From: an uncultured Chloroflexia bacterium
Lineage (GTDB): Bacteria; Chloroflexota; Limnocylindria; Limnocylindrales; CSP1-4
Direction: 5' to 3'
Length of the DNA stretch: 64,000 bases
NCBI GenBank assembly: GCA_963703155.1
Contig: OY969796.1
Coordinates: forward strand, 3,509,875-3,573,874
Shown: piece by piece, positions 1 to 64,000 of the stretch
How the letters are laid out: each line of letters starts with the position of its first letter
How positions within the stretch are numbered: the stretch's first letter is position 1
Notes under the pieces: generated by a model
The model's input: the letters and a program-made list of their open reading frames with translations, nothing else
What the model was told of the DNA's origin: nothing
Database searches by the model: none
Translations under genes and position numbers: made by a program

Positions 1-2852
1 GGATGATCGCCACCTCCACCACGAGGTCGTCGAGGTTCTGGGGGCGCGACTTGGGCAGCGTCTGCATCTGCGCCCGGCTCTCCACCTGGAAGACGCCCAC
101 GGTGTCGGCGGCCTGGAGCATCTCGAAGACCTCGGGGATCTCCTCGGGGATGCGGTCAAGGTCCACGCAGAGCGCGCAGTCGTGCTCGATGAGCTGGATC
201 GTCTCGTCGATGGCCGCGAGCATGCCCAGACCGAGCAAGTCGAGCTTGATCAGCTTCATCGTCTCGACATCGCGCTTGTCGTACTGCACGACCACGCGGT
301 CCTTCATGGTGGCGCGCTCGATCGGCGCGATGTCGATCAGCGGCGCCGCGGTCACGAGCATCCCGCCCGAGTGGATGCTGAGGTGGCGCGGGAAGCCGTC
401 GATGCGGGCGCACAGCTCGAGCCAGCGCTCCCAGTCCGAGAGGTGGGCGACCGAGCCGCGATGCTCCGGGCTCGCGCCGGCGGGCGGCACGGGCGGGTCG
501 AGGCGGGCGACGCTGCTGACGTGGTCGGTGCGGGCGCCGCGGGCGGCTCGTGCTTCGCCCTCGGCCTCCTCGCCCTCGCCATCGATCGGGCCATCACCGC
601 GGGGCGGGTCGAAGCGGCGGTCCTCCGCCAGCAAGATCCCGGTCTCCGGGTCGAGGCGTCGGGCGACGGCTTGGTCCAGCTCGCGCTTCGCCTCCCGGTA
701 CGGCGCCCATCGCTCGGTCCCCCGCGCGCGCGTCGTACCCGGTCCCGCGACCCGCCCGGAGCCAGGCGACGCTTGCTGGCGTGTCGCCAGGACCGCCCTT
801 GTCCCCGCCGGAGCCGCCGCTCCGAATGGCCGGCGCGGAGCCAGGCGCGCCGGCCCAGGTGCCGTTGCCTGCCAGGCCGTCGGCCTCCCGTCGCAGCGCC
901 GGTCGCGGTGTCGGCTCGGGCGATGCGGCAGCGGGCGCCGTCGCGACCTCGTCTGGCATCGACACCGACCCGCCCGGCGCCAGCAGACCGGTCCGGATCC
1001 GCCCACCGCGCGCGTGGTTCAGCTGCCCCATCGCGTCGGTGAGGCCGCGGGTCTCGGCGAGCGTGGCAACCGGACCGGGACCCAGCACGCCCGTGCGCCC
1101 GGGCTCGGAACTGGTGTCGGCGTCGGCTGACGCCCCGCCCTCGCCCGGCCGCGCGAAGAACTGCGCAAACCCGCCCTCGGTCTCGAGGTCGCGCCGGACC
1201 ATCACGCTGTCGTACGTCTCGAGCGCCTTCGCCACCCGGTCCACCAGCGGCCGCGGGAACCCCAGCGCGTACCCCACCTCGCGCACCGCCGACCGCGCCC
1301 GGTACGTGACCAGGTTGCAGACCATCCCCGTGTGCTCCGGCCCGTACTTGCGGTAGACGTACTGGATCACCTCCTCCCGGCGCTCGGAGCTGAAGTCGAT
1401 GTCGACGTCGGGGTAGGCCGTCCGCCCCTCGTTGATGAACCGCTCGAACAGCAGCTCGTGGCGGATCGGGTCAACCCGGGTGATCCCCAGCACGTACGCC
1501 ACGATCGAGTCCGCCGCCGACCCCCGGCCCTGCGCCGGGATCCGGCTGCGCTTCGCGAACTGCATCAGGTCCCAGCAGATCAGGAAGAACTCGGCGAGGC
1601 CCGTCTTCTCGATGACGTCGAGCTCGTGGGCCAGCTGGCGCATGACCTGGGGCGTGAACGGGTGGTAGCGGCGGCGCGCGCCCTCCCAGCACAGCCCAGA
1701 GAGGTGGCTGAACGGCGTCTCGCCCCTCGGCACCTCGAAGCCCGGGAAGCGGTACCGCTCGAAGGTCAGCGCCACGCGGCAGGCGCCGGCGATCTCGACC
1801 GAGTTCGCGATGCCCTCGCGCCAGCCCCGCGCCAGGACGGGGTCAGCGGCGGTGGTGGCCGGCTCGCCCGGCGGCAGGGCCAGCAGGTCGTCCGCGTCCT
1901 TGAGGTACGACTCGCCGTCTGGGCGGCGGAGCTCGCGCAGGTCGGCCAGCGTCCGGCCGTGGCGGACGGCGGTGAGGACGTCGTGGAGCTCGCGGCCGTC
2001 GGGTCGGGCGTAGTGGACGTCGTTGGTGACGAGGGTGGGCAGCCCCAGCTCGTCGGCCAGGCGCGCGGTCTCGGACGCGAGCCAGTCGTCATCGGGGAGC
2101 AGGTGGTGCGAGAGCTCGAGGACGAAGCCGGCCGCGGCCGCCGACGACGAGGGGCCCGAGGCCGATGAAGCCGAGCCCGATGAGCCGAACAGCAGTGCGT
2201 AGCGCTCGGCCGCCGCACGCGCCCCCTCGCGGTCGCCGGCCCGCAGGCGCCGCGCGATCTCCCCGTGCCGGCACCCGGACAGCGCCACCAGCCCCTCGGC
2301 GTTCGCCGCCAGCAGCTCGTGCGTGAACTTGGGGACCGCCTTGGTCCCGGCCAGGTTCGCCCGCGACACCATCCGGCACAGGCTCCGCCAGCCGGCCTCG
2401 TTCCGGGCCAGCAGCACCAGGTGAGGGCCGCGCTCCGCCTCGCCGATCCCCCGGTGGTCCTCTTTGCGCACCTCGCGGTGCCCGGGCAGCCGGGCACGCT
2501 CCGGCCGCGGCCGGACCGGACGTCCCTCGACCGGGAGCGGAAGCTCCGGCTGCGGCATCGGCCGGCGTTTTCCTGGGCGCCATGCCTGCCGCCCAGGCAC
2601 GGCGATCCCGCCCGGGTCCGGCACGCACGCGTCCAGCAGCTCGATCTCGATGCCGACGACCGGGTGGATCCCCGCGGCCTCCGCGGCGCTCGTGAAGCGG
2701 ACCGCGCCGTACAGCCCGTTGTGGTCGGTGACCGCCAGCCCGGCCAGACCCAGCTCGGCAGCCCGCTCGGCGATGTCGTCGGGAGCCGACGCCCCGTCCA
2801 GGAACGAGAAGTGGGTGTGGCAGTGCAGCTCGGCGAAGGGGATGGTGGCCAC
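1..2852 (-). CDS. dnaE2: Error-prone DNA polymerase III alpha subunit DnaE2/ImuC, 5' two-thirds; the gene continues past the window start. The reading frame changes between about nt 600 and 1260 (frameshift or low-complexity insertion)
   Basis: ORF 594..2852 starts MATIPFAELHCHTHFSFLDGAS...LAVTDHNGLYGAVRF (PHP domain, DnaE2-type N-terminus). The minus-strand frame ending at nt 2 encodes ...DGFPRHLSIHSGGMLV...GVFQVESRAQMQTLPKSRPQNLDDLVVEVAII (polymerase catalytic region), but in a different frame from 594..2852. A LexA box lies 30 nt upstream of the ATG at 2852. Confidence 0.85.
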
Positions 2853-2882
2853 GCGTCGGTCTCCGGGGGCGGAGGCGAATGC

Positions 2883-2898
2883 TAGAACAGATGTTCTG
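2883..2898. promoter_or_regulatory. LexA (SOS, Cheo-type) box TAGAACAGATGTTCTG in the divergent dnaE2 / gyrI-like intergenic region
   Basis: GAAC-N4-GTTC palindrome. An identical half-site architecture recurs at 9226-9241 upstream of imuA'-imuB. Confidence 0.65.
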
Positions 2899-2999
2899 TT
2901 TCAGCAAATGCCAAAGGCCTCTGGCAGGCGCCACGCGAGCCCTCGAGGATCACGCGAGCGGCGGTCGCCACGGGGTGCGACAGCCCGAGGAGGCGTGCG

Positions 3000-3482
3000 A
3001 TGGAGCACGAGATCCATGTCACGGACCGGCCCGCGCTGCGAGTCGTCTCGAAGCGCGTGTCAGTCGCAATCGAGCTCATCGGGCCGACGCTGGGCCAGGC
3101 GTTCGGCGAGGTGTATGCGCTCATCGGCGCCGCCGAGGCAGAGGCGGCCGGTCCGCCGTTCGTCATCTACCACGCAATGCCGGCGCCGGGTCAGCCGATG
3201 AACATCGAGATCTGCGCGCCGGTCAGCGGCTCGCTTGAGCCGCACGACCCGTGGCGCCTCGTGGACCTGCCGGCGGGCACGTTCGCGACCCTGAAGCACG
3301 TCGGTCCGTACGACACCGTCGAGGCGACCTACAGCGCTCTGACCGCCTGGATCCCGGACCACGGGCTCGCCATCGCGGGGCCGCCGCGCGAGGTGTACCT
3401 GAGCGAGCCGTCCACGCCGCCCGAGCTCATCGAGACCATCGTCGAGTTCCCGGTGATGAGGCTGCCGGTCGCGGTGGGCTGA
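3000..3482 (+). CDS. GyrI-like (SbmC / AraC effector-binding fold) small-molecule-binding protein
   Basis: 160 aa, ...PPFVIYHAMPAPGQPMNIEICAPVSG... is typical of the GyrI-like domain. Divergent from dnaE2 across the LexA box. Confidence 0.7.
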   Translation: MEHEIHVTDRPALRVVSKRVSVAIELIGPTLGQAFGEVYALIGAAEAEAAGPPFVIYHAMPAPGQPMNIEICAPVSGSLEPHDPWRLVDLPAGTFATLKHVGPYDTVEATYSALTAWIPDHGLAIAGPPREVYLSEPSTPPELIETIVEFPVMRLPVAVG

Positions 3483-3506
3483 AGGCGCGGTGGGCTGAAG
3501 GCGCGG

Positions 3507-4223
3507 TCAGGTCTGGCGGACCTTGATCCCGAGCTGGGCCGCCAGGAGGGGTGCGAGGCCGATCAGCTGCTCAGGCGTCACCGTGGCGCCGCGCAGGCCC
3601 TCAACGCCGCGGACCGAGCCGATCGAGGCACCGGTGAGGTCCGTGCGGAGAAGCCGCGCCCCGGTCACGTCGAGCAGCTCGATCTCGCAGCCCTCGAAGG
3701 AGAGGTCGCGGGCCTCGACGGTGCCCAGGTCCAGCTCGCCCATCACGCATCCGTCGAACGCGACGCCGGTGAGCTTGGCGCCGGAGAGGTCCACGAGGTC
3801 GAGACGTCCGCCGCGGACACGCACCGACGTCCACGAGCCGCCGGTCGAGAGCAGCGCTCCCACGCGCCGGACGGTGACCAGCGTGTCGCGCCAGACCGAG
3901 TCGGCGGCGTCGAGGCTGGCGGCGCCCAGCTCGTCGAGTCGGCACTCGGAGATCCGCGCCCGCCGCATCGACACTCCGTCCAGCGCGCACCGCTCGATGT
4001 GGCAGCCGAGGAACGCGGCGTCGTCGGCGGCCTGACCCGCGAAGTCGAGGCCGGCGAAGTGCACTGCGTCGTAGTCGCCGTTCGCCTCCAGGCCCAGCCC
4101 CGTGAAGGTGGTGATCGTGTCGGGCAGGGCCACGTCGCGCGGCGGCTCCTGCCTGGCCGTCGGCTTCGCCCTCGACGTGGTGGTCAGCGATCCGCCGCGC
4201 TTCGCGCCCTCCGCCGGACCCAC
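3507..4223 (-). CDS. Pentapeptide-repeat protein (MfpA/Qnr-like DNA-mimic family)
   Basis: A(D/N)LxG-type pentapeptide repeats run through the ORF (…LDFAGQAADDAAFLGCHIERCALDGVSMRRARISECRLDELG…). GTG start 1 nt after the stop of the upstream HAD gene. Confidence 0.8.
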   Translation of the reverse strand: MGPAEGAKRGGSLTTTSRAKPTARQEPPRDVALPDTITTFTGLGLEANGDYDAVHFAGLDFAGQAADDAAFLGCHIERCALDGVSMRRARISECRLDELGAASLDAADSVWRDTLVTVRRVGALLSTGGSWTSVRVRGGRLDLVDLSGAKLTGVAFDGCVMGELDLGTVEARDLSFEGCEIELLDVTGARLLRTDLTGASIGSVRGVEGLRGATVTPEQLIGLAPLLAAQLGIKVRQT

Positions 4224-4224
4224 C

Positions 4225-4887
4225 TCAGGCCGCCTCGACCACGACGTCCTCGAGCGAATCGATGAGCAGATCCGCCCCCGCGCTGATCAGTGCGGGCCCC
4301 ACGCCTGGCCGGTCGGGCACGCCCACGACGAACAGGCCGGCCGCCCGCGCCGCCCGGACGCCCACGGGCGAGTCCTCGAACGCGATGGCGTGCTCGGGGT
4401 CAGTCGAGAGCAGCCGGCAGCCCTCGAGGAACACGGCCGGGTCGGGCTTCCCGGCCCCGAGGTCTGATCCGGACGCCACGATCTCGAACGCGTCGAGGAG
4501 CCCCACGCCGCGGAGCGCGAGCTCAACCAGCGGCGTTGTGGTGGATGTGGCGACGCCCAGCCGCACGCGCCCCACCAGCGACCGGACCAGCTCCGCCGCC
4601 CCGCGGTGGAGCGGCGCGCCGGCGAGGTACTTGGCGCGCATCAGGTCGAGCAGCTCCGCCTCGATCATTGCGGGGTCCATCCCGCCGAGCCGCTTCGAGT
4701 AGGCGCGGGCGGAGTCGGGGAGGGCACGGCCGTGGCTGGCCTCGCGGTCGGCTTCGGTCAGGTGGTCGCCATGGCGGGCGAGCAGCTCGGCTTCAGCCTC
4801 GATCCAGAGGGGCTCGGAATCGAGCAGGAGGCCGTCCATGTCGAACAGGACGGCGCGAAAGCGGCGGGGCAGGACGAGCGCGGTCAC
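4225..4887 (-). CDS. HAD-superfamily hydrolase, subfamily IA (beta-phosphoglucomutase-like)
   Basis: Motifs LFDMDGLLLDSE ... GKPDP ... FEDSPVG. Proposed GTG start at 4887 with a TACAAT -10-like hexamer 7 nt upstream (leaderless). The ORF remains open to 4995. Confidence 0.7.
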   Translation of the reverse strand: MTALVLPRRFRAVLFDMDGLLLDSEPLWIEAEAELLARHGDHLTEADREASHGRALPDSARAYSKRLGGMDPAMIEAELLDLMRAKYLAGAPLHRGAAELVRSLVGRVRLGVATSTTTPLVELALRGVGLLDAFEIVASGSDLGAGKPDPAVFLEGCRLLSTDPEHAIAFEDSPVGVRAARAAGLFVVGVPDRPGVGPALISAGADLLIDSLEDVVVEAA

Positions 4888-5000
4888 GTCCGGGGATTGT
4901 AGCGGTGGTCTCTTGGGCCTCCGACAGGCCCGAGCCAACGTGCTTGGGCCAACAGAGGCGCGAGCGCCACCAACCGCGCGCCTTGCGCGTCTCACGCGGC

Positions 5001-5132
5001 GTGGTCACCCAGTTCCAGCAAATCCTCGCCCGCCGACCTGTCCTGGACCTCGTGTTTCGGGTGGTGGCGATTGCGCTGCTCGCGCTGCTGATCCTCGTGG
5101 TTCTCCCCGCTCTGGCGACCTTGGCCGGCTGA
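5001..5132 (+). CDS. Possible third copy of a small hydrophobic single-TM peptide (43 aa, GTG start, no SD)
   Basis: ...ILARRPVLDLVFRVVAIALLALLILVVLPALATLAG*. Same R-R-x-x-D + ~20 hydrophobic architecture as the peptides at 5899 and 6221. The coding strand is uncertain. Confidence 0.3.
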   Translation: MVTQFQQILARRPVLDLVFRVVAIALLALLILVVLPALATLAG

Positions 5133-5301
5133 GCCGGCGACCATCTCCACGATGACTTCCTCGCGGCGGCGGCCGCAGGCGATGGCGGCCGCCGACCTGG
5201 CCCGACCGGCCGTGGGCCGGCGGACCGTGACTCGGACCCCCGTTGACCCGTCAGCGGGGGTCCCTCCTTGCACGGCGCGGTGCGAGGGCTACGATGCGGT
5301 C

Positions 5302-5877
5302 ATGCGATCCGTCTTGCGCCCCGTCGTGCGCCCCGTCGTGCGCCCCGCAATGGCGCTCGCCCTCGCCCTTGCCCTCGGGGCGTGCTCCGGGTCGCCGGCC
5401 GCTTCGCCGGCTGCCGGGGCAGCCCAAACGCCCGCCGCCTCGACCGGCGCTCGCACGACGGAGTCCGGTGCGGACTCGCCCGCGCCGGACGCGAGCGCTA
5501 CGGCCCCGCCTGCGCCCGTCACGACACCGGTCAGCACCACGCAGACGCCGTGGGGCCGGATCGTCGACGCCGTGCCGGCCGCCTTCCCGGTCTTCCCGGG
5601 CGCCACGGTGGCCGACGCGCCGCCGGACGGCGCGGTCAGCGGGGCGTGGGTGTCGAAGGCGTCCGTGTCCGAGGTCGCGACCTGGTATCACGACGCGCTC
5701 CTGGCGGCGAAGTTCGCCAAGGTGGATGTCGGCAGTGCGCTCGAGGACGGATCGCGAGTGATTGACGTCCAGGGCGACCTTCCCGAGTGCAAGGCGCAGG
5801 TGACGGTCAAGCCGCAGAAGGATTTCACGATGATCAGCGTTCTGGTCGGCGCCGGGTGCGCTGGCGCGAGCGGTTGA
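5302..5877 (+). CDS. Lipoprotein (signal peptide + lipobox LALGAC), Ala/Pro/Thr-rich linker
   Basis: MRSVLRPVVRPVVRPAMALALALALGACSG.... The N-terminal 12-bp tandem repeat (5316-5346) encodes VRPVVRPVVRP. Confidence 0.7.
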   Translation: MRSVLRPVVRPVVRPAMALALALALGACSGSPAASPAAGAAQTPAASTGARTTESGADSPAPDASATAPPAPVTTPVSTTQTPWGRIVDAVPAAFPVFPGATVADAPPDGAVSGAWVSKASVSEVATWYHDALLAAKFAKVDVGSALEDGSRVIDVQGDLPECKAQVTVKPQKDFTMISVLVGAGCAGASG

Positions 5878-5898
5878 CGAGCCAGGAGGACGAAGTCG

Positions 5899-5997
5899 AT
5901 GGAAGTCCGCTCGCGCGACGTCGTCGCGGCCGGGGCGCTCACGGTGGTGCTGGTCGTGCTCGTGGTGATCCTGGTCGTGAGCTCGATCGGGCGCTGA
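5899..5997 (+). CDS. Small hydrophobic single-TM peptide, 32 aa: MEVRSRDVVAAGALTVVLVVLVVILVVSSIGR
   Basis: Strong SD AGGAGGA 8 nt upstream of the ATG, which sits immediately after the lipoprotein stop. Very high GC3. Its stop lies inside the GC hairpin at 5993-6013. Confidence 0.5.
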   Translation: MEVRSRDVVAAGALTVVLVVLVVILVVSSIGR

Positions 5998-6013
5998 CGC
6001 TCGACGCGTCAGC
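5993..6013 (+). terminator. GC-rich hairpin (8-bp stem GCTGACGC / GCGTCAGC, 5-nt loop) overlapping the stop of the 5899 peptide ORF; no U-tract
   Basis: Perfect inverted repeat read directly from the sequence. Confidence 0.4.
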
Positions 6014-6220
6014 CCCGCGAGCGATCTGGCGGGCTGTGGGGCGGCTGGAAGGCCGGGCCGGCGAGCGCCGGAAGACGTTCCGGCGATCAGGTCGCTCGGG
6101 GCGGCGAGCGACGGCCGCGGTGATTTGTCATGGCGCCGTTGCGATCTGACGCAACACGATCGCCCCAATCGGCGTCTGAGGTGCCGGCGACCGGCTGGAG
6201 CCGGTCCGGGGAGCGATGGG

Positions 6221-6337
6221 GTGGTGCCGGTGCAGACACGTCGACAGCGAGACCTGGGTGCGCTCGCACTCGTCCTCGCCGTCCTGCTCGTGCTGCTCGT
6301 CACCTCGATTGCGCTCGGGTCGCCCGCGATTCGCTGA
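6221..6337 (+). CDS. Small hydrophobic single-TM peptide, paralog of the 5899 ORF (~38 aa, GTG start): VPVQTRRQRDLGALALVLAVLLVLLVTSIALGSPAIR
   Basis: GGGGAG SD 8 nt upstream of the GTG at 6221. Shares the RxRD + poly-L/V/A + SI(G/A) architecture with the 5899 peptide. Confidence 0.45.
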   Translation: MVPVQTRRQRDLGALALVLAVLLVLLVTSIALGSPAIR

Positions 6338-6497
6338 CGGCCCCAACTGGCGTCCCGGATCGCACGCGCGACCCGGTCGACGACCGGCGTACCCCCTTTC
6401 GACCCTCGGCCCTCCGGACCGGTCGCCGCCATTCCTCCCGCGGACGCGCCGCGATGCCGACGCCGATGCGCCGTGGGGCAAAGGCCCAGCGAGAGGC

Positions 6498-6746
6498 TCA
6501 GTCGTACAGGCGCTCCAGGTGCCACGTCCCGGCGAGGCGGTCCAGGTACACCAGCGCGAGCCAGCTGCGGCCGACCACCTTGAAGTAGTCGCGGGCGATG
6601 GGCTCGCGCCACCACGCCTCCTCCACGCGCCAGCGGTTGCAGACCTCCACCGGCTCACGGCGCCCGTTCCAGGTGATCGCGACGAGATGGCCGGCGTCAT
6701 CGAGCTCGGCGTCCACGGCCGGGTGCTCGCGCAGGAGGCGGGTCAT
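6498..6746 (-). CDS. Small Trp-rich hypothetical protein (82 aa) translationally coupled to imuB
   Basis: MTRLLREHPAVDAELDDAGHLVAITWNGRREPVEVCNRWRVEEAWWREPIARDYFKVVGRSWLALVYLDRLAGTWHLERLYD. Its ATG overlaps the imuB stop in an ATGA arrangement. Confidence 0.55.
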   Translation of the reverse strand: MTRLLREHPAVDAELDDAGHLVAITWNGRREPVEVCNRWRVEEAWWREPIARDYFKVVGRSWLALVYLDRLAGTWHLERLYD

Positions 6747-8113
6747 CGGGCGAACCGTGCCTTGCGGGTATCGGCCGGCGCCATCGGAACGGCAGGGCGC
6801 GCGTCGGCCGGCGCCACTAGGCCAGCCCGAGCCTCGCCGGTCACCTCGACCCCCGCCACCGGCCGCCACGCCCAGCGCTCCTCGGCAAGCAGCGCCTCGG
6901 GATCGCCCACCTCCACGCGTCGCACCCGATCAGCCCCGAACGCGATCGCGAGCCTGGCCAGCTGCCACTCCAGCCGCGCTCCCCGAGCGGCCTGCGGCGT
7001 GAACAGCGGCAGTTGCTGGCCGCGGGCCGCATCGACCAGCCCGAGCTCGAGCTCGAGGCGCGCCACGGCAGCCGGCGGCGGTGACCCCTCGAGACGGGCG
7101 AACAGCAGCCGCTCGATCGCCTCGGCATCCGCGGTGGGCTCGGGAAAGCGCTGCTCGAAGCGGAGCTCGGACGGCGTCCCGCGCCGCGCGAACGCCAGAT
7201 CGTGGCTGATCGCAAGGCGCGCCAGCCCCGCCGCCTGGCCCCGCGCCGCCAGCTGGTCCGCGAGCGTGGCCGACAAGCGCCGGAGGACGAACCGCAGCGC
7301 GTCGAGCCCCTCGGCGGGCGGGTCCAGCGGCAGCGCCAGGGCCATCCGCTCGGCCGCATGGCGCGGGCGGAACCGCTCCGTCTCCTCGCCGCGCGCTCGG
7401 GCGTGGAGCCGCGCCCCCTCGTCGCCGAATCGTGCGACCAGCGCCGATCGCGGCAGCTCGGCCACCGAACCGATGGTCCGCAGCCCGAACCGCGCTAGGC
7501 GCGCCCGGATGTCCGGGTCCTTGGTCAGCAGCTTCGCCGGATAGGGGGCGAGGAACTGCTCGTCGTCGCCCGGCGGGACCAGCATCGGCGGGCCGCCCGG
7601 CTCCGCATACGCGGCGGCGACCCCGGCCGCGAACCCCGTCCCGGCGATCCCCGCATAGGACGGGCCGGGCAGCACCGGCGCCAGCGCCTCGACCATGCGC
7701 GCCACCAGCCGCTCCTCGACGCCCCACAGGCGCACCAGCCCATCGGCGTGGACGATCAGCCGGCCGAACGCCGGGTCCGACACGTCACTCGGCCCGGCGA
7801 TCCCGGGGCTGAACGTGGCGAGCCGCTCACAGGCGGCCTCGACCGCAGCCCGATCCTCGTCAGGCGCCGGGTCCAGGAAGACCGCCTCGGGCGCCATGCG
7901 GTGCGCCGACCCCAACGGGATCCCCCGCCGGACGCCGAGCGCCCGGGCGAGCGGATCTGCGTCGAGGACTGTCCCGTCCGTCCAGGGCTGCCCGCCAAGG
8001 ACGATCGGGCCGGTTGGCCACGAGCCGGAGATGGCGCCGCCCGCCTCGTGGCGAGCCCGGGCGAGGCGGAGTGGCAGGTGCGGCCAGAACAGGTAGAGCA
8101 GACGCATGGGCAT
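6743..8113 (-). CDS. imuB: ImuB, catalytically inactive Y-family polymerase-like mutasome subunit
   Basis: Starts MPMRLLYLFWPHLPLRLA.... The layout is Y-family/UmuC-like but lacks the catalytic acidic triad. Immediately downstream of imuA'. Confidence 0.8.
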   Translation of the reverse strand: MPMRLLYLFWPHLPLRLARARHEAGGAISGSWPTGPIVLGGQPWTDGTVLDADPLARALGVRRGIPLGSAHRMAPEAVFLDPAPDEDRAAVEAACERLATFSPGIAGPSDVSDPAFGRLIVHADGLVRLWGVEERLVARMVEALAPVLPGPSYAGIAGTGFAAGVAAAYAEPGGPPMLVPPGDDEQFLAPYPAKLLTKDPDIRARLARFGLRTIGSVAELPRSALVARFGDEGARLHARARGEETERFRPRHAAERMALALPLDPPAEGLDALRFVLRRLSATLADQLAARGQAAGLARLAISHDLAFARRGTPSELRFEQRFPEPTADAEAIERLLFARLEGSPPPAAVARLELELGLVDAARGQQLPLFTPQAARGARLEWQLARLAIAFGADRVRRVEVGDPEALLAEERWAWRPVAGVEVTGEARAGLVAPADARPAVPMAPADTRKARFAR

Positions 8114-8996
8114 CGATCGATGGGTGGGGGCCTTTCCGATCAGTAAGGGCGACGGGGCCGGGCGGGGCGGGCGGCTGGTGGGCGGGTGTCGCCGCAGACC
8201 CGGGCGGGGCCGACAGGGCGACGGGGCCGGGCGGGGAGGCAGGGCCCTCGAGCCCGGCGAGCAGCTCTGGGCGCCCGAGGCAGCCGTCCCGCGGGCCGCC
8301 CTCGGCGTAGAGGATGGCCAGCTCGGCGTCACGACCGGGCGGGCCATACCGGTTGCGCGCGACGGTGGCCCGGCACCGCTGCCCGACCACGTCCCGGCCC
8401 AGCCGGATCCAGCCTGAGCGGCGCAACTCGAGCCGCAGCCCGCTCGCCTCGTCCACCGCGGCCGCCAGCCCGCGACCCAACCCGTCGGGCGCCAGCACCA
8501 CGAGCAGCGTCCCCGCCCGCCGCGCCAGCGCCGCCAGCCGACCGAGCCGATCCCCCACCCGCGCCCCGGCGACCGCGGGGTCCCGGCCCTCGGGCAGGTC
8601 CAGCACCAGGAGGTCCACCGTGCGGGCGGCGAGCAGCGAGCCCGCCAGCCCCAGCGCCTCCTCGAGGTCCTGCGGTACGAGCACCACCAGCCACTCCGGG
8701 CGGACGCCGCGCGCCACCGCCTCCACGGGGTCGAACGCACGGGCGAGGTCAAGCCAGGCCACGATGGACCCGGCGGCCTGGGCCTCCGCCGCCACCCGCA
8801 GGGCGAGCGTGGTGCGTCCTGAGCTGGCACCTCCGCGGAGCGCCACGGTGGCCGAGCGCGGCAGCCCGCCCGTTCCCAGCACGGCGTCCAGCGCGGCGAA
8901 GCCCGTGGGGACCACCCGGCCGTCCTCGTGCGCGGCCACGCCCGGGCGTCCGGGCGCGAACGGGTTGCTGGGCGCTGGCGCCGGGGCGACAGGCAC
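7860..8996 (-). CDS. imuA: ImuA' (RecA/SulA-fold SOS mutasome subunit). The C-terminal ~110 codons are Pro/Ala-rich low complexity and overlap imuB
   Basis: ...VVPTGFAALDAVLGTGGLPRSATVALRGGASSGRTTLALRVAAEAQAAGSIVAWLDLARAFDP... resembles ImuA/SulA-like RecA-fold proteins. The first in-frame stop is at 7860. Confidence 0.7.
   Translation of the reverse strand: MPVAPAPAPSNPFAPGRPGVAAHEDGRVVPTGFAALDAVLGTGGLPRSATVALRGGASSGRTTLALRVAAEAQAAGSIVAWLDLARAFDPVEAVARGVRPEWLVVLVPQDLEEALGLAGSLLAARTVDLLVLDLPEGRDPAVAGARVGDRLGRLAALARRAGTLLVVLAPDGLGRGLAAAVDEASGLRLELRRSGWIRLGRDVVGQRCRATVARNRYGPPGRDAELAILYAEGGPRDGCLGRPELLAGLEGPASPPGPVALSAPPGSAATPAHQPPAPPGPVALTDRKGPHPSIDAHASALPVLAAPATPPRPGSPRGGRRHLRLVANRPDRPWRAALDGRDSPRRRSARPGARRPAGDPVGVGAPHGARGGLPGPGA
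8146..8235. repeat. 22-bp direct repeat AGGGCGACGGGGCCGGGCGGGG (8146-8167 and 8214-8235) inside the imuA' tail / imuB start region; encodes PPGPVAL twice
   Basis: Exact repeat seen in the sequence. Confidence 0.6.
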
Positions 8997-9225
8997 GAAG
9001 GCGGGAGAGGCGGAGGCGCGCGGGAGCCCAGCGTGACGGCCCCGCCCTCGGCTGCCATGGCTTCGGCCAGCTCGTCATCGATCGGCAGGGGCGCCACTGC
9101 GAGCGCGCCATCGACCACCGGCGCGGTGTCTCCCCAGCGGCGTGGAGCGGCCGCGCCCCAGCGTGCCTGGAGGGTGGCGAGGGCCTGGGAGACATCGGAT
9201 GCTCGGGTCATCGGACGTCTAATCA

Positions 9226-9241
9226 TAGAACGCATGTTCTA
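9226..9241. promoter_or_regulatory. LexA (SOS) box TAGAACGCATGTTCTA upstream of imuA'-imuB
   Basis: Same half-sites as the dnaE2 box (TAGAAC-N4-GTTCT). Overlaps the ATG of an alternative upstream ORF that starts at 9235. Confidence 0.65.
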
Positions 9242-9689
9242 TTCGTCAAGAGGTCGCCAGCCCTGCGCAGCCGGCGATCCGGGGTTCCTCACCGGAATTC
9301 CATGACACTCACCACATGGCTACCCGGCGGGTCGCGCGTCCATTGCACCCATCCCGCGAGTGCCAGAGCCGCCGGCCCTCCGGAACGCTTCCCCGCCCCG
9401 CGTGCACCCACCGGCCCTGTCGGCGCTTCCCCCGCCCGGCGGGCCGCCCCGTGCCGCGGATCGCGGGCCGCGCCGACGCCCGGGCGCACGTGCCGGCCGG
9501 CCCGGCGGTTCGCCCGCCAATAGAGCCGCTACGTGCACGGAGCGGCCGGAGGACCCGAGGCGGAGCCGGACCCCACACGCGCGCGCCGGATCGCGACCCC
9601 TGCGGATGGACACCTGCGGCGGATGGCCGACCGTCGCGTGCTACACTTCCCGGCCGGTCGCCCCGACACGCTCGGAGGCGTCGCCCCGT

Positions 9690-9765
9690 GGGGATGTAGC
9701 TCAGCTGGGAGAGCACCGCGTTCGCATCGCGGGGGTCAGGGGTTCGAGTCCCCTCATCTCCACCA
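9690..9765 (+). tRNA. tRNA-Ala (anticodon CGC)
   Basis: Cloverleaf folds by hand: acceptor GGGGATG/CATCTCC with the G3:U70 alanine identity pair, anticodon loop TTCGCAT, T-loop GGTTCGAGTCC, 3' ACCA. Confidence 0.9.
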
Positions 9766-9925
9766 CCCCACCGGTTTTCCTGCTGACGTCTCGGCGCGCG
9801 CCTGGCGGCGCCCCAGCGTCGGTGTGTTCCTGGCGGCATGTGCCGCCGGGCGCCGCGCGTTGCAGGCATGTGGCGGGAACGCGCGAGACGCTGACCGAGG
9901 GGGAGCCAATACCGCCGAGGAACGG

Positions 9926-11121
9926 CTAGCGCCGCGGACGCCCAGTCGCGGGGCTCGAGCCGGCCGGTGCCTCATGCTGGGCGCGCGACTCCGCAGGCTC
10001 CAAGCCCTCCATCGCCGGCGTCACCGGCTGCTCGCGGGCCTGCAGCCGCTCAAGGACCACCTCGAGGGCGGCCACGACCGGCACGGCGATGAACGCGCCG
10101 ACCAGCCCGCCAATGGCGCCGCCCGCCAGCAGGCTCGCGATCACGAGGAACGGCGAGATGCCCGCGGCATTGCCGACGACGAACGGCGCGAGGACGTTCC
10201 CCTCGATCGCGTGGATCACGAGGTAGGCGACGAACACGAACGGGAGGGCGTCGGGCTTGAGCGTGGCCGCCACGAGCAGAGCAGGGGCTGCGCCAAGCGC
10301 GGGGCCGACCAATGGGATCGCCTCGGCGACGCCCGCGATCAGCCCCAGCAGGACGGGCGACGGCAGGCCGAGCACCGCGCAGACCGACCCCACCATCACG
10401 CCCATCGCACCCATCAGCACGAGCTGTCCGCGGACCCAGCTGCCGAGCCTGAGCTCCACGCTGTTCCATGCCTCGTCGCACGCCGCGCCCGTCGATGCGC
10501 CGGGAGGTAGCTCAACGCGAACCGCTGGAGGCGCGCACGCTCGGTCATCCAGAAGAAGACCAGCGCGAGCACCGTGGCAAACGAGACGAAGGCGTCGGCC
10601 ACCGAATGGCCAGCCGCCAGGATCTCGGCCGCCGGCACGCCGTGGTTGCTCGACAGCGCGTTCTGCGCCGCGTCGATGAGCGCGACCAGCGCGGTGCCTA
10701 GAGCCCGCGGCGTCAGCGACGACGCCCATTCGCGAGCGTTCGTGAGCGCGGTCGGCACGGCGGCGCCGAGCTGGTCGGCTTGGGCGAGGGTGCCCGGCAC
10801 CACCAGCAGGACCAGGCCGGCGGCGACCGCGATGAACGTGATGTAGACGAGCAGGATCGCGAGGGCCCGCGGCAGGCCGAGGCGCCCGCGCAGGCTGCCC
10901 ACGAGGGGCTCGAGCGAGGCGCCCAGCAGCAGGGCGACGAACACGAGCAGGACCGCCCGGCCGGCTGCGACGAACCCCGCTGCGACGAGCAGGACCACCA
11001 GCGCGCCGAGCGCCGCGCCCGCGCCGCGCCGGAACCAGATGGCGAAGTCCGAGCGGGGCGAGGGGTCCTCGGGGCTGTCGGCGGCGATGGACGCGGGGTG
11101 GAGCGAGAGATCGGGGCGCAT
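9926..11121 (-). CDS. AI-2E family transporter (PerM/UPF0118), split by a frameshift near 10490-10500
   Basis: ORF 10414..11121 gives the N-terminal TM half (...FFWMTERARLQRFALSYLP). A different frame (9926..~10480) gives the conserved C-terminal half (...LGSWVRGQLVLMGAMG...GLIAGVAEAIPLVGPAL...). Confidence 0.75.
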
Positions 11122-11126
11122 GGCGG

Positions 11127-11537
11127 TCAGCGGCCTTCGCTGAGCGCCGCGAACTCCTCCTCGTGCTTCTCGAGCACCTCGTCCGTGGCGCGGTCCAGCG
11201 CGATGAACTCGTTCCTGGCCTCACCGATCGCGCGGATGATCTCGTCGAGCTTGAGCTGCGTGGCCTTGGCCTGGCGATTCGCGCTGGCCTGGATCACGAA
11301 CACCATCCAGAACGTGACGACGGTCGTCGTGGTGTTGATGAACAGCTGCCATGTGTCCGAGAAGTGGAACACCGGGCCTGTGAGCGCCCAGACGACTACC
11401 AGGGCGACGGAGCCCAGGAGGGCGGGGAGGGAGCCCAGCGCAACCGTGACGCGATCCGCGATCTGGTTGAACCACTCCCGCAGCGGCGTCTGCCGCGCAC
11501 CTGCAACGCCGGGCTCACCGGCTCTCACGCTTCTCAT
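11127..11537 (-). CDS. Small integral membrane protein (DUF1003-like), immediately upstream of the AI-2E gene
   Basis: ...WQLFINTTTTVVTFWMVFVIQASANRQAKATQLKLDE.... A 5-nt gap separates its stop from the AI-2E ATG. Confidence 0.5.
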   Translation of the reverse strand: MRSVRAGEPGVAGARQTPLREWFNQIADRVTVALGSLPALLGSVALVVVWALTGPVFHFSDTWQLFINTTTTVVTFWMVFVIQASANRQAKATQLKLDEIIRAIGEARNEFIALDRATDEVLEKHEEEFAALSEGR

Positions 11538-11634
11538 CCGTGCACGCCTCTAGGTTCGCAATATGGAGGAGGAGAGCCCAGCGGCCAGCCAGTGCGCCAT
11601 CCGCCCGCCAGGTGTGCGTTTGGCCGCCCGACGA

Positions 11635-11814
11635 TCAGCGCTTGGACTTCGGCCCCTTGGCAGCCTTGGTCTCCGCTGTCTCGGCTCGCTCCTTGTTGAC
11701 CGTCCGGGCGGCGATCTCCTCCGCGCGGTCCTCGGAGCGCCCCTGGTCCCGCTCGCTCTCCTTGATGTGGTCGTACTGCCGCTCCCGCTTGGGCGACCAG
11801 GCGTTGCTTGGCAT
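11635..11814 (-). CDS. Small charged hypothetical protein (59 aa)
   Basis: MPSNAWSPKRERQYDHIKESERDQGRSEDRAEEIAARTVNKERAETAETKAAKGPKSKR. GGAGGA SD 9 nt upstream. High GC3. Confidence 0.55.
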   Translation of the reverse strand: MPSNAWSPKRERQYDHIKESERDQGRSEDRAEEIAARTVNKERAETAETKAAKGPKSKR

Positions 11815-11838
11815 GCTCCGTCCTCCGTGCGTCGCGCC

Positions 11839-12304
11839 ATGCTCGCGTGGTTTCGTGTCGGCCGGCGTTGCCGCAGAGGCGGGACGTGTCGCGATTTCGT
11901 TGCGGCCGCCCAACACCACGTGAATGCCTATCTGCCGGAGGTCGCGGGTCCGGAGGCGACGGCGAAGACGTTCCGGACGTGGGCCGCGACGGTCCTCGCA
12001 TTCCGTCTGCTCGGGCAGGCCGATCCGCCGGCTGCGCCGACGCGCCTGTCCCGCCGTGCGGTCCGCGAGGCCGTGGAGGCGGTGGCACGACGCCTGGGCA
12101 ACACGCCGACGGTCGCCGCTCTGCCGACATCCACCCCGCCGTGCCCGAGGCGTGCCAGCGGGGCGCCCTGCAGCGGCTGCGACGAACCCGCCGCTGCCGG
12201 GACGCGGTCCTGCCTGGACCGAGGCCGACGAGTCGTCGACCCGCGAGCTCCTGCGCCGGTGGGCGGCAGAGCAGGCTGGGAGGCGGATGCAACGCCGCCC
12301 CTGA
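11839..12304 (+). pseudogene. C-terminal remnant of a type IB DNA topoisomerase, truncated at the 5' end and frameshifted near 12130
   Basis: ...PEATAKTFRTWAATVLAFRLL...AVREAVEAVARRLGNTPTVAA is the conserved TopIB catalytic-domain stretch, and another frame follows with ...SADIHPAVPEA... The N-terminal two-thirds is absent. No start codon. Confidence 0.45.
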
Positions 12305-12368
12305 GACCCGCAAGGTCAGCCACCAGCCGCCGGGGCGACAGTGGTTCCTCCCCAGAGGAGGACACTCG

Positions 12369-13856
12369 ATGCATCCAGCACGCGAGACGGCCGCAGGGCG
12401 GCCGGCGTCAGCGCGCCCCGCGACATCGGGCGAGGCCGCCGACCACGTCGCCACCACCAGCGTCCGGGACGGACGCAGCAAGGCGGCGACACGCCGGATC
12501 GCGATGATCAGCGAGCACGCCTCGCCGCTGGCGACCCTCGGCGGCATCGACGCCGGTGGCCAGAACGTCTACGTCGAGGCGGTTGCGCGGCGTCTCGCCA
12601 AGGCCGGGCACCGAGTCGACGTCTTCACGCGCCGCGATCGGCCCCGCGTGGCCGAGGTGGTGGAGTGGCGCCCGGGCGCCCGCACCTACCATGTGCCCGC
12701 GGGCGATCCCGTGGAGATGCCCAAGGAGGAACTGCTGCCGCTGATGCCCGCCTTCCGCGACTGGATGCTGGGGCACATGGCGCGCCAGAGGCACCCCTAC
12801 GACCTGATGCACGCGAATTTCTGGATGTCGGGCCTGGTGGCGGCGGACATCAAGGCGCGGACGGGCCTCCCGTATGTGGTCACCTTCCACGCCCTCGGGC
12901 GGGTGCGGCGCCAGTTCCAGGGTGGCGCCGACCGGTTCCCCGACGCGCGGTTCGAGATCGAGGAGCGCGTCGCGCGCGAGGCGGACCTGGTCATCGCGGA
13001 ATGCCCGCAGGACGCGCGCGACCTCGTGGACCTGTACGGCGCGGATCCGGAGCGCCTGCGCGTGGTGCCCTGCGGCTACGACCCCGCGCTGTTCCGGCCG
13101 ATCGACCGGCGGGAGGCCCGGTCGCGCCTCGGCCTTGACCCGGACGAGCGGATCGTCCTGCAGTTGGGGCGGCTGGTGCCGCGCAAGGGCGTGGACACCG
13201 TGATCTCCGCCATCGCGGTGCTTCGCGATCGGCACGACCTGTTCGTGCGGCTGCTGGTGGTGGGCGGGGCCGAGCGGACGCCGAACCCTGCCCACGACCC
13301 CGAGCTGGCGCGGCTGATGGACCTCGTGGACGCGCTGCGCCTGGGCGACCGAGTGACCTTCCTGGGCCGGCGCGATCGCAAGGAGCTCCGCGAGCTGTAC
13401 GGCGCGGCCGACATCTTCGTCAGCACGCCCTGGTACGAGCCGTTCGGGATCACCCCGGTCGAGGCGATGGCCTGCGGCGTGCCGGTCATCGGCTCCGCCG
13501 TCGGGGGCATCAAGTCCACAGTGGCCGACGGCGAGACCGGCTACCTCGTCCCGCCCCGGGACCCCGAGGCGCTCGCCGAGCGGATCGCCCGCTGCTACGA
13601 GCAGCCGGGGCTGCTGCCGGTGCTGGGACGACTCGCCGAGCGTCGCGCCAGCACGCTGTACACGTGGGACCGCGTGGCGAAGCTGCTCGAGGCCGTGTAC
13701 GACGAGGTGCTGGAGCCCGGGCGGTTGCGGTTCACCACCCACTCGCTCGGGACATCCCGCGGGCCGCTCCCCCAGCGCCGCTCGATCAGTCCGCGGGCGA
13801 TCGGGATCCCGGTGGATCCCGGCCTGTCGGTGCTGCGGGGTCGCGGTGGGGCCTGA
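12369..13856 (+). CDS. GT4-family glycosyltransferase (MshA / sucrose-phosphate-synthase-like)
   Basis: ...RRIAMISEHASPLATLGGIDAGGQNVYVEAVARRLAKAGHRVDVFTRR... with the GT-B C-terminal EX7E-type region (...FGITPVEAMACGVPVIGSAVGG...). GAGGAGG SD 7 nt upstream of the ATG at 12369. Confidence 0.8.
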   Translation: MHPARETAAGRPASARPATSGEAADHVATTSVRDGRSKAATRRIAMISEHASPLATLGGIDAGGQNVYVEAVARRLAKAGHRVDVFTRRDRPRVAEVVEWRPGARTYHVPAGDPVEMPKEELLPLMPAFRDWMLGHMARQRHPYDLMHANFWMSGLVAADIKARTGLPYVVTFHALGRVRRQFQGGADRFPDARFEIEERVAREADLVIAECPQDARDLVDLYGADPERLRVVPCGYDPALFRPIDRREARSRLGLDPDERIVLQLGRLVPRKGVDTVISAIAVLRDRHDLFVRLLVVGGAERTPNPAHDPELARLMDLVDALRLGDRVTFLGRRDRKELRELYGAADIFVSTPWYEPFGITPVEAMACGVPVIGSAVGGIKSTVADGETGYLVPPRDPEALAERIARCYEQPGLLPVLGRLAERRASTLYTWDRVAKLLEAVYDEVLEPGRLRFTTHSLGTSRGPLPQRRSISPRAIGIPVDPGLSVLRGRGGA

Positions 13857-14650
13857 CCGCGAGGCGGGGCGCCCGTTGGCTGACGGGTCGCTCCCTCCCT
13901 GGCCCACGATCCTGTTCGACAAGGACGGCACGCTCATCGAGGACGTGCCGTTCAACGTGGACCCCGCGCGGATCCGCCTCGCCGCCGGTGCCGGGGCGTC
14001 ACTGCGCCGCCTGGCAGCGGCCGGGTTTGCGGCGGCGGTCATCACCAACCAGCCCGGCGTGGCACATGGCTACTTCACCCTCCGCGACCTGGACGCGGTC
14101 CGCGACCGCATGGCGGAGCTGCTCGCCGAGCAGGGCATGGCCCTCCGTGCGTTCTACGCGTGTCCCCACTTGCCGATGGGCTCGGTGACCGAGTTCGCCC
14201 TCGCGTGCCGACTGCCGCAAGCCCGGCGGCGGGATGGTCCGCCGAGCGGTCGAGGAGCTCGGGCTGGTGGCGGCCGACACGTGGATGGTGGGCGACAGCT
14301 GGGCCGACGTGGCCGCGGGCCGAAGCGTGGGATGCCGGACGCTGCTCGTGGGCCACGAATGGCTGCTAGGCGCGCTGCTGCCGCCGGGGCGGCGCCCCGA
14401 GACGGTCGCGCCGGACCTCGCCGCGGGGATCGAGGCGATCCTCGAGGACCTGCGCGTCACCGAGGATAGGCGCGAGCGCGGTCGCGCACAGCCGCCGGAG
14501 CCCGGACAGAACGGATCCGGCGCGGACGACGGCGGTCGCCGGGACCGGGAGCGCGCGATCTCTCGACCCTGGCGGGCGGCTGCTCCCGAGCGGGCGACCC
14601 CAACCCGCCTCACGCGACCCGCGCGCCGAGCCGATCGCGCAGTGCCCTGA
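13846..14650 (+). CDS. HAD-IIIA phosphatase (GmhB / histidinol-phosphatase-like) with a +1 frameshift near 14217
   Basis: TILFDKDGTLIED...ITNQPGVAHGYF...FYACPHLP in the frame from 13846, then ADCRKPGGGMVRRAVEELGL...WMVGDSWADVAAG in the frame of ORF 14234..14650. There is an apparent extra C in gcgtgcCgactgccgcaag. The start overlaps the stop of the GT4 gene. Confidence 0.65.
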
Positions 14651-14738
14651 CGAGCTGCGGCAGGATGCCATCCAACTGCAAGGGAAAGCCGGGGGCACGC
14701 CGGGACGGCCGTGGGGCCGCGTCGGGTAGGGTGGAACC

Positions 14739-15260
14739 ATGACGACGATCTATCTCGACGCAGGGGCCCTGATGGTTGCCGGGGGTTCGGCCGCTCCTGG
14801 GTCCCGAAGCATGAACGCGGACGCCGCGCGCATGGTCAACCATCTGCTGGCCTTCGGCCACACCGTCGTGCTGCTGGGCGGACGCGACGAGCTGGACGCC
14901 GCTCGCGAGTCCCTCCCGTCCTCTCGTCGGGTGTCCGAGGTGGAGTCCAACGGCGATCTGGAGGGCGTCTCCAGCGACGCCGGGGGCTGGCTCGTCAGCG
15001 ACAGCGCCGACCTGTGCGCGGGAGCGCGCACGCACCGTCGGCTCAAGACCGTGCTGGTCGGAGCGGCCTCAAGCAGCGACTTGGCGCACCGGCCCGCCGA
15101 CCGCCTGGCGCGCTCGCTGTCGGACGCGGTGCTCGACATCCTGGCCACCGAGGCGATGCCCGAGCCGGTCCCGGCCCCGAGCAGCCACGATGGCGCGCTC
15201 GCGCAGGTGGAGCACCAGGCGGACCGCCCGCTCGTGGCCCCGGAGGTCGGCGGAGCATAG
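14739..15260 (+). CDS. Hypothetical protein, possibly a HAD-like phosphatase fold
   Basis: 173 aa, MTTIYLDAGALM...HLLAFGHTVVLLGGRDEL...TVLVG.... High GC3. The family assignment is weak. Confidence 0.45.
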   Translation: MTTIYLDAGALMVAGGSAAPGSRSMNADAARMVNHLLAFGHTVVLLGGRDELDAARESLPSSRRVSEVESNGDLEGVSSDAGGWLVSDSADLCAGARTHRRLKTVLVGAASSSDLAHRPADRLARSLSDAVLDILATEAMPEPVPAPSSHDGALAQVEHQADRPLVAPEVGGA

Positions 15261-15645
15261 ACGCTCGGGGCAAGGACGCGTTGCGGCGCGCGTGCATCGG
15301 GGCGCTGCAACGCCGGACCACGCATTCCTGCTGGGCCATCACGGGCCGGCCGACGAAGTGGGCCTGGCGACGCCCGGGGTGGCGCTGCGCGAGCGTCGCC
15401 CCCATCGACACCGCGCGTCCTGGCGGACGGGGTGCAAGGCGGATGCAAGCGTTCCGGGAGGTGTCGTGCGCGCTGGGGACCGGATCAGCGAGTAGGCTGG
15501 ACGGGAACCACAGCGGACGTGGGCTGCTGTGGGCTGCGGCGCGCGAGGGCGCTGCACGGGAGGCTCAGATGACCAGGTCCGCGCGTCCGACGACTTCGGC
15601 GCACCCCAGCCTGCTCCGGGGTGCGCACCTCTCGTGGCCACCCCG

Positions 15646-16891
15646 GTGACGGGCCTGCGAATCGCCCTCCTCGCGCCCCCGTCCGAACCGGTCCCGCCGC
15701 CCGGCTATGGCGGCACGGAGCGGATCATCGCGGAGCTCGCCGAGGGGCTGCTCCGGCGCGGCCACCATGTCACCACGTTCTGCTCCGGCGACTCGACCGT
15801 CGGGGGCGCACGCGTCGTCACGGTGCCGGAGGCGCTCCGGCCGAGCGGCAAGGTCGACAGCGAGCCATGGAAGATCGCCACGGCCACCATGGCGATCGAG
15901 CGCTCCCTGCGAGGCGAGTTCGACGTCATCCATGGGCACCTGGACTTGATGACGCTGCTGGTCGCCCCCGCCTGCCCGGTGCCCGTGATCGCCACGTTCC
16001 ACGGCCGGATCGACCACAAGGCGATCGGGATCGCGATGCACGGCTCAGCGGCCCACCTCGTCGCGATCAGCGCGCACCAGGCGGCGACCCGCCCCGAGGC
16101 CGACTGGGCCGCGATCATCCACAACGGGCTGACCCTCGACGGCGCCCCGTTCGAGCGCCGCCGCGACGACTCGCTGGTGTTCGCCGGACGGGTGGCGCCC
16201 GAGAAGGGGATCCTCGACGCCATCGAGGTCGCGAAGCTGTCCGGCCGCCCCCTTCGGATCATCGCCAAGGTGGGCACCCACGCGAGCGAGGCCGCCTACT
16301 ACCACGACGTGTTCGAGCCCGCCCTCGCGGCGGCCGGCGACAGCGTGGAGTTCTTGGGCGAGCTGACGAGTGCGGAGCGCGACCAGGTGGTCGCCTCGAG
16401 CTACGCGACGATCATGCCCAGCGCCTGGCCCGAGCCGTTCGGCCTGGTCGCCATCGAGTCGCTGGCGTGCGGCACGCCGGTCCTCACCCGCCGGGTGGGC
16501 GGCCTGCCGGAGATCGTCCGGCGAGGGCGTGGACGGCTTCTTCGGCGACGACGTGGTGCACCTCGCGAGCCTCGTGGAGCGCATCGGCGAGCTGGACCGC
16601 GAGGCGATCCGGGAGTCCGCGATCGACCGCTTCAGCGCCAACCGGATGGTCGAGGCCTACGAGTCGCTGATGCTCCGCCTGGTCACCGGAGAGGCCTCGG
16701 GCGATCCTCGCGGCGGCCGCCCCCAGCTGAGCGTGGCGGCATCGCGAACGCTGGCCCGCGCCGGGCTGGCCTCTCCGCCGGTGCACGCGCCTTCAACACC
16801 CGAATCCCAGCTCGAGGAGTCTGTGGACGAGAATCCGCCCAAGGAGCTGGGCTGGGGACCCGGCGAGGGATCGGCCGCAAGGCTGCCGTAA
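15646..16891 (+). CDS. GT1/GT4-family glycosyltransferase with a +1 frameshift near 16510
   Basis: ...IALLAPPSEPVPPPGYGGTERIIAELAEGLLRRGHHVTTF...ESLACGTPVLTRRVGGLPEIV in one frame, then GEGVDGFFGDDVVHLASLVERIGELDREAIRESAIDRFSANRMVEAYESL in the frame of ORF 16370..16891. Confidence 0.7.
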
Positions 16892-17066
16892 CGCTTTCGG
16901 CGATGGATCCGGCGCGTGGCCGCGAGGCGCGCCGGGCGATCCTCGCGGGGTCACTGCCTGTCAGCGGGATGTCTGCCCACCAGGAAGGGTTGGCGGCCCT
17001 CCACCGAGGACTGCGTCCATGCGGATCCGCGTCGTGCCCACCACCGGCATCGCCACGCCCAGCGGG

Positions 17067-17222
17067 CTACCGGATGAGCGAGACCAGCGCCACCACGAAC
17101 AGGACACTGCCGAGGGCGAGCAGTTCACCGATCTTGAGGGACTGTCCGTCGGGCGGCTGGATGAGCAAGAGCAGGGCCACGACGACCAGCACGAGGCCGG
17201 CGATGAGGACCTCGAGGGCGCG
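17067..17222 (-). CDS. Small two-TM membrane protein (52 aa) divergent from the sensor kinase
   Basis: MRALEVLIAGLVLVVVALLLLIQPPDGQSLKIGELLALGSVLFVVALVSLIR. Very high GC3, higher than the overlapping plus-strand frame. Confidence 0.45.
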   Translation of the reverse strand, partial: RALEVLIAGLVLVVVALLLLIQPPDGQSLKIGELLALGSVLFVVALVSLIR

Positions 17223-17462
17223 CATGGAGCGCTCGTCGAGCGGCGAGGCGGCGTCGGCCTGGTCGGCGGCAGCCCGGAGCCAGCGGCGAGATCGGCGCTC
17301 GGGACGGGCTATTCGCTCAGGCTGCATGCGACCCTCGGTTCAGCGGTTGACTGGGTCGTGAATCCTCTGGCCCGGCTGACAGCGGCGCCATCGCTCGCCT
17401 CCCCGGAGTCCTTGCGGAACCGTGACACCGGCTGGATCGACCGCCACCGCCGGGCAATCCGG

Positions 17463-19907
17463 ATGACGCTGACCGTCCTGATGACGCTCCTCGCACCGCT
17501 CGCGGCCACGCTGGTGACGCTCGATCTGATGCCCGTGCTCGGCGGTCGAACGGCCCTGCCGCTGGTGGCCGCGATCGTGATCGTCGCCTGGTTCGGCGGC
17601 CCGGTCCCCGGCGTGGTGTCCACGGCGCTGGCCGTCGGGATGGACGCGACGGTCCTCACCGTCCCCTACGGCGAGTTCAGCGTCGCCGACCTGTCGGATC
17701 GAATCGAGGTCGTGATGCTGGCGGGGACAGGACTGCTGATCGACGGCATCGCCGCGCTCAGGTCGCGTGCCGAGGGCCGCGCCAGCGACGCCCGCCGGCA
17801 CGCCAAGGGCATCCTCGAGCGCGCGGACATTGCTGCGCGGCGCCTCGAGGCGCTCCAGAGGCTCGCCGTGGACCTCGCCGATGCAGACACCGCGGATCGG
17901 ATCATCGATGTGCTGCTCGCCCGCTCGAGCGTCGCCCTCGAGACGGACCGGTGCGCCGTCGCACTCCTTGACGAGTCCGACCCGAGTGCGGCGAGGGAGG
18001 TGGCCTCGCTCGAGGGCTTCTCCGGTGACCCGGCGCCCCGCAGGTCGGCAGCTTCCGACGTCGTCGATCCCGAGCTTGCGGACGTGGCGCGCACCGGGCA
18101 GCCGCTGTTCGACGAGGGCCGCGCAATCGCGGGGTCGCCATCTCGCCGCGCCGTGGCGGCCGTGCCGATCCACATGCCGGCCGGGCCCGGCGTGCTGTCG
18201 TTCCACTGGAACCATCCGCATCCGCTGGCGCCCGATCGGCGGGCGTTCATCGCGGCGCTGGCGCGGGCTGGAACCGCTGCCCTCGACCGGCACCGGATGT
18301 TCGCAGCCGAGATCAGCGCGCTCCGCCGCGCCGAGGCCGCGACCGGCCACCTCAACATCCTCGCCGACGCCGGCGAGACACTGGGCGCCACGCTCGACTA
18401 CGAGGAGCTCCTCAGCTTCGTGCCGCGCCTCGGCATCCCACAGCTGGGAGACCTCGGGATCCTCGACATCGAGGAGAACCGGGCCGTCCGGCGCGTGGTG
18501 GCGAGCGGCGACCCCCAGCTCGACGAGCTGACTGAGGTCCTCGGGCGGCATCCCCTCACGATCGACAGGATGGACAAGGGCGTCGAGCCACTGCGGGCTG
18601 GACGGGCCTCCATGTTCCGCCTCGACGACGAGGTCATCGCCAGGCTCGACCGGAGTCCCGACGCCACCGAAGCCCTCAAGCGGATCGCGCCGGGGTGGCT
18701 GCTGCTCCTGCCGCTGACCATCCAGGGGGCGACGAGCGGCGTCCTGACCTTCATCCGCCGCTCCGACGAGCCCTTCGATGCGTCCGAGGTGGCCGTGGGC
18801 GAAGAGCTGGGCCGGCGCGCCGGCCGGGCGCTGGAGGCCGCCCGTCTCCATCGGCAGGTCGAGGGCCTGGCCGACCTCGAGCGGCGGCGGGCGGCGGAGC
18901 TGGCCGCGGTCCTGGGAGCGGTCGAGGAGGGGTTCCTGCTCGCCGACGCAAGCGGCTTGATTCGGGCATCCAACCGTGCCGCTGAGCGCCTCCTCGGCGG
19001 GCCCGTGACCACCCTCGACGAGCTGTACGCCGGGCTGATCGACAACTCCGGGCAGACGCCCAGGGCACTGTCCAGCCAGCCCGAGGAGCTGCGGCTGCGC
19101 AATCGGCCGAACGCATGGGTGGAATTCGCGAGCTACCCGGTGGCACCGTCGTCGGCCCTTGGATCACCGTCGGTGGTCATCGCCTGCCGGGACGTGACCG
19201 CGTTCCGGCGGGGACAGGCGCTGCGCGAGGCGTTCCTGGGGCTGCTCTCCCACGAGCTGCGGACGCCGGTGACGACCATCTACGCGGCGGCGGCAGTGCT
19301 CATGCGCCGCGGGCGCGAGCTCGACCCCGGCGTCGCGGACGAGATGCTGGGCGACATCGCCGGCGAGGCAGACCGCCTGTACCGCCTGGTCGAGGACCTG
19401 ATGGTCCTGGCCCGGTTCGACGAGGGGCTCGAGATCGGCGCACAGCCCGTGCTGCTGCAGCACCTCATCCCGGCCGCGGTCCACCAGGAGGCGAGCCGCT
19501 GGCCGGGCGTCAGCTTCGACTGCACCGTCGGCCCCGACCTCGAGACCGTGGCCGGTGACGAGACCGCGATCGCGCAGGTCCTGCGGAACCTGCTGTCGAA
19601 CGCCGCCAAGTACAGCCCGGTTGGTGGGCAGGTGGCGATCGCGCTCCACAAGGACCCGGAGGGGGTGGCCGTGGTCGTGCGCGACGAGGGACCGGGCATC
19701 GATCCGTCCGAGGGCGAGCGCATCTTCGACCCCTTCTACCGCTCGCCGTCCACGGCCGGGCTCGCCAGCGGCGCGGGGATCGGGCTCTATGTCTCCCGAC
19801 GGCTGGTGGACGCGATGGGCGGTCGGATCGCTGCGAGCGCCGCGGAGGGTGGCGGCAGCGAGTTCCGGTTCGTCCTGCCCGTCTACCGGGCCGACGAGGC
19901 CGACTGA
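17463..19907 (+). CDS. Sensor histidine kinase (N-terminal TM region, GAF/PAS-like sensory domains, HisKA + HATPase_c)
   Basis: ...FLGLLSHELRTPVTTIYAAAAVL (H-box) ... VLRNLLSNAAKYSPVGGQVAIAL...DEGPGIDPSEGERIFDPFYR...GAGIGLYVSRRLVDAMGGRI. Proposed start MTLTVLMTLLAPLAATLV at 17463. Confidence 0.85.
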   Translation: MTLTVLMTLLAPLAATLVTLDLMPVLGGRTALPLVAAIVIVAWFGGPVPGVVSTALAVGMDATVLTVPYGEFSVADLSDRIEVVMLAGTGLLIDGIAALRSRAEGRASDARRHAKGILERADIAARRLEALQRLAVDLADADTADRIIDVLLARSSVALETDRCAVALLDESDPSAAREVASLEGFSGDPAPRRSAASDVVDPELADVARTGQPLFDEGRAIAGSPSRRAVAAVPIHMPAGPGVLSFHWNHPHPLAPDRRAFIAALARAGTAALDRHRMFAAEISALRRAEAATGHLNILADAGETLGATLDYEELLSFVPRLGIPQLGDLGILDIEENRAVRRVVASGDPQLDELTEVLGRHPLTIDRMDKGVEPLRAGRASMFRLDDEVIARLDRSPDATEALKRIAPGWLLLLPLTIQGATSGVLTFIRRSDEPFDASEVAVGEELGRRAGRALEAARLHRQVEGLADLERRRAAELAAVLGAVEEGFLLADASGLIRASNRAAERLLGGPVTTLDELYAGLIDNSGQTPRALSSQPEELRLRNRPNAWVEFASYPVAPSSALGSPSVVIACRDVTAFRRGQALREAFLGLLSHELRTPVTTIYAAAAVLMRRGRELDPGVADEMLGDIAGEADRLYRLVEDLMVLARFDEGLEIGAQPVLLQHLIPAAVHQEASRWPGVSFDCTVGPDLETVAGDETAIAQVLRNLLSNAAKYSPVGGQVAIALHKDPEGVAVVVRDEGPGIDPSEGERIFDPFYRSPSTAGLASGAGIGLYVSRRLVDAMGGRIAASAAEGGGSEFRFVLPVYRADEAD

Positions 19908-20063
19908 CCGCTCAGGGACGCGCCTCGCCATGACAGCCCCCTGCAAGGAAACCCGCCGTGCGTGATGCGCGGGTGTCCGGACCCCGCCGGTAGGTTTGGC
20001 CGGTCGAAACCCGCACAGCGGGCCATCCCCAACGCCCTGTGGGCGTCCCAGTGCGAGACCTGC

Positions 20064-20285
20064 ATGAAGAGACTCATGATCCTGCTTGTGATCGCCGCGG
20101 CCAGTGCCGTGGCGGCTTGCACCCCGAGCAGCACCGGCAGCTCCCCGACGCTGCCGCTCGAGAGCACCGCGCCCAGCGTGGCCGCGCCGTCGTCCGAGGC
20201 GCCCTCGATGTCGACCGCGCCGTCGTCCGAGTCGCCGTCGATGTCGACGGCCCCGTCCTCGTCCGCGGCACCGAGCTCCTCGTAA
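20064..20285 (+). CDS. Small Ser/Pro-rich lipoprotein (73 aa) containing a 33-bp tandem repeat
   Basis: MKRLMILLVIAAASAVAACTPSS... with a lipobox. A hairpin GCGCAGGGC-tcc-GCCCTGCGC (20300-20320) follows the stop. Confidence 0.6.
   Translation: MKRLMILLVIAAASAVAACTPSSTGSSPTLPLESTAPSVAAPSSEAPSMSTAPSSESPSMSTAPSSSAAPSSS
20184..20264. repeat. 33-bp tandem repeat (~2.4 copies) encoding APSSE(A/S)PSMSTAPSS within the lipoprotein gene
   Basis: gcgccgtcgtccgag(g/t)cgcc(c/g)tcgatgtcgac(c/g), repeated. Confidence 0.6.
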
Positions 20286-20511
20286 TCCCAGAACACCGCG
20301 CGCAGGGCTCCGCCCTGCGCCATCCCCTCGTGGGAGGCGAGCCCAATGACGTACGAAGAACGTCGAACCACCGTCGAGCGGGACACCGGACAACCCGGCC
20401 GGCGACCCCTACTACCGCGCCGTTCCGCCCTCCGGGCAGGTCGTCGAGCAGCACGAGCGGACGGTCTACCGGACCTCCGGCGCCACACTGGCGGCCCGGA
20501 CGGTCATCGCC

Positions 20512-20778
20512 GTGCTCGGCATCATGGAGGCCCTCATCGCGATCCGGATCCTGCTGCTGCTCCTGGACGCCCAACGCAGCAACGGACTCGTGCAGGGGAT
20601 TCTCAACGCGAGCCAGCTGTTCGTGGGCCCGTTCGAGGGCATGTTCCGCACCGACGCCCTCGCGGCGGGGGGCTCGATCCTGGACATCGCCGCGATCACA
20701 GCCCTGATCGCGGTCGCGATCATCGAGCTGGTGGTCCTCGCGATCGTCCGCATTCCGAGGCGGACCGAGGACGTCTGA
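20512..20778 (+). CDS. YggT-family small membrane protein. It may be the frameshifted C-terminal part of a longer ORF that begins at the ATG at 20346
   Basis: ...IAIRILLLLLDAQRSNGLVQGILNASQLFVGPFEGMFRT...LDIAAITALIAVAIIELVVL is YggT-like. The upstream ATG at 20346 has a GGGAGG SD but lies in a different frame. Confidence 0.5.
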   Translation: MLGIMEALIAIRILLLLLDAQRSNGLVQGILNASQLFVGPFEGMFRTDALAAGGSILDIAAITALIAVAIIELVVLAIVRIPRRTEDV

Positions 20779-21111
20779 CAGCGGCAGGCCCAGTGCGTGG
20801 CGGCCTGCCGGGCGTCGTCTAGCAGCGGCTCCAAGCCCACGGCTCGTGGCCCTGCAGGGCCCACCGCGCATGTCCCCGAGCTCCCAAGACCACATGGCGC
20901 CGGCTCGCCGCGATCGCGCGAGCCGGCGTTGCCATGTCCGGGGACCGGCGGCCGGCTCGCCGAGCGCCGCGCAGACCGGCCCACGACGGCGCAATCCGGG
21001 CCTGCAAGACACGCGATAGGCCGCACCCGGCCCGCGTCCCGTAGCGCGCAAGGCCTCGGCCCCCATCCTCGGGGGCAGCCCCGCCACGGGGCGAGAAGAA
21101 GGAGGGTTGCC

Positions 21112-21378
21112 ATGGACGACTTGAAGCGCACTGGCCGCGAGGCGCGTGACGACGCCAAGAAGGCGTGGCGCGGCGCCGACGGCGAGGACCTGGGCGACAA
21201 GGCCGCCAATCTCGGCGACGACGTCCGCCGCAACGCCGCCAACGCCGGAGACGATCTCCGCCAGGCGGTGCGCGACACGAAGGACGAGGCCCATCACACC
21301 GGGCACGACATCGAGGACGACATCCATCGCGCCGGGCGCGACCCGGGCGATGTCCAGTCCTCGGACCTGCCCAAGTGA
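21112..21378 (+). CDS. Small hydrophilic stress-type protein (88 aa; Asp/Lys/Arg-rich)
   Basis: MDDLKRTGREARDDAKKAWRGADGEDLGDKAANLGDDVRRNAANAGDDLRQAVRDTKDEAHHTGHDIEDDIHRAGRDPGDVQSSDLPK. AGGAGG SD upstream. Confidence 0.55.
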   Translation: MDDLKRTGREARDDAKKAWRGADGEDLGDKAANLGDDVRRNAANAGDDLRQAVRDTKDEAHHTGHDIEDDIHRAGRDPGDVQSSDLPK

Positions 21379-21395
21379 GTGCGGGGCGGGAGTCG

Positions 21396-22200
21396 ATGGC
21401 GACGTCGGCTCCCGCCGTCGTCTCACTGGACGACGTCACCTGTCGGTACGACGATCTCGTCGCCGTAGACGGCGTCACCCTCCAGTTCCCCGCCGGCGTG
21501 CTCGTGGGGCTGGTGGGGCCGTCGGGCTCGCCCAAGACGACGACCGTCCGCACGATGCGCGGGGCCGTGGCCCCAGCCGACGGAACGGTCAAATTGTTCG
21601 GCAACGACCCGCGGTGGATGCCCCAGCGAGACCGCAAGCGGCTGGGCTACATGCCCCAGCACTTCTCGCTGTCTCCCGACCTGACCGCGGAAAAGAACGT
21701 TGACTTCGTGGCCAGCCTGTTCGGGCTGCTGTTCCCAAGTGACGGCGGCGCACCCGCGAGGTGCTGCGGGCCGTGGACCTGTGGGACGTCCGAGGTCGGC
21801 GCGCCGACCGCCTCTCCGGCGGAATGCAGCGACGCCTCCAGCTCGCCGCGACCATGGTCCACGATCCGGACCTGCTGCTCCTCGACGAGCCCACCGCCGG
21901 GCTGGATCCCCTTCTGCGAGCTCGTGTCTGGGAGGAAGCGCGCCGGTTGCGCGATGCCGGCCGGACGATGCTGGTCACCACGCAGTACGTCGGCGAGGCG
22001 GAGGAGTGCGACATGGTGGCGCTGATCGTGGAGGGACGTCTGGCGGCCATCGGAACCCCAGATCAGCTGCGGGCTGAGGCCGTGGGCGGGGACCTGCTGG
22101 TCGTGCAGACGTCTCGCGAGGTCAGGGACGACGAGTGGCGCAGTGTGCCCGAGGTCAGGGCCGTGCGACCCATCGGGCCACGGCGAGTGCGCCTCACCGT
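21396..22200 (+). pseudogene. ABC-2-type transporter ATP-binding subunit, frameshifted near 21745 and lacking its normal C-terminus
   Basis: Walker A (GLVGPSGSPKTTTVRTM) in frame 0. LSGGMQRRLQLAATMVHDPDLLLLDEPTAGLD (signature and Walker B) in another frame. Confidence 0.65.
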
Positions 22201-22202
22201 GA

Positions 22203-22364
22203 CATCCGCCGCGCGCGCGCTCCCGCAACATCGTGCTGCTCCAGAACGCGATGCTCCGCGGGCAGCCCCAGCCAAGCTGGGAGATCGCTGCGCTCGGCGT
22301 GATGTTCCTGGTGTTCAGCCTGGCGTCCTGGCGGCTGGTGCGCCGGACGATTGCCCTGGCCTGA
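22203..22364 (+). pseudogene. C-terminal ~50-codon remnant of an ABC-2 permease fused behind the ATPase pseudogene
   Basis: ...NIVLLQNAMLRGQPQPSWEIAALGVMFLVFSLASWRLVRRTIALA* matches the ABC-2 permease C-terminus. No upstream permease body is present. Confidence 0.4.
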
Positions 22365-22485
22365 CGCCAGCCGCAATGCCGCTGCAATGCGGCGCTCCCG
22401 TCCCGAGAGCGGGGCAATGAACACGCAGGTGCATGCTGTGCATCACTGGCTGCGTGCAGCGCGGCCATAGTGCGAGGAGGGGTCC

Positions 22486-23250
22486 ATGGGCGCACAACCG
22501 CTCATCCTTGTCGCGGACGATGAACCGCGCATCACGAAGCTCGTGTCGATCGCCCTGTCCGAAGAGGGCTTCCGGGTCGTCTCGGCGTCGACCGGGACGG
22601 AGGCCATGCGGCTCGCCGAGGAGTACCGGCCGGACGTCGTCCTGCTCGACATCGTCATGCCCGACATGGACGGCATCGAGGTCATGCGCCAGCTGCGCGA
22701 GACCCGCTCCGTGCCGGTGATCCTGGTGACGGCGAAGGGCTCCACCGCGGACAAGGCGAAGGGGCTCGACTTCGGCGCCGACGACTACATCTCCAAGCCC
22801 TTCCATCCCGACGAGATGGCCGCACGGGTGCGCGCCGTCCTTCGGCGGAGCGGCGGCGGCACACCCGTCACCGGCGTGCTGCGCTTCGACGACGTGGAGA
22901 TCGACCTCGAGCGGCGCATGGTCTTGCGCGGCGGCGAGCTGGTGCAGCTCTCGCGGACGGAGTGGCTGCTGCTCCAGCACCTCGCGCTCAACGCCGGCAA
23001 GGTGGTGCTCCACACGGAGCTGCTGACCAAGGTCTGGGGCCCCGAGTACCGCGACGACATCCAGTACCTGCGGGTCTGGATCTCTCGCGTCCGGCGCAAG
23101 CTGGGCGTGCGGCCGGGCGAGTCGGGCCGCATCCGGACGTTTCAGGGCATCGGCTACCTGCTGAACGTGGACGAGCCGTCCGCCGACGAGGCCGGCGCGA
23201 CGACGCCCCAGACCGCAACTCCCGCAGCGGCGGCAAGCCTCGTCGGCTAG
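22486..23250 (+). CDS. OmpR/PhoB-family response regulator (receiver + winged-helix)
   Basis: ...LILVADDEPRITKLVS...DVVLLDIVMPDMDGIEV...VILVTAKG... with the C-terminal motif ...LSRTEWLLLQHLALNAGKVV...GIGYLL. GAGGAGGGG SD. Confidence 0.9.
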   Translation: MGAQPLILVADDEPRITKLVSIALSEEGFRVVSASTGTEAMRLAEEYRPDVVLLDIVMPDMDGIEVMRQLRETRSVPVILVTAKGSTADKAKGLDFGADDYISKPFHPDEMAARVRAVLRRSGGGTPVTGVLRFDDVEIDLERRMVLRGGELVQLSRTEWLLLQHLALNAGKVVLHTELLTKVWGPEYRDDIQYLRVWISRVRRKLGVRPGESGRIRTFQGIGYLLNVDEPSADEAGATTPQTATPAAAASLVG

Positions 23251-23498
23251 GTCGCGAACGCGCGTCGCCTGCTCACGGCCGCCACCGCCCCGGCGCTGCG
23301 GAGGGCGGCTGGCGGGTGCCGCATCTTGGGCCGGGGAGCCTTTCCGGGCGTCCGGCGCAGCCCCGTGGTCCCGTGCGCATTGGCCGTTGTCAGCCCCCTG
23401 CAAGCGCCCATGCCGTGGCGTGGTGCCCACCTGTTGCCCGACCGATGGGAGGCTGCTGGTCAACCGACACCGCCCCCGAAGCGACGAGGAGTGAGAGC

Positions 23499-23996
23499 AT
23501 GGCCGTGATCGACCAGACCATCGACGTCAAGGTGCCGCTTCACACCGCGTACAACCAGTGGACCCAGTTCGAGGACTTCCCCCGCTTCATGGAGGCGGTC
23601 GAGCAGGTCCACCAGCTCAACGAGACCACGCTCGAGTGGCACGCGAAGGTCGCCGGCGTCGAGAAGTCGTGGCGGGCGCGCATCGTGGAGCAGGTCCCTG
23701 ACCAGCGGATCACGTGGGTCTCGACAGGCGGGGCGCGCAACGACGGCACCGTGTCCTTCAGCAGCCTCGGGCCCGAGGAGACCCGCGTGAACCTCCTGCT
23801 CGAGGTGGAGCCGGATGGCCCCGCCGAGCAGGCCGGAACCGCCCTTGGGGTCCTCCGGAGCCGAGTGAAGGGCGACCTCCAGCGGTTCCGCGACTTCATC
23901 GAGGCGCGCGGCGCCGAGAGCGGGGCCTGGCGCGGCGAGGTCCGCTCGGGCACCGAGACGTCGCCGGCCGGCGGCAGGAGCCGCACCGAACCCTGA
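23499..23996 (+). CDS. SRPBCC-superfamily protein (polyketide cyclase/dehydrase-like)
   Basis: MAVIDQTIDVKVPLHTAYNQWTQFEDFPRFMEAVEQV...ITWVSTGGARNDGTVSF.... GAGGAG SD. Confidence 0.7.
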   Translation: MAVIDQTIDVKVPLHTAYNQWTQFEDFPRFMEAVEQVHQLNETTLEWHAKVAGVEKSWRARIVEQVPDQRITWVSTGGARNDGTVSFSSLGPEETRVNLLLEVEPDGPAEQAGTALGVLRSRVKGDLQRFRDFIEARGAESGAWRGEVRSGTETSPAGGRSRTEP

Positions 23997-24312
23997 TCCG
24001 CGGGGTCTCGCGACGGACCCCGCCTCCCCGCCGATTCGCCTGGCGCCCCACCCGTCCCCCCTCCGGGTGGGGCGCATTCATGCCCGGCTGCCGTCCGAGC
24101 TCGGCCCGGGCGCTGACGCGACGACGGGCACCACGGGCTGATCCTGTCGCGCGGACGAAATCCCGGCCGGCCACCTCGCCTGGCGCGGCTGCAACAATCA
24201 GGGCGTACGCTTCGCGCGATGCGGTCAGTACACGTCCCGCTGTCTTGGCGCGCGGGCAGCAGCCAACTTGGTCGTGCCTGAGCGGCCCCCTGCCCCGCGG
24301 GAACTCCCGCCC

Positions 24313-26679
24313 ATGCCCCGGCACGTCATCAAGGCCACCGACCTCGGGGCCACGGCGGTCCTGCGGCTGGGCGCGCTGACCCTCGTGGCCGACCCCTTCG
24401 GCGACGTCCGCCCGGACACGCGGGGTCTCGGGCTGTACCTGGGCGACACGCGCGTCCTGTCCACGCTGGCGGTGCAGGTCGATGGCCGCCGCCCGACGCT
24501 CCTCGAGCCGGATCTCGGCGGGCAGGAGCACGGCGTCGTCCAGATGACCAACCCCGAGCTGCGCGACGACCCCACCCAGCGGGCGAACTCCCCGACGCTC
24601 GCCACGCAGTCGCTCGGCATCCGGCGCGACCGATCCCTCGCGCAGGACGGCCTCCACGAACGGCTGTCCATCTCGAACTACACGCTCGCCCACCAGGAGC
24701 TCACGGTGGACCTGCTGCTCGACGTGGACGGCGCCGACATCTTCGAGATCCGCGGCTACGCCCAGAGCGACCGCGGCGAGCTGCTGCCGATCGAGGTGAT
24801 CGACGCCGGCCTCGTGTTCACCTACGTTGGCCGCGACGGCCTGGCGCTGCGCACGACTGTCCACCTCGACCCGCCCCCGGACACGATCGGCCAGGCGCCC
24901 GGCGGCAGCGATGCCTCCGTGCGGGCCAGCTGGCGGGTCGTCATCGATCCCGGCGAGGCCGTGAACCTCGCCTGGCAGGTGGCGTCGGACTGGGAGGAGG
25001 TGCCCGGCGCGGCGGAGGCGCCACCGGTGCTCGAGCGACTCGAGGCGCGGCGCAGCCCCGACGGCGTGGAGGCGGCGATCCCCACGCGGTTCGAGTCCGA
25101 TGATGAGCTGGTCAACCTGATCTTCGCCCGCGGGCTGGCCGACATCCGCCTCCTCGAGACCGGCGGGCCGCACCCCGACGAATCGTTCATCGCCGCCGGC
25201 GTCCCGTGGTTCGCCACGCTGTTCGGGCGCGACGCGATCATCACCTCGATGTTCATGCTGCCGGTCCTGCCGGACATGGCCCGGTCGACCCTCGAGGTGC
25301 TGGCGAGGCGCCAGGCCGTGGTCCGCGACGACTGGCGGGACGCGGAGCCGGGCAAGATCCTCCACGAGCTGCGCACGGGCGAGTTGGCGCGGATCGGGGC
25401 GCTGCCCTTCACGCCGTACTACGGCACCGCTGACGCCACCTCCCTGTTCCTGATGCTCCTCGCCGAGACGCACGCGTGGACCGGCGACGACGCGCTCGTC
25501 GACCGCCTGTGGCCGAACGTCCTCGCGGCCCTCGAGTGGCTGCGCGGACCGGCGATGACGCGCGGCTTCGTCCGCTACGAGTGCCGCTCCGCGCGCGGGC
25601 TCCGGAACCAGGGCTGGAAGGACTCGCACGATTCGGTTCGCGACCGCTTTGGCGCGGTCGCCGAGCCCCCGATCGCGCTGATCGAGGTCCAGTGCTACAC
25701 GATCGCGGCGTTCCGGCTGATGGCGGTCCACGCCGCGCGGCGCGGCGAGCACGACCTGGCGACCGAGCTTGAGGCGGAGGCGAACGACCTCGCCGCCCGG
25801 CTCGAGGACGCCTTCTGGCTGCCGGATCTCCAGCGCTATGCGATGGCGCTCGACGGCGACGACCGCCCGGCAGACGCGCTTGCGAGCAACGTCGGGCACG
25901 GGCTCTGGACGGGGGCGCTCGACCCCAGCCGCTCCCCGGCCGTGGCCCGGGACCTGGCCGGGCCGCGGATGTCGTCGGGCTGGGGCCTCCGGACGCTGGC
26001 GCAGGGCCAGCCCGGATACAACCCGCTCGGCTACCACCTGGGGACGGTCTGGCCGCACGACACGGCGATCGCGGTCGCGGGGCTCAAGCGCTACGGGTTC
26101 GCCGCCGAGGCCGCGGAGCTGGCGACCGGGCTGCTCGACGCCGCGCGACACCTCCCGCTCTTCCGGTTCCCCGAGCTGTTCTGCGGGTTCCCGCGCGCCG
26201 AGACCGGCGTGCCGGTGACGTACCCGGTCGCGTGTGCGCCGCATGCCTGGGCCGCCGCCACGCCATTCATGCTCTTCCGGTCGCTGCTCGGTCTCGAGGC
26301 CGACGCGCCGCGCCGCGAGCTGCGGATCATCCGGCCCACGCTGCCCCACCCGCTGCGCAAGCTCGTGATCGCCGGGCTGCGCGTGGGCGACGCCGAGGTG
26401 GACCTGCTCTTCCAGTCCTGGCGCGGGACCACCGGGGCCGAAGTGCTCCGCCGGCGCGGGCGACCTCTCGATCGTGGTGCGCCTCTAGCCAGTTCGTCGG
26501 GCGCCGCGGCCGCGGCAACCGTACAGGGTTCTTGGCGCGACGCCGGGTGTCGGCCGCAAGCGGCTCGCAAGCAGCGTGAAAGCCCGCCGCCCGTTCTCGC
26601 TGGAGCGGCGGTAATGCCCCGCGGCGGAGGCTGGGGACCACACCGAACGTCGCCGGCCCTCTCGGCGGCCCATCGATGA
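24313..26679 (+). CDS. Glycogen-debranching-enzyme-like protein (amylo-alpha-1,6-glucosidase family, GDE_N + GDE_C)
   Basis: ~790 aa with ...FIAAGVPWFATLFGRDAIITS...GKILHELRTGELA...FTPYYGTADATSLFLMLLAETHAWTGD...GYHLGTVWPHDTAIAVAGL... The C-terminal end is uncertain (open to 26679). Confidence 0.8.
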   Translation: MPRHVIKATDLGATAVLRLGALTLVADPFGDVRPDTRGLGLYLGDTRVLSTLAVQVDGRRPTLLEPDLGGQEHGVVQMTNPELRDDPTQRANSPTLATQSLGIRRDRSLAQDGLHERLSISNYTLAHQELTVDLLLDVDGADIFEIRGYAQSDRGELLPIEVIDAGLVFTYVGRDGLALRTTVHLDPPPDTIGQAPGGSDASVRASWRVVIDPGEAVNLAWQVASDWEEVPGAAEAPPVLERLEARRSPDGVEAAIPTRFESDDELVNLIFARGLADIRLLETGGPHPDESFIAAGVPWFATLFGRDAIITSMFMLPVLPDMARSTLEVLARRQAVVRDDWRDAEPGKILHELRTGELARIGALPFTPYYGTADATSLFLMLLAETHAWTGDDALVDRLWPNVLAALEWLRGPAMTRGFVRYECRSARGLRNQGWKDSHDSVRDRFGAVAEPPIALIEVQCYTIAAFRLMAVHAARRGEHDLATELEAEANDLAARLEDAFWLPDLQRYAMALDGDDRPADALASNVGHGLWTGALDPSRSPAVARDLAGPRMSSGWGLRTLAQGQPGYNPLGYHLGTVWPHDTAIAVAGLKRYGFAAEAAELATGLLDAARHLPLFRFPELFCGFPRAETGVPVTYPVACAPHAWAAATPFMLFRSLLGLEADAPRRELRIIRPTLPHPLRKLVIAGLRVGDAEVDLLFQSWRGTTGAEVLRRRGRPLDRGAPLASSSGAAAAATVQGSWRDAGCRPQAARKQRESPPPVLAGAAVMPRGGGWGPHRTSPALSAAHR

Positions 26680-26688
26680 GGTGTCGCC

Positions 26689-27714
26689 ATGCTCTTCTTC
26701 ACCAGCGGCCGCACCCCGGTGCTCCGCCGCGCTCGCGGCAATCCGGGCCCCTGGTACTCCGCGGCTCCGTCGAAGGACGCCGACGCGGCGATGGAGGAGG
26801 CGATGGAGGAGGCCGGGGCCGCCTTGCGCCATGCCGGCAAGGACATCGCCGAGGCGGCTCGCCAGATCGGCGCCGCGGCGTCACGCCAGATCGGCGCCAA
26901 CGCGGCGGCTGCCGGCGAGGACCTCGCCGACGCAGCCCGCCAAATGGGCGCCGAGGCGTCGCGCCAGGCCCTGCGCAACGCCGCGGCGGCTCGCAAGGAG
27001 ACCGAGCACCAGGTCCGCAGGACCGCAGCCGCCGCGCGCAAGGAGGCGCAGCGCCAGATCCGGCGCACCGCCGCCGCTGCCCAGGCCGAGGCGAAGCGCG
27101 AGATCCGCCACAACGTCAAGGCCGTTCGCGCCAACGCCTCGGCCGTCGCCGATGACCTGCTCCCCGCGGGCCGCGACGCCGTCCGCAAGTCGATGGACAG
27201 GCTCGTCCCCGGACGCAGGAACCGGTCGCGGCGGAGCCCGCTGTTCCGCCTGCTGGCCGTGCTCGCGGTCACCGGGCTTGCCCTGCTCGGCGCGCAGCGG
27301 CTGATGCTGCGCCGGTCGAGCCGGTTGATGGATCGTCGGGACGGGGGCCGCAACCCGGGAAGATCCTCCACGACGGGAACGGCCGACGCGACAGCGGTGC
27401 CGGAGATGGCTGGCACCGTCGGCATCGCCGGCCGCAAGGGCGCTCCGGCGACCCGTGGGTCCGCCGCCCCAGCCGGCCTGGCGTCAGCCGCCACGACGGG
27501 CCTGCCGGAGGAGACGAGCCTCGCGAAGCCCGGCAGCTCCTCCCATCCCCGTTCCGCCGCTCAGCGCCGGCCGTCCGACCTGACGCCGGACGCGGCCACC
27601 GACCCGGTCACGTTCGACCGCGACGCGGGCATCCGCGCGGCGACGGAGGGCATGGAGGCGACCGAGTTGGAGGTTCAGGGCTTCTCCTCGGCGGAGATCA
27701 CCGACGGGGCGTAG
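26689..27714 (+). CDS. Ala-rich repeat protein with one TM segment (hypothetical)
   Basis: Amphipathic repeats ...AEAARQIGAAASRQIGANAAAAGEDLADAARQMGAEASRQALRNAAAARKE... then PLFRLLAVLAVTGLALLGAQ (TM). GAGGTG SD. The plus strand is chosen by operon context. Confidence 0.5.
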   Translation: MLFFTSGRTPVLRRARGNPGPWYSAAPSKDADAAMEEAMEEAGAALRHAGKDIAEAARQIGAAASRQIGANAAAAGEDLADAARQMGAEASRQALRNAAAARKETEHQVRRTAAAARKEAQRQIRRTAAAAQAEAKREIRHNVKAVRANASAVADDLLPAGRDAVRKSMDRLVPGRRNRSRRSPLFRLLAVLAVTGLALLGAQRLMLRRSSRLMDRRDGGRNPGRSSTTGTADATAVPEMAGTVGIAGRKGAPATRGSAAPAGLASAATTGLPEETSLAKPGSSSHPRSAAQRRPSDLTPDAATDPVTFDRDAGIRAATEGMEATELEVQGFSSAEITDGA

Positions 27715-27763
27715 TGGGCACGACGGCAGGGAGGCGCCACGCGCGCGAACGCGGAGGTCGACG

Positions 27764-28267
27764 ATGGACCGTGACGAGACGGCGATCGACGGGATCATCG
27801 TGCCGCCGTCCGAGGCGGACCGCGCCGGCGAACTGGCGAGCGGCACGATCCAGCGCGGCTTCGGCGGCGACACCGAGCGGCTTCGGCGGTTCGTCTCGGC
27901 GCTGGCCGCCGCCCTCCCGGCGGGCACCATGGTCGCCCTGCGCGGCAGCGCCGTAGTCGGCCGCTCCTTCAGGACCGGCGCGCCGTTCGATGCCCAGGGT
28001 CCGGGCACCAGCGACCTCGACATCGTGGTGCTGGGCGAGACCGTCCACGAGCTGTTCAGCGACGAGGCGCAGTACCTCGGCGGGATCAACACGGTCCCCG
28101 CATCCGACGCCGCTCCCTGGGCCGCCCCCACGCTGGAGGCGGCACGCCGGCAGGCCCAGGCGATCGCGCGCCGCCCGGTGAGCATCCAGGCGCAGGCCCC
28201 CTGGTTCCTGGAGCTGCGCGCCAGAATCCAGAACCAGCCCTATGTGATCCTGGCCCACGACAGGTGA
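27764..28267 (+). CDS. Minimal nucleotidyltransferase-fold protein (167 aa)
   Basis: GS...(D/E)hD motif: LRGSAVVGRSFRTGAPFDAQGPGTSDLDIVVLGE. GCGGAGG SD. Translationally coupled (GTGA) to the downstream EEP gene. Confidence 0.55.
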   Translation: MDRDETAIDGIIVPPSEADRAGELASGTIQRGFGGDTERLRRFVSALAAALPAGTMVALRGSAVVGRSFRTGAPFDAQGPGTSDLDIVVLGETVHELFSDEAQYLGGINTVPASDAAPWAAPTLEAARRQAQAIARRPVSIQAQAPWFLELRARIQNQPYVILAHDR

Positions 28268-29112
28268 CCCTCCGCCTCGTCAGCTACAACATCCGAAGGG
28301 GGGGCCGGCGGCGGAGCCGGCTGATCAGCGAGGTGCTCCGCCGGCTCGACCCCGACCTTGTCGTGCTCCAGGAGGCGATCGACCCCTGGGTTGTCGCCGA
28401 GGTCGGGCGCGAGATCGGCGCCGGCGTGATCCTGGCCGCGCCGGGGCGCTCGGTGGCGGTACTCAGCCGAATGGGCGAGCTCGAGGCGTCGTGGCACCGG
28501 GGCACGCACGGTCCCCGCTACGCCGAGGTCCAACTCCCGTCGATCGACGCCCGGCTGCTTGGCCTGCACCTCACCGCCGGGTTGTCAGGTCGCGGCGAAC
28601 GACGTCGGGCCCGGGAGGCGGAGCAGGTCCTCGCGACGGTTGCCGGTGGTTCCGGCGCGGCGGCCCGCGTCGTCCTCGCCGGCGACTTCAACGCGGTGGC
28701 GCCAGGCGACCTGCCTGCCGTGCGCCAGCTGCCCGCCTGGATCCGCATCCTGCTTCGGGTCGACGGGGGCATCTCGACCCGCGTCATGCAGCGGCTGCTG
28801 GGCGCCGGGTTCGTCGACGCGTTCCGCCTGCGGAACCCCGACACACCGGGTGCGACCGTGCCATCGGACGCACCCGCCGTCCGGCTCGACTACGTCCTCC
28901 TCGGCGCGAGCGTCGCGCCGCGCCTCATCGAATGCCGGGTCGTTGGCGCGGACCCCGTCCTCCTGGCCGCGGCGTCGGACCACCTGCCGATCCTCGTGGA
29001 GCTGGCGACGGAGCTGCCGAGCGACGCGCACGAGGACGCAACGGATCAGCAACGAGACGCCGGGGCGCACCGGCACACTCGCAACGAGGAGCGCGGGACC
29101 ATGCGCCCATGA
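28264..29112 (+). CDS. Endonuclease/exonuclease/phosphatase (EEP) family protein
   Basis: MTLRLVSYNIRRGG...DLVVLQEA...LAGDFNAV...SDHLPILVEL. The start overlaps the NTase stop (GTGA) and the stop overlaps the DoxX start (ATGA). Confidence 0.75.
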   Translation: MTLRLVSYNIRRGGRRRSRLISEVLRRLDPDLVVLQEAIDPWVVAEVGREIGAGVILAAPGRSVAVLSRMGELEASWHRGTHGPRYAEVQLPSIDARLLGLHLTAGLSGRGERRRAREAEQVLATVAGGSGAAARVVLAGDFNAVAPGDLPAVRQLPAWIRILLRVDGGISTRVMQRLLGAGFVDAFRLRNPDTPGATVPSDAPAVRLDYVLLGASVAPRLIECRVVGADPVLLAAASDHLPILVELATELPSDAHEDATDQQRDAGAHRHTRNEERGTMRP

Positions 29113-29693
29113 CCGCACTCGACGCCGGACTGCTGCTGCTCGGCATCGTGGCCGGGCTGACCCTCGCCGGGCACGGCGCCCAGAAGGCGTTCGGCTGGTT
29201 CGGCGGGCCCGGGATGCAGGGCTGGACGAGCGCCGTCGCCGGGTTGGGCTTCTACCCGGCCGCCCCCTTCGCCACGATCGCCATGCTCGCCGAGCTGTTG
29301 GGCGGGCTGGGGCTCGCGCTGGGATTCCTGACCTCGGTCGCTGCCGCGGTCATCGTCGCTCAGTCGGTCGTCATCGTCTTCCACGTCCACTGGAGGCATG
29401 GGTTCTGGAACACCGAGCGCGGGATCGAATATCCGCTCCTGATCGGCGTGGTGGCCGTATTCCTCGGCCTTGCCGGCCGGGGCATGCTCAGCGTTGACGG
29501 GCTCCTCTCGTCTCGGCTCTGGTTCCCAAGCGGAAGTCTGATGCCCGTGCACTCGGTGATGCCGCCCCTCACCGTGCGCGTCGCGCTGCTGCTGGTCGGT
29601 GCCATTGCCGGATCGGCGGCCCTGGCGGTGCCGCGGCTGGCGCGGGCGCTCCGGTCGACCGACAGCGTGGGCAAGCGCGGTGCCGCCCGGTGA
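29109..29693 (+). CDS. DoxX-family membrane protein
   Basis: ...LLLLGIVAGLTLAGHGAQKAFGWFGGPG... is a typical DoxX N-terminus, with four predicted TM segments. Confidence 0.75.
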   Translation: MTALDAGLLLLGIVAGLTLAGHGAQKAFGWFGGPGMQGWTSAVAGLGFYPAAPFATIAMLAELLGGLGLALGFLTSVAAAVIVAQSVVIVFHVHWRHGFWNTERGIEYPLLIGVVAVFLGLAGRGMLSVDGLLSSRLWFPSGSLMPVHSVMPPLTVRVALLLVGAIAGSAALAVPRLARALRSTDSVGKRGAAR

Positions 29694-30022
29694 GCCTCGG
29701 CGACCTGCGGATCGATCCCCACCTCGTCCGGGCCCTCGGCGGCGAGGAGGTGACCACCGGTGCCGAGCTCGACGAGGTGACCGTGGCGCTGACGCCGTCA
29801 CGGCTCGTGGTTGCCGACCCGCAGCGCCTCCGGCTGGACCTTCCCCTCGCCCAGCTGCACCGGGTCCAGCTCGTGGTCGAGAGCGACCGGCCCGGGCTGC
29901 TCACGTTCGTCCCGGTGAACGACCGGTATCCGGCCGTGCTCGTCAGCGTGCCGCGGGAGCAGTTCGAGGAGGCGGGCGAGGTGGTGATGGCCATCGGGCG
30001 TGTGGTGGCGAAGCGGCGATGA
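29690..30022 (+). CDS. Small hypothetical protein, possibly a bacterial PH-like fold
   Basis: 110 aa. The GTG start overlaps the DoxX stop (GTGA). ...LVVADPQRLRLDLPLAQLHRVQLVVESDRPGLLTFVP... Confidence 0.4.
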   Translation: MSLGDLRIDPHLVRALGGEEVTTGAELDEVTVALTPSRLVVADPQRLRLDLPLAQLHRVQLVVESDRPGLLTFVPVNDRYPAVLVSVPREQFEEAGEVVMAIGRVVAKRR

Positions 30023-30044
30023 CGACCTTCGAGGAGATCCGGCC

Positions 30045-30929
30045 ATGACCGTTCAGGACCAGCTCGCTCAAGTCGGCGGGATCATCGGCGACTTCGTGGG
30101 GTCGATCCTCCGCAATCCCGGCGTCCAGACCGGGCTGCGCCTCGCCGTCTGGGGCCTGATCGCGCTGTGGTTCGTGACCGTCTTCTGGGCCTTCCGGGAC
30201 GCCCGCGCCCGGACCCGTAACTGGCTTGTCGCTCTGGGAGCGCCCACCGGCATCGCCCTGGCGACACCGGTGGCGTTCCCCTTGGCGGTTGTCGTCTGGC
30301 GGATCCTGCGGCCGGAGGGGACGGTCGCCGAGGCACGCGAGCAGCAACTGACCATCGAGGCCCTCCGCGCCGCCGCTCAGCGGCCCACGTGCCTGGGCTG
30401 CGGGTCCACGGTGAATGCCGAGTGGCGGCGCTGCCCGTGGTGCCGCACCTGGCTGCAGGCCTCCTGTCCTCGCTGCCAGCGGCTGGTGGAGCTCGGTTCT
30501 GAGGTGTGCCCGTGGTGCGTCGTTGAGTTGGCGGCCGGCGCGCTTGTGCCGCAGGTGGGTTCACCAACGTTGGTGCCGGTGATGGCGGTCTCAGCGGCGC
30601 TGGCCTCCGTGTCGGAGCCCGCCGCCGTCGAGTCGCCGCAGGCCGCGTTGCCAGCTCGCCAGCCACGACGGGAGGAGGTCCGCCTGGTGCCGCCGGAGCC
30701 GGCCACCGCGTCGGCGGCATCCCCGAAGGTTGTCGCCGCGCCCGCCCGCGCCGCGTCGAGCGCGGCGTCCGCGGAGCCGCGCAGGTGCGGCGGACCTCCG
30801 CCGACAGGCCGAGGAGCCGACGCCCAGCAGCTCCGCGCTCTGGTAGGTCGGCCCGGCACTGGGAGCCCCAGCGCAAGGCCGGTGTCATCTGATCTCGTCT
30901 GCGGCTCGGTCGACCGCAACCGGGGCTGA
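30045..30929 (+). CDS. Membrane protein with a C-terminal double zinc ribbon and a Pro/Ala/Ser-rich tail
   Basis: TM helices (LRLAVWGLIALWFVTVFWAF; IALATPVAFPLAVVVW) followed by CLGCGS...CPWCRTW...CPRCQRL...CPWC. GAGGAG SD 8 nt upstream. Confidence 0.6.
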   Translation: MTVQDQLAQVGGIIGDFVGSILRNPGVQTGLRLAVWGLIALWFVTVFWAFRDARARTRNWLVALGAPTGIALATPVAFPLAVVVWRILRPEGTVAEAREQQLTIEALRAAAQRPTCLGCGSTVNAEWRRCPWCRTWLQASCPRCQRLVELGSEVCPWCVVELAAGALVPQVGSPTLVPVMAVSAALASVSEPAAVESPQAALPARQPRREEVRLVPPEPATASAASPKVVAAPARAASSAASAEPRRCGGPPPTGRGADAQQLRALVGRPGTGSPSARPVSSDLVCGSVDRNRG

Positions 30930-30971
30930 ACGAGACTGGGAGTCATCCACGAACCGCACGGAGGTCAGTCC

Positions 30972-31304
30972 ATGACCGAGTCGATGTCAGCTGGCGCCAC
31001 GTCCGCCAGCGGCCACCCGGGCGAGGACTTCGTCTGCCGCCATTGCGCCTGCGAGATCATGGTCAAGCACTGGGGCGAGCCGAGGTCCCACGCCGACAGC
31101 GGCGCGTTCGTCTGCCACTGCGGCCGCCAGATGGAGCCCGAGCACACCAGGCAGAGCGGCCAGATGGAGATGAGCCAGAGCCGCGCGCAGGGTGGCGATG
31201 CGTTCAACCAGGAGGACTTCCTGGGCCAGGGCGGGGGTGCTGGCGAGGCGACCGACATGGACCGCACGTCGTCCACCACCCCCAGCCCCGGCGGCGGGCG
31301 GTAG
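30972..31304 (+). CDS. Small Cys/His-rich hypothetical protein (putative metal-binding)
   Basis: ...FVCRHCACEIMVKHWGEPRSHADSGAFVCHCGRQMEPEH.... GGAGG SD. Confidence 0.5.
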   Translation: MTESMSAGATSASGHPGEDFVCRHCACEIMVKHWGEPRSHADSGAFVCHCGRQMEPEHTRQSGQMEMSQSRAQGGDAFNQEDFLGQGGGAGEATDMDRTSSTTPSPGGGR

Positions 31305-31319
31305 CGCTGGCAGGACCCC

Positions 31320-32083
31320 TTGCCCCTCCACGTCGGCACGTCGGGCTTCGACTATCCGGAGTGGGTCGGCCGGATCTACCCCCGGCGGCTCCCGGCGGGC
31401 GAGCGGCTGGCGTTCTATGCCACGCTGTTCCTGCGGTCGAGCTCAACGCCACCTTCTACCGGCTGCCAACGCGGAAGCAGTGCGAGCGGTGGGCGGCGCA
31501 GGTGCCGCCCGACTTCCGGTTCGCGGTCAAGGCCTCGCGCTACCTGACGCACGTGCTCCGGCTGCGGCAGCCCCACGAGGCCGTGGAGCGGATGCTCGAT
31601 CGCATCGAGCCGCTGGGCGACGCCTGGGCCCGTGCTCGTCCAGCTGCCGCCCGACTCCCCCTGGACGCCGAGGCGCTCGACGCCAGCTCGACGGCCTTCG
31701 ATGTCTTCGGCCCCGCCGGGCTGCGACGTCCGAAGTGCCGTGGAGCCGCGCCATGAGACCTGGTTCGTGCCCGAGGTCGAGGCGATCCTGCGGGACCACC
31801 GCGCCGCCCTCGTGCCGGGCGGACCGTCGCGGCCAGCGCTCCCCTGAGTGGCGCACGGCAGACTGGCGGTACATCAGGATGCACGAGGGCGTGGCGTCCC
31901 GGCGGGCTGCTACGACTCAAGGGACCTCACGCCCTCGCGACGCGGCTGTCGGAGGAGGGCACGGGCGCCACGGCCGACTGGGTCTTCTTCAACAACGACG
32001 GCCACGCCTGCGCGCCCGCCAACGCGCGCACGCTCAGCCGTCTCGCCGATCACGCCGGCTTCGAGGTCGTGGCGCCATCGTAG
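31320..32083 (+). pseudogene. DUF72 (UPF0759) family gene broken by at least four frameshifts
   Basis: Conserved DUF72 blocks lie in different frames: MPLHVGTSGFDYPEWVGRIYPRRLPAGERLAFYATLF | VELNATFYRLPTRKQCERWAAQVPPDFRFAVKASRYLTH | LVQLPPD...VEPRHETWFVPEVEAILRDHRAALV | SPEWRTADWRYIRMHEG | ...ATRLSEEGTGATADWVFFNNDGHACAPANARTLSRLA. Confidence 0.7.
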
Positions 32084-32534
32084 GCAGCCCCATCCTTCGC
32101 GCACGCGGCTCCGCGTGGGGGACCACCAATTCGCCGCCGGGAGGCGCGTATGGCCCCGGACAGCCCCGGATCTCCCCCGGCAGGCGGTATGGGGCTCGAA
32201 GGTTGCGGGATCGACCGATTCTCGCCGCGGGCAACGCCGAAGGGCCTCCCCGAGGCGAAATGGCGCCTCCGGTCCTCCCGCGGCGCGGGCAAGCAGGGAG
32301 CCGGGCGAGCAAGCGGGGTCGTCGCGCGGGCGAGGCTGCCGCACCCAGGCCCAGCGCGGCGAGGTCGATCCCAGCCCGGACCTCTGCTATCCTGCGGCCC
32401 GACGTCGGTCGCCGCACGCGGACCGCGCCGCCAGCCGGAGCCACCACGCTCACCTGAGGCCGTCGGCACGATCCCGCGGATGGCCCCAGCAACGGGGTCG
32501 TGGAGGCAGGTCCTTCCGGACCGACATCGATCGT

Positions 32535-32619
32535 GGGTCGGTCGGGCAGGTGGTGAGCCCAAGGGTCTGTAAAACCCTCGCCTTCGGCTGTGGCAGTTCG
32601 ATTCTGCCCCGGCCCACCA
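32535..32619 (+). tRNA. tRNA-Tyr (anticodon GTA) with a long variable arm
   Basis: Acceptor GGGTCGG/CCGGCCC, D-stem GGGC/GCCC, anticodon stem AGGGT/ACCCT with loop CTGTAAA, variable hairpin GCC-ttc-GGC, T-arm GGCAG-TTCGATT-CTGCC, ACCA. Confidence 0.85.
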
Positions 32620-33316
32620 GCACTCTCAGGGACAGCGTGTCCGTGACTCGGTGACCAGTCGCGCGCGCCTCGGCGGGCTACCATCGCGCCAAGAGCGATC
32701 CCGCGACCCGCGCTGCCGACCCCCTCCCCCGTCCCCGCAATGAGGGCGTGACCACCGCTGGATCCCGCTCGCCCATCCACCGCGGCGCCCTGCGCGTCGG
32801 TCTGGGGCTGATCGCCTGGCTGCTCGTGATCAGGGACTCCGCGCCAAGGTCACCCTGCGATACCGCGCGGACCTGTTGCCGTGCTTCGTGGTGCTGGCGA
32901 TGGCCGGGCGGTACCGAGCGGCTGCACACGGGCTAGCTCGTGATCTCGCTCTCGCTGCTGGCATGACACCGCATCATGCCGGGTTTCGGCCCCGCGGCGG
33001 CGGACGCGAAGGGGCCCCACCGCGATGGTGTCGCCCGCCTGATGGTGCGGCTCCGAGACCGCCTCCGGGTGAGCGCCTCCGTCCGCGCGGCGAGGCCCCA
33101 AGAACGCCGGACGGCCAGAGGTGAGCCGCCGGCAGGTCGACGACCCGGAACGCCCGGGCATCGCCGAGTGCTGGCTCCGGCGGCGCTGCCCGCCCGAGCC
33201 CGAAGTGGATCGCGGAACTGACGTTCATCGTCCGATCCCGGCCGGGCGCCAGCTGCAGCACCCTGATGATCGGGATCAGGCGGATCCGTCGCTGAGTCTC
33301 ACGCACTCCGCGGGCA

Positions 33317-33468
33317 CGTCATGACGGGACGTCATCCGCGGGCGGGGCCGGTCAGTCCATGGCGGCCCGGGCCCCCGACCCGAAGCCGCCCCAGCCGACG
33401 TCGCGAAGGTCGGGATGAACCGGCACCCGCAGCCGGCGGCAACCAGGTCATGACGGACGGTCATGACG
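33317..33468. promoter_or_regulatory. Cluster of CGTCATGACG palindromes (33317-33326, 33446-33455, 33459-33468, plus a half-site at 33329-33337) upstream of yceI
   Basis: The 8-10 bp perfect palindrome occurs three times within 150 bp in a ~960-bp non-coding stretch between tRNA-Tyr and the YceI gene. Confidence 0.4.
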
Positions 33469-33583
33469 CAGGGCTCCGAGCGGCCAAGACTTGCGACGGG
33501 TCACCCGAACCCCGCCCTTGCCGCGAGTCCCTGACACGGGACACGACCACTCGTCACAGGGGATCCGTCGACAAGGAGACACG

Positions 33584-34156
33584 ATGGCACCCTGGCAGCT
33601 CGATCCCGTCCACTCCACGATCCAGTTCTCCGGGCGCCACATGATGGTGTCGAACGTGCGCGGCAGCTTCCGCGACTTCAGCCTCGAGGTCGTGTTCGAC
33701 CCGGAGCATCCGGAGCTCGGCAGCGTCGTCGCGACTGTCCAGGCCGCATCAATCGACACCGGTCAGGCGCAGCGGGACGCGCACCTGCGCTCGGCGGACT
33801 TCCTCGACGCGGAGCAGTTCCCCACCCTGACCTTCCGGAGCACCGGCGTCGAGCCGCGCGGCGACGACGCGTTCGCGCTCAAGGGCGACCTCACGATGCA
33901 CGGCGTGACCCTGCCGGTGGTGTTCGACGCCGAGTACGTGGGCGAGGTCGCCAACCCGCAGGGCGGCCGCAGCGCGGGCCTCTCGGCGCGCGGCCGCATC
34001 AAGCGCCACGACTGGGGCCTGACATGGAACGTCGGTCTCGAGGCTGGCGGCCTGATGGTGGGCGACGAGATCAAGGTCGAGGTCGAGGTCGAGCTCACGC
34101 AGGCGGCGCCGGCCGAGAGCGCGGCGCCGGTCGCCGCAAGCGCAGGCGTCGCATGA
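33584..34156 (+). CDS. YceI-family periplasmic/polyisoprenoid-binding protein
   Basis: ...WQLDPVHSTIQFSGRHMMVSNVRGSFRDF...ASIDTGQAQRDAHLRSADFLDAEQFPTLTF.... AAGGAG SD. Confidence 0.85.
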   Translation: MAPWQLDPVHSTIQFSGRHMMVSNVRGSFRDFSLEVVFDPEHPELGSVVATVQAASIDTGQAQRDAHLRSADFLDAEQFPTLTFRSTGVEPRGDDAFALKGDLTMHGVTLPVVFDAEYVGEVANPQGGRSAGLSARGRIKRHDWGLTWNVGLEAGGLMVGDEIKVEVEVELTQAAPAESAAPVAASAGVA

Positions 34157-34542
34157 CCACCCCACGCGACCGCCCGATCGACGTCGCACGTGCGCGCCGG
34201 CTCGTCGCAGCCGAACGGTCCCGAATCGAGTCGTCGCTCGCCGACCTCGAGGGTGCGGTCCGGGCGGAGGGCGACCTCCAGAGCCAGCAGGCTGGCGACA
34301 CCTCTGAGTCGGGTACCGAGGTGGCCGCAGAAGGCGTCGCCATGGCCGTCGGGGACGGCCTGCGGGGTCGGCTGCTCGAGGCCGATCGGGCGGCGAAGCG
34401 GCTTGACGCCGGCACGTACGGACGCTCCGTCGAGAGCGGCGCCCCGATCCCGCCTGCCCGATTGGCGGCCGATCCGCTCGCGGAGCGCACGGTTGACGAG
34501 CAGACGGCTCTCGACCGCCGGGGCGGCGTGACGCCGAGGTAA
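34153..34542 (+). CDS. TraR/DksA-like protein (Cys-less variant)
   Basis: The ATG overlaps the yceI stop (ATGA). ...LEADRAAKRLDAGTYGRSVESGAPIPPARLAADPLAERTVDEQ resembles the DksA/TraR C-terminal region but without the C4 cysteines. Confidence 0.5.
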   Translation: MTTPRDRPIDVARARRLVAAERSRIESSLADLEGAVRAEGDLQSQQAGDTSESGTEVAAEGVAMAVGDGLRGRLLEADRAAKRLDAGTYGRSVESGAPIPPARLAADPLAERTVDEQTALDRRGGVTPR

Positions 34543-34841
34543 CCGCCGGGCGGTCGAGCCCGCGGGTACCGGCTCGCCGGCACGTGGCGGGCTGAGGCGG
34601 CCGTCGCGGAGTCTCACCCTCTCGGACGAGTGCGCTCGGCGGTCCGTGGACGCTGACGACCCGGCGAAGGATTTCGGATTCCTCACCGAGCGTTGGGTCG
34701 ATCCTTCACCTGCCCCCCATCACGCTGCGGGAACGCTCAGCGTTTTCCATTGCGAGGGCGACGTAGCCGTCGCCCAGCGGCAGGGTTTCCGGCGGTCGCC
34801 TGCCAACGCGTCCTCGTGCCGCCGCGGAGGGTTTCTACTAC

Positions 34842-35309
34842 ATGCGCAAGCTCTCGCTCGTCGCGGGCGTCCTGCTCACGCTCGCCGTCAGCGCGACCAC
34901 GATGGCGGCCACGCCCGCCGCTGCCACACGCACCGTCGCGCACAGGACGCCGGCCGTCACGACCACCACCCTGACGTGGAAGGCGGCCTACGCCAAGGCG
35001 GCGATCAGCGGGTCGGCAGTCATGAGCGGCACCTCGACCTACACCTCCGACAAGGTGGTGGCTCGGGCGACGGGGATCAAGAAGGGCGCCGCGGTGGTCC
35101 TCAGGTTGTTCTGGAAGTCCGGCACCCACGACCACACCTTCGCCACGACCGCGGTGGCAGCGACCCTCACCGCCTCCGGTCAGTTCGTGCGCACGTGGTC
35201 TCTCTCCTCGACGCAGCGCGCGGCGCTGAGGGCCGCAGAGGCGCACAAGTACGCCGTCTACTTCCGGCTGGTGGACGGCTCCACGATCGCGACGGGCCTG
35301 TTCAAGTAG
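34842..35309 (+). CDS. Secreted hypothetical protein (signal peptide)
   Basis: MRKLSLVAGVLLTLAVSATTMAATPAAA.... GGAGGG SD. Confidence 0.6.
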   Translation: MRKLSLVAGVLLTLAVSATTMAATPAAATRTVAHRTPAVTTTTLTWKAAYAKAAISGSAVMSGTSTYTSDKVVARATGIKKGAAVVLRLFWKSGTHDHTFATTAVAATLTASGQFVRTWSLSSTQRAALRAAEAHKYAVYFRLVDGSTIATGLFK

Positions 35310-35368
35310 GCCAGACCTCAGCCGCCGCGCTCCCGGGCTCGTCCCGCCCGGGAGCGCGGCCACGCGCC

Positions 35369-35995
35369 TTGCCGATCACCGGCACTCCCGCCGCCATCGA
35401 AGCGCCCGAGGCAGACCCAAGCCTCGAGCGCCTTGCTCTGTCAGCCCGAGACGGCGATGCGACCGCCTTCGCAGGCCTGTACGCCGCCTGCGCCCCAGCG
35501 GTGTTCCGCTATGGCTACGCGAGGAGCCGCAATCCTGCCGACGCCGAGGACCTGCTCCAGCAGACCTTCCTGCGAGTGGTCGAGGCGCTTCCCCGATACG
35601 AAGACCGCGGGCTGCCGTTCCGTGCCTGGCTGTTTCGCATCTGCCGCTCCGTGGCGGTCGACGCCCACCGCCGCCGGCGTCCCCAGGTGCCGCTTGACGA
35701 CGCCATCGAGCTCGTCGACGCGGGCGCGGGCCGTGGCGCCATCGGCTGGGGCAGGCTCGCGGAGGTCCTGGTCGCCATCGAAGGGCTCACCCTCGAGCAG
35801 CGCCAGGCCATCGAGCTGCGGTTCTTCGCCGACCTGTCAGCCCGTGACGCCGGGGTCGTGATGGGCCGCGACGAGGCCGCGGTCCGTGCGCTCCAGTCTC
35901 GCGCCATCGCGACGCTGCGGCGACGCCTGGGGGTCGAGCAGCCCGCCGCCGGGCAGCCGGCGGATCTGCTGTGGAGCGAACCAGCACCCTGGTGA
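35369..35995 (+). CDS. ECF-type RNA polymerase sigma-70 factor (TTG start proposed)
   Basis: ...ARDGDATAFAGLYAACAPAVFRYGYARSRNPADAEDLLQQTFLRVVEAL... (region 2) and ...LTLEQRQAIELRFFADLSARDAGVVMGRDEAAVRALQSRAIATLRR (region 4). Confidence 0.75.
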   Translation: MPITGTPAAIEAPEADPSLERLALSARDGDATAFAGLYAACAPAVFRYGYARSRNPADAEDLLQQTFLRVVEALPRYEDRGLPFRAWLFRICRSVAVDAHRRRRPQVPLDDAIELVDAGAGRGAIGWGRLAEVLVAIEGLTLEQRQAIELRFFADLSARDAGVVMGRDEAAVRALQSRAIATLRRRLGVEQPAAGQPADLLWSEPAPW

Positions 35996-36175
35996 GCCCA
36001 CCGGCCGGGCGGTCGCCGGCGCCACCTCGCGGACCCGGCGGCCTTCATCGTGTTCGAGGCGCCGCCAAAGATTTGGCGATGCTTCGTACAATTGCGGCGC
36101 GCGACAGTCCCGGCCCTCTGTGCCCACCGAGCGGCGGGCGGTCGGCGGGCGCTGTTCGGTTGACGGGGAGGCGGC

Positions 36176-37765
36176 GTGGCCGAGCGGTCCATCTCGATCC
36201 GGGGCACCAGCTATCCGGTGATCCTGCCCAAGCTGGGCGATGCCCGGCTGCACGTGGCGGCCGTCACGCTGTCCGTCCACCTGCTGGGCCAGGTGGGCCT
36301 GCACTTCCGCCTCTCGGTCCCGCAGATCCTGGCCGCCATCCTCACCTGCGCGGTGATCGAGCTCTCGGTCACCTTCTACCAGCAGCGCAAGTTCATCTGG
36401 CCCGCGAGCGCCCTGCTGACGGGGAGTGGCGTGGCGCTGATCCTGCGCGTGCCGGGAATGCCCGCAGACGACCCCTGGAACACCTCGTACCTGCTCCTGT
36501 ACGCGGGCGTCGCCGCCTTCGCCCTGGCCACCAAGTACGTGATCAAGTACCGGGGATCGCACGTGTTCAACCCGTCGAACCTCGGGCTCGTGGCGGCGTT
36601 CATCGTCCTGGGCAACAGCCGCGTCGAGCCGCTCGACCTCTGGTGGGCCCCGATGAGCAACCCCCTGATGGTGCTCGCCTACATCATCATCATCGGCGGC
36701 TCCACCGCCCTGCTCTGGCGCGTGCGGCTGCTCGCGATGTCGGTCGCGTACTACATCGTCCTCGCCCTCGGGATGACGATCCTCGCCCTCTCGGGCCACT
36801 GCATGACCGCGAACTGGGCGTTCGCCCCCGTGTGCGGCGCGGACTACTGGCGGATCGTGATGACCTCCCCCGAGATCCTCATCTACACCGCCTTCATGGT
36901 CACCGACCCGCGCGTCATCCCCAGGAGTGCGGTCGGCAAGGTCGTGTTCGGGGCCATCGTCGGCGTCCTGTGCACGCTGTTCATGGCACCCCAGACCGAC
37001 GAGTTCGGCACCAAGGTGGGCCTCCTCGCCGGCCTCGTGCCGCTGTGCGCCACGCGGTACCTGCTCGAGCGCTGGATGCCCGAGCCGCGATCGGCCGCAG
37101 ACTCGGTGCGCATCTTCGCGCGCCGCGTCCTCGCGGGCGGGGCCGGGGCGCGGCCGATGCGCCGCGTGCTGGGCGTGGGCGGGCTCGCCGTCGCCGTCCT
37201 GGTCTTCGGCACCGGCGTGGTGCTGGCCGGCACCCCGGCGCGCGGCGTCGTCACCGTCAACACCGCCGAGGCCCTCAACGGCTATGCGGTTCAGCTCGAT
37301 GCGTCCACGCTGCCCCCGCTGGACGTGACCCAGGGTGTCTGGGACTGGGACCAGTCCATCGCGAGCCAGGCGCCGCAGCTGCTCCTGACGCTCGCGCAGA
37401 ACCTGGAGATCGAGGACCAGGCGCTGCTCAAGCACGACCCGTCCGTCCTGACCGCCGTCGACCACGGTGCACGGCTGGACCAGATGCGCGCGGCCGTGAC
37501 GCCTGCCGGGACGCCCGTGACCGTGTCCCACTACACCTTCGCCGACGTCCGGGTTCGGCTCCTGGTCCCGTTCGGCGTGCAGTCCGGCCTGAGCCTCGGC
37601 TTCGACTGCAAGGGCACGGTGACGCAGCAGACGTACGATGCGTCCGGCAGCCTCGCGTCCCAGCAGGCCGTCCCGTTCGCGCAGACCTTCGCCCTCCGGG
37701 CGGCAACGGGCGGTCGCTGGCTCGTCGTGGCGGCACTGGACTACGGCACCACGCCCAAACCCTGA
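36176..37765 (+). CDS. Polytopic membrane protein with a C-terminal extracytoplasmic domain. Candidate anti-sigma or sensor partner of the ECF sigma factor
   Basis: 529 aa with at least 8 hydrophobic segments in the first 300 aa, then a soluble ~200-aa tail. GGGGAGG SD before the GTG. Directly downstream of the ECF sigma gene. Confidence 0.55.
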   Translation: MAERSISIRGTSYPVILPKLGDARLHVAAVTLSVHLLGQVGLHFRLSVPQILAAILTCAVIELSVTFYQQRKFIWPASALLTGSGVALILRVPGMPADDPWNTSYLLLYAGVAAFALATKYVIKYRGSHVFNPSNLGLVAAFIVLGNSRVEPLDLWWAPMSNPLMVLAYIIIIGGSTALLWRVRLLAMSVAYYIVLALGMTILALSGHCMTANWAFAPVCGADYWRIVMTSPEILIYTAFMVTDPRVIPRSAVGKVVFGAIVGVLCTLFMAPQTDEFGTKVGLLAGLVPLCATRYLLERWMPEPRSAADSVRIFARRVLAGGAGARPMRRVLGVGGLAVAVLVFGTGVVLAGTPARGVVTVNTAEALNGYAVQLDASTLPPLDVTQGVWDWDQSIASQAPQLLLTLAQNLEIEDQALLKHDPSVLTAVDHGARLDQMRAAVTPAGTPVTVSHYTFADVRVRLLVPFGVQSGLSLGFDCKGTVTQQTYDASGSLASQQAVPFAQTFALRAATGGRWLVVAALDYGTTPKP

Positions 37766-37802
37766 CGGCCGCCGTGGCGGCCCGCGCAGCAACGGAGCCG
37801 AC

Positions 37803-38393
37803 ATGGATCGCGACGACGAGCGCCACGCCCGTGCCCACGAGACCCCGATCGTGGGCGGCCTGCCCGAGGCGCCGGGGATCCGGGTGGCGATGCTCCTGAC
37901 GCCCGGCCTCGGAGTCCACTTGCGGGGCCTGGCGGACGAACTGCTGGTCAACGACTACCCGGGCGCCACGATCGACCGGGTGGACCGCGAGCTCATCGCC
38001 ACCGCCGTCTCCGCCGCGAACGACTGCTTCTTCTGCATGGACTCGCACGGCGCCCACGCCGCGGCGCTGATGGACCGCGACGGCGGCGACCTCCGGCTGC
38101 CGGCCATCGACGTCATCAAGACCGGTGGCTCCGAGGGACTCGACCCGAAGCTGGGCGCGCTCGTGAACATCGCCCGGACTGTCCGGCGCGCGCCCCGGGA
38201 GCTCACGCAGGCCGATGTCGAGGCGGCGATCGCGGCCGGTGCCACCGACGGCGACGTCCAGCTCGCCGTCCTCATCGCGGCTGGGTTCGCGATGTACAAC
38301 CGCATGGTCGACGGCCTCCGCGCCCGGACGCCCGCCACGCTCGAGCCCTACCTCGGGCGAGCGGCGGAGATTGCGGAGCGCGGGTACAGCTGA
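37803..38393 (+). CDS. Carboxymuconolactone decarboxylase (CMD/AhpD-like) family protein
   Basis: ...ELIATAVSAANDCFFCMDSHGAHAA... is the CMD-domain CxxxH motif. Confidence 0.8.
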   Translation: MDRDDERHARAHETPIVGGLPEAPGIRVAMLLTPGLGVHLRGLADELLVNDYPGATIDRVDRELIATAVSAANDCFFCMDSHGAHAAALMDRDGGDLRLPAIDVIKTGGSEGLDPKLGALVNIARTVRRAPRELTQADVEAAIAAGATDGDVQLAVLIAAGFAMYNRMVDGLRARTPATLEPYLGRAAEIAERGYS

Positions 38394-38458
38394 GCGGATG
38401 GCCCCTCGGAGGCCGAAAAGCGGGCGCGCGATGGCGCCGGGTTCTGTACGGTGTCGGC

Positions 38459-38797
38459 GTGACCGGCTCAGCCCTCTCGGTCCTTGCCGCGCTGCGGCTG
38501 CTCTCGCGGGACATCGCGGATGGGCGGCCGGTGCTCGAGGCGCGCCTGCTCGATGCCGGCGGGGAAGTCGAGGAGGTCACCATCGAGGCGCTCCGGCGGC
38601 TGGACCGGCTGGGCCTGCCGTTCCAGCTGGGCTTCTCGCAGATTGCCACCGAGCGCGGCGACTACTGGCTGCTGCTGCTCTCGGAAGTGGTGGGCCGGGT
38701 GCAGGCTGCGGAGACGCCCGAGTCTCTCGAGGCGGCAGCCTGGAGCGTGGAAACGCTGCTGCTGGCGGCCGAGCGGACGGTGCGCCAGCGATCGTGA
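38459..38797 (+). CDS. Hypothetical protein (112 aa)
   Basis: High GC3 ORF with a GTG start. No recognisable motif. Confidence 0.4.
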   Translation: MTGSALSVLAALRLLSRDIADGRPVLEARLLDAGGEVEEVTIEALRRLDRLGLPFQLGFSQIATERGDYWLLLLSEVVGRVQAAETPESLEAAAWSVETLLLAAERTVRQRS

Positions 38798-38836
38798 GGA
38801 AACCCCCAGCGTGGGCCGGCTCGACCGGAGGAGCCG

Positions 38837-39504
38837 TCAGACACCCCAGGGGAACGCCGTTGTCGTCGTCCAGGGGCCCAGCAGGAACGGCTCCGCCGGC
38901 CAGCCCGCCGTGGAACCGGTCACGCTGAGCGCGGTGGTCGTGTCGGTCCGGCTGATCTCGAGGACTAGGGTGCCGTTGCCATCGTGCGGCAAGACCACGC
39001 TCGCTGCCCGGACGCACACTGGCATCGCCACCGAGCAGATGCGGCCGGTCGCATCGCCCGCCTCCAGCCCGGCCAGCTCCTGGGGCTCGCCATCGACACC
39101 GTTCACCGTCTCGTTTGTGGTGATCACGGGCGCGACGTCGCCGGTCTCGACGGTCAGGGTCCAGCGCTCGGCCGTGCCGTCCATGCCCGCAACGCTCACA
39201 CGCCAGGCCCTCGCCGAGGGATCAGCCAGCGTGACGCGGATGGCAAGGGCGCTCACGGGCTCGATCGACAGGGCGGGCGTGACCGGAGCGTCCACATTGC
39301 CGCTGTCGGGGATCGCGGTGGCGGCGGGAATCGCCGGCGACGCGGCGGGGGTCGGGACGGGGGTGGCGGCCGATCCGGTGGCGACAGGCGTCGAGGTGGG
39401 CGAGGAAGCGGAGCGACCGGCGCGGCGGGCGCGGCGGGGATGCCCGAGCACGCGGCGACAGCGAGCGCGACGAGGAGGGCGGCGGGCGTCAGACGCGGGG
39501 ACAT
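38837..39504 (-). CDS. Lipoprotein with a frameshift in the Pro/Ala-rich linker near 39400-39440
   Basis: MSPRLTPAALLVALAVAACSG (lipobox) in one frame. The C-terminal domain ...GNVDAPVTPALSIEPVSALAIRVTLADPSARAWRVSVAGMDGTAERWTLTVETGDVAPVITTNETVNG... is in another frame. Confidence 0.55.
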
Positions 39505-39716
39505 GGGACCTCAGGAGCTCGTGCGCGACCGACCGGGCGCCGGCGCCCACCTGTGACGCGCGAGGACCGCCATTTGTGCCCGCCGTCGGCCGCGAGTCAT
39601 GGGTACCGCTGGGCCCCGGTCGTCGACAGGCTTGCGTGGCCACGCGCGACCCGGCGCGGCCTGCGACCCGTTCGCCGTGGGGCGCATTGCCGGCTGCTCC
39701 ACAGCCGCCGCGGCCG

Positions 39717-40508
39717 TCAGTCCAGCGCTGCGTGGAGCTCCGGGGCGTGGCGTCTGAGCCATCGCCGCCAGGTGGAGTAGTCGGGGACGCGGGTCTCGAG
39801 GAGCGCCCAGAACTTGGGTCCGTGGCCGAACACGCGCAGGTGGCACGCCTCGTGGGCCGCCACGGAGTCGAGCGCTCCGGGTGGCGCCAGCACAAGCCGC
39901 CACGAGAACGAGAGGGCGCCCTTGCGCGAGCAGCTCCCCCATCGGCTGGTGGTGTCGCGAATGGCGATCGAGGACGGCGTCACCGAAAGGGTTGCGGCGT
40001 GGCGCTCGACGGCGAGCGTCAGGGCGGCCCTTGCCCGTTCGCGAAACCACGCCTCCAGGATGTCGGCGGCGGCGCGCGTGTCGCGCGGGCCCACCTCGAC
40101 CAGCAGCTCGTCCCCCTCATCGCCGCCGACCCTCGAGACACGGCTGGCGCGAACCCGGGCCGGCGCCGCCACCAGGCGAACGCGGTGCGGGATGCCCAGG
40201 TATGGCACCAGCCGCCCGTCCTCGAGCGTCGGCCGCGCCTCGAGCCTCGCCTGGGTCACCGCCTGGTGGTCGAGGTGGCGGCGGAGCCATGGCTCCCGCT
40301 CGCCCAGGAACTCGCGGATGACACGGTCGGCGCCCCCGCGACCCAGCCGGGCCGCCGCGGGCAGCGTCACCACCACGCCGCGCTCCGGGTGGATGACCAC
40401 GCGCAGGCGACGGGCGCGGGGCGAGCGGCGGAGCGTGTACGGCAGGTCGCCGCCGGGAAGCCGGACGATCTCGTCAAATTCGATGGGCTGGGCGGCCACG
40501 CGCGACAT
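39717..40508 (-). CDS. DUF45/YgjP-family metal-dependent hydrolase (WLM/SprT-like HExxH)
   Basis: ...RWGSCSRKGALSFSWRLVLAPPGALDSVAAHEACHLRVFGHGPKFWALL... Confidence 0.8.
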   Translation of the reverse strand: MSRVAAQPIEFDEIVRLPGGDLPYTLRRSPRARRLRVVIHPERGVVVTLPAAARLGRGGADRVIREFLGEREPWLRRHLDHQAVTQARLEARPTLEDGRLVPYLGIPHRVRLVAAPARVRASRVSRVGGDEGDELLVEVGPRDTRAAADILEAWFRERARAALTLAVERHAATLSVTPSSIAIRDTTSRWGSCSRKGALSFSWRLVLAPPGALDSVAAHEACHLRVFGHGPKFWALLETRVPDYSTWRRWLRRHAPELHAALD

Positions 40509-40597
40509 GGCGGCAGCATAGGGTGTCGCGGGCGGCCGGCGGGTGCGTCACTTCGGCACGGCCTCGCTGAATTTGGGCCACCGCGGCGGGCTGGCGC

Positions 40598-42109
40598 TCA
40601 GACGGCGCGCCGCCGTGCGGCGTGGACCGCGTCGTGCATCTGGGCGGTCGTGGCAGCACGGTCGCGACGCGCCCGTGAGTCGCCCACGGCCTGCAGGGGC
40701 GGATGCCCGTGTGATTCGGGCGCCCATGGCACGCCGTTCGGGAACTGCTCCGCGAACACCTCGACGAGCTCGGGGTCGAACTGAATGCCCGCCATCCGGC
40801 GCAGTTCCTCGATCGCGGCCTCGTGGTCGATCGCCGCGCGATACGGACGGCCGCCGATCATGGCCTCGTAGGCGTCGCAGATCGCCACGATTCGCGCCCC
40901 GATGGGGATGTCCGCCCCTGCGAGGCCGTGCGGATAGCCGCGGCCGTCGAACCACTCGTGGTGGTGGAGCACGATCATCGCGGCGTCCCGCAGCGCTCCC
41001 GCCTGCTCGAGGACCACGTGGCCGATCTTCGGGTGCTCGGTGACCACCCGCCACTCGGCCGGACGCAGATCGTCAGGCTTCGCGAGGATCTCGTCGGGGA
41101 TCGCCAGCTTTCCCAGGTCATGCAGCAGGCTCGCTGTGTGGATCCGGTCAAGCTCGCCCGCGGGGAGGTCGATCGCGCGGGCCATCGCGATCGAGGCCTC
41201 GGCGATCAGCGTCGACGGCTTGCCCGCCCAACCCGGTCGGCCTTCGAGCGAGGCGAGGAGGGCGTCCTGTGCCGCCGCCATCGCCGCCCGGCCGACGTCG
41301 ATCGCTGCCGATCGCGCCTCCGGGCGGATGGGCGAGCGGTGGACCGTGGCCTCGTCGCCGTTCACGCGGTAGACGTACACCGTGTTCCGGCCCAGCGCCT
41401 TCGCTGAGTAGAGCGCGGCATCGGCGTCTCGGATGAGCGCGTCCGAATGGAGCAGCTCGCCCGGCCCACCGGCGACCCCCGCCGAAACCGTCACCGTCGC
41501 CTCGTGCCCGTCCGGCAGCCGAATGGGCGTCCCGGCGACGGCGCGGCGGAGCTTCTCCGCTAGGGAGGCCGCCGCGTCGGCGTCCGTCTCGGGCAGGACC
41601 AGGAGGAACTCCTCGCCGCCGAACCGGCCAACCAAGTCGACCGACCGGATGTTCTCGGCGAGCCGTCGAGCCACCTGCCGCAGCGCAATGTCGCCTGCGA
41701 CGTGCCCGTAGGTGTCGTTGAGGCGCTTGAAGTGGTCGAGGTCGAACATCACGACCGCGAGCGGGCGCTTGTACCTCGAAGCGCGGGCCAGCTCCTCGTC
41801 CACGCGGCTCAGCACTGCCTGGCGGTTCGGGATCGCGGTCAGCGGGTCGACAGTGGCCAGCTGCCACGTAGCCGCCACCCGCTCGGCTAGCAGCTCGAAT
41901 GCCCGGCGGAGATGGGGATCCTGAATCTGCCCGGAATCAGCCGCCACCAGCTCCGCCTCGTCGGCGGCCGTGGCCAGTCGCCCAGCGAGCCTCGCGATTC
42001 GCCGCATCTGCCGGCGCACGACCAGGGCAGAGAAGCCGGCCGTTCCCGCGAGCGCGCCGACGAGCGCCACGAGCAGGCCGCTTGTGATGGCGATGGTCAA
42101 CGCGTCCAT
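40598..42109 (-). CDS. GGDEF diguanylate cyclase fused to an HD-GYP phosphodiesterase domain, with an N-terminal TM helix
   Basis: RFGGEEFLLVL (GGDEF) and ...HHHEWFDGRGYPHGL (HD-GYP). Confidence 0.85.
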   Translation of the reverse strand: MDALTIAITSGLLVALVGALAGTAGFSALVVRRQMRRIARLAGRLATAADEAELVAADSGQIQDPHLRRAFELLAERVAATWQLATVDPLTAIPNRQAVLSRVDEELARASRYKRPLAVVMFDLDHFKRLNDTYGHVAGDIALRQVARRLAENIRSVDLVGRFGGEEFLLVLPETDADAAASLAEKLRRAVAGTPIRLPDGHEATVTVSAGVAGGPGELLHSDALIRDADAALYSAKALGRNTVYVYRVNGDEATVHRSPIRPEARSAAIDVGRAAMAAAQDALLASLEGRPGWAGKPSTLIAEASIAMARAIDLPAGELDRIHTASLLHDLGKLAIPDEILAKPDDLRPAEWRVVTEHPKIGHVVLEQAGALRDAAMIVLHHHEWFDGRGYPHGLAGADIPIGARIVAICDAYEAMIGGRPYRAAIDHEAAIEELRRMAGIQFDPELVEVFAEQFPNGVPWAPESHGHPPLQAVGDSRARRDRAATTAQMHDAVHAARRRAV

Positions 42110-42173
42110 CCGGAACCGGACCTCGTCTTGCGCGCCCCGATCTCTCCCCAGGACGCCGCGGGACCCAGCCTAG

Positions 42174-42197
42174 TCATGGTGCGCTGAATCACCATGA
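42174..42197. promoter_or_regulatory. Inverted repeat TCATGGTG-N8-CACCATGA about 65 nt upstream of the GGDEF/HD-GYP gene start
   Basis: Perfect 8-bp arms. Overlaps a second small IR, GACCA-aa-TGGTC. Confidence 0.35.
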
Positions 42198-42420
42198 CCA
42201 AATGGTCCTACTGCAATCACGGCGGCATGGTCGCCTCGAGGGCGGCTCGCCCTTGCCCGGCGCCGACACGGCTCAGCGCCACAGGCAGCTGTTTCGTGAG
42301 CCTCTCGCGGCGGGCGCTCGCCGCCAGTCGCCGGCTGTCCGGCCGCAGTGGCCAGACTCGTGGCGTTCACCCCGGCCGTTTCGGCCGTCGAGGTCGTGCG
42401 CTATACTGCCGCTCCGGCGT

Positions 42421-42495
42421 GGGGCTATAGCTCAGCTGGGAGAGCGTCTGAATGGCATTCAGAAGGTCAAGGGTTCGAATCCCTTTAGCTCCACC
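42421..42495 (+). tRNA. tRNA-Ala (anticodon GGC)
   Basis: GGGCTAT acceptor with G3:U70, anticodon loop ATGGCAT, T-arm AAGGG-TTCGAAT-CCCTT, ACCA. TATACT -10-like hexamer ~19 nt upstream. Confidence 0.9.
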
Positions 42496-42582
42496 AACAC
42501 CCCGCTAACGCCGACAACCTGACCCCTCGCCGGGACCGGCGGGGGGTCTCGTGTATCGAAGAGGACGGAGAGGGTCCAGGAC

Positions 42583-45135
42583 GTGACGACGACCGGCGAA
42601 GCCCGCGCTCGCGCCGAGCGCTACGAGCCCCAAGCGTTCGAGCCCAAGTGGCAGGCGCGCTGGGCGGAGCTTCGCCTGCACGACACGGACCTCGACGACA
42701 CCTCTCGCCCCCGCTACTACCTGCTGACCATGTACCCGTACCCGTCGGGTGCGCTCCACATCGGCCACTGGTACATCGTCACGCCCACCGACGCGATCGC
42801 CCGCTATCGGCGGATGCACGGCGACAACGTGTTCCTGCCCATCGGCTTCGACGCCTTCGGCCTGCCCGCCGAGAACGCCGCGATCAAGAACCGCATCAAC
42901 CCGCGCGACTGGACCGGGGAGAACATGGACAACATGCGCCGGCAGTTCCGGAGCATGGGCGCCACGTTCGCGTGGGACAACGAGGTCGTGACCTGCGAGC
43001 CCGAGTACTACCGCTGGAACCAGTGGATGTTCACCAAGTTCCTGGAGAACGGGCTGGCGTACCGCTCGGTCTCCCCGGTGGACTGGTGCCCCAACGACGG
43101 CACGCTGGCGCGGGAGCAGGTCGAGGGCGCGGACCGGCACTGCTGGCGCTGCGGCGCGAAGGTGGAGAAGCGCGAGCTGCCGCAGTGGTACCTGCGGATC
43201 ACCGACTACGCGGACGAGCTGCTCAACTTCGAGGGCATCGACTGGCCCGAGCCCATCCGGATCATGCAGACGAACTGGATCGGCAGATCGACGGGCGCCG
43301 AGGTGGTGTTCAAGACGGCTCCATCGGCGCACCACGCGGGCGGCGAGGACGTGCGGGTGTTCACGACCCGCCCGGACACGCTGTTCGGCGCAACGTTCAT
43401 GGTGCTCGCACCCGAGCACCCGCTCGTGGCCGCGATCACCTCGCCTGAGCGGCGTGCCGAGGTTGACGCCTACGTGGCCGCAGCAGCCACGAAGTCCGAG
43501 ATCGATCGGCTCTCGGCCGACCGCGAGAAGACCGGCGTCTACACCGGCGGCGACGCGATCAACCCCGTGAACGGCGAGCGCATCCCGGTGTACGTGGCGG
43601 ACTACGTCCTGGGCGGCTACGGGACCGGCGCCATCATGGCGGTGCCCGCTCACGACGAGCGTGACTTCGCGTTCGCGAAGAAGTACGACCTGCCCATCAT
43701 CAACGTCGTCATGCCCCGCGACGCCGATGCGGACGCGACCCTGGACCAGGCCTTCACGGAGCACACCGTGGACGAGGTCATGGTCAACTCCGGCGAGTTC
43801 ACGGGTCGCCCGGCGGCTGACGCCTGGCACGAGATCGTCGGCTGGCTGCGCGACCAGGGACTGGGGGACAACGCCGTCACCTACCGCCTCCGCGACTGGC
43901 TGATCAGCCGCCAGCGCTACTGGGGCACGCCGATCCCGGTCATCCACTGCGAGGACGACGGCCCGGTGCCCGTCCCCGAGGGCGACCTGCCGGTGCTCCT
44001 GCCCGACACCGTGGACTACCGCGGCTCGGGCGACAACCCGCTCAACCACGACGAGGCGTTCCTGGCCGTCGACTGCCCGCGCTGCGGCAAGCCCGCCCGG
44101 CGCGAGACCGACACGATGGACACCTTCATCGACAGCTCCTGGTACTGGTTCCGCTACCTCTCGCCGCACAACGAGGAGGGCCCCGTCGACCCGACGCTGG
44201 TTGAGCAGTGGACGCCCGTGGTCCAGTACACCGGCGGCGCCGAGCACGCGGTGATGCACCTGCTGTACAGCCGGTTCTTCACCAAGGCGATGCGCGACCT
44301 GGGCCTGGTGGACCAGAGCGAGCCGTTCCGCCGGCTCTTCAACCAGGGCCAGATCCTGGGCGCCGACGGCGAGCGCATGTCGAAGTCGCGCGGCAACGTG
44401 GTCGACCCGGACGACCTGGTCGCGCGCTATGGGGCCGACACCATCCGCCTGTTCCTCATGTTCATGGGCCCCTGGGACCAGGGCGGGCCCTGGAGCCCCA
44501 CGGGAATCGGCGGGGTGTCGAAGTTCCTGGGCCGCGTCTGGGCCATCGCCACCGACCCCCACGGGCGCGAGGCCTCCGACCCATCGGCCGGCTCGCTGCC
44601 GGCGGGCGAGAGCGAGTCCGACGCGCGCGACAGGATGCGGGCTGCGGCCCACCGGACCCTGCGCGACGTGACGGTGGACTACGACGGCTTCCGCTGGAAC
44701 ACGATGGTCGCCAAGCTGATGGAGCTGTCCAACGTGCTCTGGCGGTACCGCGGCACGTCCGTGGCGGGCCTGCCCGAGTGGGACGAGGCGGTCCGGCTGC
44801 TGCTCCTGATGCTGGCGCCGGCCGCGCCGCACATCACCGAGGAGATCTGGTCGCGCCAGGCCGAGGCTCGCGGGGAGGCGTGGACCTCCATCCACGCGCA
44901 GCGCTGGCCCGCCGTCGACGAGTCCGCCGTGGTCGAGGCGACCCGCGAGGTCCCCATCCAGGTCAACGGCAAGCTCCGCGACAAGGTCACCGTTGCGACC
45001 GGGATCAGCCAGCTCGAGCTCGAGCAGATCGTCCTGTCGCGCGACAAGGTGACCGCGGCCATCGGCGACGCGCAGATCGGGCGGATCATCCACGCTGGCG
45101 GCGGCAAGCTGGTCAACATCGTCCTGCGGGGATAG
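42583..45135 (+). CDS. leuS: Leucyl-tRNA synthetase
   Basis: 850 aa. ...YYLLTMYPYPSGALHIGHWYIVTPTDAIARYRRMHG... (HIGH), ...GERMSKSRGN (KMSKS), and the editing and anticodon-binding domains are intact. Confidence 0.95.
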   Translation: MTTTGEARARAERYEPQAFEPKWQARWAELRLHDTDLDDTSRPRYYLLTMYPYPSGALHIGHWYIVTPTDAIARYRRMHGDNVFLPIGFDAFGLPAENAAIKNRINPRDWTGENMDNMRRQFRSMGATFAWDNEVVTCEPEYYRWNQWMFTKFLENGLAYRSVSPVDWCPNDGTLAREQVEGADRHCWRCGAKVEKRELPQWYLRITDYADELLNFEGIDWPEPIRIMQTNWIGRSTGAEVVFKTAPSAHHAGGEDVRVFTTRPDTLFGATFMVLAPEHPLVAAITSPERRAEVDAYVAAAATKSEIDRLSADREKTGVYTGGDAINPVNGERIPVYVADYVLGGYGTGAIMAVPAHDERDFAFAKKYDLPIINVVMPRDADADATLDQAFTEHTVDEVMVNSGEFTGRPAADAWHEIVGWLRDQGLGDNAVTYRLRDWLISRQRYWGTPIPVIHCEDDGPVPVPEGDLPVLLPDTVDYRGSGDNPLNHDEAFLAVDCPRCGKPARRETDTMDTFIDSSWYWFRYLSPHNEEGPVDPTLVEQWTPVVQYTGGAEHAVMHLLYSRFFTKAMRDLGLVDQSEPFRRLFNQGQILGADGERMSKSRGNVVDPDDLVARYGADTIRLFLMFMGPWDQGGPWSPTGIGGVSKFLGRVWAIATDPHGREASDPSAGSLPAGESESDARDRMRAAAHRTLRDVTVDYDGFRWNTMVAKLMELSNVLWRYRGTSVAGLPEWDEAVRLLLLMLAPAAPHITEEIWSRQAEARGEAWTSIHAQRWPAVDESAVVEATREVPIQVNGKLRDKVTVATGISQLELEQIVLSRDKVTAAIGDAQIGRIIHAGGGKLVNIVLRG

Positions 45136-45192
45136 CGGAGCCGGCCTCGGCGGCTGGACCCGGGCACGGGGCGCGGAGCGAGCCCGCCAGGC

Positions 45193-45861
45193 TCAGGCGG
45201 TTCGCGTGCCGGCCGCCTCGAACGACATGGCTCGCTGGAGCGCCGCCGCCCGCATCGACTCGGGGATTGCCACGGGTCCGCCCACGGCGCGCGCGTTGAT
45301 CGCCGCCTGCGCGGCCTCCTCGACCACCCCCAGCGCAAGCACCACCAAGTCGATGCTCCGGTGGAAGACCAGCACGCCGTGGTTCGCGAGCAGCACAGCG
45401 GGATTTCCCGGCAGCACCGCCTGCCGGATGTTGGCCACGGACGCTTCTGAGCCGCGCGGGGCGTACTGGGCGATCGGCACGCCGTCGGGCAGGCCGAACA
45501 TCGCGAGCGCCTCGATCCAGCAGTCGATGCGCTGGTTTGCGACCGCGAACGCCGTCGCGAACGGCGCATGCGTGTGGGCCACGCAGCCCACCTCGCGGTT
45601 GTCCGCGTACATCGCGGTGTGCATCGCGACCACCGCGCCCTGGATTGGCGGCAGGTTGCCCTCGCGGAGCGTCCCGTCGAGCCCCACGCGTGCGATCCCC
45701 TGCGGCGTCAGCCCGCGCAGGGACGGTGCCGACGTGAAGTACATCTCGTCTTCGCCCGGCACGCGGAGGCTGACGTTGCCGTGGCCGTTGTGAGAGATCG
45801 CGCCACCGGCGAGCACGGCCGCCGCGGCCGCCAGGATCTGGTCAACAATCGCGCTGTCCAT
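45193..45861 (-). CDS. Class II aldolase/adducin-family protein (L-fuculose-phosphate-aldolase-like)
   Basis: ...ISHNGHGNVSLRV...CVAHTHAPFATAF.... AGGAG SD 11 nt upstream of the ATG at 45861. The ORF is open further upstream. Confidence 0.8.
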   Translation of the reverse strand: MDSAIVDQILAAAAAVLAGGAISHNGHGNVSLRVPGEDEMYFTSAPSLRGLTPQGIARVGLDGTLREGNLPPIQGAVVAMHTAMYADNREVGCVAHTHAPFATAFAVANQRIDCWIEALAMFGLPDGVPIAQYAPRGSEASVANIRQAVLPGNPAVLLANHGVLVFHRSIDLVVLALGVVEEAAQAAINARAVGGPVAIPESMRAAALQRAMSFEAAGTRTA

Positions 45862-46037
45862 GAGGGGGACGCTCCTGTCTGCGCAGCCGCGGGCGACACG
45901 CCCGGTCGGGAAATGGTGGCATGTTGCTCCAATGCCGTCGCGCGGGCCGGATCGCTGCCGTCGCGGCTCGAGCCACGACCCTTCCATGACCTGCGGATGG
46001 GCCGCCGACCGCGAGGGCTGCCCCGGAGATGGGCCCG

Positions 46038-46547
46038 CTACAGCCGCCGGATCTCCTCGCTGATGCCGGACAATGCCCGGGACAGGCCGACGTAGGCGTC
46101 CTTCCGCGCGGTCAGTGCGGCGTGGACGCGTCCCATCGCCTGGGCACCGTCCACCTCCCCGCTCTCCTCGAGGAGCGGGGGCCTCGCGGCATCTTCACGG
46201 TGGAACTGGGCGAGATCGGCGACGCGGTTCTGGTACCGCCGGATCTGGTCGCGGACCTGCGGGCTGGCGATCCGGTTTCGCGCTTCCGCCACCCGGTGGT
46301 CGAGGTCGAGGTAGCGCTCATAGGCCATGGCGTCGCCAGCCGATTCCGCGGCCTTCTGGAGCTCCGGGAGCAGCTGTGGGAGCTCCTGGAGCAGTTGCCG
46401 CTGGTCGGCGCGCCGCCGTGAGGCCAGCCGCTTGGCCCGAGCCGACACGACGCGACTGACTGGTCGGGTGGCCAGCCCGGCGACATAGGCGAGCGCGACC
46501 AGGCCGCCAATGGCCACGACGAGCAGCCACCTGTCTAGATCGGACAA
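46038..46547 (-). CDS. Hypothetical membrane-anchored coiled-coil protein
   Basis: N-terminal TM (WLLVVAIGGLVALAYVAGLA) then a charged helical region. High GC3. The start is uncertain (TTG/GTG). Confidence 0.45.
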   Translation of the reverse strand: MSDLDRWLLVVAIGGLVALAYVAGLATRPVSRVVSARAKRLASRRRADQRQLLQELPQLLPELQKAAESAGDAMAYERYLDLDHRVAEARNRIASPQVRDQIRRYQNRVADLAQFHREDAARPPLLEESGEVDGAQAMGRVHAALTARKDAYVGLSRALSGISEEIRRL

Positions 46548-46662
46548 CCCGCCACCTGTCTCAGATGCCTGTGAGCCGGTTCCCCAGCCGGCCGCTGCGC
46601 GTCAATGATCCCACCGTGACCGCGGACGCGAGGGGCGCTCTCGACTGTCCCGGCCACCCATC

Positions 46663-46917
46663 ATGGGATACTGCGGCGCGGACCTCGGGATCTTCACCTG
46701 CGACCGCGGGCTGCAGCCCTTCTACGAGTCCGCGGGCTGGAGCCATCTGCCGGGATCGGTCCTTGTCGGCGGCAGCCCCGAGGCCCCCTTTGCGAGCGAC
46801 CAGTTCGACAAGGTCACGATGGCCTCGTTCTTCACGGAGCGCGCCGTGGCGGCGGCCCCCGGCTTCGTCGGGGCCCGGATCGAGCTCTACCCGGGCGACA
46901 TCGACAGGCTGTGGTGA
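46663..46917 (+). pseudogene. Possible C-terminal fragment of a GNAT acetyltransferase (N-terminal half absent)
   Basis: ...GYCGADLGIFTCDRGLQPFYESAGW... resembles GNAT motif B. An in-frame stop 57 nt upstream leaves no room for the rest of the domain. Confidence 0.35.
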
Positions 46918-46949
46918 CAGGACGCAGGACGGACAGCGAGGAGGGCACG

Positions 46950-47294
46950 ATGGGCGATGAGCAGGTGGCGCCGCAAACCAGGGGCGTCACGGTGGAGCTT
47001 CTTGCGACGGTCGACCTCACCGGCGAGATCGAGGGCATGGCAGGCCGGCAACTTCGGATGCGCATGGTGACCATCGAGCCTGGCGGCGTCTTCGGCCCGG
47101 TCCACGACCACAAGGGCAGGCCGGGGACCGTGTACATCCTGCAGGGGACGATCACCGACCACCGGGACGGGATCGACACGGACTACGGGCCTGGCGTGGG
47201 CTGGCCCGAGGACCGGAACACGAACCACTGGCTGGAGAACCGGGGAGCGATCCCGGCGGTGGAGGTCTCGGTCGATATCGTCCGGCAGGAGTGA
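46950..47294 (+). CDS. Cupin-domain protein
   Basis: ...MVTIEPGGVFGPVHDHKGRPGTVYILQGTITDH.... GAGGAGGG SD. Confidence 0.65.
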   Translation: MGDEQVAPQTRGVTVELLATVDLTGEIEGMAGRQLRMRMVTIEPGGVFGPVHDHKGRPGTVYILQGTITDHRDGIDTDYGPGVGWPEDRNTNHWLENRGAIPAVEVSVDIVRQE

Positions 47295-47297
47295 GGG

Positions 47298-48257
47298 CTA
47301 CAACTCGATACCGGAGTTTTGCAGGAAGTCGACGAGCCCGCTGAAGTAGACCTCCTGGTCGTCGTACATCGCAAGGTGGCTCCCGTTCGGGCAGTACAGG
47401 TACCGGCCCCTCGGGAGTCGGCCCGCCATGGTGGCCATGAACGCCGGATCCATCGTGTCGTGGCGGGCGCCGATCACGAGCGTCGGCACCCCGATGCGCC
47501 CGAGATCAGCAGTGCGGTCCCAGTCGAGCAGGCTTCCGCTCAGCCCGAGCTCGCTGGGTCCCTGCATCGAGACGTAGATGGCCTGGTTGATCTTGGCGAA
47601 CATCCGGGCGACGGGTTCGGGCCACTCGGCCACCGGCATGCGCAGCACGTGCTCGACGTAGTGGTGCTCCAGGAGCAGCTGCATGTACCGGGGATTGGCG
47701 GTGTCCCCTCGCGCCTCGAGGCCCTTGATCTCCGCCAGCGCGGCCTGGTCCATCGCCGGCATGAGCACGCTCTCGGCGTACGCGTTGTAGGCGCGGCAGC
47801 TCGACATCATGTTCGAGATGACGAGTCCGCTGAGCGCGTCCCCGTGGTGCAGGGCGTACTCCATGGCGAGGATGCCGCCCCAGCTGTGGCCGAGCAGGAA
47901 GAAGTTCGAGCGGTCGAGGCCCAGGGCGATCCGGACCTGCTCGACCTCGTCGACGAAGCGGTCGAGCTCCCACAGGTCGGGGTCGTCGGGCTGGTCGCTG
48001 TACGCCGAGCCCAGCTGGTCGTAGTAGTAGTACTCGATGCCGGCGGCGGGCAGGTAGCTGTCGAAGGCCTCGAACGCCTCGTGCGTTCCGCCCGGGCCGC
48101 CGTGGAGCAGCAGCAGCTTCACGCTCGGGTTGTTGCCGACCCGCTTGGTCCACACCCGGAAGGTGCCCTTGGGCGTCGTGATGGGGATCATCGTCGCCCC
48201 GCCGCTCAGCCGGTCAGGCCGACCCGAATAGTCGAGATAGGGGTTCGTCGTGGGCAT
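47298..48257 (-). CDS. pip: Proline iminopeptidase (alpha/beta-hydrolase, S33)
   Basis: ...LLLLHGGPGGTHE...LLGHSWGGILAMEYAL... (GxSxG nucleophile). GGGAG SD before the ATG at 48257. Confidence 0.85.
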   Translation of the reverse strand: MPTTNPYLDYSGRPDRLSGGATMIPITTPKGTFRVWTKRVGNNPSVKLLLLHGGPGGTHEAFEAFDSYLPAAGIEYYYYDQLGSAYSDQPDDPDLWELDRFVDEVEQVRIALGLDRSNFFLLGHSWGGILAMEYALHHGDALSGLVISNMMSSCRAYNAYAESVLMPAMDQAALAEIKGLEARGDTANPRYMQLLLEHHYVEHVLRMPVAEWPEPVARMFAKINQAIYVSMQGPSELGLSGSLLDWDRTADLGRIGVPTLVIGARHDTMDPAFMATMAGRLPRGRYLYCPNGSHLAMYDDQEVYFSGLVDFLQNSGIEL

Positions 48258-48371
48258 GGCAGCCGCTCCCGTCGAGCTACTCCGGATCGCGCCCGATTCT
48301 CGCATGGGCCGGTGGCGGAGCGCGAGGACGATCGGGCACAGGACCATCAACCCTTGACGGACTGGCCGCCC

Positions 48372-48602
48372 ATGCCGACGCTGCGGTGGAAGTTCCGTGG
48401 ACGTTGTGGGGGTCGTCGCGTGGTCAAGGTCGCTCGCAGGGTCGGGATTGCCTTCGGCTCGTTCGTGATCGCGTGGCTTGCGGTGTCGCTCGTGGCGGGC
48501 GTGCTCTTCGGATCCGGGAACGTCCTCGTCTGGGTGATCGCCGCCGTCATCGGTGCCGGCGTCTACCTCGACATCCTGCGGCGCGACCGGCGCGTGCCAT
48601 AG
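48372..48602 (+). CDS. Small two-TM membrane protein (76 aa)
   Basis: ...IAFGSFVIAWLAVSLVAGVLFGSGNVLVWVIAAVIGAGVYL.... It is the tail of a long plus-strand ORF otherwise antisense to pip. Moderate GC3. Confidence 0.35.
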   Translation: MPTLRWKFRGRCGGRRVVKVARRVGIAFGSFVIAWLAVSLVAGVLFGSGNVLVWVIAAVIGAGVYLDILRRDRRVP

Positions 48603-48642
48603 GGTGTCTGGGTCGTTCTTCGAACGGCCATAGACTGGGTCC

Positions 48643-49581
48643 ATGACAGACATCAAGATCGGCGCCCTCTGCTGGAACCAGTACACCGAGTGGCCGAAGC
48701 TGCTCCAGGCCGGCATCCGGGCCGATGAACTCGGCTACGACACCCTTTGGACGTGGGACCACCTCTACCCGATTGTCGGCGACTCGAATGGGCCCAACTA
48801 CGAGGGCTGGCTGACGATCACCGCGTGGGCGCAGGCCACCAAACGCGTCCGAGTGGGCCTCATGGTCGGCGCGAACACCTTCCGAGAGCCGGCCCTGACA
48901 GCCAAGATGGCAACGACGCTCGACCACATCAGCAACGGGCGGGCGATCCTCGGCATCGGCGGGGCGTGGTTCGGGGAGGAGCACGAGGCGTTCGGGCTCG
49001 AGTTCGGGTCGGGCTTCCCCGAGCGGCTTCGCTGGCTGGGCGAGGCCCTCCCGGTGATGCGCGGGATGCTCGACGGGACCCAGCCGTCGGCCGCCGGCGA
49101 CCACTACCACGCGAAGAAGGTGCGGAACCTGCCCGGGCCGGTCCAGGCGCACCTGCCGATCTGCATCGGCGGCGCGGGCGAGCAGGTGACGCTCAAGCTG
49201 GTGGCGAAGTACGGCGACATGTGCAACTTCGGCGGCACGGTCGAGGAGATGGCCCGCAAGGAGGAGATCCTGCTGCGCCACTGCGAGACCGTCGGCCGCG
49301 ACCCGGCGACCATCGAGCGCACCACCGGCATCGGGACCGTCTTCATCCGCGACGACCCGGCAGAGGCGCAGCGCCTGTTCGAGGCCGCCTTCGCCCGCAA
49401 CCGCGTCTCGCGGCTGTGGACCGAGCAGCCGGTCGGCACGGTGGAGCAGGTGGTCGAGAAGCTGGCGCCCAAGGTGCGGCTCGGCTACCGCCACCTTGTC
49501 GCCGGGATCCCGGCCGACTACGACGAGGAGTCGATGACGAGGTTCGCCACGGAGGTCAGGCCGCTGCTCGAGCAGGTCTAG
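48643..49581 (+). CDS. LLM-class F420-dependent / luciferase-like flavin oxidoreductase
   Basis: ...GYDTLWTWDHLYP...RVRVGLMVGANTFREPALTAKMATTLDHISNGRAILGIGGAW... Confidence 0.85.
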   Translation: MTDIKIGALCWNQYTEWPKLLQAGIRADELGYDTLWTWDHLYPIVGDSNGPNYEGWLTITAWAQATKRVRVGLMVGANTFREPALTAKMATTLDHISNGRAILGIGGAWFGEEHEAFGLEFGSGFPERLRWLGEALPVMRGMLDGTQPSAAGDHYHAKKVRNLPGPVQAHLPICIGGAGEQVTLKLVAKYGDMCNFGGTVEEMARKEEILLRHCETVGRDPATIERTTGIGTVFIRDDPAEAQRLFEAAFARNRVSRLWTEQPVGTVEQVVEKLAPKVRLGYRHLVAGIPADYDEESMTRFATEVRPLLEQV

Positions 49582-50220
49582 TCACGCGCCGAGCCCGCTC
49601 GACCCCTCGGCCGCGCGCTCGGCATCGCCCGCCGCCTCCCTGTGCCGCGCCCGGTAGCGGCGCGCCTTCGCGACGTTCCCGCACGAGGTCATCTCGCACC
49701 AGCGTCGTCGGCCAGCGCGCGACGTGTCCTCGAACGCCCACCGGCAGTCGTCGTTCGCGCAGATCCGCAGGCGCTCGGTCGTCCCGGCTGCAACCGCGGC
49801 CAAGAACGGCTCGACGAGGCGCGCCAGGGCCTCGCCCGTGGCGTCGTTGTCCGTATGCCGGTGGCCGACGCCGCAGCGGCCCTCGCCCATCACGAACTCG
49901 ATCCGCGGAGCCTCGCGGAGGACCGCGTTGACGGCGTCGATCGCCGCCGCGTCAGGCTCACGGTGTCCCACCTCAGCGTCCCAGAGCGCCCGGAGCGCGC
50001 CGCGGACGAGGCGGACGCGCTCGAGCCACGGCTGCGCGCCGGCTCGCACCGCCTGTGCGCGGAGAGCGGGCTCGTGGGCGAGTCCGCGCCCGGCCAGGAA
50101 CGCGATGGCGTCGTCCGCCGTCGTGAGGCGCTCGACCGTGGCCCCCTCATCGATCGAGAGGGTGTTGAGGAAGTCGGCCGTCGCGTCGATGCCGACGCCA
50201 TGCGTGTGCTCAGCGGTCAT
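49582..50220 (-). CDS. CGNR zinc-finger (ABATE-domain) putative regulator
   Basis: C-terminal ...RLRICANDDCRWAFEDTSRAGRRRWCEMTSCGNVAKARRYRAR. Confidence 0.8.
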   Translation of the reverse strand: MTAEHTHGVGIDATADFLNTLSIDEGATVERLTTADDAIAFLAGRGLAHEPALRAQAVRAGAQPWLERVRLVRGALRALWDAEVGHREPDAAAIDAVNAVLREAPRIEFVMGEGRCGVGHRHTDNDATGEALARLVEPFLAAVAAGTTERLRICANDDCRWAFEDTSRAGRRRWCEMTSCGNVAKARRYRARHREAAGDAERAAEGSSGLGA

Positions 50221-50241
50221 TGCGTAACCACCTTATCGCAG

Positions 50242-50270
50242 TTGACAGGTTACGCGCAAGCAGGTAGAGT
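50242..50270 (+). promoter_or_regulatory. Sigma-70-like promoter TTGACA-17 nt-TAGAGT embedded in GCGTAACC / GGTTACGC inverted repeats
   Basis: -35 at 50242-47 and -10 at 50265-70. IR arms at 50222-29 and 50248-55, with a further GGTTACGC at 50296-50303. Lies between the CGNR gene start (50220) and the 50440 ORF. Confidence 0.5.
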
Positions 50271-50439
50271 CATAACCGTTCAGATCGATTAGTCCGGTTA
50301 CGCAACGGACCAGCGGAGCCAGTGCCTTGGATCCTCTCAGCGCCCTCGCGCTCCTCGTCCTGCTTGCGCTTGTCGGCCTCGGCGCGGTCGCCGAGAGTCG
50401 TCACATCGATCCCTCCGACCGCCGTTGGGAGCACCACAC

Positions 50440-50679
50440 GTGATGTACCTGCCCATCGCCTTCGAACTCGCCCGCGAGCGCACCCGTGAACTGGAGCGTC
50501 TGGCACAAGCTCGGGAGGCTGCCGAGGTCGCGATGACAGCCAACCCGCGCGGGCCGCGATGGCCGAACCGGGCGCGGCACGCGCTCGCCCGCCCCGTCCG
50601 CGCGTTGAGCGGCGCCTCGCACGCGCTGTCCGAAGCCGCCTGCACGGCCGCGGCGCGCATCGAGGGCACGGCGCCCTAG
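50440..50679 (+). CDS. Small hypothetical protein (79 aa, GTG start)
   Basis: VMYLPIAFELARERTRELERLAQAREAAEV.... High GC3. Confidence 0.35.
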   Translation: MMYLPIAFELARERTRELERLAQAREAAEVAMTANPRGPRWPNRARHALARPVRALSGASHALSEAACTAAARIEGTAP

Positions 50680-50858
50680 CAGGTCGTTTCCACACTCCGT
50701 TGGCCGGTGCCCCCTTGGGCCACCGGCCTTCGTGGCTCGCCGCCCGCTCCCGTGGACATAAGCCGGCGTTACTGGGGCCCGCCCGACCTCGTTATCAGGC
50801 GTCTATCCGCACGAAGCCGTATTGGCGTCCGACCCACCAATGGTTGCGGCTCGCCGTC

Positions 50859-51140
50859 CTAGCGAGCTGCCGCGCCACGCCGGCGCCATGCTCGGGCGAG
50901 GATCGCGAGACCGATCCCGACCAGCCAGATGAGCGGGACGCCGAAGAACGCGAACGTGAGTCGAGCAACTGCGGGGTCATCACTCGCCGGGCACGGAACC
51001 GCCGGATAGTTGAAGAAACAGGCCTGCTGGCCGTCGTAGAGCCTGAGCATGGCTTGTGCCGCCAGGAGAACGGCGATCGCGAGCATGAGGATCGTCCAGA
51101 CCACAGCAACCCGGAGAAGTCTGCCGCGCCGCCCGCGCAT
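50859..51140 (-). CDS. Small two-TM membrane protein (93 aa)
   Basis: MRGRRGRLLRVAVVWTILMLAIAVLLAAQAML...FAFFGVPLIWLVGIGLAIL.... GGGGGA SD 7 nt upstream. Confidence 0.4.
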   Translation of the reverse strand: MRGRRGRLLRVAVVWTILMLAIAVLLAAQAMLRLYDGQQACFFNYPAVPCPASDDPAVARLTFAFFGVPLIWLVGIGLAILARAWRRRGAAAR

Positions 51141-51444
51141 CTCGTGTCCCCCAGGGTCATCCTGACAGAGCGCCATGGTGCGCCAGCCTCCGCATGTGCA
51201 CAAGGGCATCCGCGCCCGTCGCGACGTACCGACCGTCTGGAGCACGGCCGCAGAGACCGCATAACCCACGCGTTGGTGGGTGCGGCGATCGCTGCACACC
51301 CACCAACGATCCGGCGCCGCATAAGCCGGCGATAAGTCGGGGCGCCTAGCATCCACCTCAGGACGGTCGACACCTCGGACGTGCCCCCGATGCGTCGATC
51401 GTCCGGTTGAGCCGCCCGCCACCCCCGCCGGGGAGCCGCCCACT

Positions 51445-52134
51445 GTGGAGCCCTCCAGCGCGCCGTGGCGCGCCATCGACAGCATCGAGCCGTCATCTCC
51501 GCCCGACGAAGAGCGTCGCGGTCGGCCCTGGCTGGCCGTCGCGGCCGTTCTGGCCGCCGTCGCGGTCGCCGTCGGGGCGCTGCTGGTCGCCGCGAAGCCA
51601 GGGCCGAGCGGGGACGGCGGGGGGATCGCGATCACGGAGGCCGGGGTCGCGGACAAGGGGGGATCATCGTCCGCGACCCCGGCATCCTCGTCCCGCCTCC
51701 TCGTCGTGGAGGTGAGCGGCGCCGTGGCGCGGCCGGGCGTGTTCCGGCTGCCGGCGGGCTCGCGGGTGGCCGATGCGATCGACGCTGCCGGCGGCTACGG
51801 GCCGAGGGTGGACGTGCGCGCGGCCGACCGAGCGCTGAACCTGGCCGCGCCACTCGAGGACGGCCAGAAGGTCCACGTCCCCGATCGTGACGAGGCCGGT
51901 GAGCCGTCGGCCGGGGGTGGATCGTCGGGACCCAAGGCAACTGTCGGCGGACCCGTCGACCTGAACCGCGCCACCGAGGCCGAGCTCGACGCACTGCCGG
52001 GGGTGGGTCCAGCCACCGCCGCGAAGATCATCGCCGGTCGGCCCTACGCCTCGCTCGATGACCTCGCGAGTCGCAAGGTGGTCGGGGCGGCGACCCTCTG
52101 CGAAGATCCGCGCGCTCGTCACGGTGGGAGGCTG
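51445..52134 (+). CDS. comEA: ComEA-like DNA receptor (TM anchor, SLBB and helix-hairpin-helix). No stop codon before the comEC ATG (in-frame read-through)
   Basis: ...LLVVEVSGAVARPGVFRLPAGSRVADAIDAAGG...VDLNRATEAELDALPGVGPATAAKIIAGRPYASLDDL.... GTG start with a GGGGAG SD. Confidence 0.75.
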
Positions 52135-54897
52135 ATGCACGGCGCGGGGATCCCCCGGAGTGCCTGGCTCGCGGTCGGGGTGGCTGCCGGCGCGGTGGCC
52201 GCGTCGATCGGGGCCGGGCCTGCCCCCACGCTCGTCGCCGGGCTCCTCGGGCTGGCGCTCGGCGCCCTGCCGATCAGCGACCGACGCCGGATTGTCCCGC
52301 GCGCGGTCACGCCGGCGAGCGTCGGCGCGATGCTGGTGGCCCTCCGCCTGCTGATCGGTCCGCCCGGGAGCGCCGTGCCCGAGCTGGACGGCCTCGGCAG
52401 TCCCCCGTGGACCGCCGAGGTCGTCTCCGTCGGGTCGCCGAAGGACGGGAGCCAGCTGGTCCGCCTCGCGATCCGCACAGACGGCGCGCCGGTGGTGGTG
52501 GCGGCGACGCTGCCCGCGTTCCCGGCGGTTGCGGCCGGTGCCGTCGTTGCGGTGGACGGTCGGCTGGAGCCCCCGCCCGACGACGACCCGTATGGCGAAT
52601 ACCTCCGGCGGACCGGCGCGTCGGGCAGCCTCCGCGCGACGAGCGTGCGGGTCGTGCGCGCTCCGCCGTGGCCGTCCGTGCAAGCCCTGCGCGACGGTGC
52701 CGGCGACGCGCTTCAGCTGTCCCTTCCAGAACCCGAGGCTGGCCTTGCCGCCGGCATCCTGATCGGCCTCCGGGAGCGCGTCGATCGCGCCCTGGCGGCC
52801 GACTTCGCCACCGCGGGCGTCAGCCACGTCGTGGCGATCTCCGGCTGGAACATCGCCATCGTCGCCGCGCTCGTGGCCGCCATGCTCCGTGGCCGGTCGC
52901 GTCGCACGGCCGGCCTGGTGACAGGCGGCGTGATCGTGGGGTACGTCATCGCTGCCGGCGCTTCACCGTCAGTTGTCCGCGCTGGCGTGATGGCCGGCGT
53001 CGTGCTGCTCGCACGGGGGTCGGGCCGCGCCGTCAGGGCGCCGGCGGCGCTCTCGCTCGCGGCGGCGGGGCTGCTCCTCCTGGACCCGGGCCTGGTCGGT
53101 GACGCCGGGTTCCGTTTGTCCGTGCTCGCGACCGCAGGCCTGCTCGCCTGGGCGACGCCGCTGGGCGCGTGGCTCGGGGGGCTCTGGGGCGGCCGAGTCC
53201 CGGGCTGGCTCGCCGAGGGGCTCGGGATCACGCTCGCGGCCCAGGCCGCCACGCTCCCCGATGTGCTCGCGACGTTCGGCCGCCTGTCGGTCGTCGCGCC
53301 GGCGGTCAACCTGCTCGTCGTGCCCATCGTGCCCGCGGCGATGGCGGGCGGAGCCGTGGCGCTCGTCGGTGGATGGCTGGTCCAGCTTGGACTGCCGGGA
53401 CCGCTCGGCATCCTCGTCGGGCTGCCGGGCTGGCTGCTGCTTCGCGTCATCGTGGCCGTGGTTCGGTCCGCGGCCGGGCTGCCCTTCGCCGCGATTGCCC
53501 TCCCGCCGGACCTCACGATCCCCGCCGCGATCGCGGCGCTTGCGCTCGTCGCGGGCGTGCTCCTGGCGGTCCGCTGGCGCCGCCAAGCCCGCGCGCGAGG
53601 ACGCGCCGCGCGAACGCCAACGCGGCGACGGGCGGGCCCCGCGCCGGCTGCCCCGCGCCCGCACATCCGCCCGCCGACTCGCCTCGAGCGCCTCGTGCTG
53701 GCCGGCTCCGCTCTGGTCGTCGCGGTGACGCTCCTGGCCGCTGCCGACGTGGTGGGGCGAGCGGACCGGATCGTCATGCTCGATGTGGGCCAGGGCGACG
53801 CGATCCTCGTGGAGAGCCGCGACGGCGCGCGGATGCTCGTCGACGGCGGGCCGGACCCGGACCGCGTCCTCGCCGAGCTCGACGCCACGCTGCCGCCCTG
53901 GGATCGGCGCCTCGACATCATCGTGCTCACGCACCCCCACGAGGATCACGTCGCGGGGCTGGTGCGGGTGCTCGAGCGCTACCGGGTGGGGCGCGTGTTC
54001 GAGCCGGGGATGCACGGGTCAGGGCCCGGCTGGGCGGCGTGGGACAAGGCGCTCGGGCACGGCCCGCCGCGGGGGATCCTGGCCGCGGGGGCTCGGCTCA
54101 GCCTGGGCGACATCTCGCTCGAGGTCCTCTGGCCGCGGCCCGGAACGGTGCCGGTGGCGCTCGCATCCACGGGCACGGGCATCAACAACACCTCGATCGT
54201 CCTGCTGGGCACGGCGTCGGGCCGCCACTTCCTGCTCACGGGCGACGCGGAGCAGGGCGTGGACCCCGAACTCGTCGTCGCGGGGCTCCCCCGCCTTGAC
54301 GTCCTCAAGGTCGCCCACCACGGCAGCGCCACCGCCACGACCGCTGCCCTGCTCGAGGCCACACGCCCCGCCTACGCGCTCATCTCGGTCGGCGCCGACA
54401 ACGACTTCGGCCATCCCGCGCCGTCAACCCTCGCCAGGCTCCGCGCCGGGGGGGCGCGGGTCCTGCGCACCGACAACGACGGCCGCCTCGAGGCGGTGCT
54501 TCGACCCGACGGCGTCGAGGTCCACGCGGCAGGCGCCAAGCGCACCGCCGCAACCCCCGACACCGGATACGATCGGTCGCATGACCGTCCCGGCGCGCCG
54601 CGAGGCCGCCCGCCTGCTGTTCTCGCTCCATCCACCCGCATGGGCCCTGCGCCACGCCTGCGCCGTGGCCGACGTCGCAGCGTGGCTGGCCGCCCGGGCC
54701 GCCGAACGCGGCGTGCCGTTGGATCGCCATGCCGTGGAGGCGGCAGCCCTGCTGCACGACGTGGACAAGCTGCCTTTGTCGGGCGCGGACCGCCGACTCC
54801 GCCACGGCGAGGGGTCGGCGGCCTGGCTCGCGGCGCGCGGGCTCGACGAGCTGGCGCCACTGGTCCGCGACCACCCGGTCACGTGCCTCTCCGATGA
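52135..54897 (+). CDS. comEC: ComEC/Rec2 DNA internalisation channel with a C-terminal metallo-beta-lactamase domain. The 3' end is uncertain (no stop until 54897, overlapping the next gene by ~300 nt)
   Basis: Polytopic competence domain, then ...IVMLDVGQGDAILVE...IIVLTHPHEDHVAGL...LKVAHHGSATAT.... GGGAGG SD 5 nt before the ATG at 52135. Confidence 0.8.
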   Translation: MHGAGIPRSAWLAVGVAAGAVAASIGAGPAPTLVAGLLGLALGALPISDRRRIVPRAVTPASVGAMLVALRLLIGPPGSAVPELDGLGSPPWTAEVVSVGSPKDGSQLVRLAIRTDGAPVVVAATLPAFPAVAAGAVVAVDGRLEPPPDDDPYGEYLRRTGASGSLRATSVRVVRAPPWPSVQALRDGAGDALQLSLPEPEAGLAAGILIGLRERVDRALAADFATAGVSHVVAISGWNIAIVAALVAAMLRGRSRRTAGLVTGGVIVGYVIAAGASPSVVRAGVMAGVVLLARGSGRAVRAPAALSLAAAGLLLLDPGLVGDAGFRLSVLATAGLLAWATPLGAWLGGLWGGRVPGWLAEGLGITLAAQAATLPDVLATFGRLSVVAPAVNLLVVPIVPAAMAGGAVALVGGWLVQLGLPGPLGILVGLPGWLLLRVIVAVVRSAAGLPFAAIALPPDLTIPAAIAALALVAGVLLAVRWRRQARARGRAARTPTRRRAGPAPAAPRPHIRPPTRLERLVLAGSALVVAVTLLAAADVVGRADRIVMLDVGQGDAILVESRDGARMLVDGGPDPDRVLAELDATLPPWDRRLDIIVLTHPHEDHVAGLVRVLERYRVGRVFEPGMHGSGPGWAAWDKALGHGPPRGILAAGARLSLGDISLEVLWPRPGTVPVALASTGTGINNTSIVLLGTASGRHFLLTGDAEQGVDPELVVAGLPRLDVLKVAHHGSATATTAALLEATRPAYALISVGADNDFGHPAPSTLARLRAGGARVLRTDNDGRLEAVLRPDGVEVHAAGAKRTAATPDTGYDRSHDRPGAPRGRPPAVLAPSTRMGPAPRLRRGRRRSVAGRPGRRTRRAVGSPCRGGGSPAARRGQAAFVGRGPPTPPRRGVGGLARGARARRAGATGPRPPGHVPLR

Positions 54898-55282
54898 CGG
54901 GTTGGCGGCGCGCCTGGCGGCAGCACCGCTCGAGGCCCGCCTCGTCGCGTACGCGGACAAGCGCGCCGGCCAGAGACTGGAGTCAATGGACGAGCGCTTC
55001 GGATCCTGGCGTCGCCGCTACCCCTCGGGGATGGGCGAGCAGGCGAGGCCCGGGAGCGGCGGACCGACGGGAGCCGGCTGGGGCGACGACGTCGCGGCTG
55101 TCGTGGTGGGGCGGGCGCGCGAGCTCGAGCGGTCAGTGTGCGTGGAGCTGGGCATCGCGCCCGAGGACGTCGGGCGGCTGCGCTGGTCGAGGCGCGCGCT
55201 TCGCGGGGCCGCGACGGACGGTGGGGACGAGGCGCCCGCGCGGCCGGGTGCTGCTCGCCGGGTCGCAGGAGCAGGACGGTGA
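54581..55282 (+). CDS. HD-domain hydrolase (YqeK-like)
   Basis: ...ALRHACAVADVAAWLA...AALLHDVDKLP...VAYADKRAG.... Its stop overlaps the holA GTG (GTGA). Confidence 0.65.
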   Translation: MTVPARREAARLLFSLHPPAWALRHACAVADVAAWLAARAAERGVPLDRHAVEAAALLHDVDKLPLSGADRRLRHGEGSAAWLAARGLDELAPLVRDHPVTCLSDDGLAARLAAAPLEARLVAYADKRAGQRLESMDERFGSWRRRYPSGMGEQARPGSGGPTGAGWGDDVAAVVVGRARELERSVCVELGIAPEDVGRLRWSRRALRGAATDGGDEAPARPGAARRVAGAGR

Positions 55283-56352
55283 GCGCCGCGGACCGCCCGC
55301 AGGTCGTGTACCTCTGGGGAGACGACGAGTGGGCGATGGAACGCGTGGTCGGGTCGATCTCAGACGAGCTGGCGCGCGACACGGGCGCCCCGCCGGACCG
55401 CTGGCGGGTCGTGGGGCAGGAGTCCAGCCCCGACGCGATCGCGCAGCGGGTCTCGATCGCCCCGATGTTCGGCGGTGGCACGGTGGCGGTGGTGGCCAAC
55501 CCGACACAGCTCGTCCGCTCCAAGGCCCTGCGTGAGGCGCTCGACCGGGTCATCGCGTCGGTCGCACCCGGCAACGCGCTCGTCTTCCTCGAGTTCGACA
55601 CCTCCGACGGCCGCAAACGCCCGAAATCGCTGACCGACCTCGAGGCGGCGGTGATCAGGGCCGGCGGCAGTGTCCGGCCCTGCCGCGCGCCCAGCGCTGG
55701 CGAGATGCCCTCATGGATCGGCGGCCGCGCCAAGGAGCTCGGCGTCGAGCTGGGACCGGACGCAGCGAAGGAGATCGCCCGCCGGATCGGCGCGTTCGCG
55801 ACCGAGGGCGACGTGGACCGCCGCCAGATGGGCGCCATGGCCGTCGGCGAGCTCCAGAAGCTCGCGCTCTACCGCGGAACGGCAGCGGTCAGCGTCGAGG
55901 ACGTGAAGGCGCTCGTCGGCGAGGTGATCCCCGACTCGCTGTGGTCCCTGTCCGACGCGGTTGCCCTCCGCCGAGCGGAGCGCGCTGGCCCGGCCCTGGA
56001 CCACGCCCTCGAATCGCAGCCCGAGCAGGTCCTGCTCGTCCTCCTCCACCGCCGACTGCGGGAGCTCCTGATTGCGGCCGACGCCCGAGCGATGGGAGCC
56101 AAGCCGGCCGAGCTGGTGAAGCTGATCGGCGGCAACCCCTACGTGGTCCAGCGGCGGGCGGAGCAGGCCTCGGCCTGGACGGTCGCGGAGCTCGAGGCGG
56201 CCCTCGAGGGGCTGCTCGAGCTCGATCGGATGGCCAAGCACGCCGACGTCGAGGGCAGCACCGACGGACAGCGCCGGATGGCATGGGTGGCGTGGGTCGC
56301 CGAGCGGGTGGCGCCCCGGGCGCAGGGGCAGCAGGCGCCGCTGCGCCGCTAG
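55279..56352 (+). CDS. holA: DNA polymerase III delta subunit
   Basis: ...VVYLWGDDEWAMERVVGSISDEL...ALVFLEFDTSDGRK.... Conserved position after comEC. Confidence 0.8.
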   Translation: MSAADRPQVVYLWGDDEWAMERVVGSISDELARDTGAPPDRWRVVGQESSPDAIAQRVSIAPMFGGGTVAVVANPTQLVRSKALREALDRVIASVAPGNALVFLEFDTSDGRKRPKSLTDLEAAVIRAGGSVRPCRAPSAGEMPSWIGGRAKELGVELGPDAAKEIARRIGAFATEGDVDRRQMGAMAVGELQKLALYRGTAAVSVEDVKALVGEVIPDSLWSLSDAVALRRAERAGPALDHALESQPEQVLLVLLHRRLRELLIAADARAMGAKPAELVKLIGGNPYVVQRRAEQASAWTVAELEAALEGLLELDRMAKHADVEGSTDGQRRMAWVAWVAERVAPRAQGQQAPLRR

Positions 56353-56487
56353 GAGGAGCCCGTCCTGCGACAGGCGCGCGTCAACGCGGCGGCACACGAC
56401 GTGGAGGTGGGGCCGGGACAGCCGATGCAGCCCGGACGAGCGAGAGGGAGGGCGAAAGAGGCGCCCGAGGCGTCGCTCGGGAGGCGA

Positions 56488-56742
56488 TCAGTCAGCGGAC
56501 GACCAGGCCTGCTCCTGGAGCACGATGTCGCTCTCGATCGCGAAGACGCAGCGGCCCTCGCCCAGTTCGAGCAGCTCGATCAGCTCGGGATCGATGTAGA
56601 GCTGATGGCAGTCCTCGCAGAGGCCGCCGGGAATGCCGAAGCACAGCCGCTCGTTCCGGTCAGGCAGCCGGAACGTCGTGTCGAAGCGGGTGATGATGAG
56701 GCGCCGGCTGCAGCTGGGGCAGCGATCTCGCAGGCCCGACAT
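56488..56742 (-). CDS. Small zinc-ribbon protein (84 aa)
   Basis: MSGLRDRCPSCSRRLI...LCFGIPGGLCEDCHQLYIDPELIELLELG.... GGAGAAG SD. High GC3. Confidence 0.55.
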   Translation of the reverse strand: MSGLRDRCPSCSRRLIITRFDTTFRLPDRNERLCFGIPGGLCEDCHQLYIDPELIELLELGEGRCVFAIESDIVLQEQAWSSAD

Positions 56743-56874
56743 CGGGGCTTCTCCGGTGGCGCCAGCCCCATCGGCTGACGACCTGCAACGGATGCTAGGC
56801 ACCCCGGACCCGACTGCACATGACCCAGCCGTACGGGCCAGAACGGTACCCCCACGAAACGGGTGGGCCCCGCC

Positions 56875-57294
56875 TTACTGGACCCGGACGACCACGCGCG
56901 CCGCCGACCAGTACTTCTCGAGCCCGTAGTAGTCGCGCTCGGGGGGCGTGAAGACGTGGACGACCACGGAGCCGAAGTCGACCAGCACCCAGTGCGATGC
57001 CGGCGTCCCCTCCCGGCCGATCGGGCGGACGCCCTCCTCGCGCAGGGCCTCGACGATCCCGTCCGCGATCGCGGCGATCTGCCGCTCGGACCCACCGGAA
57101 CAGATCACGAACGCGTCCGCGAGCGTGGTCAGATCAGCCAGGTCCAGGAGCACGATGTCCGCGGCCTTCTTGTCCTCCGCGAGCTCAACGATCCGGCGGG
57201 CCAGGTCGATCGGTTCGCGGTCGGACGCGGGCGGCGCCCCGTCGCGATGCGGGAGGCCGTCCGGGCTGGGAGCGGTCGCGGTGGGTTCAGTCAC
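56875..57294 (-). CDS. rsfS: Ribosomal silencing factor RsfS (Iojap)
   Basis: ...AEDKKAADIVLLDLADLTTLADAFVICSGGSERQIAAIADGIVEALRE...VLVDFGSVVVHVF.... GTG at 57294 with a GGAGGA SD. The ORF remains open to 57357. Confidence 0.8.
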   Translation of the reverse strand: MTEPTATAPSPDGLPHRDGAPPASDREPIDLARRIVELAEDKKAADIVLLDLADLTTLADAFVICSGGSERQIAAIADGIVEALREEGVRPIGREGTPASHWVLVDFGSVVVHVFTPPERDYYGLEKYWSAARVVVRVQ

Positions 57295-57319
57295 GATGGT
57301 CGGGGTCCTCCGGGTGGGG

Positions 57320-57967
57320 TCAGGCGTACAGGCGGTGCTGGGCGATGTAGGCGGCAACGGCGTCGGGGACGAGGTACCGCACCGACCGCCCGGCGGCCGC
57401 CCTGCGTCGCACCACGCTACCTGAGATGGGCAAGAGGGGTCCCGCGAGGAAGGCGACCCTGTTCGAGGCGCCCGGGAAGCGAGCTTCCACCCACGCCGGC
57501 CCGAGCGGGTCGAAGCCGCCCCTCGGCACGACGGCGATCCGCGCGAGCCCCAGGATCCGGACCGGCTCGCGCCACGCCGGCAGCCCGGCCAGCGCCTCCG
57601 TGGAGAGGATCAGCCAGGGGTCCACGAGCCCGTCAGCACGGAGGGCCTCGAGCGTGTCCACCGTGTACGACGCCCCGCCGCGGGCGACCTCGAGGTCGCT
57701 CACCTCGAAGGCCGGGTTGCCCGCCACGGCGAGCCGGACCATCGCGAGTCGGTGTTCGGGCGATGTGACGTCACGCCCAGGCTTGTGCGGCGGCGTGGAC
57801 GCGGGCATGAACACCACGCGCTCCAGCCCCAGCGCCTCGCGCGCCTCCTCGGCGATCGCGAGGTGGCCGTTGTGGATGGGGTCGAACGTGCCGCCGAGGA
57901 TCCCCACGGAGCCGAGCTGCACAGGCGCCGGAGGCTCGATGGGATCGCCCTGGGCAGCCTCGGTCAC
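57320..57967 (-). CDS. nadD: Nicotinate-nucleotide adenylyltransferase
   Basis: ...VGILGGTFDPIHNGHLAIAEEA... (HxGH motif). Its start overlaps the obg stop. Confidence 0.9.
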   Translation of the reverse strand: MTEAAQGDPIEPPAPVQLGSVGILGGTFDPIHNGHLAIAEEAREALGLERVVFMPASTPPHKPGRDVTSPEHRLAMVRLAVAGNPAFEVSDLEVARGGASYTVDTLEALRADGLVDPWLILSTEALAGLPAWREPVRILGLARIAVVPRGGFDPLGPAWVEARFPGASNRVAFLAGPLLPISGSVVRRRAAAGRSVRYLVPDAVAAYIAQHRLYA

Positions 57968-59262
57968 TCGCCCTCCTCGGGCGGCTCCCAGGCGAGCACG
58001 ACCTCACCGATGCGGACGTCGTCGCCCGGGCGCACGCCGGCCTTCCGGAGCGCCCCGTCGATGCCCAGGCGCAGGAGCTCCCGCTGGAACCGCTCGGCGG
58101 ACTCCTCGTTGTCGAAGTTGGTCTGGACGGCCAGCCGCTCGATCCGCTTGCCGTGGACGACGTAGCCCTCCTCGTGGCGCTCGATCGTGAAGCCGTCCCC
58201 GGCGGCCTCGAGGCGGTGCACCACCACGCCAGCGGGGTCCGGCGGCTCGGCCATCGCTTCGGCGTCCGGCAGCATCGCGCCCACCGCGACGCGCAGGGCG
58301 TCGAGCCCCTCGCCGGTGTCCGCGGAGATGGCCACGACATCGCGGCCCGCCGCCCGCTGCGTCGCCTCGAACTCGGGCCATGCGGACTGGGCGTCGGGCA
58401 GGTCGAGCTTGTTGAACACCACGAGCATCGGCTTGGCGAGCAGCGCGGGGTCATGCGCCCCAAGCTCGTCGCGGATCGTGTCGTGGTCCCACTGCGGGTC
58501 CTTCGCCGCGCCGTCCACCATGTGCAGCAGGACGCGCGTCCGTTCCACGTGGCGGAGGAACGCGTGCCCCAGGCCAGCGCCGGCCGAGGCGCCCTCGATC
58601 AGCCCTGGCACGTCCGCGATCGTCGGGCGCCGCCCGTCCTCCTCGCCCAGCTCGAGCACGCCCAGGTTGGGCTCGAGCGTCGTGAACGGGTACGCGGCGA
58701 TCTTCGGCCGGGCCGACGTGAGGGCGGCCAGCAGGGTGGACTTGCCCGCATTGGGGAGCCCAACCAGGCCCACATCGGCGATGAGCCGCAGCTCGAGGCG
58801 CAGGCCCTTCTCCTCGCCTGGCTCGCCGCGCTGCGCGTGGCGTGGCGCCTGGTGGGTGGAGGTGGCGAAGTGCACGTTGCCCAGGCCGCCGCGGCCGCCG
58901 CGGGCGACCATCGCCTCCTGCCCCACCGCGACCAGGTCCGCGAGCAGCCCGCCGGTCACCTCGTCGATGACCGCGGTCCCGGGCGGGACCGGGAGGTACA
59001 GGTCGTCGCCGGCCTTGCCGTGGCGCTTCTGGCGCTCCCCCGAGCCGCCCGGCGTGGCCGAGAAGTTGTGCTTGTACCGGAAGTCGCGCAGCGTGGTCTG
59101 GCCGGCGTCCACGCGCAGGTACACCGAACCGCCGCGGCCGCCGTCGCCGCCGTCGGGGCCGCCCCGGGGCACATGAGCTTCGCGGCGCATCGTGGACGCT
59201 CCGTCGCCGCCGGCACCGGCGCGCACGACGATGCGGACCTCGTCAAGGAACATGCTGGGCAT
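57964..59262 (-). CDS. obg: GTPase Obg/CgtA
   Basis: MPSMFLDEVRIVVRAGAGGDG... (Obg fold) and ...ADVGLVGLPNAGKSTLL...DVPGLIEGAS...VFNKLD... (G1/G3/G4). Confidence 0.9.
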   Translation of the reverse strand: MPSMFLDEVRIVVRAGAGGDGASTMRREAHVPRGGPDGGDGGRGGSVYLRVDAGQTTLRDFRYKHNFSATPGGSGERQKRHGKAGDDLYLPVPPGTAVIDEVTGGLLADLVAVGQEAMVARGGRGGLGNVHFATSTHQAPRHAQRGEPGEEKGLRLELRLIADVGLVGLPNAGKSTLLAALTSARPKIAAYPFTTLEPNLGVLELGEEDGRRPTIADVPGLIEGASAGAGLGHAFLRHVERTRVLLHMVDGAAKDPQWDHDTIRDELGAHDPALLAKPMLVVFNKLDLPDAQSAWPEFEATQRAAGRDVVAISADTGEGLDALRVAVGAMLPDAEAMAEPPDPAGVVVHRLEAAGDGFTIERHEEGYVVHGKRIERLAVQTNFDNEESAERFQRELLRLGIDGALRKAGVRPGDDVRIGEVVLAWEPPEEGE

Positions 59263-59291
59263 TCTCGCACGGGAGCCTCGGCCAAACGCTG

Positions 59292-59315
59292 ACGCCCCCG
59301 GCGAACCGGGGGCGT
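59292..59315 (-). terminator. Intrinsic-terminator-like hairpin (10-bp GC stem, tetraloop) 25 nt after the M23 peptidase stop, followed by a weak U-run
   Basis: ACGCCCCCGG-cgaa-CCGGGGGCGT. On the minus strand the loop reads UUCG. Confidence 0.55.
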
Positions 59316-59339
59316 TCGGCTGTCCGCGGCGGACTGTGG

Positions 59340-60689
59340 CTAGAGGTAGTTGAGGGGGTTCATCCGCTGGCCGCCATTCCAGATGGGGCCAATCCACACC
59401 TCGAAGTGGAGGTGGGGCCCGGTGGCGTCGCCGCTCTGCCCGATCCGGCCGACCTGCTGTCCCCGGCTGACGGTCTCGCCGGTGCCCACGGTGAGGGCTG
59501 ACATGTGGTTGTAGGTGGTGTACATGTCGCCGCCGTGGGAGATCCAGACTTGCCACCCGCCGCCGTTGCCCTTCCAGCCGGCGAAGATCACCGTGCCGCT
59601 GGCGGCCGCGACAACGGTGGAGCCGTAGTCGGCGGCGATGTCGATCGCCCAGTGGCCGTAGTGGTAGTACTGGCTGATGTAGTTGTTGCCGCCGATGACC
59701 GGCCACGAGAGCCTGCCGCCCGTGTAGCTGCCGCCCACCCCGGAGGTGGTCCCTCCGCTGGTGCGATGGGTCGTGGTGGTTGTCGGGTGCGAAACGGCCT
59801 GCGGCTTGACCGGCTTCGGCGTGGGGATGGGCGCCCCCAGCGCCCCGGGGACGATCAGGACCTGGCCCACGACGAGCGTCGGGTCGGTCAACTGGTTGAT
59901 GTCGATGATCGCCTGCTTGTTGACGCTGTACTTCGCGGCGATGCCGTCGAGCGTGTCGGTCACCCCGACCGTGATCACGAGGCCATTGGCCGGTGGGACG
60001 CGCAGCAGCTGCCCGATGTGGAGGTCAGTCAGGGACTTCATCGTGCCCTTGTTCGCCCACCACAGCGTCATCGTGGAGATCTTGAAGGTGGACGAGATCC
60101 CCGAGAGCGTGTCGCCCTTCTTGACCTTGTAGAGCTGGATCAGCGACGAGCCGTCCTCAACCGTCGTCTCGGGCGCGTAGCCGGTGATGAGCGTGCCGTC
60201 CGCGGTCACGTTGCCCGTGTCCGGCGAGGGCTGCTCGGCCGACGGGAGGGTCGTGACGTCTGCGGGGACGGTGACCGGCTGGAAGCTCGTGTCCGACTTC
60301 CGCGCGTCGAGGCTGGTGAGCCCGAGGCCGTCCGTGCTGTCGAGGTAGCGGACCCCGCCATTGACGGCAAGCCGAGGGTTGGGGCTGCTGCCCTGGGCGG
60401 CGCCGGCCGCGCCACCGGGCGTGCTCGGCATCAGGGCGAGCATCGAGGCGATGGCGACGATCGCCGCAACGGCGACCGGGAGTGCACGCTCGGCCGTGGT
60501 GAACGGGCGAACCGCCGACGCGAGCGTCCCGCTCAGCATGCCGGCTGGAGCGGTGCGGCCGCGGAGCCATGACCCGAACGCCAGCAAGAGGGCGATGGAT
60601 CCGTGGCGGGCGCGGCTGGCCTGTGACACGCGGCGGGCAGGGCGCAGGCGATTGGGCCGGCGACCCACGCCGTCGGTGGACTTCTGCAA
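59340..60689 (-). CDS. LysM-domain M23-family peptidoglycan endopeptidase
   Basis: Two LysM repeats (YKVKKGDTLSGISSTFKI..., YSVNKQAIIDINQL...) and a C-terminal M23 domain (...HWAIDIAADYGSTVVAAASGTVIFAG...GPHLHFEVW). The start is uncertain (TTG at 60689 or ATG at 60539). Confidence 0.8.
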   Translation of the reverse strand: MQKSTDGVGRRPNRLRPARRVSQASRARHGSIALLLAFGSWLRGRTAPAGMLSGTLASAVRPFTTAERALPVAVAAIVAIASMLALMPSTPGGAAGAAQGSSPNPRLAVNGGVRYLDSTDGLGLTSLDARKSDTSFQPVTVPADVTTLPSAEQPSPDTGNVTADGTLITGYAPETTVEDGSSLIQLYKVKKGDTLSGISSTFKISTMTLWWANKGTMKSLTDLHIGQLLRVPPANGLVITVGVTDTLDGIAAKYSVNKQAIIDINQLTDPTLVVGQVLIVPGALGAPIPTPKPVKPQAVSHPTTTTTHRTSGGTTSGVGGSYTGGRLSWPVIGGNNYISQYYHYGHWAIDIAADYGSTVVAAASGTVIFAGWKGNGGGWQVWISHGGDMYTTYNHMSALTVGTGETVSRGQQVGRIGQSGDATGPHLHFEVWIGPIWNGGQRMNPLNYL

Positions 60690-60857
60690 TACGGCCTCCT
60701 GGGGGGAGGATCGAGCGACGGGAGCACTCCCGGGCGCCTGTGCCGATCCCCTCTCGGGGTGTTGGTCGTGCGGTGGAGTGGCCCGAAATTGCGTCCCTCG
60801 GCCAGCTCCGATTTCAGGACCCTAACAGACCGCGGAACCGTAGGTCAAACGACGCAT

Positions 60858-60915
60858 CCCAGATCTGGGGGTGTCGGGAGGCCCTTTTACCCGGTCTGGA
60901 AGTCCCAAATCTGGG
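60858..60915. promoter_or_regulatory. Pair of 12-bp palindromes, CCCAGATCTGGG (60858-69, perfect) and CCCAAATCTGGG (60904-15), in the lower-GC intergenic region between rho and the M23 peptidase gene
   Basis: Read directly from the sequence. They sit upstream of the peptidase gene on the minus strand. Confidence 0.35.
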
Positions 60916-61040
60916 CATTGCTGACCGAGATTGAGAAGACGCAACGAATTCGCAGCCTGGAAAGGCGTCACAGCGTCGCGGGTGTTGCGCGTCGCGGACC
61001 GGCATCGCGGCCCAGTCTGGCGTCTCGGACCGACTCGGGG

Positions 61041-62417
61041 TCAGTCCAGCGGCTTGTTGAGCGAACCCAGGAACTGGACGTTGTTCTCGGTCTTCGCGAT
61101 CCGGTTGAGGAGGAGCTCGATGCCCTCGTTCGAGCCGACCGCGGACAGCATCCGGCGCATCGTCCAGACCATCTTGAGGGTGCCCTCCTCGAGGAGCAGC
61201 TCCTCGCGGCGGGTCCCGGACCGCTGGACGTCGATCGCCGGGAAGATGCGCTTCTCGGCGAGCTTGCGGTCGAGGATGAGCTCCGAGTTGCCGGTGCCCT
61301 TGAACTCCTCGTAGATCACGTCGTCCATGCGCGAGCCCGTGTCGACGAGGCAGGTCCCGATGATCGTCAGCGAGCCGCCCTCCTCGATCTTGCGGGCGGC
61401 GCCGAAGAACCGCTTGGGCGGGTACAGCGCGATCGGGTCGATGCCGCCGGAGAGGGTTCGGCCGGAGGGGGGCAGCGCGAGGTTGTACGCGCGCGCGAGG
61501 CGGGTGATGGAGTCGAGCAGGATCACCACGTCGCGCCCGGTCTCCACCTGGCGCTTCGCGATCTCGAGCGCCATCTCGGCGACGTGCGTGTGGTTCTCGG
61601 TGGGCTCGTCGAAGGTGGAGCTGATGACCTCGCCGTGGACCGAGCGGCGCATGTCCGTGACCTCCTCCGGGCGCTCGCCGATGAGGGCGACCATCAGGAG
61701 GATGTCGGGGTAGTTGGCCGTGATCCCGTTCGCGATCGCCTTGAGCAGCATCGTCTTGCCGGCCTTCGGCGGCGACACGATCAGCGCGCGCTGGCCCTTG
61801 CCCAGCGGGTTGACAAGGTTCACGAGCCGCTGGGAGAGGTTCTTCGGGTCCGACTCGAGGTTGATCAGCTCGATCGGGTGGATCGGCGTCAGGTCGTTGA
61901 AGAACGGCCGGCGGCGGGCGGCCTCGGTGTCCACACCGTTGACGGTGTCGACGCGGATCAGGCCCCAGTACTTCTCGCCCTCGCGCGGCGCTCGGACAGC
62001 GCCGACGACGCGGTCGCCCACCCGCAGGCCGAAGCGGCGGACCTGGCTGGAGCTGACGTAGACGTCCTCGGCGCTCGGCAGCAGGCCGTGGCGGCGCATG
62101 AAGCCGTAGCCCTCGTCCACGACGTCGAGGATGCCGAAGGCGAAGTCCAGGCCGGCCCGCTCGGTCTGCGCCTGCAGGATGGCGTCAACCAGGTCCTCGC
62201 GGCGGTCCGCCCCGGTGTCGATCTCCAGACTCTTGCCGACGTCGCGCAGCTCCTTGACCGACATCTCGCTGAGGTCGCGGATGTCGAGGTCGTTCCGCCC
62301 GCGCGCGGCTTCGAGCTCTGCGACTTCATCCTGCTCGGTGACCGGCAGGCGGTTCGTCTGGGAGCGGCGGCGCGAGCGGCGGTTGCGGCTCGGGCGCTGG
62401 TCGGGGCCATTCGGCAT
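61041..62417 (-). CDS. rho: Transcription termination factor Rho (with an Arg-rich N-terminal extension)
   Basis: ...GFGFLR-like RNA-binding region, Walker A (SPPKAGKTMLLKAIANGI), Q-/R-loops, ...IFPAIDVQRSGTRREELL. Confidence 0.95.
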   Translation of the reverse strand: MPNGPDQRPSRNRRSRRRSQTNRLPVTEQDEVAELEAARGRNDLDIRDLSEMSVKELRDVGKSLEIDTGADRREDLVDAILQAQTERAGLDFAFGILDVVDEGYGFMRRHGLLPSAEDVYVSSSQVRRFGLRVGDRVVGAVRAPREGEKYWGLIRVDTVNGVDTEAARRRPFFNDLTPIHPIELINLESDPKNLSQRLVNLVNPLGKGQRALIVSPPKAGKTMLLKAIANGITANYPDILLMVALIGERPEEVTDMRRSVHGEVISSTFDEPTENHTHVAEMALEIAKRQVETGRDVVILLDSITRLARAYNLALPPSGRTLSGGIDPIALYPPKRFFGAARKIEEGGSLTIIGTCLVDTGSRMDDVIYEEFKGTGNSELILDRKLAEKRIFPAIDVQRSGTRREELLLEEGTLKMVWTMRRMLSAVGSNEGIELLLNRIAKTENNVQFLGSLNKPLD

Positions 62418-62953
62418 GGAGGGGGCTGTCCTCGGGGTGAGTGCGACTCGGGTCTGAACCGGTCGGGATTGGGCGCGCCACGGGCCGTGCTTCGCGCGGA
62501 ATCACTCGTACGTCGCGCGCGACCGGTGGGGGTGCCCCGATCATATTGGACCGTGGGCCGTGCCGTCAACGATTCGGTCGCCTCGCGGGCGCAGATTGAT
62601 TCCCCGCTGCGCGACAGCGTGGTCGCCGGAGCTCTCGCTGGCGTGCTGGCCGTGTCGGTCGCGGGTCTGCAGGCCGGGGCCCAGCGCTGTGGTGGCAGTG
62701 GCCATCGGGCTTGTGCAGCTCGCCCTCCAAGTCGCCTGGGTGCGGCGCAGCATCAACCGTCTTCACAGGGGCGCGAGCCCGCGCTCCCCAGGTCCCGATC
62801 CGTCCGGCTGACGGGGGACGTGCGCGCAGCGAGGAGATGGCGCGGGACTCCGTCCTGGCGGTCGGCTTCTTCGCGGTCGCGTCCGCCGCGGCACGGGCAG
62901 CCTTCCCGTGGCCACGGCATCCGGGCGGGTCGCGGCAGGACGCCGGGGCTGCG

Positions 62954-64000
62954 TCAGGACGCGGGGGCAGCCTCGGCGGCGCGATCGTCCTCGGGCTGCT
63001 GGCCAACGGCCGTGAGGACCGGCTGGGTCCCATCGCGCAGGGCGAGCGCCGTGGCGACGAAGCCGTGGAACAGCGGGTGCGGGCGTTCCGGCCGCGACTT
63101 GAACTCGGGGTGGAACTGGCTTGCGACAAACCACGGGTGGTCGCGCAGCTCGACGATCTCCACCAGGCGGCCGTCGGGCGAGGTGCCCGAGAGGAGCATC
63201 CCGGCGCCCTCGAGGACAGCTCGATACCGGTTGTTGACCTCGAAGCGGTGCCGGTGCCGCTCGTAGATGACCTCGGTGCCGTAGACCGCACGGGCCTTCG
63301 ACCCGGGCGCGAGCTTGGCCGGATAGAGGCCCAGCCGCATCGTGCCGCCCTTGTCCTCGACGTCCCGCTGGTCGGGCATGAAGTCGATGACCGGGTTCGA
63401 GGTGAACATGTCGAACTCGGTGGAGTTGACGTCGGTGGTCTGCATGACCTCGCGCGCGAACTCGATCACGGCGCACTGGAGGCCCAGGCACAGGCCAAGG
63501 TACGGCTTGCCCTGCTTGCGCGCCCAGTGTGCGGCGAGCACCTTGCCCTCGATCCCGCGGTGGCCGAAGCCTCCCGGAACCAGCACCGCGGCGGCGCCGG
63601 CGAGGCGCTCGTCGACGTTGTCCTTGTCCAGGCGCTCGCTGTCCACCCAGCGGACCTTCGCGTCCACGCCGTTCGCCCACGCCGCGTGGCGCAGCGCCTC
63701 GGTGACCGAGAGATAGGCGTCGGGCAGCTCGATGTACTTGCCCACGAGCGCGATCTCGAGCGTGGGCTTGGGGGCCTTGATCCGCTCGACCAGCGCGCGC
63801 CAGCCGTCGAGGTTCGGCACGGCGTCGGGATCACCCAGCCCCAGCTCACGCACGACGAGCCGCCCGAAGCCGAACGACTCGAACTGGAGCGGGACCTCGT
63901 AGATCGTGGACGCGGTGGGAGCCGGGATCACGGCGTCGACGTCGACATCGGTGAACAGGGCGATCTTCTCGCGGATCTCGTCCGGGACGTCGCTGTCCGA
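62954..64000 (-). CDS. pyrG: CTP synthase, C-terminal glutamine-amidotransferase part; the gene start lies beyond the window end
   Basis: ...KPYLGLCLGLQCAVIEFAR... (GATase catalytic Cys) ...HRHRFEVN.... The frame stays open through nt 64000. Confidence 0.9.
   Translation of the reverse strand, partial: SDSDVPDEIREKIALFTDVDVDAVIPAPTASTIYEVPLQFESFGFGRLVVRELGLGDPDAVPNLDGWRALVERIKAPKPTLEIALVGKYIELPDAYLSVTEALRHAAWANGVDAKVRWVDSERLDKDNVDERLAGAAAVLVPGGFGHRGIEGKVLAAHWARKQGKPYLGLCLGLQCAVIEFAREVMQTTDVNSTEFDMFTSNPVIDFMPDQRDVEDKGGTMRLGLYPAKLAPGSKARAVYGTEVIYERHRHRFEVNNRYRAVLEGAGMLLSGTSPDGRLVEIVELRDHPWFVASQFHPEFKSRPERPHPLFHGFVATALALRDGTQPVLTAVGQQPEDDRAAEAAPAS

Follow-up and report, generated by a model that had tools for sequence, protein, structure and literature searches.

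[quoted passage not shown] ImuB tethers the mutasome to the β-clamp and binds ImuA′ through its RecA-NT motif (PMC11791113), which is defined by its likeness to the N-terminal helix of RecA (PMC6511836). The mycobacterial ImuB-C stabilises the binding of ImuA′, although its loss did not abolish binding (PMC11791113), and in AlphaFold models the main interface of ImuB-C is with the PHP domain of DnaE2, the domain also lying on ImuA (PMC12926913).

ImuB-C also exists as a protein of its own. The standalone form was defined in 2013 (PMC3765255), operons of the Kyrpidia tusciae type, which encode an inactive Y-family polymerase (iPolY), ImuB-C and DnaE2, were described in 2019 (Timinskas & Venclovas, PMC6511836), and a survey published in NAR in 2026 refers to iPolY plus ImuB-C as "split ImuB", in the DnaE2X group (PMC12926913). 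The split systems were reported to be devoid of imuA, the housekeeping RecA being presumed to act in its place, and according to both surveys only DnaE2A associates with ImuA and a fused ImuB (PMC6511836, PMC12926913). These two surveys covered complete genomes only, and probably did not include the uncultured lineages considered below.

Here we describe a cassette found in a 64,000-nucleotide stretch of DNA from an uncultured Chloroflexia bacterium (GCA_963703155.1 OY969796.1:3509875-3573874), the whole of which is referred to as the window. A preliminary description of this DNA had drawn attention to an 82-aa tryptophan-rich ORF (ORF82) at the 3′ end of an imuB-like gene, and had proposed that it may be a fourth gene of the mutasome cassette. 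[quoted passage not shown] Along the minus strand, the order is: a LexA box, a RecA-like gene, the iPolY gene, ORF82, four unrelated genes, a second LexA box and a dnaE2-like gene. The features are the following.

9228..9239 (no strand assigned): LexA (SOS) box, GAACATGCGTTC, 17 nt before the ATG of the RecA-like gene at 9211
7860..9211 (−): putative RecA paralog (ImuA-like), matching Pfam RecA, and NCBIfam RecA and ImuA, both below cut-off
6743..8113 (−): iPolY, 456 aa, ImuY-like, an apparent ImuB without its C-terminal domain; Pfam IMS and IMS_C
7001..7015 (−): QLPLF, putative β-clamp-binding motif, iPolY residues 367-371, conserved in the tails
6902..6979 (−): RecA-NT-like motif, iPolY residues 379-404, ARLEWQLARLAIAFGADRVRRVEVGD, recognised by eye against residues 8-33 of E. 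coli RecA
6857..6877 (−): conserved RWxWRPV motif of the iPolY tail, beyond which the sequence is variable as far as the stop
6743..6746 (−): ATGA stop/start overlap, putative translational coupling site; RTGA in 71/79 relatives, and the same in D. ficus
6498..6746 (−): ORF82, 82 aa, very probably a standalone ImuB-C (DUF6504-type) protein, predicted all-β
5152..5877 (+): lipoprotein-like gene, no Pfam match, signal-peptide/lipobox-like N-terminus by eye
4225..4995: HAD hydrolase, between ORF82 and dnaE2
3507..4223: pentapeptide-repeat protein, between ORF82 and dnaE2
3000..3482: GyrI-like protein, between ORF82 and dnaE2
2885..2896 (no strand assigned): LexA (SOS) box, GAACAGATGTTC, 33 nt ahead of the dnaE2-like start (2852)
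1..2852 (−): 5′ part of a dnaE2-like C-family polymerase gene (PHP and Pol III α), running off the start of the window

ORF82 is a conserved gene

The 82 residues translated from 6746 to 6498 on the minus strand are exactly those quoted in the preliminary description, and six of them are tryptophans (7.3%). The high GC content noted at third codon positions is also found: GC3 is 0.84-1.00, as compared to 0.44-0.58 at second positions (within 6501-6725), the GC content across the window being 69-80%. This pattern is the coding signature that is expected in a genome of 73-75% GC. A longer version initiated at a GTG (6498..6869) was rejected, since relatives from several clades start with MTRLL or VTRLL at the ORF82 start.

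A word-indexed search of the database returned 716 relatives of ORF82 at E ≤ 1e-3. The best 120 of these 716 have 79-96% identity to ORF82 and are nearly all 82 aa long; none of these 120 has a Pfam assignment, and their names in the sources, where given, are "hypothetical protein". In an exhaustive profile search, 516 cluster representatives at 50% identity match the ORF82 profile, and 457 stretches from GTDB species representatives encode a relative. The locus census used below consists of the best 80 of these 457 stretches, obtained with the close-family alignment as the query, and is confined to the Limnocylindria-type clade: all 80 are Chloroflexota MAGs, and those labelled below phylum or class are mostly Candidatus Limnocylindria/Limnocylindrales. 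Scans of IMG/VR returned no viral relative of ORF82, nor of its distant relative P0195 (see below).

Conservation was one of the points on which the preliminary description had made its proposal depend, and it is strong. All 81 orthologues (the 80 loci and the window) have exactly 82 open codons, and the annotated frame has a dN/dS of 0.14 (Nei-Gojobori, 600 random pairs), versus 2.2 and 3.1 for the two control frames. The dN/dS value and the frame controls lead us to reject the reading of ORF82 as a spurious ORF: it is a real gene under strong purifying selection. It also encodes the best-conserved protein of the cassette, with a median identity to the window of 85% (iPolY, 77%; RecA-like protein, 67%; DnaE2-like protein, 69%).

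Identity of ORF82

Two proteins with IMS and IMS_C domains, P0246 and P0267, match the profile of the close relatives of ORF82 at their very C-terminus (residues 467-538 of 538 and 442-501 of 501, respectively). In both, a clamp-like motif comes first, then a RecA-NT-like helix, then the ORF82-type domain, and this order indicates the architecture of ImuB.

When 72 diverse members of the ORF82 family are scanned singly, 53 match Pfam PF20114 (DUF6504), with a best E value of 2e-9. The window's own ORF82 sequence has no match in Pfam or NCBIfam, PF20114 included, even at E ≤ 10, so that its membership rests on profile and transitive evidence. PF20114 spans residues 431-504 of a 507-aa "DUF6504 family protein" encoded on a Methylovirgula plasmid, whose gene sits between those of an "ImuA family protein" and an "error-prone DNA polymerase"; because of this position, we consider the Methylovirgula protein as a canonical ImuB. 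The same Pfam model also spans the 81-aa product of a gene of Deinococcus ficus pDFI3, which is listed as imuB-C (PMC8072749, Table 1). A tblastn search of plasmids with ORF82 gave a weak match (E 0.7) that leads to this D. ficus DUF6504 gene, the two proteins being 34% identical.

The two approaches envisaged in the preliminary description, profile comparison of the HHpred type and structure prediction, were both applied. Using hhalign, the 72-member alignment is placed on the C-terminus of the canonical Methylovirgula ImuB with a probability of 96% and an E value of 4.4e-9, columns 3-83 of the family being paired with ImuB residues 414-506. The AlphaFold2 model of ORF82 is confident (pLDDT 89.2, pTM 0.76) and has eight strands; ORF82 is a small, predominantly β domain with no close relative among solved folds, and no match to a DNA-binding fold was found. 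The hallmarks of ImuB-C are a conserved C-terminal tryptophan, at least two conserved basic residues, an all-β structure and no catalytic-type motif (Aravind 2013, PMC3765255). Among the 72 diverse family members, W75 is invariant and W39, W45, W46, R52, Y54, D69 and D82 are each conserved in at least 90% of the sequences; R40, R52 and R79 are invariant within the ORF82 clade.

The idea of a fourth mutasome-cassette gene thus survives in part. ORF82 is a genuine and linked gene of the cassette, but it is not a new component, as the family profile aligns to the C-terminus of canonical ImuB; since standalone ImuB-C has already been published, this "fourth gene" is of a known kind.

iPolY and the RecA paralog

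The ORF of iPolY is formally open from 9235, and the real product starts at 8113 (MPMRLLYLF...). The position of E104 of E. coli Pol IV is occupied by Pro in iPolY, S-L-D-E being aligned with S-D-P (phmmer), and the N-terminus, LLYLFWPHLPL, has no acidic residue at the positions of D8 and D10, a Phe being found at the former (hand alignment). As judged from these alignments, iPolY is devoid of the catalytic carboxylates of Y-family polymerases and is predicted to be inactive.

In the tail of iPolY, the column fractions of QLPLF are mostly at least 0.9 (76 tails compared); the counterpart in M. smegmatis ImuB is 352-QLPLW-356 (PMC11791113). The RWxWRPV motif, further downstream, is a candidate docking site for ORF82. 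The order of the motifs puts the gene boundary at a position that corresponds, in the mycobacterial protein, to the linker (388-421) that separates RecA-NT from ImuB-C (422-525), and iPolY appears to be ImuB-like in all but the missing last domain.

The protein encoded at the head of the operon scores 105 bits against the RecA model TIGR02012 (cut-off 325) and 34.8 bits against the ImuA model NF033429 (cut-off 150), and aligns with RecA residues about 34-270. It retains a RecA-type N-terminal helix, DVSQALATLQARWG, followed by a low-complexity linker and a degenerate ATPase core; the C-terminal domain of RecA is absent and both DNA-binding loops, L1 and L2, are shorter than in RecA. None of the tallied sequences of the clade retains the catalytic Glu96 (WLDLARA and variants), which is an A in the window. 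The Walker A motif is GxxSSG(K/R)T, with an Arg in the window (GGASSGRT), the Lys being kept in many relatives. Taken at face value, these sequence features make it most plausibly a degenerate RecA paralog that plays the role of ImuA.

The tail of the RecA-like ORF (7860-8113, −) overlaps the start of iPolY by 254 nt, in another frame. RecA-like/iPolY overlaps occur in nearly all relatives, mostly over 119-284 nt and usually over 254-260 nt, and GC3 indicates that the tail at 7860-8113 is not under coding selection in that frame. The annotated imuA and imuB genes of Methylovirgula overlap by 86 nt.

We also found, in another locus (L084, 8001-9116), the gene of a 371-aa protein (P0253) in which a RecA-like N-terminal part is naturally fused to a C-terminal ImuB-C. 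A LexA box lies 114 nt upstream of this gene and dnaN about 1.7 kb upstream, and there is no Y-family gene in the 17-kb locus around it. This fusion may be taken as Rosetta-stone-type support for a contact between the RecA paralog and ImuB-C.

Gene order in the relatives

The preliminary description raised the question of whether the homologues of ORF82 consistently lie downstream of an imuB-like gene, and they do: the iPolY gene is upstream of ORF82 in 72/72 loci in which 1.4 kb or more of sequence precedes it and, in the remaining 8, as far as their shorter sequence reaches. The RecA-like gene is found further upstream in 65 of 66 loci. A dnaE2-like gene is present on the same strand, at most 10 kb downstream of ORF82, in 51 of 53 loci, at a distance of 340-5161 nt (median 1537). 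The contiguous three-gene context that had been assumed is not what we observe in the window, where dnaE2 starts at 2852 (−), 3.6 kb downstream of ORF82 and behind four unrelated genes. The dnaE2-like ORFs are intact in the relatives and unusually long (1460-1667 aa), the protein carrying a low-complexity insertion of 300-500 aa in its Pol III α domain. In the relatives, this insertion has conserved islands, e.g. GTWEGAPGSAPAIR...ERWAPYREAKR.

One of the intervening genes, 5152-5877 (+), is kept between imuB-C and dnaE2 in most relatives. Its product has the sequence ...ALALGACSG..., in which LGAC was recognised by eye as a lipobox, and is probably an unrelated lipoprotein. We rejected it as a fifth component of the system: it looks like a secreted lipoprotein, is on the opposite strand and is missing from several loci.

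Two more distant cases deserve mention. A metagenomic locus (L089, 1307-10377), whose ImuB-C is 42% identical, has a compact operon, lexA<->recA-like-iPolY-DUF6504(84 aa)-dnaE2(1042 aa)-SMC_N protein-recA. Two LexA-type boxes are present in its divergent promoter, and among the examples of an architecture that combines a RecA paralog and a split ImuB, this operon is the neatest. The full-length recA of this locus has Walker A, Glu96, L1/L2 and RecA_C all intact, which shows that the paralog coexists with a true RecA. In L092 (62-1674) and L093, a distant ImuB-C relative of 82 aa, P0195, is encoded by a gene that shares 4 nt with the end of another gene, of 455 aa, whose product weakly matches a phage-portal model of Pfam.

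LexA boxes

The sequence GAAC-N4-GTTC is the Gram-positive-type LexA operator. It occurs 3 times in the 64-kb window, versus 0.48 expected (3 or more in 2 of 100 shuffles), and two of the three occurrences are at the two promoters of the cassette. A LexA box precedes the RecA-like gene in all 58 relatives with a recognisable RecA-like N-terminus, and one is found at most 150 nt upstream of dnaE2 in all 70 relatives with a recognisable dnaE2 start. The boxes of the relatives are typically TAGAAC-N4-GTTCTA, and of the 150 boxes present in 1.29 Mb, 128 belong to these two promoter classes. The presence of conserved boxes at both promoters supports LexA control at the sequence level, and for the unit that contains imuB and ORF82, which had been proposed to be under this control, the evidence is the box at 9228-9239, found in the same place in 58/58 relatives.

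With approximate E. coli probes, the window and the loci yielded neither lexA nor a second recA gene. The third perfect GAAC-N4-GTTC box, at 33215-33226, has no obvious SOS gene next to it; a YceI-like ORF (named by eye) starts about 270 nt downstream.

The junction and the frame breaks

The ATG of ORF82 overlaps the TGA of the upstream iPolY gene by 4 nt, ATGA, in the sequence ...CGCCCGATGACCCGC (in a wider reading, CGCCCGATGACC). The coupling to the 3′ end of an imuB-like gene that had been proposed on the basis of this overlap is consistent with its conservation: it is ATGA or GTGA in 71 of the 79 loci with a callable upstream long ORF (among the best 80 of 457). An SD-like GGAG, GAGG or AGGA is present at −18 to −4 in 50/80 loci, and no obvious SD-like motif precedes ORF82 in the window's own copy. 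The imuY/imuB-C pair of D. ficus has the same 4-nt overlap and is annotated as two genes.

Frame breaks are seen elsewhere in the cassette. In the window, the reading frame that encodes the conserved N-terminal helix of the RecA-like protein (frame of ATG 9211/9235) is not that of its core (ORF 7860..8996), whereas 53/57 relatives encode both without a change of frame, which points to a 1-nt indel in the window's low-complexity linker, at ~8996-9060 (−). The frame of the dnaE2-like gene changes at about 742-867 (−), inside the low-complexity insertion. An unrelated gene, which is a single ORF in another locus (L003), is in two frames in the window, with the break at ~16518-16523 (+). At 51445-54897 (+), an 1150-aa ORF has ComEA-type SLBB/HhH, ComEC (Competence) and metallo-β-lactamase domains in one frame.

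The junction and the frame breaks bear on two alternative interpretations. One is that the split of ImuB is only apparent, a full-length ImuB being made by −1 frameshifting or readthrough at the ATGA, or the two genes being the product of a frameshift in the assembly; compared with iPolY, ORF82 is indeed shifted to the −1 frame, and its start coincides with the iPolY stop, the window has apparent 1-nt indels elsewhere, and the fused homologues P0246 and P0267 exist. We consider this hardly credible, and rejected both a sequencing frameshift and a programmed-frameshift fusion, because the junction is conserved while its upstream context is variable: 71/79 independently assembled genomes have the RTGA with a start at ATG or GTG, always with all 82 codons, the sequence before the junction differs among loci and contains no conserved slippery heptamer, an SD-like motif is present in 50/80 loci, and in Deinococcus the pair with this overlap is annotated as two genes. 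The other is that the cassette is a decaying cluster of pseudogenes, in which ORF82 would be a relic with no current function. Most relatives lack the frame breaks of the RecA-like linker and of dnaE2, as decay would have it, but both breaks occur in low-complexity, GC-rich stretches, and ORF82, iPolY and the two LexA boxes are intact, so that we hold decay to be quite improbable. Since a break of this kind is also seen, by comparison to L003, in the unrelated gene at about 16520, the breaks in the cassette are likelier to be assembly or sequencing indels in GC-rich low-complexity tracts than signs of its decay.

Possible function of ORF82

If ORF82 is ImuB-C, its role is most likely that of a module, supplied in trans, that docks onto DnaE2 and contacts the ImuA-like protein; we propose this because of the published data on ImuB and ImuB-C, which concern the fused mycobacterial ImuB. 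A different role, which we find unlikely, is that of a damage sensor, a small DNA-binding β-barrel that would recognise damaged DNA or photoproducts and recruit the polymerase, as hypothesised for ImuB-C by Aravind et al. in 2013 (PMC3765255). The family also occurs without DnaE2, beside Pol IV, Ku/ligase and SplB (PMC3765255), the ImuB-C relative of L092 is next to a phage-portal-like gene, and the conserved aromatic and basic residues (W39, W45, W46, R52, Y54, W75) are compatible with contacts to nucleic acids. However, the search for a DNA-binding fold gave no match, in the published AlphaFold complexes ImuB-C sits on ImuA and on the PHP domain of DnaE2 (PMC12926913), and the fusion of a RecA-like protein to ImuB-C fits a protein–protein role. 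The two roles, sensor and adaptor, are not mutually exclusive.

With ORF82 as a docking module, the following sequence of events may be envisaged. DNA damage would lead to the cleavage of LexA and to the induction of the recA-like/iPolY/ORF82 operon and of the separate dnaE2 gene. Termination–reinitiation at the ATGA would yield about one ImuB-C per iPolY. The latter would supply the dead Y-family polymerase body, the QLPLF β-clamp motif and RecA-NT. A mutasome tethered to the clamp would then form from the four proteins, ORF82 bridging DnaE2 to the pair formed by iPolY and the RecA paralog, and DnaE2 within this assembly would perform error-prone lesion bypass.

Comparison with known mutasomes

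The cassette opens no new class of system. Its interest is first that in hundreds of Chloroflexota genomes a "hypothetical protein" can now be named, very probably, as ImuB-C, and its neighbours as a split-ImuB SOS mutasome. In addition, a naturally free and very highly conserved ImuB-C of 82 aa lends itself well to structural and binding studies, all the more so as its own RecA-derived partner is encoded with it and a natural fusion of a RecA-like protein to ImuB-C is also known.

The standalone ImuB-C of Deinococcus resembles ORF82 in being an all-β protein of about 80 aa, whose gene overlaps by 4 nt the preceding gene, that of an inactive Y-family polymerase, is linked to dnaE2 and is under LexA control (PMC8072749). 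The Deinococcus cassette has lexA and no RecA paralog, and dnaE2 follows immediately, whereas here a RecA paralog heads the operon, lexA was detected neither in the window nor in the loci, and dnaE2, at a distance of 0.3-5 kb, forms a unit of its own with a LexA box.

As far as gene content goes, the cassette can be likened to the DnaE2X-type module, with which it shares an inactive PolY with RecA-NT, a separate ImuB-C and a DnaE2-family polymerase; it differs by the dedicated RecA paralog that is present in the operon here (65/66 loci) and in L089. In a limited search of the literature that mentions ImuB-C or DUF6504, we found no description of a RecA paralog together with a split ImuB and DnaE2, and this composition is probably a modest, undescribed variant.

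Compared to the canonical ImuA(ImuA′)-ImuB-DnaE2 system of Mycobacterium, Caulobacter and Pseudomonas, the domain inventory (a RecA-derived protein, a dead PolY, a clamp motif, RecA-NT, a linker, ImuB-C and DnaE2), its order and the SOS regulation are the same: with ORF82 as ImuB-C, the domain content of the cassette is the canonical one, with ImuB cut at the linker after RecA-NT. Here, however, ImuB consists of two polypeptides, a stop codon beyond RecA-NT and the linker and a separate start of ImuB-C being conserved in 71/79 genomes. Further differences are that the RecA-derived protein is nearer to RecA (105 bits) than to ImuA (35 bits), both scores being below cut-off, that it keeps its own N-terminal RecA-type helix and, often, the Walker A lysine, and that DnaE2 has the 300-500 aa low-complexity insertion.

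The cassette also bears on the published scenario in which ImuB arose from the fusion of a PolY and a free ImuB-C, and ImuA from a duplicate of RecA. We tentatively suggest, as a reading that is quite possible rather than probable, that the Limnocylindria-type cassette, which combines a degenerate RecA paralog, a dead PolY, a free ImuB-C and an insertion-bearing DnaE2, each unit with its own LexA box, represents a fourth and so far undescribed way of building the Imu mutasome, and that in evolution it stands between the iPolY/ImuB-C/RecA systems and the canonical fused ImuA-ImuB-DnaE2 systems. If this is so, a private copy of RecA was recruited before, or independently of, the fusion of PolY and ImuB-C.

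Follow-up and report, generated by a model that had tools for sequence, protein, structure and literature searches.

Frame disruptions in the window

Why do so many recognisable genes in this stretch of DNA change their reading frame within well-conserved sequence? The original prediction had offered two answers, recent or ongoing pseudogenisation of accessory genes and local indel errors in an assembly made from long reads. The analyzed window is a stretch of 64,000 nucleotides from a single 4.15-Mb contig (4,153,430 bp) of an uncultured member of the Limnocylindria. The NCBI and ENA records of this contig carry no protein accessions. By its size, the contig suggests that the assembly is a long-read metagenome-assembled genome (MAG). 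The window has a GC content of 73%. According to codon-usage segmentation the coding density is ~85%, in a free-living soil lineage of the Limnocylindria (Chloroflexota) with a 4-Mb genome.

Frame switches were mapped by Viterbi segmentation of codon usage together with a GC3 phase plot, and domain splits were recognised by running Pfam on the fragments separately. The positions of indels were determined by frameshift-aware protein-to-DNA alignment against orthologs and by nucleotide alignment. For comparison we used syntenic contigs which apparently originate from short reads. These were L161 (Logan, 17 kb), L163/L166 (24 kb) and L165 (JGI, 5 kb), with 72-90% nucleotide identity to the window. 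In a relative-rate test, window-only amino-acid changes were counted against L161-only changes, with L162 as outgroup.

In total, a change of the reading frame was found inside recognisable domains of ten genes or gene remnants, and one further shift was found in a debranching enzyme. Segmentation and GC3 phase plot confirmed same-strand switches at the places that had been listed before, and Pfam showed single domains divided over two frames. A single caller gave 7 frameshift calls per 64 kb in the window and 14 per 598 kb in the other, mostly short-read, relatives, the density in the window being about five times as high. With the same caller, loci of the Nanopore-only Microflora Danica data yielded 19 calls per 120 kb.

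Genes with a single disruption

Singly hit genes carried a one-base indel each, with the exception of the YggT-like gene (net -5 nt). The following genes belong to this group:

1-2877, minus strand: dnaE2 (error-prone DNA polymerase III alpha); the C-terminal part (1-699) runs off the window, the N-terminal part (700-2877) lies in a different frame
9987-11130, minus strand: AI-2E family transporter, one base missing near 10493
13984-14465, plus strand: HAD-IIIA (GmhB-like) phosphatase, extra C at 14210 (TG[C]CGAC)
15655-16685, plus strand: GT4/GT1 glycosyltransferase, extra C at 16523 (CCGG[C]GAGG)
20346-20778, plus strand: YggT-like membrane protein with its ATG at 20346, net -5 nt near 20392 in a variable N-terminal tail
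24253-26488, plus strand: glycogen-debranching-type enzyme, extra G at 26457-26459 (GG to GGG)
38874-39504, minus strand: lipoprotein, signal peptide/lipobox MSPRLTPAALLVALAVAAC from ATG 39504, mature part in the -1 frame
51445-52135, plus strand: comEA, extra base at 52100, eleven codons before the native TGA

The phosphatase kept all HAD motifs, and its N- and C-terminal Pfam halves were found in different frames. Its ortholog in L161 is encoded in a single frame (171 aa, 72% identity, dN/dS 0.20), and alignment to it showed that the extra C is exactly the one that had been named. In the glycosyltransferase the match to Glycos_transf_1 ends at the junction, having reached position 130 of the 172 profile positions. 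A single event, expected near 16510 and now placed at 16523, was seen in the alignments with L002 (52% identity) and with L161; between the window and L161 the core shows 86% identity and a dN/dS of 0.16. The possible YggT with a shift near 20395 could be identified as such by a full-length alignment to its ortholog in L161 (145 aa, 81% identity), which required one frame change.

The transporter had been suggested to shift near 10495. Positions 6-173 and 180-325 of the AI-2E_transport profile indeed sit in different frames, and alignments to the L012 ortholog and to P0001/P0002, which are distant homologs (33-35% identity), gave one event at 10470-10495. In dnaE2, PHP and positions 2-182 of DNA_pol3_alpha share one frame, and positions 183-260 and the finger domain share the other. 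The frame change, expected between 600 and 1260, lies somewhere in 594-1018, within a low-complexity insert where both frames are open (without a close relative for comparison). For the lipoprotein, a shift near 39420 had been proposed. Three-frame reading and codon-usage segmentation located it to 39380-39430 in a Pro/Ala-rich linker; no homolog of the lipoprotein was found, and with the sequence as its only basis this is the least certain of the calls.

The predicted loss of the comEA stop is explained by the additional nucleotide at 52100. The native end ...GAATLAKIRALVTVGG-TGA, with the TGA overlapping the ATG of comEC, is no longer present, and the ORF continues into comEC as an in-frame fusion. 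In L163 the ortholog (229 aa, 91% identity) terminates exactly at this native end.

Long genes had been described as intact, which holds true for leuS, rho and obg but not for the debranching enzyme with its extra G near the 3' end. Here the shift is located nine codons upstream of the native TAG (26486-26488), and the ORF now extends to 26679. The enzyme is 90% identical to the 745-aa ortholog of L165 with one event, and the matches of the ORF to all relatives end at query residue ~719. The intact leuS was found at 42583-45133. An 830-aa ORF at 6743-9235 had also been considered as leuS and was rejected, as it is a run-on over imuA' and imuB.

The indel cluster of the DUF72 gene

One gene differed from all others by the number of its indels:

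31311-32080, plus strand: DUF72 (YecE-like) gene, disrupted by about ten indels of one base each

Three-frame reading as well as frameshift-aware and nucleotide alignments revealed seven missing bases (31430, 31621, 31632, 31656, ~31687, 31895 and 31931) and three extra bases (~31693, 31728 and 31813). At least four shifts had been expected between 31430 and 31900; 7 to 10 events were found between 31430 and 31931. After stitching, the protein was 85-86% identical to intact 255-aa orthologs, with 85% identity to P0322 over 100% of the length, a dN/dS of 0.18 and zero stop codons along the path. Intact 255-aa orthologs exist at 80-85% identity. Compared with the same relative (L165), the nucleotide identity was 85% for DUF72 and 88% for the neighbouring debranching enzyme, the former being only ~3% more diverged.

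The natural ratio of indels to substitutions is about 1:10. About ten indels should therefore be accompanied by roughly 100 extra substitutions, and their occurrence together with high identity and low dN/dS is a combination which natural decay does not produce. The cluster adjoins a tRNA-Tyr gene and a 3.5-kb segment that is missing in L162. In L162 the DUF72 gene is broken as well, by ~7 shifts at positions differing from those in the window.

Comparison with relatives and selection

The checks suggested along with the original prediction included a comparison with a close relative and an analysis of dN/dS. At all six comparable loci (HAD phosphatase, GT1, YggT, debranching enzyme, DUF72 and comEA) the short-read-like contigs carried orthologs in a single frame. 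ABC ATPase and permease, which are described below, are intact in L161. Within the compared loci no shift common to the window and any relative was found.

The numbers of window-only and L161-only changes were 15/12 for the HAD phosphatase, 17/11 for GT1, 10/6 for YggT and 13/13 for the ABC ATPase; for intact genes they were 53/39 (HK), 5/11 (GT_a) and 1/2 (RR). A faster amino-acid change of these four broken genes in the lineage of the window was not seen in the relative-rate test. The dN/dS values ranged from 0.09 to 0.32 in broken genes and from 0.09 to 0.35 in intact genes, so that the broken genes have ordinary values without a signature of relaxed selection.

Essential genes were found split in Nanopore-only MAGs, namely prfA in L063 and PBP2 and rodA in L012, and prmC had 5 insertions within 0.6 kb in related Nanopore MAGs. 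Scattered and clustered shifts both belong to the known error pattern of Nanopore MAGs. L162 carried shifts in genes that are intact in the window, five in HK and five in a membrane protein.

Loci with multiple lesions

Three remnants are set apart from the singly disrupted genes:

11918-12297, plus strand: TopIB remnant, a genuine pseudogene, 5'-truncated at 11918
21396-22229, plus strand: ABC-2-type ATPase remnant, a genuine pseudogene with several lesions
22221-22363, plus strand: last 47 codons of an ABC-2 permease, the first 346 codons being lost to a 1,352-bp deletion

The ABC ATPase is 84% identical to the intact 379-aa ortholog of L161. Its Walker A motif, GPSGSGKTT in L161, is altered by a change of GGC to CCC at 21531-21533 (Gly to Pro). 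The shift that had been seen near 21745 was assigned by alignment to the loss of a G near 21737. It is followed by an in-frame TGA at 21740-21742, and positions 2-79 and 87-137 of the ABC_tran profile are split between frames. The C-terminal 101 residues are gone with the 1,352-bp deletion, the junction of which lies near 22228. Here the blastn match to L161 jumps from 10833 to 12186, and the junction shows GCA microhomology. The permease remnant matches residues 347-394 of the 394-aa L161 permease with 74% identity. The decay of the ATPase is recent, since 13 lineage-specific changes stand against 13 and the dN/dS is 0.15.

Of the TopIB gene, only positions 136-203 of the 228 positions of Topoisom_I are present, and the catalytic Tyr is replaced by Asp (TAC to GAC). 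Three-frame reading and alignment to L162 traced the shift predicted near 12130 to a missing nucleotide near 12118, and a second shift lies ahead of the stop at 12297. According to the alignment, the TopIB sequence kept in L162 reaches further upstream and includes the ARNAYIHP motif. Furthermore, the small genes s76, p125, p80 and p92, present in both L161 and L162, were lost from the window.

Multiple independent inactivating lesions were found in the ABC-2 operon and TopIB; HAD phosphatase, GT1, YggT, AI-2E, comEA and debranching enzyme carried one indel each. We favour the view that the ABC-2 operon and TopIB are the only loci showing genuine gene decay.

Origin of the disruptions

Most of the disruptions are likely to be consensus errors of one base in a metagenome assembled from long reads, to which a little ordinary gene decay is added. 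Indel errors are favoured at most sites because the orthologs are intact in short-read relatives, because lineage-specific acceleration is missing and dN/dS is ordinary, because about ten DUF72 indels come without matching substitutions, and because this pattern recurs in essential genes of related MAGs built from Nanopore reads only. Of the two answers offered originally, pseudogenisation is retained for the ABC-2 operon and TopIB only.

The shifts exist and are private to the assembly of the window; that they were caused by sequencing or consensus error rather than by very recent mutation is what we infer. Assembler and polisher would have counted single bases wrongly where the sequence is rich in GC, and the consensus would be locally poor over ~0.6 kb at DUF72 beside tRNA-Tyr. 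Real decay, affecting the operon of the ABC-2 exporter and the remnant of TopIB, would be superimposed. On this reading the organism itself probably has intact genes for HAD phosphatase, GT1, YggT, debranching enzyme, DUF72 and comEA. By extension from these genes, the same is probable for AI-2E, dnaE2 and the lipoprotein.

In Nanopore-only consensus sequences indels are known to break up gene calls, above all when the coverage is lower than about 40-fold (PMC9262707; PMC12313526; PMC12007338). The window resembles long-read (Nanopore/PacBio CLR) indel errors as known from IDEEL-type tests: one-base indels split well-conserved genes, are seen in a single assembly but not in its short-read relatives, lack accompanying substitutions and are partly dispersed and partly clustered, which is also the case in the Nanopore-only L012 and L063. 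It differs in two respects, the absence of long homopolymers at the indel sites and of hits in essential genes within the 64 kb. The longest run involved was C4, and the contexts were C to CC, C inserted into GGG, CCCG to CCC, GG to GGG and one case in a C4 run. The concentration of errors in homopolymers that is classic for Nanopore R9 and PacBio data was not seen in the window; this feature is not decisive, since the errors of the Nanopore MAG L012 are non-homopolymer too. As to the essential genes (leuS, rho, obg, holA, rsfS, pyrG, nadD and three tRNAs), none was frameshifted in the window, with only ~1.6 hits expected in ~10 kb of such sequence and a chance of roughly 20% for zero hits under random errors. 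Further counterpoints have to be considered. The 4.15-Mb contig suggests decent coverage, and current Nanopore chemistry should err less than seen here. Moreover, the region contains real, lineage-specific decay (ABC deletion, TopIB truncation and small-gene loss).

It is possible, although we regard it as unlikely, that the genes are undergoing genuine, very recent and ongoing pseudogenisation. The single frameshifts would then be the first real inactivating mutations after the loss of purifying selection, and one and the same process would have set in slightly earlier in the ABC-2 operon and TopIB. The multi-lesion pseudogenes nearby (the 1,352-bp deletion, Walker A change and TGA of the ABC operon, the truncation and Tyr to Asp change of TopIB) and the loss of the four small genes kept by L161 and L162 are in agreement with this, as are the restriction of every event to accessory genes and the position of the events outside long homopolymers. 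In addition, two of the ~9 single events fall at harmless positions within the last 9-12 codons of a gene (debranching enzyme and comEA; p ~0.03 for uniform errors), and such an excess of 3'-terminal events would be the outcome of selection acting on real mutations. Outside the ABC operon the sole stop-codon change, a real-looking substitution, trims the last 11 codons of nadD relative to the end found in relatives.

However, DUF72 does not fit, with about ten indels, almost zero excess substitutions and a dN/dS of 0.18. None of the broken genes was accelerated, none of the lesions is common to the window and its relatives, and the single lesions are one-base indels except for YggT, with neither nonsense-only nor IS-disrupted genes seen in the window. 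Fresh inactivation of ~15% of the genes would be extraordinary in a bacterium that lives freely in soil and has a genome of 4 Mb. In related long-read MAGs, essential genes display this pattern too, and there it is necessarily error. Pseudogene-rich reductive genomes are known from Mycobacterium leprae, Sodalis glossinidius and Shigella. As in these, many accessory genes of the window are interrupted, several small genes are deleted compared with relatives, and two loci show the multi-lesion picture of deletion, nonsense codon, active-site loss and truncation. In contrast to them, the window is devoid of excess amino-acid change, IS elements and nonsense-only pseudogenes, the ratio of indels to substitutions in DUF72 exceeds all natural values by far, and the organism is a free-living soil lineage with ~85% coding density.

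A stronger form of this idea, in which all shifts are real, seems improbable to us. It would imply that many genes of a free-living soil lineage were inactivated in a burst only very recently, by mutations with an unusually strong bias towards indels, and that the lineage's own mutasome gene dnaE2 is among the casualties. DUF72 by the tRNA-Tyr, affected in two related genomes independently of each other, would either be a real hotspot of indels or have a DNA chemistry that throws nanopore base-calling off track.

Consensus errors might also stem from heterogeneity within the population and not from read error or low coverage in themselves, a special case of an artefact which we consider very unlikely. 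The contig would thread closely related strains, and the polisher would yield a chimeric, indel-ridden sequence at variable places. The location of the DUF72 cluster beside tRNA-Tyr and the 3.5-kb segment missing in L162, the own indel cluster of L162 in this gene and the variable gene content of close relatives on both sides would suit such a mixture; yet its usual outcome is substitutions and structural breaks instead of runs of one-base indels, and the single events are scattered away from obvious variable junctions.

Finally, programmed ribosomal frameshifting or other recoding, for which nothing specific speaks beyond open downstream frames and +1 or -1 shifts like those of prfB, dnaX and IS3-family transposases, is effectively refuted and of negligible probability, as programmed frameshifts are conserved across orthologs at defined slippery sites, whereas the sites in the window share no slippery motif, DUF72 would require about ten successive shifts in both directions, and orthologs at 72-93% identity are single-frame at every site compared.

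Frame disruptions within the window

The GC content of the window was 73% and uniform along its length. For the segmentation we used a codon log-likelihood model trained on long ORFs with a seven-state Viterbi path, alongside a GC3 phase plot. Both showed same-strand frame switches where the original prediction had named recognisable genes in need of a frame change. The events were placed with a purpose-written, frameshift-aware protein-to-DNA aligner that was run with orthologs.

Frame-shifting events by gene, in window coordinates
AI-2E transporter: one base lost near 10493 (frameshift-aware alignment)
GmhB-like phosphatase (HAD): additional C at 14210, context TG[C]CGAC (ortholog and nucleotide alignment)
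Glycosyltransferase GT1: additional C at 16523, context CCGG[C]GAGG (ortholog and nucleotide alignment)
YggT-like gene: one shift near 20392 with a net five-base difference (ortholog and nucleotide alignment)
ABC-2 ATPase (ABC): one base lost near 21737-21743, context CCC[-]AAG (ortholog and nucleotide alignment)
Debranching enzyme: additional G at 26457-26459, context GC[G]GGCGAC, native stop nine codons further (nucleotide alignment)
DUF72: 7 to 10 events (frameshift-aware and nucleotide alignments)
Lipoprotein: signal peptide and mature part in different frames
comEA: one additional base at 52100, context CCCT[C]TGCG (ortholog and nucleotide alignment)

Pfam returned AI-2E_transport (profile positions 6-173 and 180-325) and ABC_tran (2-79 and 87-137) as separate fragments each, and DNA_pol3_alpha of dnaE2 was cut into positions 2-182 and 183-260. 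The HAD domain consisted of two halves in different frames, and the Glycos_transf_1 match stopped at position 130 of 172, which is the junction. Of Topoisom_I only positions 136-203 of 228 were found. Neither a long homopolymer nor a common sequence motif was found at the indel sites.

The frame disruptions are thus really present in the deposited sequence, as segmentation, Pfam splits and ortholog alignments agree, and the original prediction slightly understated them. The extra C suspected in the phosphatase, the possible break in YggT (against the ortholog of the Logan contig L161) and the lost end of comEA were all recovered, and the "at least four" shifts of DUF72 became 7 to 10. The debranching enzyme, described as intact, carries an extra base close to its 3' end; leuS (42583-45133) is indeed intact. 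Most of the proposed gene names held as well, except for an 830-aa ORF (6743-9235) which is a run-on of imuA' and imuB and not leuS.

Comparison with related loci

A scan of species-representative genomes with the debranching enzyme put the window among the Chloroflexota, class 'Candidatus Limnocylindria', the best match sharing 59% amino-acid identity. The same species was not found elsewhere, the best match in a histidine-kinase scan of metagenome contigs being 41%. The repaired ABC ATPase, used as a query, led to orthologs of 74-84% identity on contigs that were syntenic with the window.

Contigs used for comparison
L161: 17-kb Logan contig that spans 12.8-23.2 kb of the window at ~79% nucleotide identity
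L162: 133-kb contig of GCA_046328185.1, ~72% identity, patchy over window 11.9-38.4 kb
L163 and L166: 24-kb contig of GCA_054641115.1, 85-90% identity, window 39.5-58.3 kb, found by cluster look-ups
L165: 5-kb JGI contig with debranching enzyme and DUF72, reached via the stitched DUF72 protein (reading path joined across the shifts)

On all of these contigs but L162, the orthologs of the broken window genes were encoded in a single frame. This holds for the HAD phosphatase (171 aa), the YggT-like protein (145 aa), the ABC ATPase (379 aa), the ABC-2 permease (394 aa), comEA (229 aa), the debranching enzyme (745 aa), DUF72 (255 aa) and GT1 as well.

Selection on the broken genes

In a relative-rate test with L162 as outgroup, window-specific and L161-specific amino-acid replacements were counted. 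They amounted to 15/12 in HAD, 17/11 in GT1, 10/6 in YggT and 13/13 in ABC among the broken genes, and to 53/39 in the histidine kinase, 5/11 in GT_a and 1/2 in the response regulator among the intact ones. In neither group did the two counts differ significantly. The pairwise dN/dS values of the broken genes (HAD 0.20, GT1 0.16, YggT 0.32, ABC 0.15, comEA 0.09 and DUF72 0.18) were inside the range of their intact neighbours (0.09 to 0.35). The broken genes therefore do not resemble decaying genes. Since rates and dN/dS are ordinary, the breakage either is very recent relative to the 10-20% divergence or never existed in the organism.

The DUF72 gene

Compared with the intact gene of L165, DUF72 of the window lacked seven bases and had three extra ones, each a single-base event, within ~500 nt. 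Its nucleotide identity was 85%, against 88% for the adjacent, essentially intact debranching enzyme in the same contig pair. The stitched path contained no stop codon, and its protein matched intact orthologs of 255 aa, which came from five sources, over 100% of the length at 85% identity.

In bacteria, natural mutation yields roughly one indel per ten substitutions. Ten indels would therefore imply about 100 extra substitutions, mostly nonsynonymous; at most ~20 were present. The L162 ortholog carried ~7 indels as well, at positions unlike those of the window. In their first 110 residues the stitched proteins of window and L162 shared ~88% identity, a conservation above that of any intact gene common to both. 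With purifying selection of this strength, twofold independent decay without substitutions would be impossible, and the indels are best read as artefacts, judging from these alignments.

That DUF72 is rich in indels in two independent assemblies may be a coincidence, or may reflect low local coverage where strains vary at a junction, or base-calling trouble particular to this locus. In both (window 31311-32619; L162 16186-17121) the gene adjoins a tRNA-Tyr, with DUF72 upstream, and a variable island. The public 84-aa DUF72 fragment P0138 was rejected as independent support for one of the shifts, as it is the gene call of the window itself. Four further public DUF72 proteins from high-GC metagenomes (P0139, P0143, P0150 and P0166) had C-termini out of frame, reading 'SSTTT' for the expected 'FFNND'.

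Frameshifts in comparable assemblies

As a control, the same caller was applied to related high-GC loci found with the debranching enzyme. It reported 7 frameshift candidates in the 64 kb of the window, 19 in 120 kb from six loci of the Nanopore-only Microflora Danica catalogue and 14 in 598 kb of other, mostly short-read, assemblies. Among the Nanopore MAGs, essential genes were split: prfA in L063, PBP2 in L012, and rodA of L012 lay in three frames. Furthermore, prmC of L012 had five one-base insertions in 0.6 kb, its L063 ortholog being intact, and the debranching enzyme was split in both. The contexts of these shifts were likewise not homopolymers. In L162 the histidine kinase and a membrane protein had five shifts each, at sites where the window and L161 are intact.

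For the catalogue, Nanopore reads alone were assembled with Flye and polished once with Medaka; the authors mention Nanopore-associated errors at low coverage (PMC12313526). Consensus indels of Nanopore data are known to fragment gene calls, and ~40-fold coverage is needed (PMC9262707; PMC12007338). Together with the controls this makes scattered single shifts and occasional dense clusters amid intact genes a known error pattern. Public collections widely contain gene calls with frameshifts, and not from Nanopore data alone; the debranching enzyme was also split in L014, an Illumina MAG.

Genuinely decayed loci

Two loci, both ordinary, are genuinely decayed.

21396-22229: ATPase remnant of the ABC-2 exporter operon
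22221-22363: permease tail of the same operon
From 11918: TopIB remnant (topoisomerase IB), 5'-truncated

Four lesions were found in the ABC-2 operon. Compared with L161, a deletion of 1,352 bp, with three bases of microhomology at the junction, took away residues 279-379 of the ATPase and 1-346 of the permease. In the Walker A motif a tandem change of GG to CC put proline in place of the invariant glycine; the 27-nt stretch around it is otherwise the same as in L161. A one-base deletion is directly followed by an in-frame TGA (CGG in L161). The permease tail was confirmed with L161 only, the distant loci giving no confirmation. The Gln in the ABC H-loop was rejected as a lesion, as it is native to the subfamily. 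At 21531-21533 the Walker A change turns GGGCTCGGGC into the inverted repeat GGGCTCGCCC, which looks like a template-switch (quasi-palindrome) mutation.

In TopIB, of which L162 keeps more upstream sequence, the catalytic tyrosine is replaced by Asp (TAC to GAC) and further shifts are present. A reading in which the Tyr codon was lost with an 8-nt deletion was rejected in favour of the loss of one base plus this substitution. Additionally, several small genes common to L161 and L162 are absent from the window, as is a 7.7-kb block of L163 (11773-19000), missing at ~40530-40600. Such lesions and losses are ordinary evolutionary events, which a polisher cannot create. The L163 block is flanked by a GGDEF/HD-GYP gene and a YgjP-like gene and encodes a radical-SAM/SPASM protein, two HEAT-repeat proteins and an AAA_28 protein.

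A fragment at 46644-46909 (~88 aa) resembled by eye the C-terminal part of a GNAT-type acetyltransferase lacking its N-terminal half; Pfam gave no match with E of at most 0.01. L163 lacks the region from the aldolase to the cupin gene. The fragment is probably another genuine remnant.

Origin of the disruptions

Most of the disruptions are probably indel errors in the consensus of a long-read metagenome assembly, alongside two pseudogene loci of an ordinary kind. By exact look-up, the gene calls of the window stand in the public protein collection and belong to one contig of 4,153,430 bp, present at NCBI and ENA with no protein accessions; from the size of this contig we infer a long-read, single-contig MAG as the source. 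Of the two explanations originally offered, assembly indels would hold for most sites and pseudogenisation for the ABC-2 operon and TopIB only.

At face value the window would point to recent pseudogenisation on a massive scale, which would be remarkable for a free-living soil bacterium. A genuine, very recent event of this kind would be surprising in such an organism and cannot account for DUF72; we regard it as rather unlikely. In its favour, no essential gene of the window is hit, though only ~1.6 hits would be expected, and two of about nine single events, those of the debranching enzyme and comEA, fall within the final 9-12 codons, a place where a real mutation would be tolerated (p ~0.03 under uniform errors). 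Furthermore, nadD ends with a stop at 57320-57322, 11 codons ahead of its end in five relatives, which have Gly and ten more codons (215 versus 226 aa). This is a real-looking, window-specific nonsense substitution, and it lies at the very 3' end of a gene that is essential. For these three reasons some single shifts may be real polymorphisms.

If consensus errors dominate, the gene calls of this 4.15-Mb genome and of related long-read high-GC Chloroflexota MAGs contain many split or run-on proteins. Such calls are already in public protein databases, as P0138 exemplifies, so that pseudogene counts, metabolic reconstructions and completeness estimates should follow only after polishing or frameshift-aware annotation.

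Further loci

Two junctions flagged by the caller proved to be conserved features and not shifts. The comEC frame (52136-54897) has no stop before 54897 and overlaps by ~300 nt with an HD-domain gene (54581-55279, ATG at 54581). Loss of a C from the C5 run at 54568 was refuted, L166 being collinear without an indel. In L166 no protein was called for comEC, and the call for the HD gene begins with 60 additional N-terminal residues that are out of frame. The imuA' frame is open for 286 nt beyond the start of imuB, and likewise in the Illumina relative L169; a frameshift at this junction (8145) was rejected because the Illumina contig has the same run-on.

A 1.5-kb stretch (32073-33575) had no coding signal in any frame at a coding-like GC of 71-77%. 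It contains an intact tRNA-Tyr (32535-32619) and nothing else recognisable, and may derive from coding sequence that has decayed or be the remnant of an island.

In dnaE2 (1-2877) a low-complexity insert at ~700-1260 on the minus strand (~230-300 aa, rich in Ala, Gly, Pro and Arg) lies between DNA_pol3_alpha positions 182 and 183. Either a loop specific to the lineage or further frame errors could explain it. The gene is separated by 3.6 kb from the mutasome cassette:

8146-9024, minus strand: imuA'
6746-8113, minus strand: imuB
6501-6746, minus strand: 82-aa ORF

Conservation of the 82-aa ORF is very wide; its cluster has 273 members with an identity of at least 90%.

Follow-up and report, generated by a model that had tools for sequence, protein, structure and literature searches.

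A conserved nucleotidyltransferase and EEP-fold phosphodiesterase gene pair proposed as a toxin and its enzymatic antidote

Comparative sequence analysis of a locus from an uncultured Chloroflexia bacterium indicates a functional unit of two translationally coupled genes, one for a divergent minimal nucleotidyltransferase (NTase; g1) and, after it, one for an EEP-fold phosphodiesterase (EEP), and leaves a five-gene module unsupported. Our best model, to which we assign a probability of about one half, is that g1 would be a toxin and EEP its enzymatic antidote, comparable to DarT/DarG. The decisive clue for this model is that a g1-type domain is found as the tip of two Rhs toxins and that, in one recovered locus, an EEP of the same subfamily is encoded downstream. 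The locus lies within a window of 64,000 nucleotides, which is the whole stretch of DNA that we analysed, and has the following features, where g4 and g5 denote the PH-like and zinc-ribbon genes:

26689-27714, + strand: upstream membrane protein with one membrane pass, a region of helical repeats and, at its C-terminus, a conserved DRxAxxEGMGT motif
27764-28267, + strand: g1, ORF for a divergent minimal (Pol-beta-fold) nucleotidyltransferase of 167 aa; proposed toxin
28264-28267, + strand: GTGA start/stop overlap of g1 and EEP, read from the sequence; the sole conserved junction
28264-29112, + strand: Mg-dependent phosphodiesterase of 282 aa with the EEP fold, ExoIII/APE-like clade (PF03372); proposed enzymatic antidote
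29109-29112, + strand: ATGA overlap of EEP and DoxX, read from the sequence
29109-29693, + strand: DoxX-family membrane protein of 194 aa (PF07681); lineage-specific passenger, co-transcribed here
29690-29693, + strand: GTGA overlap of DoxX and g4, read from the sequence
29690-30022, + strand: g4, small soluble PH-like-fold protein of 110 aa; lineage-restricted passenger
30045-30929, + strand: g5, membrane protein of 294 aa with a double zinc ribbon (PF12773); passenger here

The three 4-base overlaps that an earlier note had described are present, as is its 22-nt gap between g4 and g5, where GAGGAG precedes the ATG at 30045. All five ORFs are coding, with GC3 of 0.85-0.93 and GC2 of 0.41-0.62 giving the expected coding signature (window GC 72.5%). 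The co-directional array is longer than five genes, however, and runs through GDE, the membrane protein, g1, EEP, DoxX, g4, g5, a small Cys protein and DUF72 with gaps of 9, 49, -4, -4, -4, 22, 42 and 15 nt in that order, so that the five-gene boundary is arbitrary. Overlaps of 4 nt are commonplace in compact high-GC operons, and only that of g1 and EEP, one of the three, is kept beyond close relatives.

Of 80 species-representative loci, which cover at least five phyla including Chloroflexota and Acidobacteriota, 79 have EEP as the next gene downstream of g1, on the same strand; in the lone exception a 2.8-kb gene is inserted between the two. The junction measures -4 nt in 44 of these 79 loci, -1 nt in another 8, and never exceeds 41 nt. 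Unbiased clustering of the neighbours recovered g1 and EEP in 80/80 loci and every other family in 31 or fewer. Reciprocally, when EEP matches were picked blind to g1, a g1 was found upstream in 2/2, and these two results strongly bear out the functional pairing of NTase and EEP that had been proposed from the single sequence. The pair is carried by 394 of ~185,000 species genomes, and we found no description of it in the literature. A tree of g1 and EEP splits by phylum with few outliers, and the stand-alone cassette looks vertically inherited. No integrases were found among the neighbours, nor any relatives in plasmids, phages or IMG/VR. Furthermore, the defence-like character suggested in the earlier note drew no support from PADLOC-DB v2, which gave 0 matches to all five proteins at E<=1. 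Toxin-antitoxin and defence modules do not typically show such a profile, which has neither a mobile-element link nor a PADLOC match.

The other three genes of the proposed module have a narrow distribution. Only in the closest relatives, with g1 identity of ~75% or more (83% in L014, 78% in L011-13), is the pair followed by DoxX, g4 and g5; a JGI contig whose g4 is 72% identical also belongs to this group. They are missing from L001, whose g1 is 73% identical, and absent from 79/80 species-level loci, and in one relative the EEP/DoxX and DoxX/g4 overlaps are replaced by gaps of 99 and 43 nt. In more distant Limnocylindria (L003/L006/L010 and L015/L017/L024), g5 homologues are found ~5.1-5.2 kb downstream of g1, past an ABC transporter and Top1B. 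Thus the gene order asserted in the earlier note is conserved in the closest relatives but not beyond them, and even there the second and third overlaps are not kept; its obligate co-expression of five genes is unsupported, and its tie to two membrane proteins is a lineage-specific juxtaposition. The fold assignments of all five proteins (NTase, EEP, DoxX, PH-like and double zinc ribbon) nevertheless hold. DoxX scores 48.8 bits against PF07681 (cut-off 23.6, E 1.1e-12), passing the family test, and has five hydrophobic segments by hydropathy. The g4 protein has no match to the Pfam bPH families at E<=1 and passes a PH-like fold test, with a 7-strand sandwich and a C-terminal helix cap; its family comprises only 16 clusters, all close. 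The match of g5 to PF12773 (DZR) passes marginally, at 28.2 bits (cut-off 27.3, E 2.2e-6). Its four CxxC motifs begin at residues 116, 130, 141 and 155 (span 116-158), preceded by 2-3 hydrophobic segments, including 31-49 and 66-84, and its tail is low-complexity Ala/Pro/Ser. This distribution indicates that the DoxX, PH-like and zinc-ribbon proteins share the transcription unit as passengers specific to the lineage and do not belong to the system. Homologues of the upstream membrane protein abut g1 in L001, L003, L004, L006, L010 and L011 and are absent from the Acidobacteriota loci, which marks it as a class-level neighbour of g1, outside the universal core.

We predict that g1 has nucleotidyltransferase activity, as a minimal enzyme that has diverged strongly. 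Alignments of 54 and 25 sequences show an invariant R60-G61-S62, a D84-x-D86 kept in at least 90%, and a D115 that is invariant or almost so. The protein has the hG[GS] motif, the DxD on the next strand and the third downstream carboxylate of the Pol-beta-like NTase superfamily, as well as the alpha/beta NTase core fold. Its motif is GSX21DXD, the 21 residues between S62 and D84 showing no length variation in the family and including a conserved PFDxxGPG insert. The nearest solved structures are MntA-type (MNT) antitoxins of HEPN-MNT systems (HI0073, 8xeh, 5yep, 7ae2), although no MNT match was significant by Foldseek. MntA-type antitoxins AMPylate their partner toxin. No nucleic-acid-binding accessory domain was found in g1. 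Several known classes were considered and rejected. PF08843, the DUF1814 toxin family, is matched neither by the window protein (E<=1) nor by any of the 54 members (E<=10). The closest structural and sequence relatives are not ANT/Lnu, which disposes of the antibiotic nucleotidyltransferase that the earlier note had raised as an alternative. A CD-NTase or cyclase does not agree with a minimal fold of 167 aa, for which CdnG appears only as a non-significant Foldseek match (E 0.27), and PADLOC detected no CBASS at the locus; the suggested role in nucleotide signalling therefore found no second-messenger support.

The EEP protein scores 54.8 bits against PF03372 (cut-off 24.5, E 1.4e-14) and consists of a core of ~250 aa and a non-conserved C-terminal tail. 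N9, E37, D141, N143, D209 and S238-D239-H240 are invariant among 20 diverse members, and EEP passes the superfamily test of a PF03372 match above the gathering score together with catalytic N, E, D-x-N, D and D-H. Against the PDB, the EEP profile matched Neisseria NExo/ExoIII best (2e-12, full length), followed by LINE-1 EN, APE1 and TDP2; the TDP2 matches are partial and far weaker than those to ExoIII. TDP2 is an EEP that cleaves tyrosyl-5'-phosphate bonds. Like ExoIII/APE1, the window protein keeps the catalytic residues (N, E, D-x-N, D, S-D-H) and the RLDY motif. However, it was rejected as an Xth orthologue, scoring 30.2 vs 99.05 bits for TIGR00633 and 28.7 vs 182.55 for TIGR00195, far under the equivalog cut-offs, and belongs to a distinct subfamily always paired with g1.

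Two independent Rhs polymorphic toxins, P0143 and P0233, also carry a g1-type domain as their C-terminal toxin tip. In P0143, the RHS repeat-associated core (TIGR03696, 72.7 bits, cut-off 32.5) spans residues 80-136 and is followed by a hydrophobic segment and then by the g1 domain at 246-393; in P0233, a core scoring 59 bits against the same cut-off precedes the g1 domain. Downstream of the Rhs-NTase gene at L096 and L097 come a 110-aa ORF and, next, a 252-aa EEP of the same subfamily as that of the window (hhalign probability 100%, E 6.6e-52). The two loci are near-identical contigs from sibling samples and represent one genotype, so the Rhs evidence base is two protein clusters and one recovered genotype. 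The EEP is present in only 2/80 loci sharing that Rhs core, the two that have the NTase tip, and at the control locus L098 other tips are accompanied by small immunity-like genes without an EEP. The EEP of L096/L097 has no delivery domain and is encoded at a position typical of immunity genes, although the 110-aa ORF between toxin and EEP in L096 could be the true immunity protein. The arrangement resembles that of Rhs/YD-repeat toxins, with the tip after the RHS-associated core and cassette genes downstream, and stand-alone homologues of toxin tips are frequent in such systems (PMC3482391). The g1 of the window differs in being stand-alone; it begins 49 nt after an unrelated membrane-protein gene, with no Rhs core at its N-terminus and no core or trafficking domain nearby. 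In a 2012 survey of polymorphic toxins, the only NTase-fold tips are RelA/SpoT-like, and EEP-type immunity is absent (PMC3482391).

We hypothesize that g1 would move a nucleotidyl group (NMP) from an NTP to an essential cellular target, most plausibly a nucleic-acid 3'-OH end such as the tRNA acceptor end, as with MenT-type toxins, and less likely a protein hydroxyl. EEP would then hydrolyse the phosphodiester made by g1 and restore the target, acting as an enzymatic antidote or immunity factor much as DarG reverses DarT and Tri1 reverses Tre1. Through the 4-nt overlap, translation of the toxin would always entail that of the antidote. The toxicity of stand-alone g1, its reversal by EEP and the identity of the target are what we infer here; what the comparisons show directly is a pair conserved and coupled across phyla, with both active sites conserved, the g1 domain in the Rhs toxin slot and EEP travelling with it. 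Two further observations run against the toxin model. Structurally, MntA-type antitoxins are nearest to g1, which would point to the opposite polarity. In addition, toxin-antitoxin pairs commonly combine a basic toxin with an acidic antitoxin, and here the charges are reversed, with an acidic g1 and a basic EEP in 56/74 pairs.

A precedent is DarTG, whose toxin is a transferase and whose antitoxin is a hydrolase (PMC5179494). As in DarT/DarG and the T6SS pair Tre1/Tri1, a group-transferase toxin would be accompanied by a hydrolase, encoded downstream in the operon, that enzymatically strips the adduct. Transferase toxins are also found at the tips of secreted polymorphic toxins whose immunity gene lies downstream. 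However, the toxins DarT and Tre1 are ADP-ribosyltransferases, and their partners DarG and Tri1 macrodomain or ARH hydrolases, whereas the present pair combines a Pol-beta-fold NTase with an EEP-fold phosphodiesterase as the putative reversing enzyme. MenT/AbiEii (DUF1814) toxins add nucleotides to tRNA 3'-CCA ends (PMC7450476, PMC10435456, PMC11541572), and MenT toxicity is countered by the 3'-trimming enzymes RNase PH and PcnA (PMC7450476, PMC11541572), a precedent both for an NTase as toxin and for detoxification by 3' trimming. In contrast, g1 is half the size and has no PF08843/DUF1814 match, and its partner is a downstream hydrolase, unlike the MenA and AbiEi antitoxins, which are upstream binding or phosphorylating proteins.

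Several other explanations must be weighed against this model. The least unlikely is a housekeeping or accessory pair for nucleic-acid end-processing or repair, possibly a stoichiometric two-subunit enzyme, in which the ExoIII-like enzyme would clean blocked 3' ends and the NTase would add or activate nucleotides. Such a role would fit desiccation-prone soil bacteria, and is consistent with the mostly vertical inheritance, the synteny that is stable within Limnocylindria, the missing mobile-element signal and the ExoIII/APE-like affinity of EEP. DNA and stress genes also lie nearby (Top1B and Ni-SOD in L003/L006/L010, Mfd and an AlkZ-like gene in L008), but they are clade-specific rather than common to the phyla. 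Furthermore, g1 has no nucleic-acid-binding accessory domain, only 394 of ~185,000 species genomes carry the pair, and a repair enzyme would be unexpected as an Rhs warhead. Also unlikely, and ranked just below it, is a type VII arrangement of the HepT/MntA kind with the polarity inverted, in which the EEP nuclease would be the toxin and g1 an antitoxin acting by covalent (oligo)AMPylation and/or binding. The MNT structures closest to g1, the charges of the two proteins and the intact active site of EEP within a nuclease clade all favour it, as does the NTase-then-nuclease order, which is the same in mntA-hepT expression constructs (PMC7641770). However, the family-defining MNT motif is GSX10DXD (PMC7641770, PMC11586414), a test that g1 fails with its GSX21DXD and family-specific insert. 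The partner is an EEP; a HEPN match is absent from all five proteins, there is no RX4HXY-like acceptor motif, and Foldseek gave no significant MNT match. The Rhs slot of two toxins is held by the g1 domain and not by EEP, which in the recovered locus sits at the immunity-gene position without a delivery domain, indicating that the NTase is the toxic component.

We think it improbable that the pair is a non-toxic writer and eraser with a regulatory role, in which a third-party protein or a small molecule would be nucleotidylylated reversibly. The combination of NTase and phosphodiesterase suits such logic, and in its most attractive version EEP would be a TDP2-like tyrosyl-nucleotide phosphodiesterase, that is, a de-AMPylase; TDP2 is indeed among the profile matches, and an AMP-removing phosphodiesterase has been postulated for HEPN-MNT (PMC11586414). 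However, those matches are partial and much weaker than the ExoIII ones, no conserved third gene that might be the target was found in the 80 loci, tight translational coupling of writer with eraser would produce a futile cycle, and the Rhs-tip context implies harm rather than regulation. Far less probable still is a five-gene signalling or defence-like module in which the DoxX, PH-like and zinc-ribbon membrane proteins would receive or relay a signal from the NTase and EEP. The shared direction, tight packing and three overlaps of the genes, here and in the closest relatives, favour it, but the lack of conservation already largely refutes it: the trio is absent even from L001, g4 is confined to its 16 close clusters, the second and third overlaps are not kept, and PADLOC gave no matches. 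The locus illustrates how reasoning from gene overlaps in just one genome can draw a module too wide; here only one overlap of the three is evolutionarily constrained.

Returning to the toxin and antidote model, we tentatively propose, at somewhat less than even odds, that the pair is a previously undescribed system: a minimal NTase toxin family, used both as a chromosomal cassette and as an Rhs warhead, whose adduct would be erased by a dedicated ExoIII-like EEP rather than countered by binding. The likely target would be the 3' ends of nucleic acids, for instance the tRNA acceptor end. Few reversible-modification toxin systems are known, among them DarTG, toxSAS with SAH, and Tre1/Tri1. If the proposal is true, a new enzymatic toxin family and a new class of antidote, the EEP phosphodiesterase, would join them. 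EEP would be the first antitoxin or immunity enzyme of its fold and the pair a nucleotidylylation counterpart of DarT/DarG, and the interbacterial warfare arsenal would gain a link to a chromosomal cassette from soil phyla that are abundant but uncultured (Limnocylindria, Acidobacteriota). Neither Pfam, NCBIfam nor PADLOC has a model for the g1-type NTase, which makes it invisible to current annotation and to defence and toxin finders. Its EEP partner, for its part, is commonly mislabelled 'exodeoxyribonuclease III' in annotation.

The five open reading frames (ORFs) that an earlier note, made from the sequence alone, had proposed as a single candidate signalling or defence-like module lie on the forward strand of the window, which has a GC content of 72.5% and which the names of close homologues assign to the class Limnocylindria of Chloroflexota:

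27764–28267, +, g1, a minimal nucleotidyltransferase (NTase) of 167 residues
28264–29112, +, EEP, a phosphodiesterase (PF03372) of 282 residues
29109–29693, +, DoxX (PF07681)
29690–30022, +, g4, a protein of 110 residues with a PH-like fold
30045–30929, +, g5, a membrane protein with a double zinc ribbon (DZR; PF12773, marginal)

ORF calling and reading of the sequence gave exactly the positions that the note had reported, with three four-base overlaps (GTGA, ATGA and GTGA) and a 22-nucleotide spacer with a GAGGAG before g5. GC3 is 0.85–0.93 in all five ORFs, the strong third-position bias of real genes. A scan for promoters and terminators found none, which at 72% GC says little. The five genes belong to a longer same-strand array, in which they are preceded by a GDE-like glycosidase and a membrane protein and followed by a small Cys-containing protein and DUF72. 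Every gap in this array is short, and thus the five-gene boundary was the choice of the reader and not a feature of the sequence.

We sampled g1 neighborhoods in two ways, by look-ups of exact proteins (loci L001–L013) and by scanning a single genome for each species. The scan gave 394 loci, and the 80 that were retrieved come from Chloroflexota, Acidobacteriota, Gemmatimonadota, Eisenbacteria, Anaerolineae and others. In 79 of these 80 an EEP homologue is encoded on the same strand as g1 and starts no more than 75 nucleotides 3’ of it. The sole exception, L060 (8498–11967), has a 2.8-kb ORF for a 932-residue permease-like protein (8900–11698) between g1 and EEP, both of which look intact. The junction is a 4-nucleotide overlap in 44 of the 79 loci and a 1-nucleotide overlap in another 8, and always ≤41 nucleotides. 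When all the ORFs of the 80 loci were clustered all-against-all, g1 and EEP were present in every locus and the other real families in at most 31. The recurring neighbors are clade-specific and thematically unrelated (histidine kinase, ABC transporters, aminotransferase, ECF sigma factor, radical-SAM enzyme, PadR), with no integrase or transposase among them. Reciprocally, both of two EEP homologues picked blind to g1 have g1 directly upstream.

A tree of concatenated g1 and EEP separates clean Chloroflexota and Acidobacteriota clades with few outliers, and searches of 72,556 plasmids, 50,697 phage genomes and 2.9 million viral contigs (IMG/VR) gave no relatives of g1. Together these results suggest that the stand-alone cassette is inherited mostly vertically, though it is sparse, occurring in only ~0.2% of species genomes. 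At two loci from the ERZ250395xx assemblies (L006 6633–7372 and L010 6273–7431) g1 and/or EEP appear frameshifted; because adjacent genes are also fragmented, the likely cause is sequencing error rather than decay.

Only the closest relatives have DoxX, g4 and g5 after the pair. All three are present in L014 (g1 83% identical), in L011–13 (78%) and in a JGI contig from a close relative (g4 72%), so that the five-gene order recurs in these genomes. It does not extend to L001 (g1 73% identical), which lacks the trio and has the order g1, EEP, small protein, DUF72, or to more distant loci; in Limnocylindria that are less closely related, a homologue of g5 is found ~5 kb away, beyond an ABC transporter and a topoisomerase of type IB. 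The JGI contig keeps the 4-nucleotide g1/EEP overlap and has gaps of 99 nucleotides between EEP and DoxX and 43 nucleotides between DoxX and g4. The C-terminal tail of the window EEP (29010–29112, residues ~250–282) is non-conserved, charged and of low complexity, and relatives with a 248-residue EEP have a 99-nucleotide spacer to DoxX in its place. The ATGA overlap exists because the tail reads through a former spacer. Thus, of three overlaps in one genome only that between g1 and EEP has been kept in evolution, and the proposal that the five genes form one co-expressed module is not supported. Since the trio is restricted to the closest relatives, the module resolves into a conserved two-gene cassette and an adjoining lineage-specific trio.

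The protein identities that the note had guessed (NTase, EEP, DoxX, PH-like, zinc ribbon) all hold, with Pfam confirming EEP, DoxX and, marginally, the double zinc ribbon, and the fold model and motifs described below identifying g1. None of the five proteins matched PADLOC defence models or PHROGs. g4 is without a sequence family, and a search of 5.8 billion proteins gave only 16 clusters close to it. By itself g1 matched nothing in Pfam, NCBIfam or PDB sequences, and it falls outside every model of Pfam, NCBIfam and PADLOC. The family that g1 belongs to is small and closed, in that its profile matched 389 of 1.84 billion representative proteins and did not extend to generic NTases; the commonest weak match among family members is PF01909. 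An AF2 model from a 54-sequence alignment was very confident (pLDDT 94, pTM 0.90), and Foldseek found no significant match for it, indicating that g1 belongs to the NTase fold only distantly. Residues R60-G61-S62, T82-S83-D84-L85-D86 and D115 are invariant or near-invariant and fit the NTase signature. Owing to a conserved 11-residue insert the motif is GSX21DXD, whereas that defining MntA is GSX10DXD; a DAD triplet inside the conserved loop mimics a spacing of 13 in half the sequences, but the true GS-to-DxD spacing is 21.

In the EEP subfamily the catalytic set N9, E37, D141-x-N143, D209 and S238-D239-H240 is invariant. Its profile is closest to ExoIII-type enzymes, with Neisseria NExo (2e-12, full length) ranking ahead of LINE-1 endonuclease, APE1 and TDP2, and it scores far under the Xth equivalog cut-off. 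Neither g1 nor EEP has a signal peptide or transmembrane segment; the median pI is 4.7 for g1, which is usually acidic, and 9.3 for EEP, which is usually basic. About one-third of g1 homologues (proteins P0071–P0100 and P0112–P0142; e.g. L008 6001–6822) carry an N-terminal extension of 100–170 residues, alpha/beta-looking with the pattern LILVVAR...VAVVPV and matching no Pfam or NCBIfam model, which may serve the NTase as a regulatory or sensor domain. We rejected the idea that it corresponds to the separate upstream membrane-protein gene, to which it has no similarity. We also rejected P0160 and P0175 as natural g1-EEP fusions, because out-of-frame Arg/Pro-rich junk between the domains marks them as frameshift read-throughs.

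The g1 domain also occurs as the tip of Rhs proteins. Protein P0143 is a real fusion, with a TIGR03696 RHS core at residues 80–136 (72.7 bits, cut-off 32.5) followed by a hydrophobic segment and then a g1-type NTase domain (246–393) with all motifs intact; P0233 has the same architecture on a different Rhs core. It is the domain in this position, past the core, that forms the toxic payload of Rhs/YD polymorphic toxins (PMC3482391). A close relative of P0143, with 83–88% identity across the aligned part, is encoded on the metagenome contigs L096 and L097; these two are almost the same in sequence and stem from sibling samples, and we therefore counted them as one genotype. The host is an unrelated organism with 50% GC. 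The gene order is Rhs-NTase, a 110-residue ORF and a 252-residue EEP, which belongs to the same subfamily (hhalign probability 100%, E 6.6e-52, full length; PF03372 2.9e-16). The intervening ORF is without a known family and is absent from every other g1-EEP locus; it could give conventional immunity by binding, alongside EEP:

L096, 879–1211, 110-residue ORF between Rhs-NTase and EEP
L097, 646–978, the same ORF

Among 80 loci with this Rhs core, the NTase tip and EEP are each found only in L096/L097. The control L098 (28–3380) shares this core and the hydrophobic segment but has different tips and no EEP; its core end, tip and 120-residue gene, followed by an orphan core end, another tip and a 200-residue gene, form a classic polymorphic-toxin array in which the two downstream genes are small and immunity-like. 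EEP thus travels with the NTase domain even when the latter is the warhead of a secreted toxin.

The most economical reading, to which we give a probability of about 0.5, is that g1 is an NTase toxin and EEP its enzymatic antidote. Nucleotidyl transfer by g1 would harm the cell, and EEP, as the cognate antidote, would hydrolyze the phosphodiester that g1 makes, with the gene order running from toxin to antidote under translational coupling. From the coupled pairing, the conserved active sites, the occupancy of the Rhs toxin slot and the co-travel of EEP, all of which are observed, we infer that stand-alone g1 would be toxic and that EEP would reverse its action. ExoIII-like family members include 3’-to-5’ exonucleases and 3’-phosphodiesterases, and the most plausible target is therefore a nucleic-acid 3’ end.

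The proposed logic resembles that of DarT/DarG, in which DNA ADP-ribosylation is reversible and a hydrolase is the antitoxin (PMC5179494). MenT toxins offer a precedent for an NTase-fold toxin countered by 3’ trimming, as they extend tRNA 3’-CCA ends and are counteracted by the 3’-trimming enzymes RNase PH and PcnA (PMC7450476, PMC10435456, PMC11541572). Systems in which a hydrolase reverses the action of a transferase toxin are thus known as a type, and what would be new is the NTase and EEP folds in those roles. The reference polymorphic-toxin survey lists only RelA/SpoT-like tips with the NTase fold (PMC3482391), and a full-text literature search found no paper pairing an MNT-like or other nucleotidyltransferase with an EEP/Exo_endo_phos enzyme.

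A housekeeping repair pair would account for the mostly vertical inheritance and for the repair or stress genes near the cassette in some loci, but the use of the g1 domain as a toxin tip and the sparse distribution make this unlikely. The opposite, HepT/MntA-like polarity, in which an NTase antitoxin AMPylates an EEP toxin, draws on the nearest solved folds to g1 and on the pattern of acidic g1 and basic EEP; it conflicts with the Rhs architecture, with a motif that is non-canonical and with the lack of a HEPN partner, and because of the Rhs-tip evidence we demoted it from working model to a rather improbable alternative. We are more doubtful that the pair is a regulatory writer and eraser acting on a third party, as there is no conserved target gene, and a five-gene signalling or defence module, largely refuted by the conservation data, is very improbable.

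Several features flank the toxin–antidote candidate pair. A 110-residue protein with CxxC and CHC motifs (30972–31304, +), possibly zinc-binding and without a family match, is conserved in L001, L011 and the JGI relative, where it lies after g5 or EEP and before DUF72. The DUF72 homologue (31320–32068, +) gives tblastn matches in two reading frames with no single intact ORF across it (ORFs 31320–31547 and 31043–31756), and is either a frameshifted pseudogene or the product of assembly errors; DUF72 in L001 is likewise broken into two fragments. A tRNA-Tyr (GTA) lies ~1.6 kb 3’ of the operon (32535–32619, +), with no integrase or repeat seen nearby.

Directly 5’ of g1 throughout Limnocylindria is a single-pass membrane protein (26689–27714, + in the window), whose N-terminal part is helical and expanded by repeats and whose C-terminal part has a conserved DRxAxxEGMGT motif. 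Searches of Pfam and PHROG gave no family for it, and the Acidobacteriota loci lack it. Its homologues are:

L001, 5353–5988
L003, 5353–5997
L004, 5488–5970
L006, 5362–5997
L010, 5424–6059
L011, 5225–5995

A second small membrane protein (~120 residues) precedes it in L003, L004 and L010. Finally, a type IB topoisomerase (Top1B_N_bact and Topoisom_I) lies ~3.5–4.5 kb 3’ of g1 in L003, L004, L006, L010 and L094, a synteny of one Limnocylindria clade; a functional link to the ExoIII/TDP2-like EEP is speculative. In L003, L006 and L010 this topoisomerase is followed by the DZR membrane protein and Ni-superoxide dismutase.
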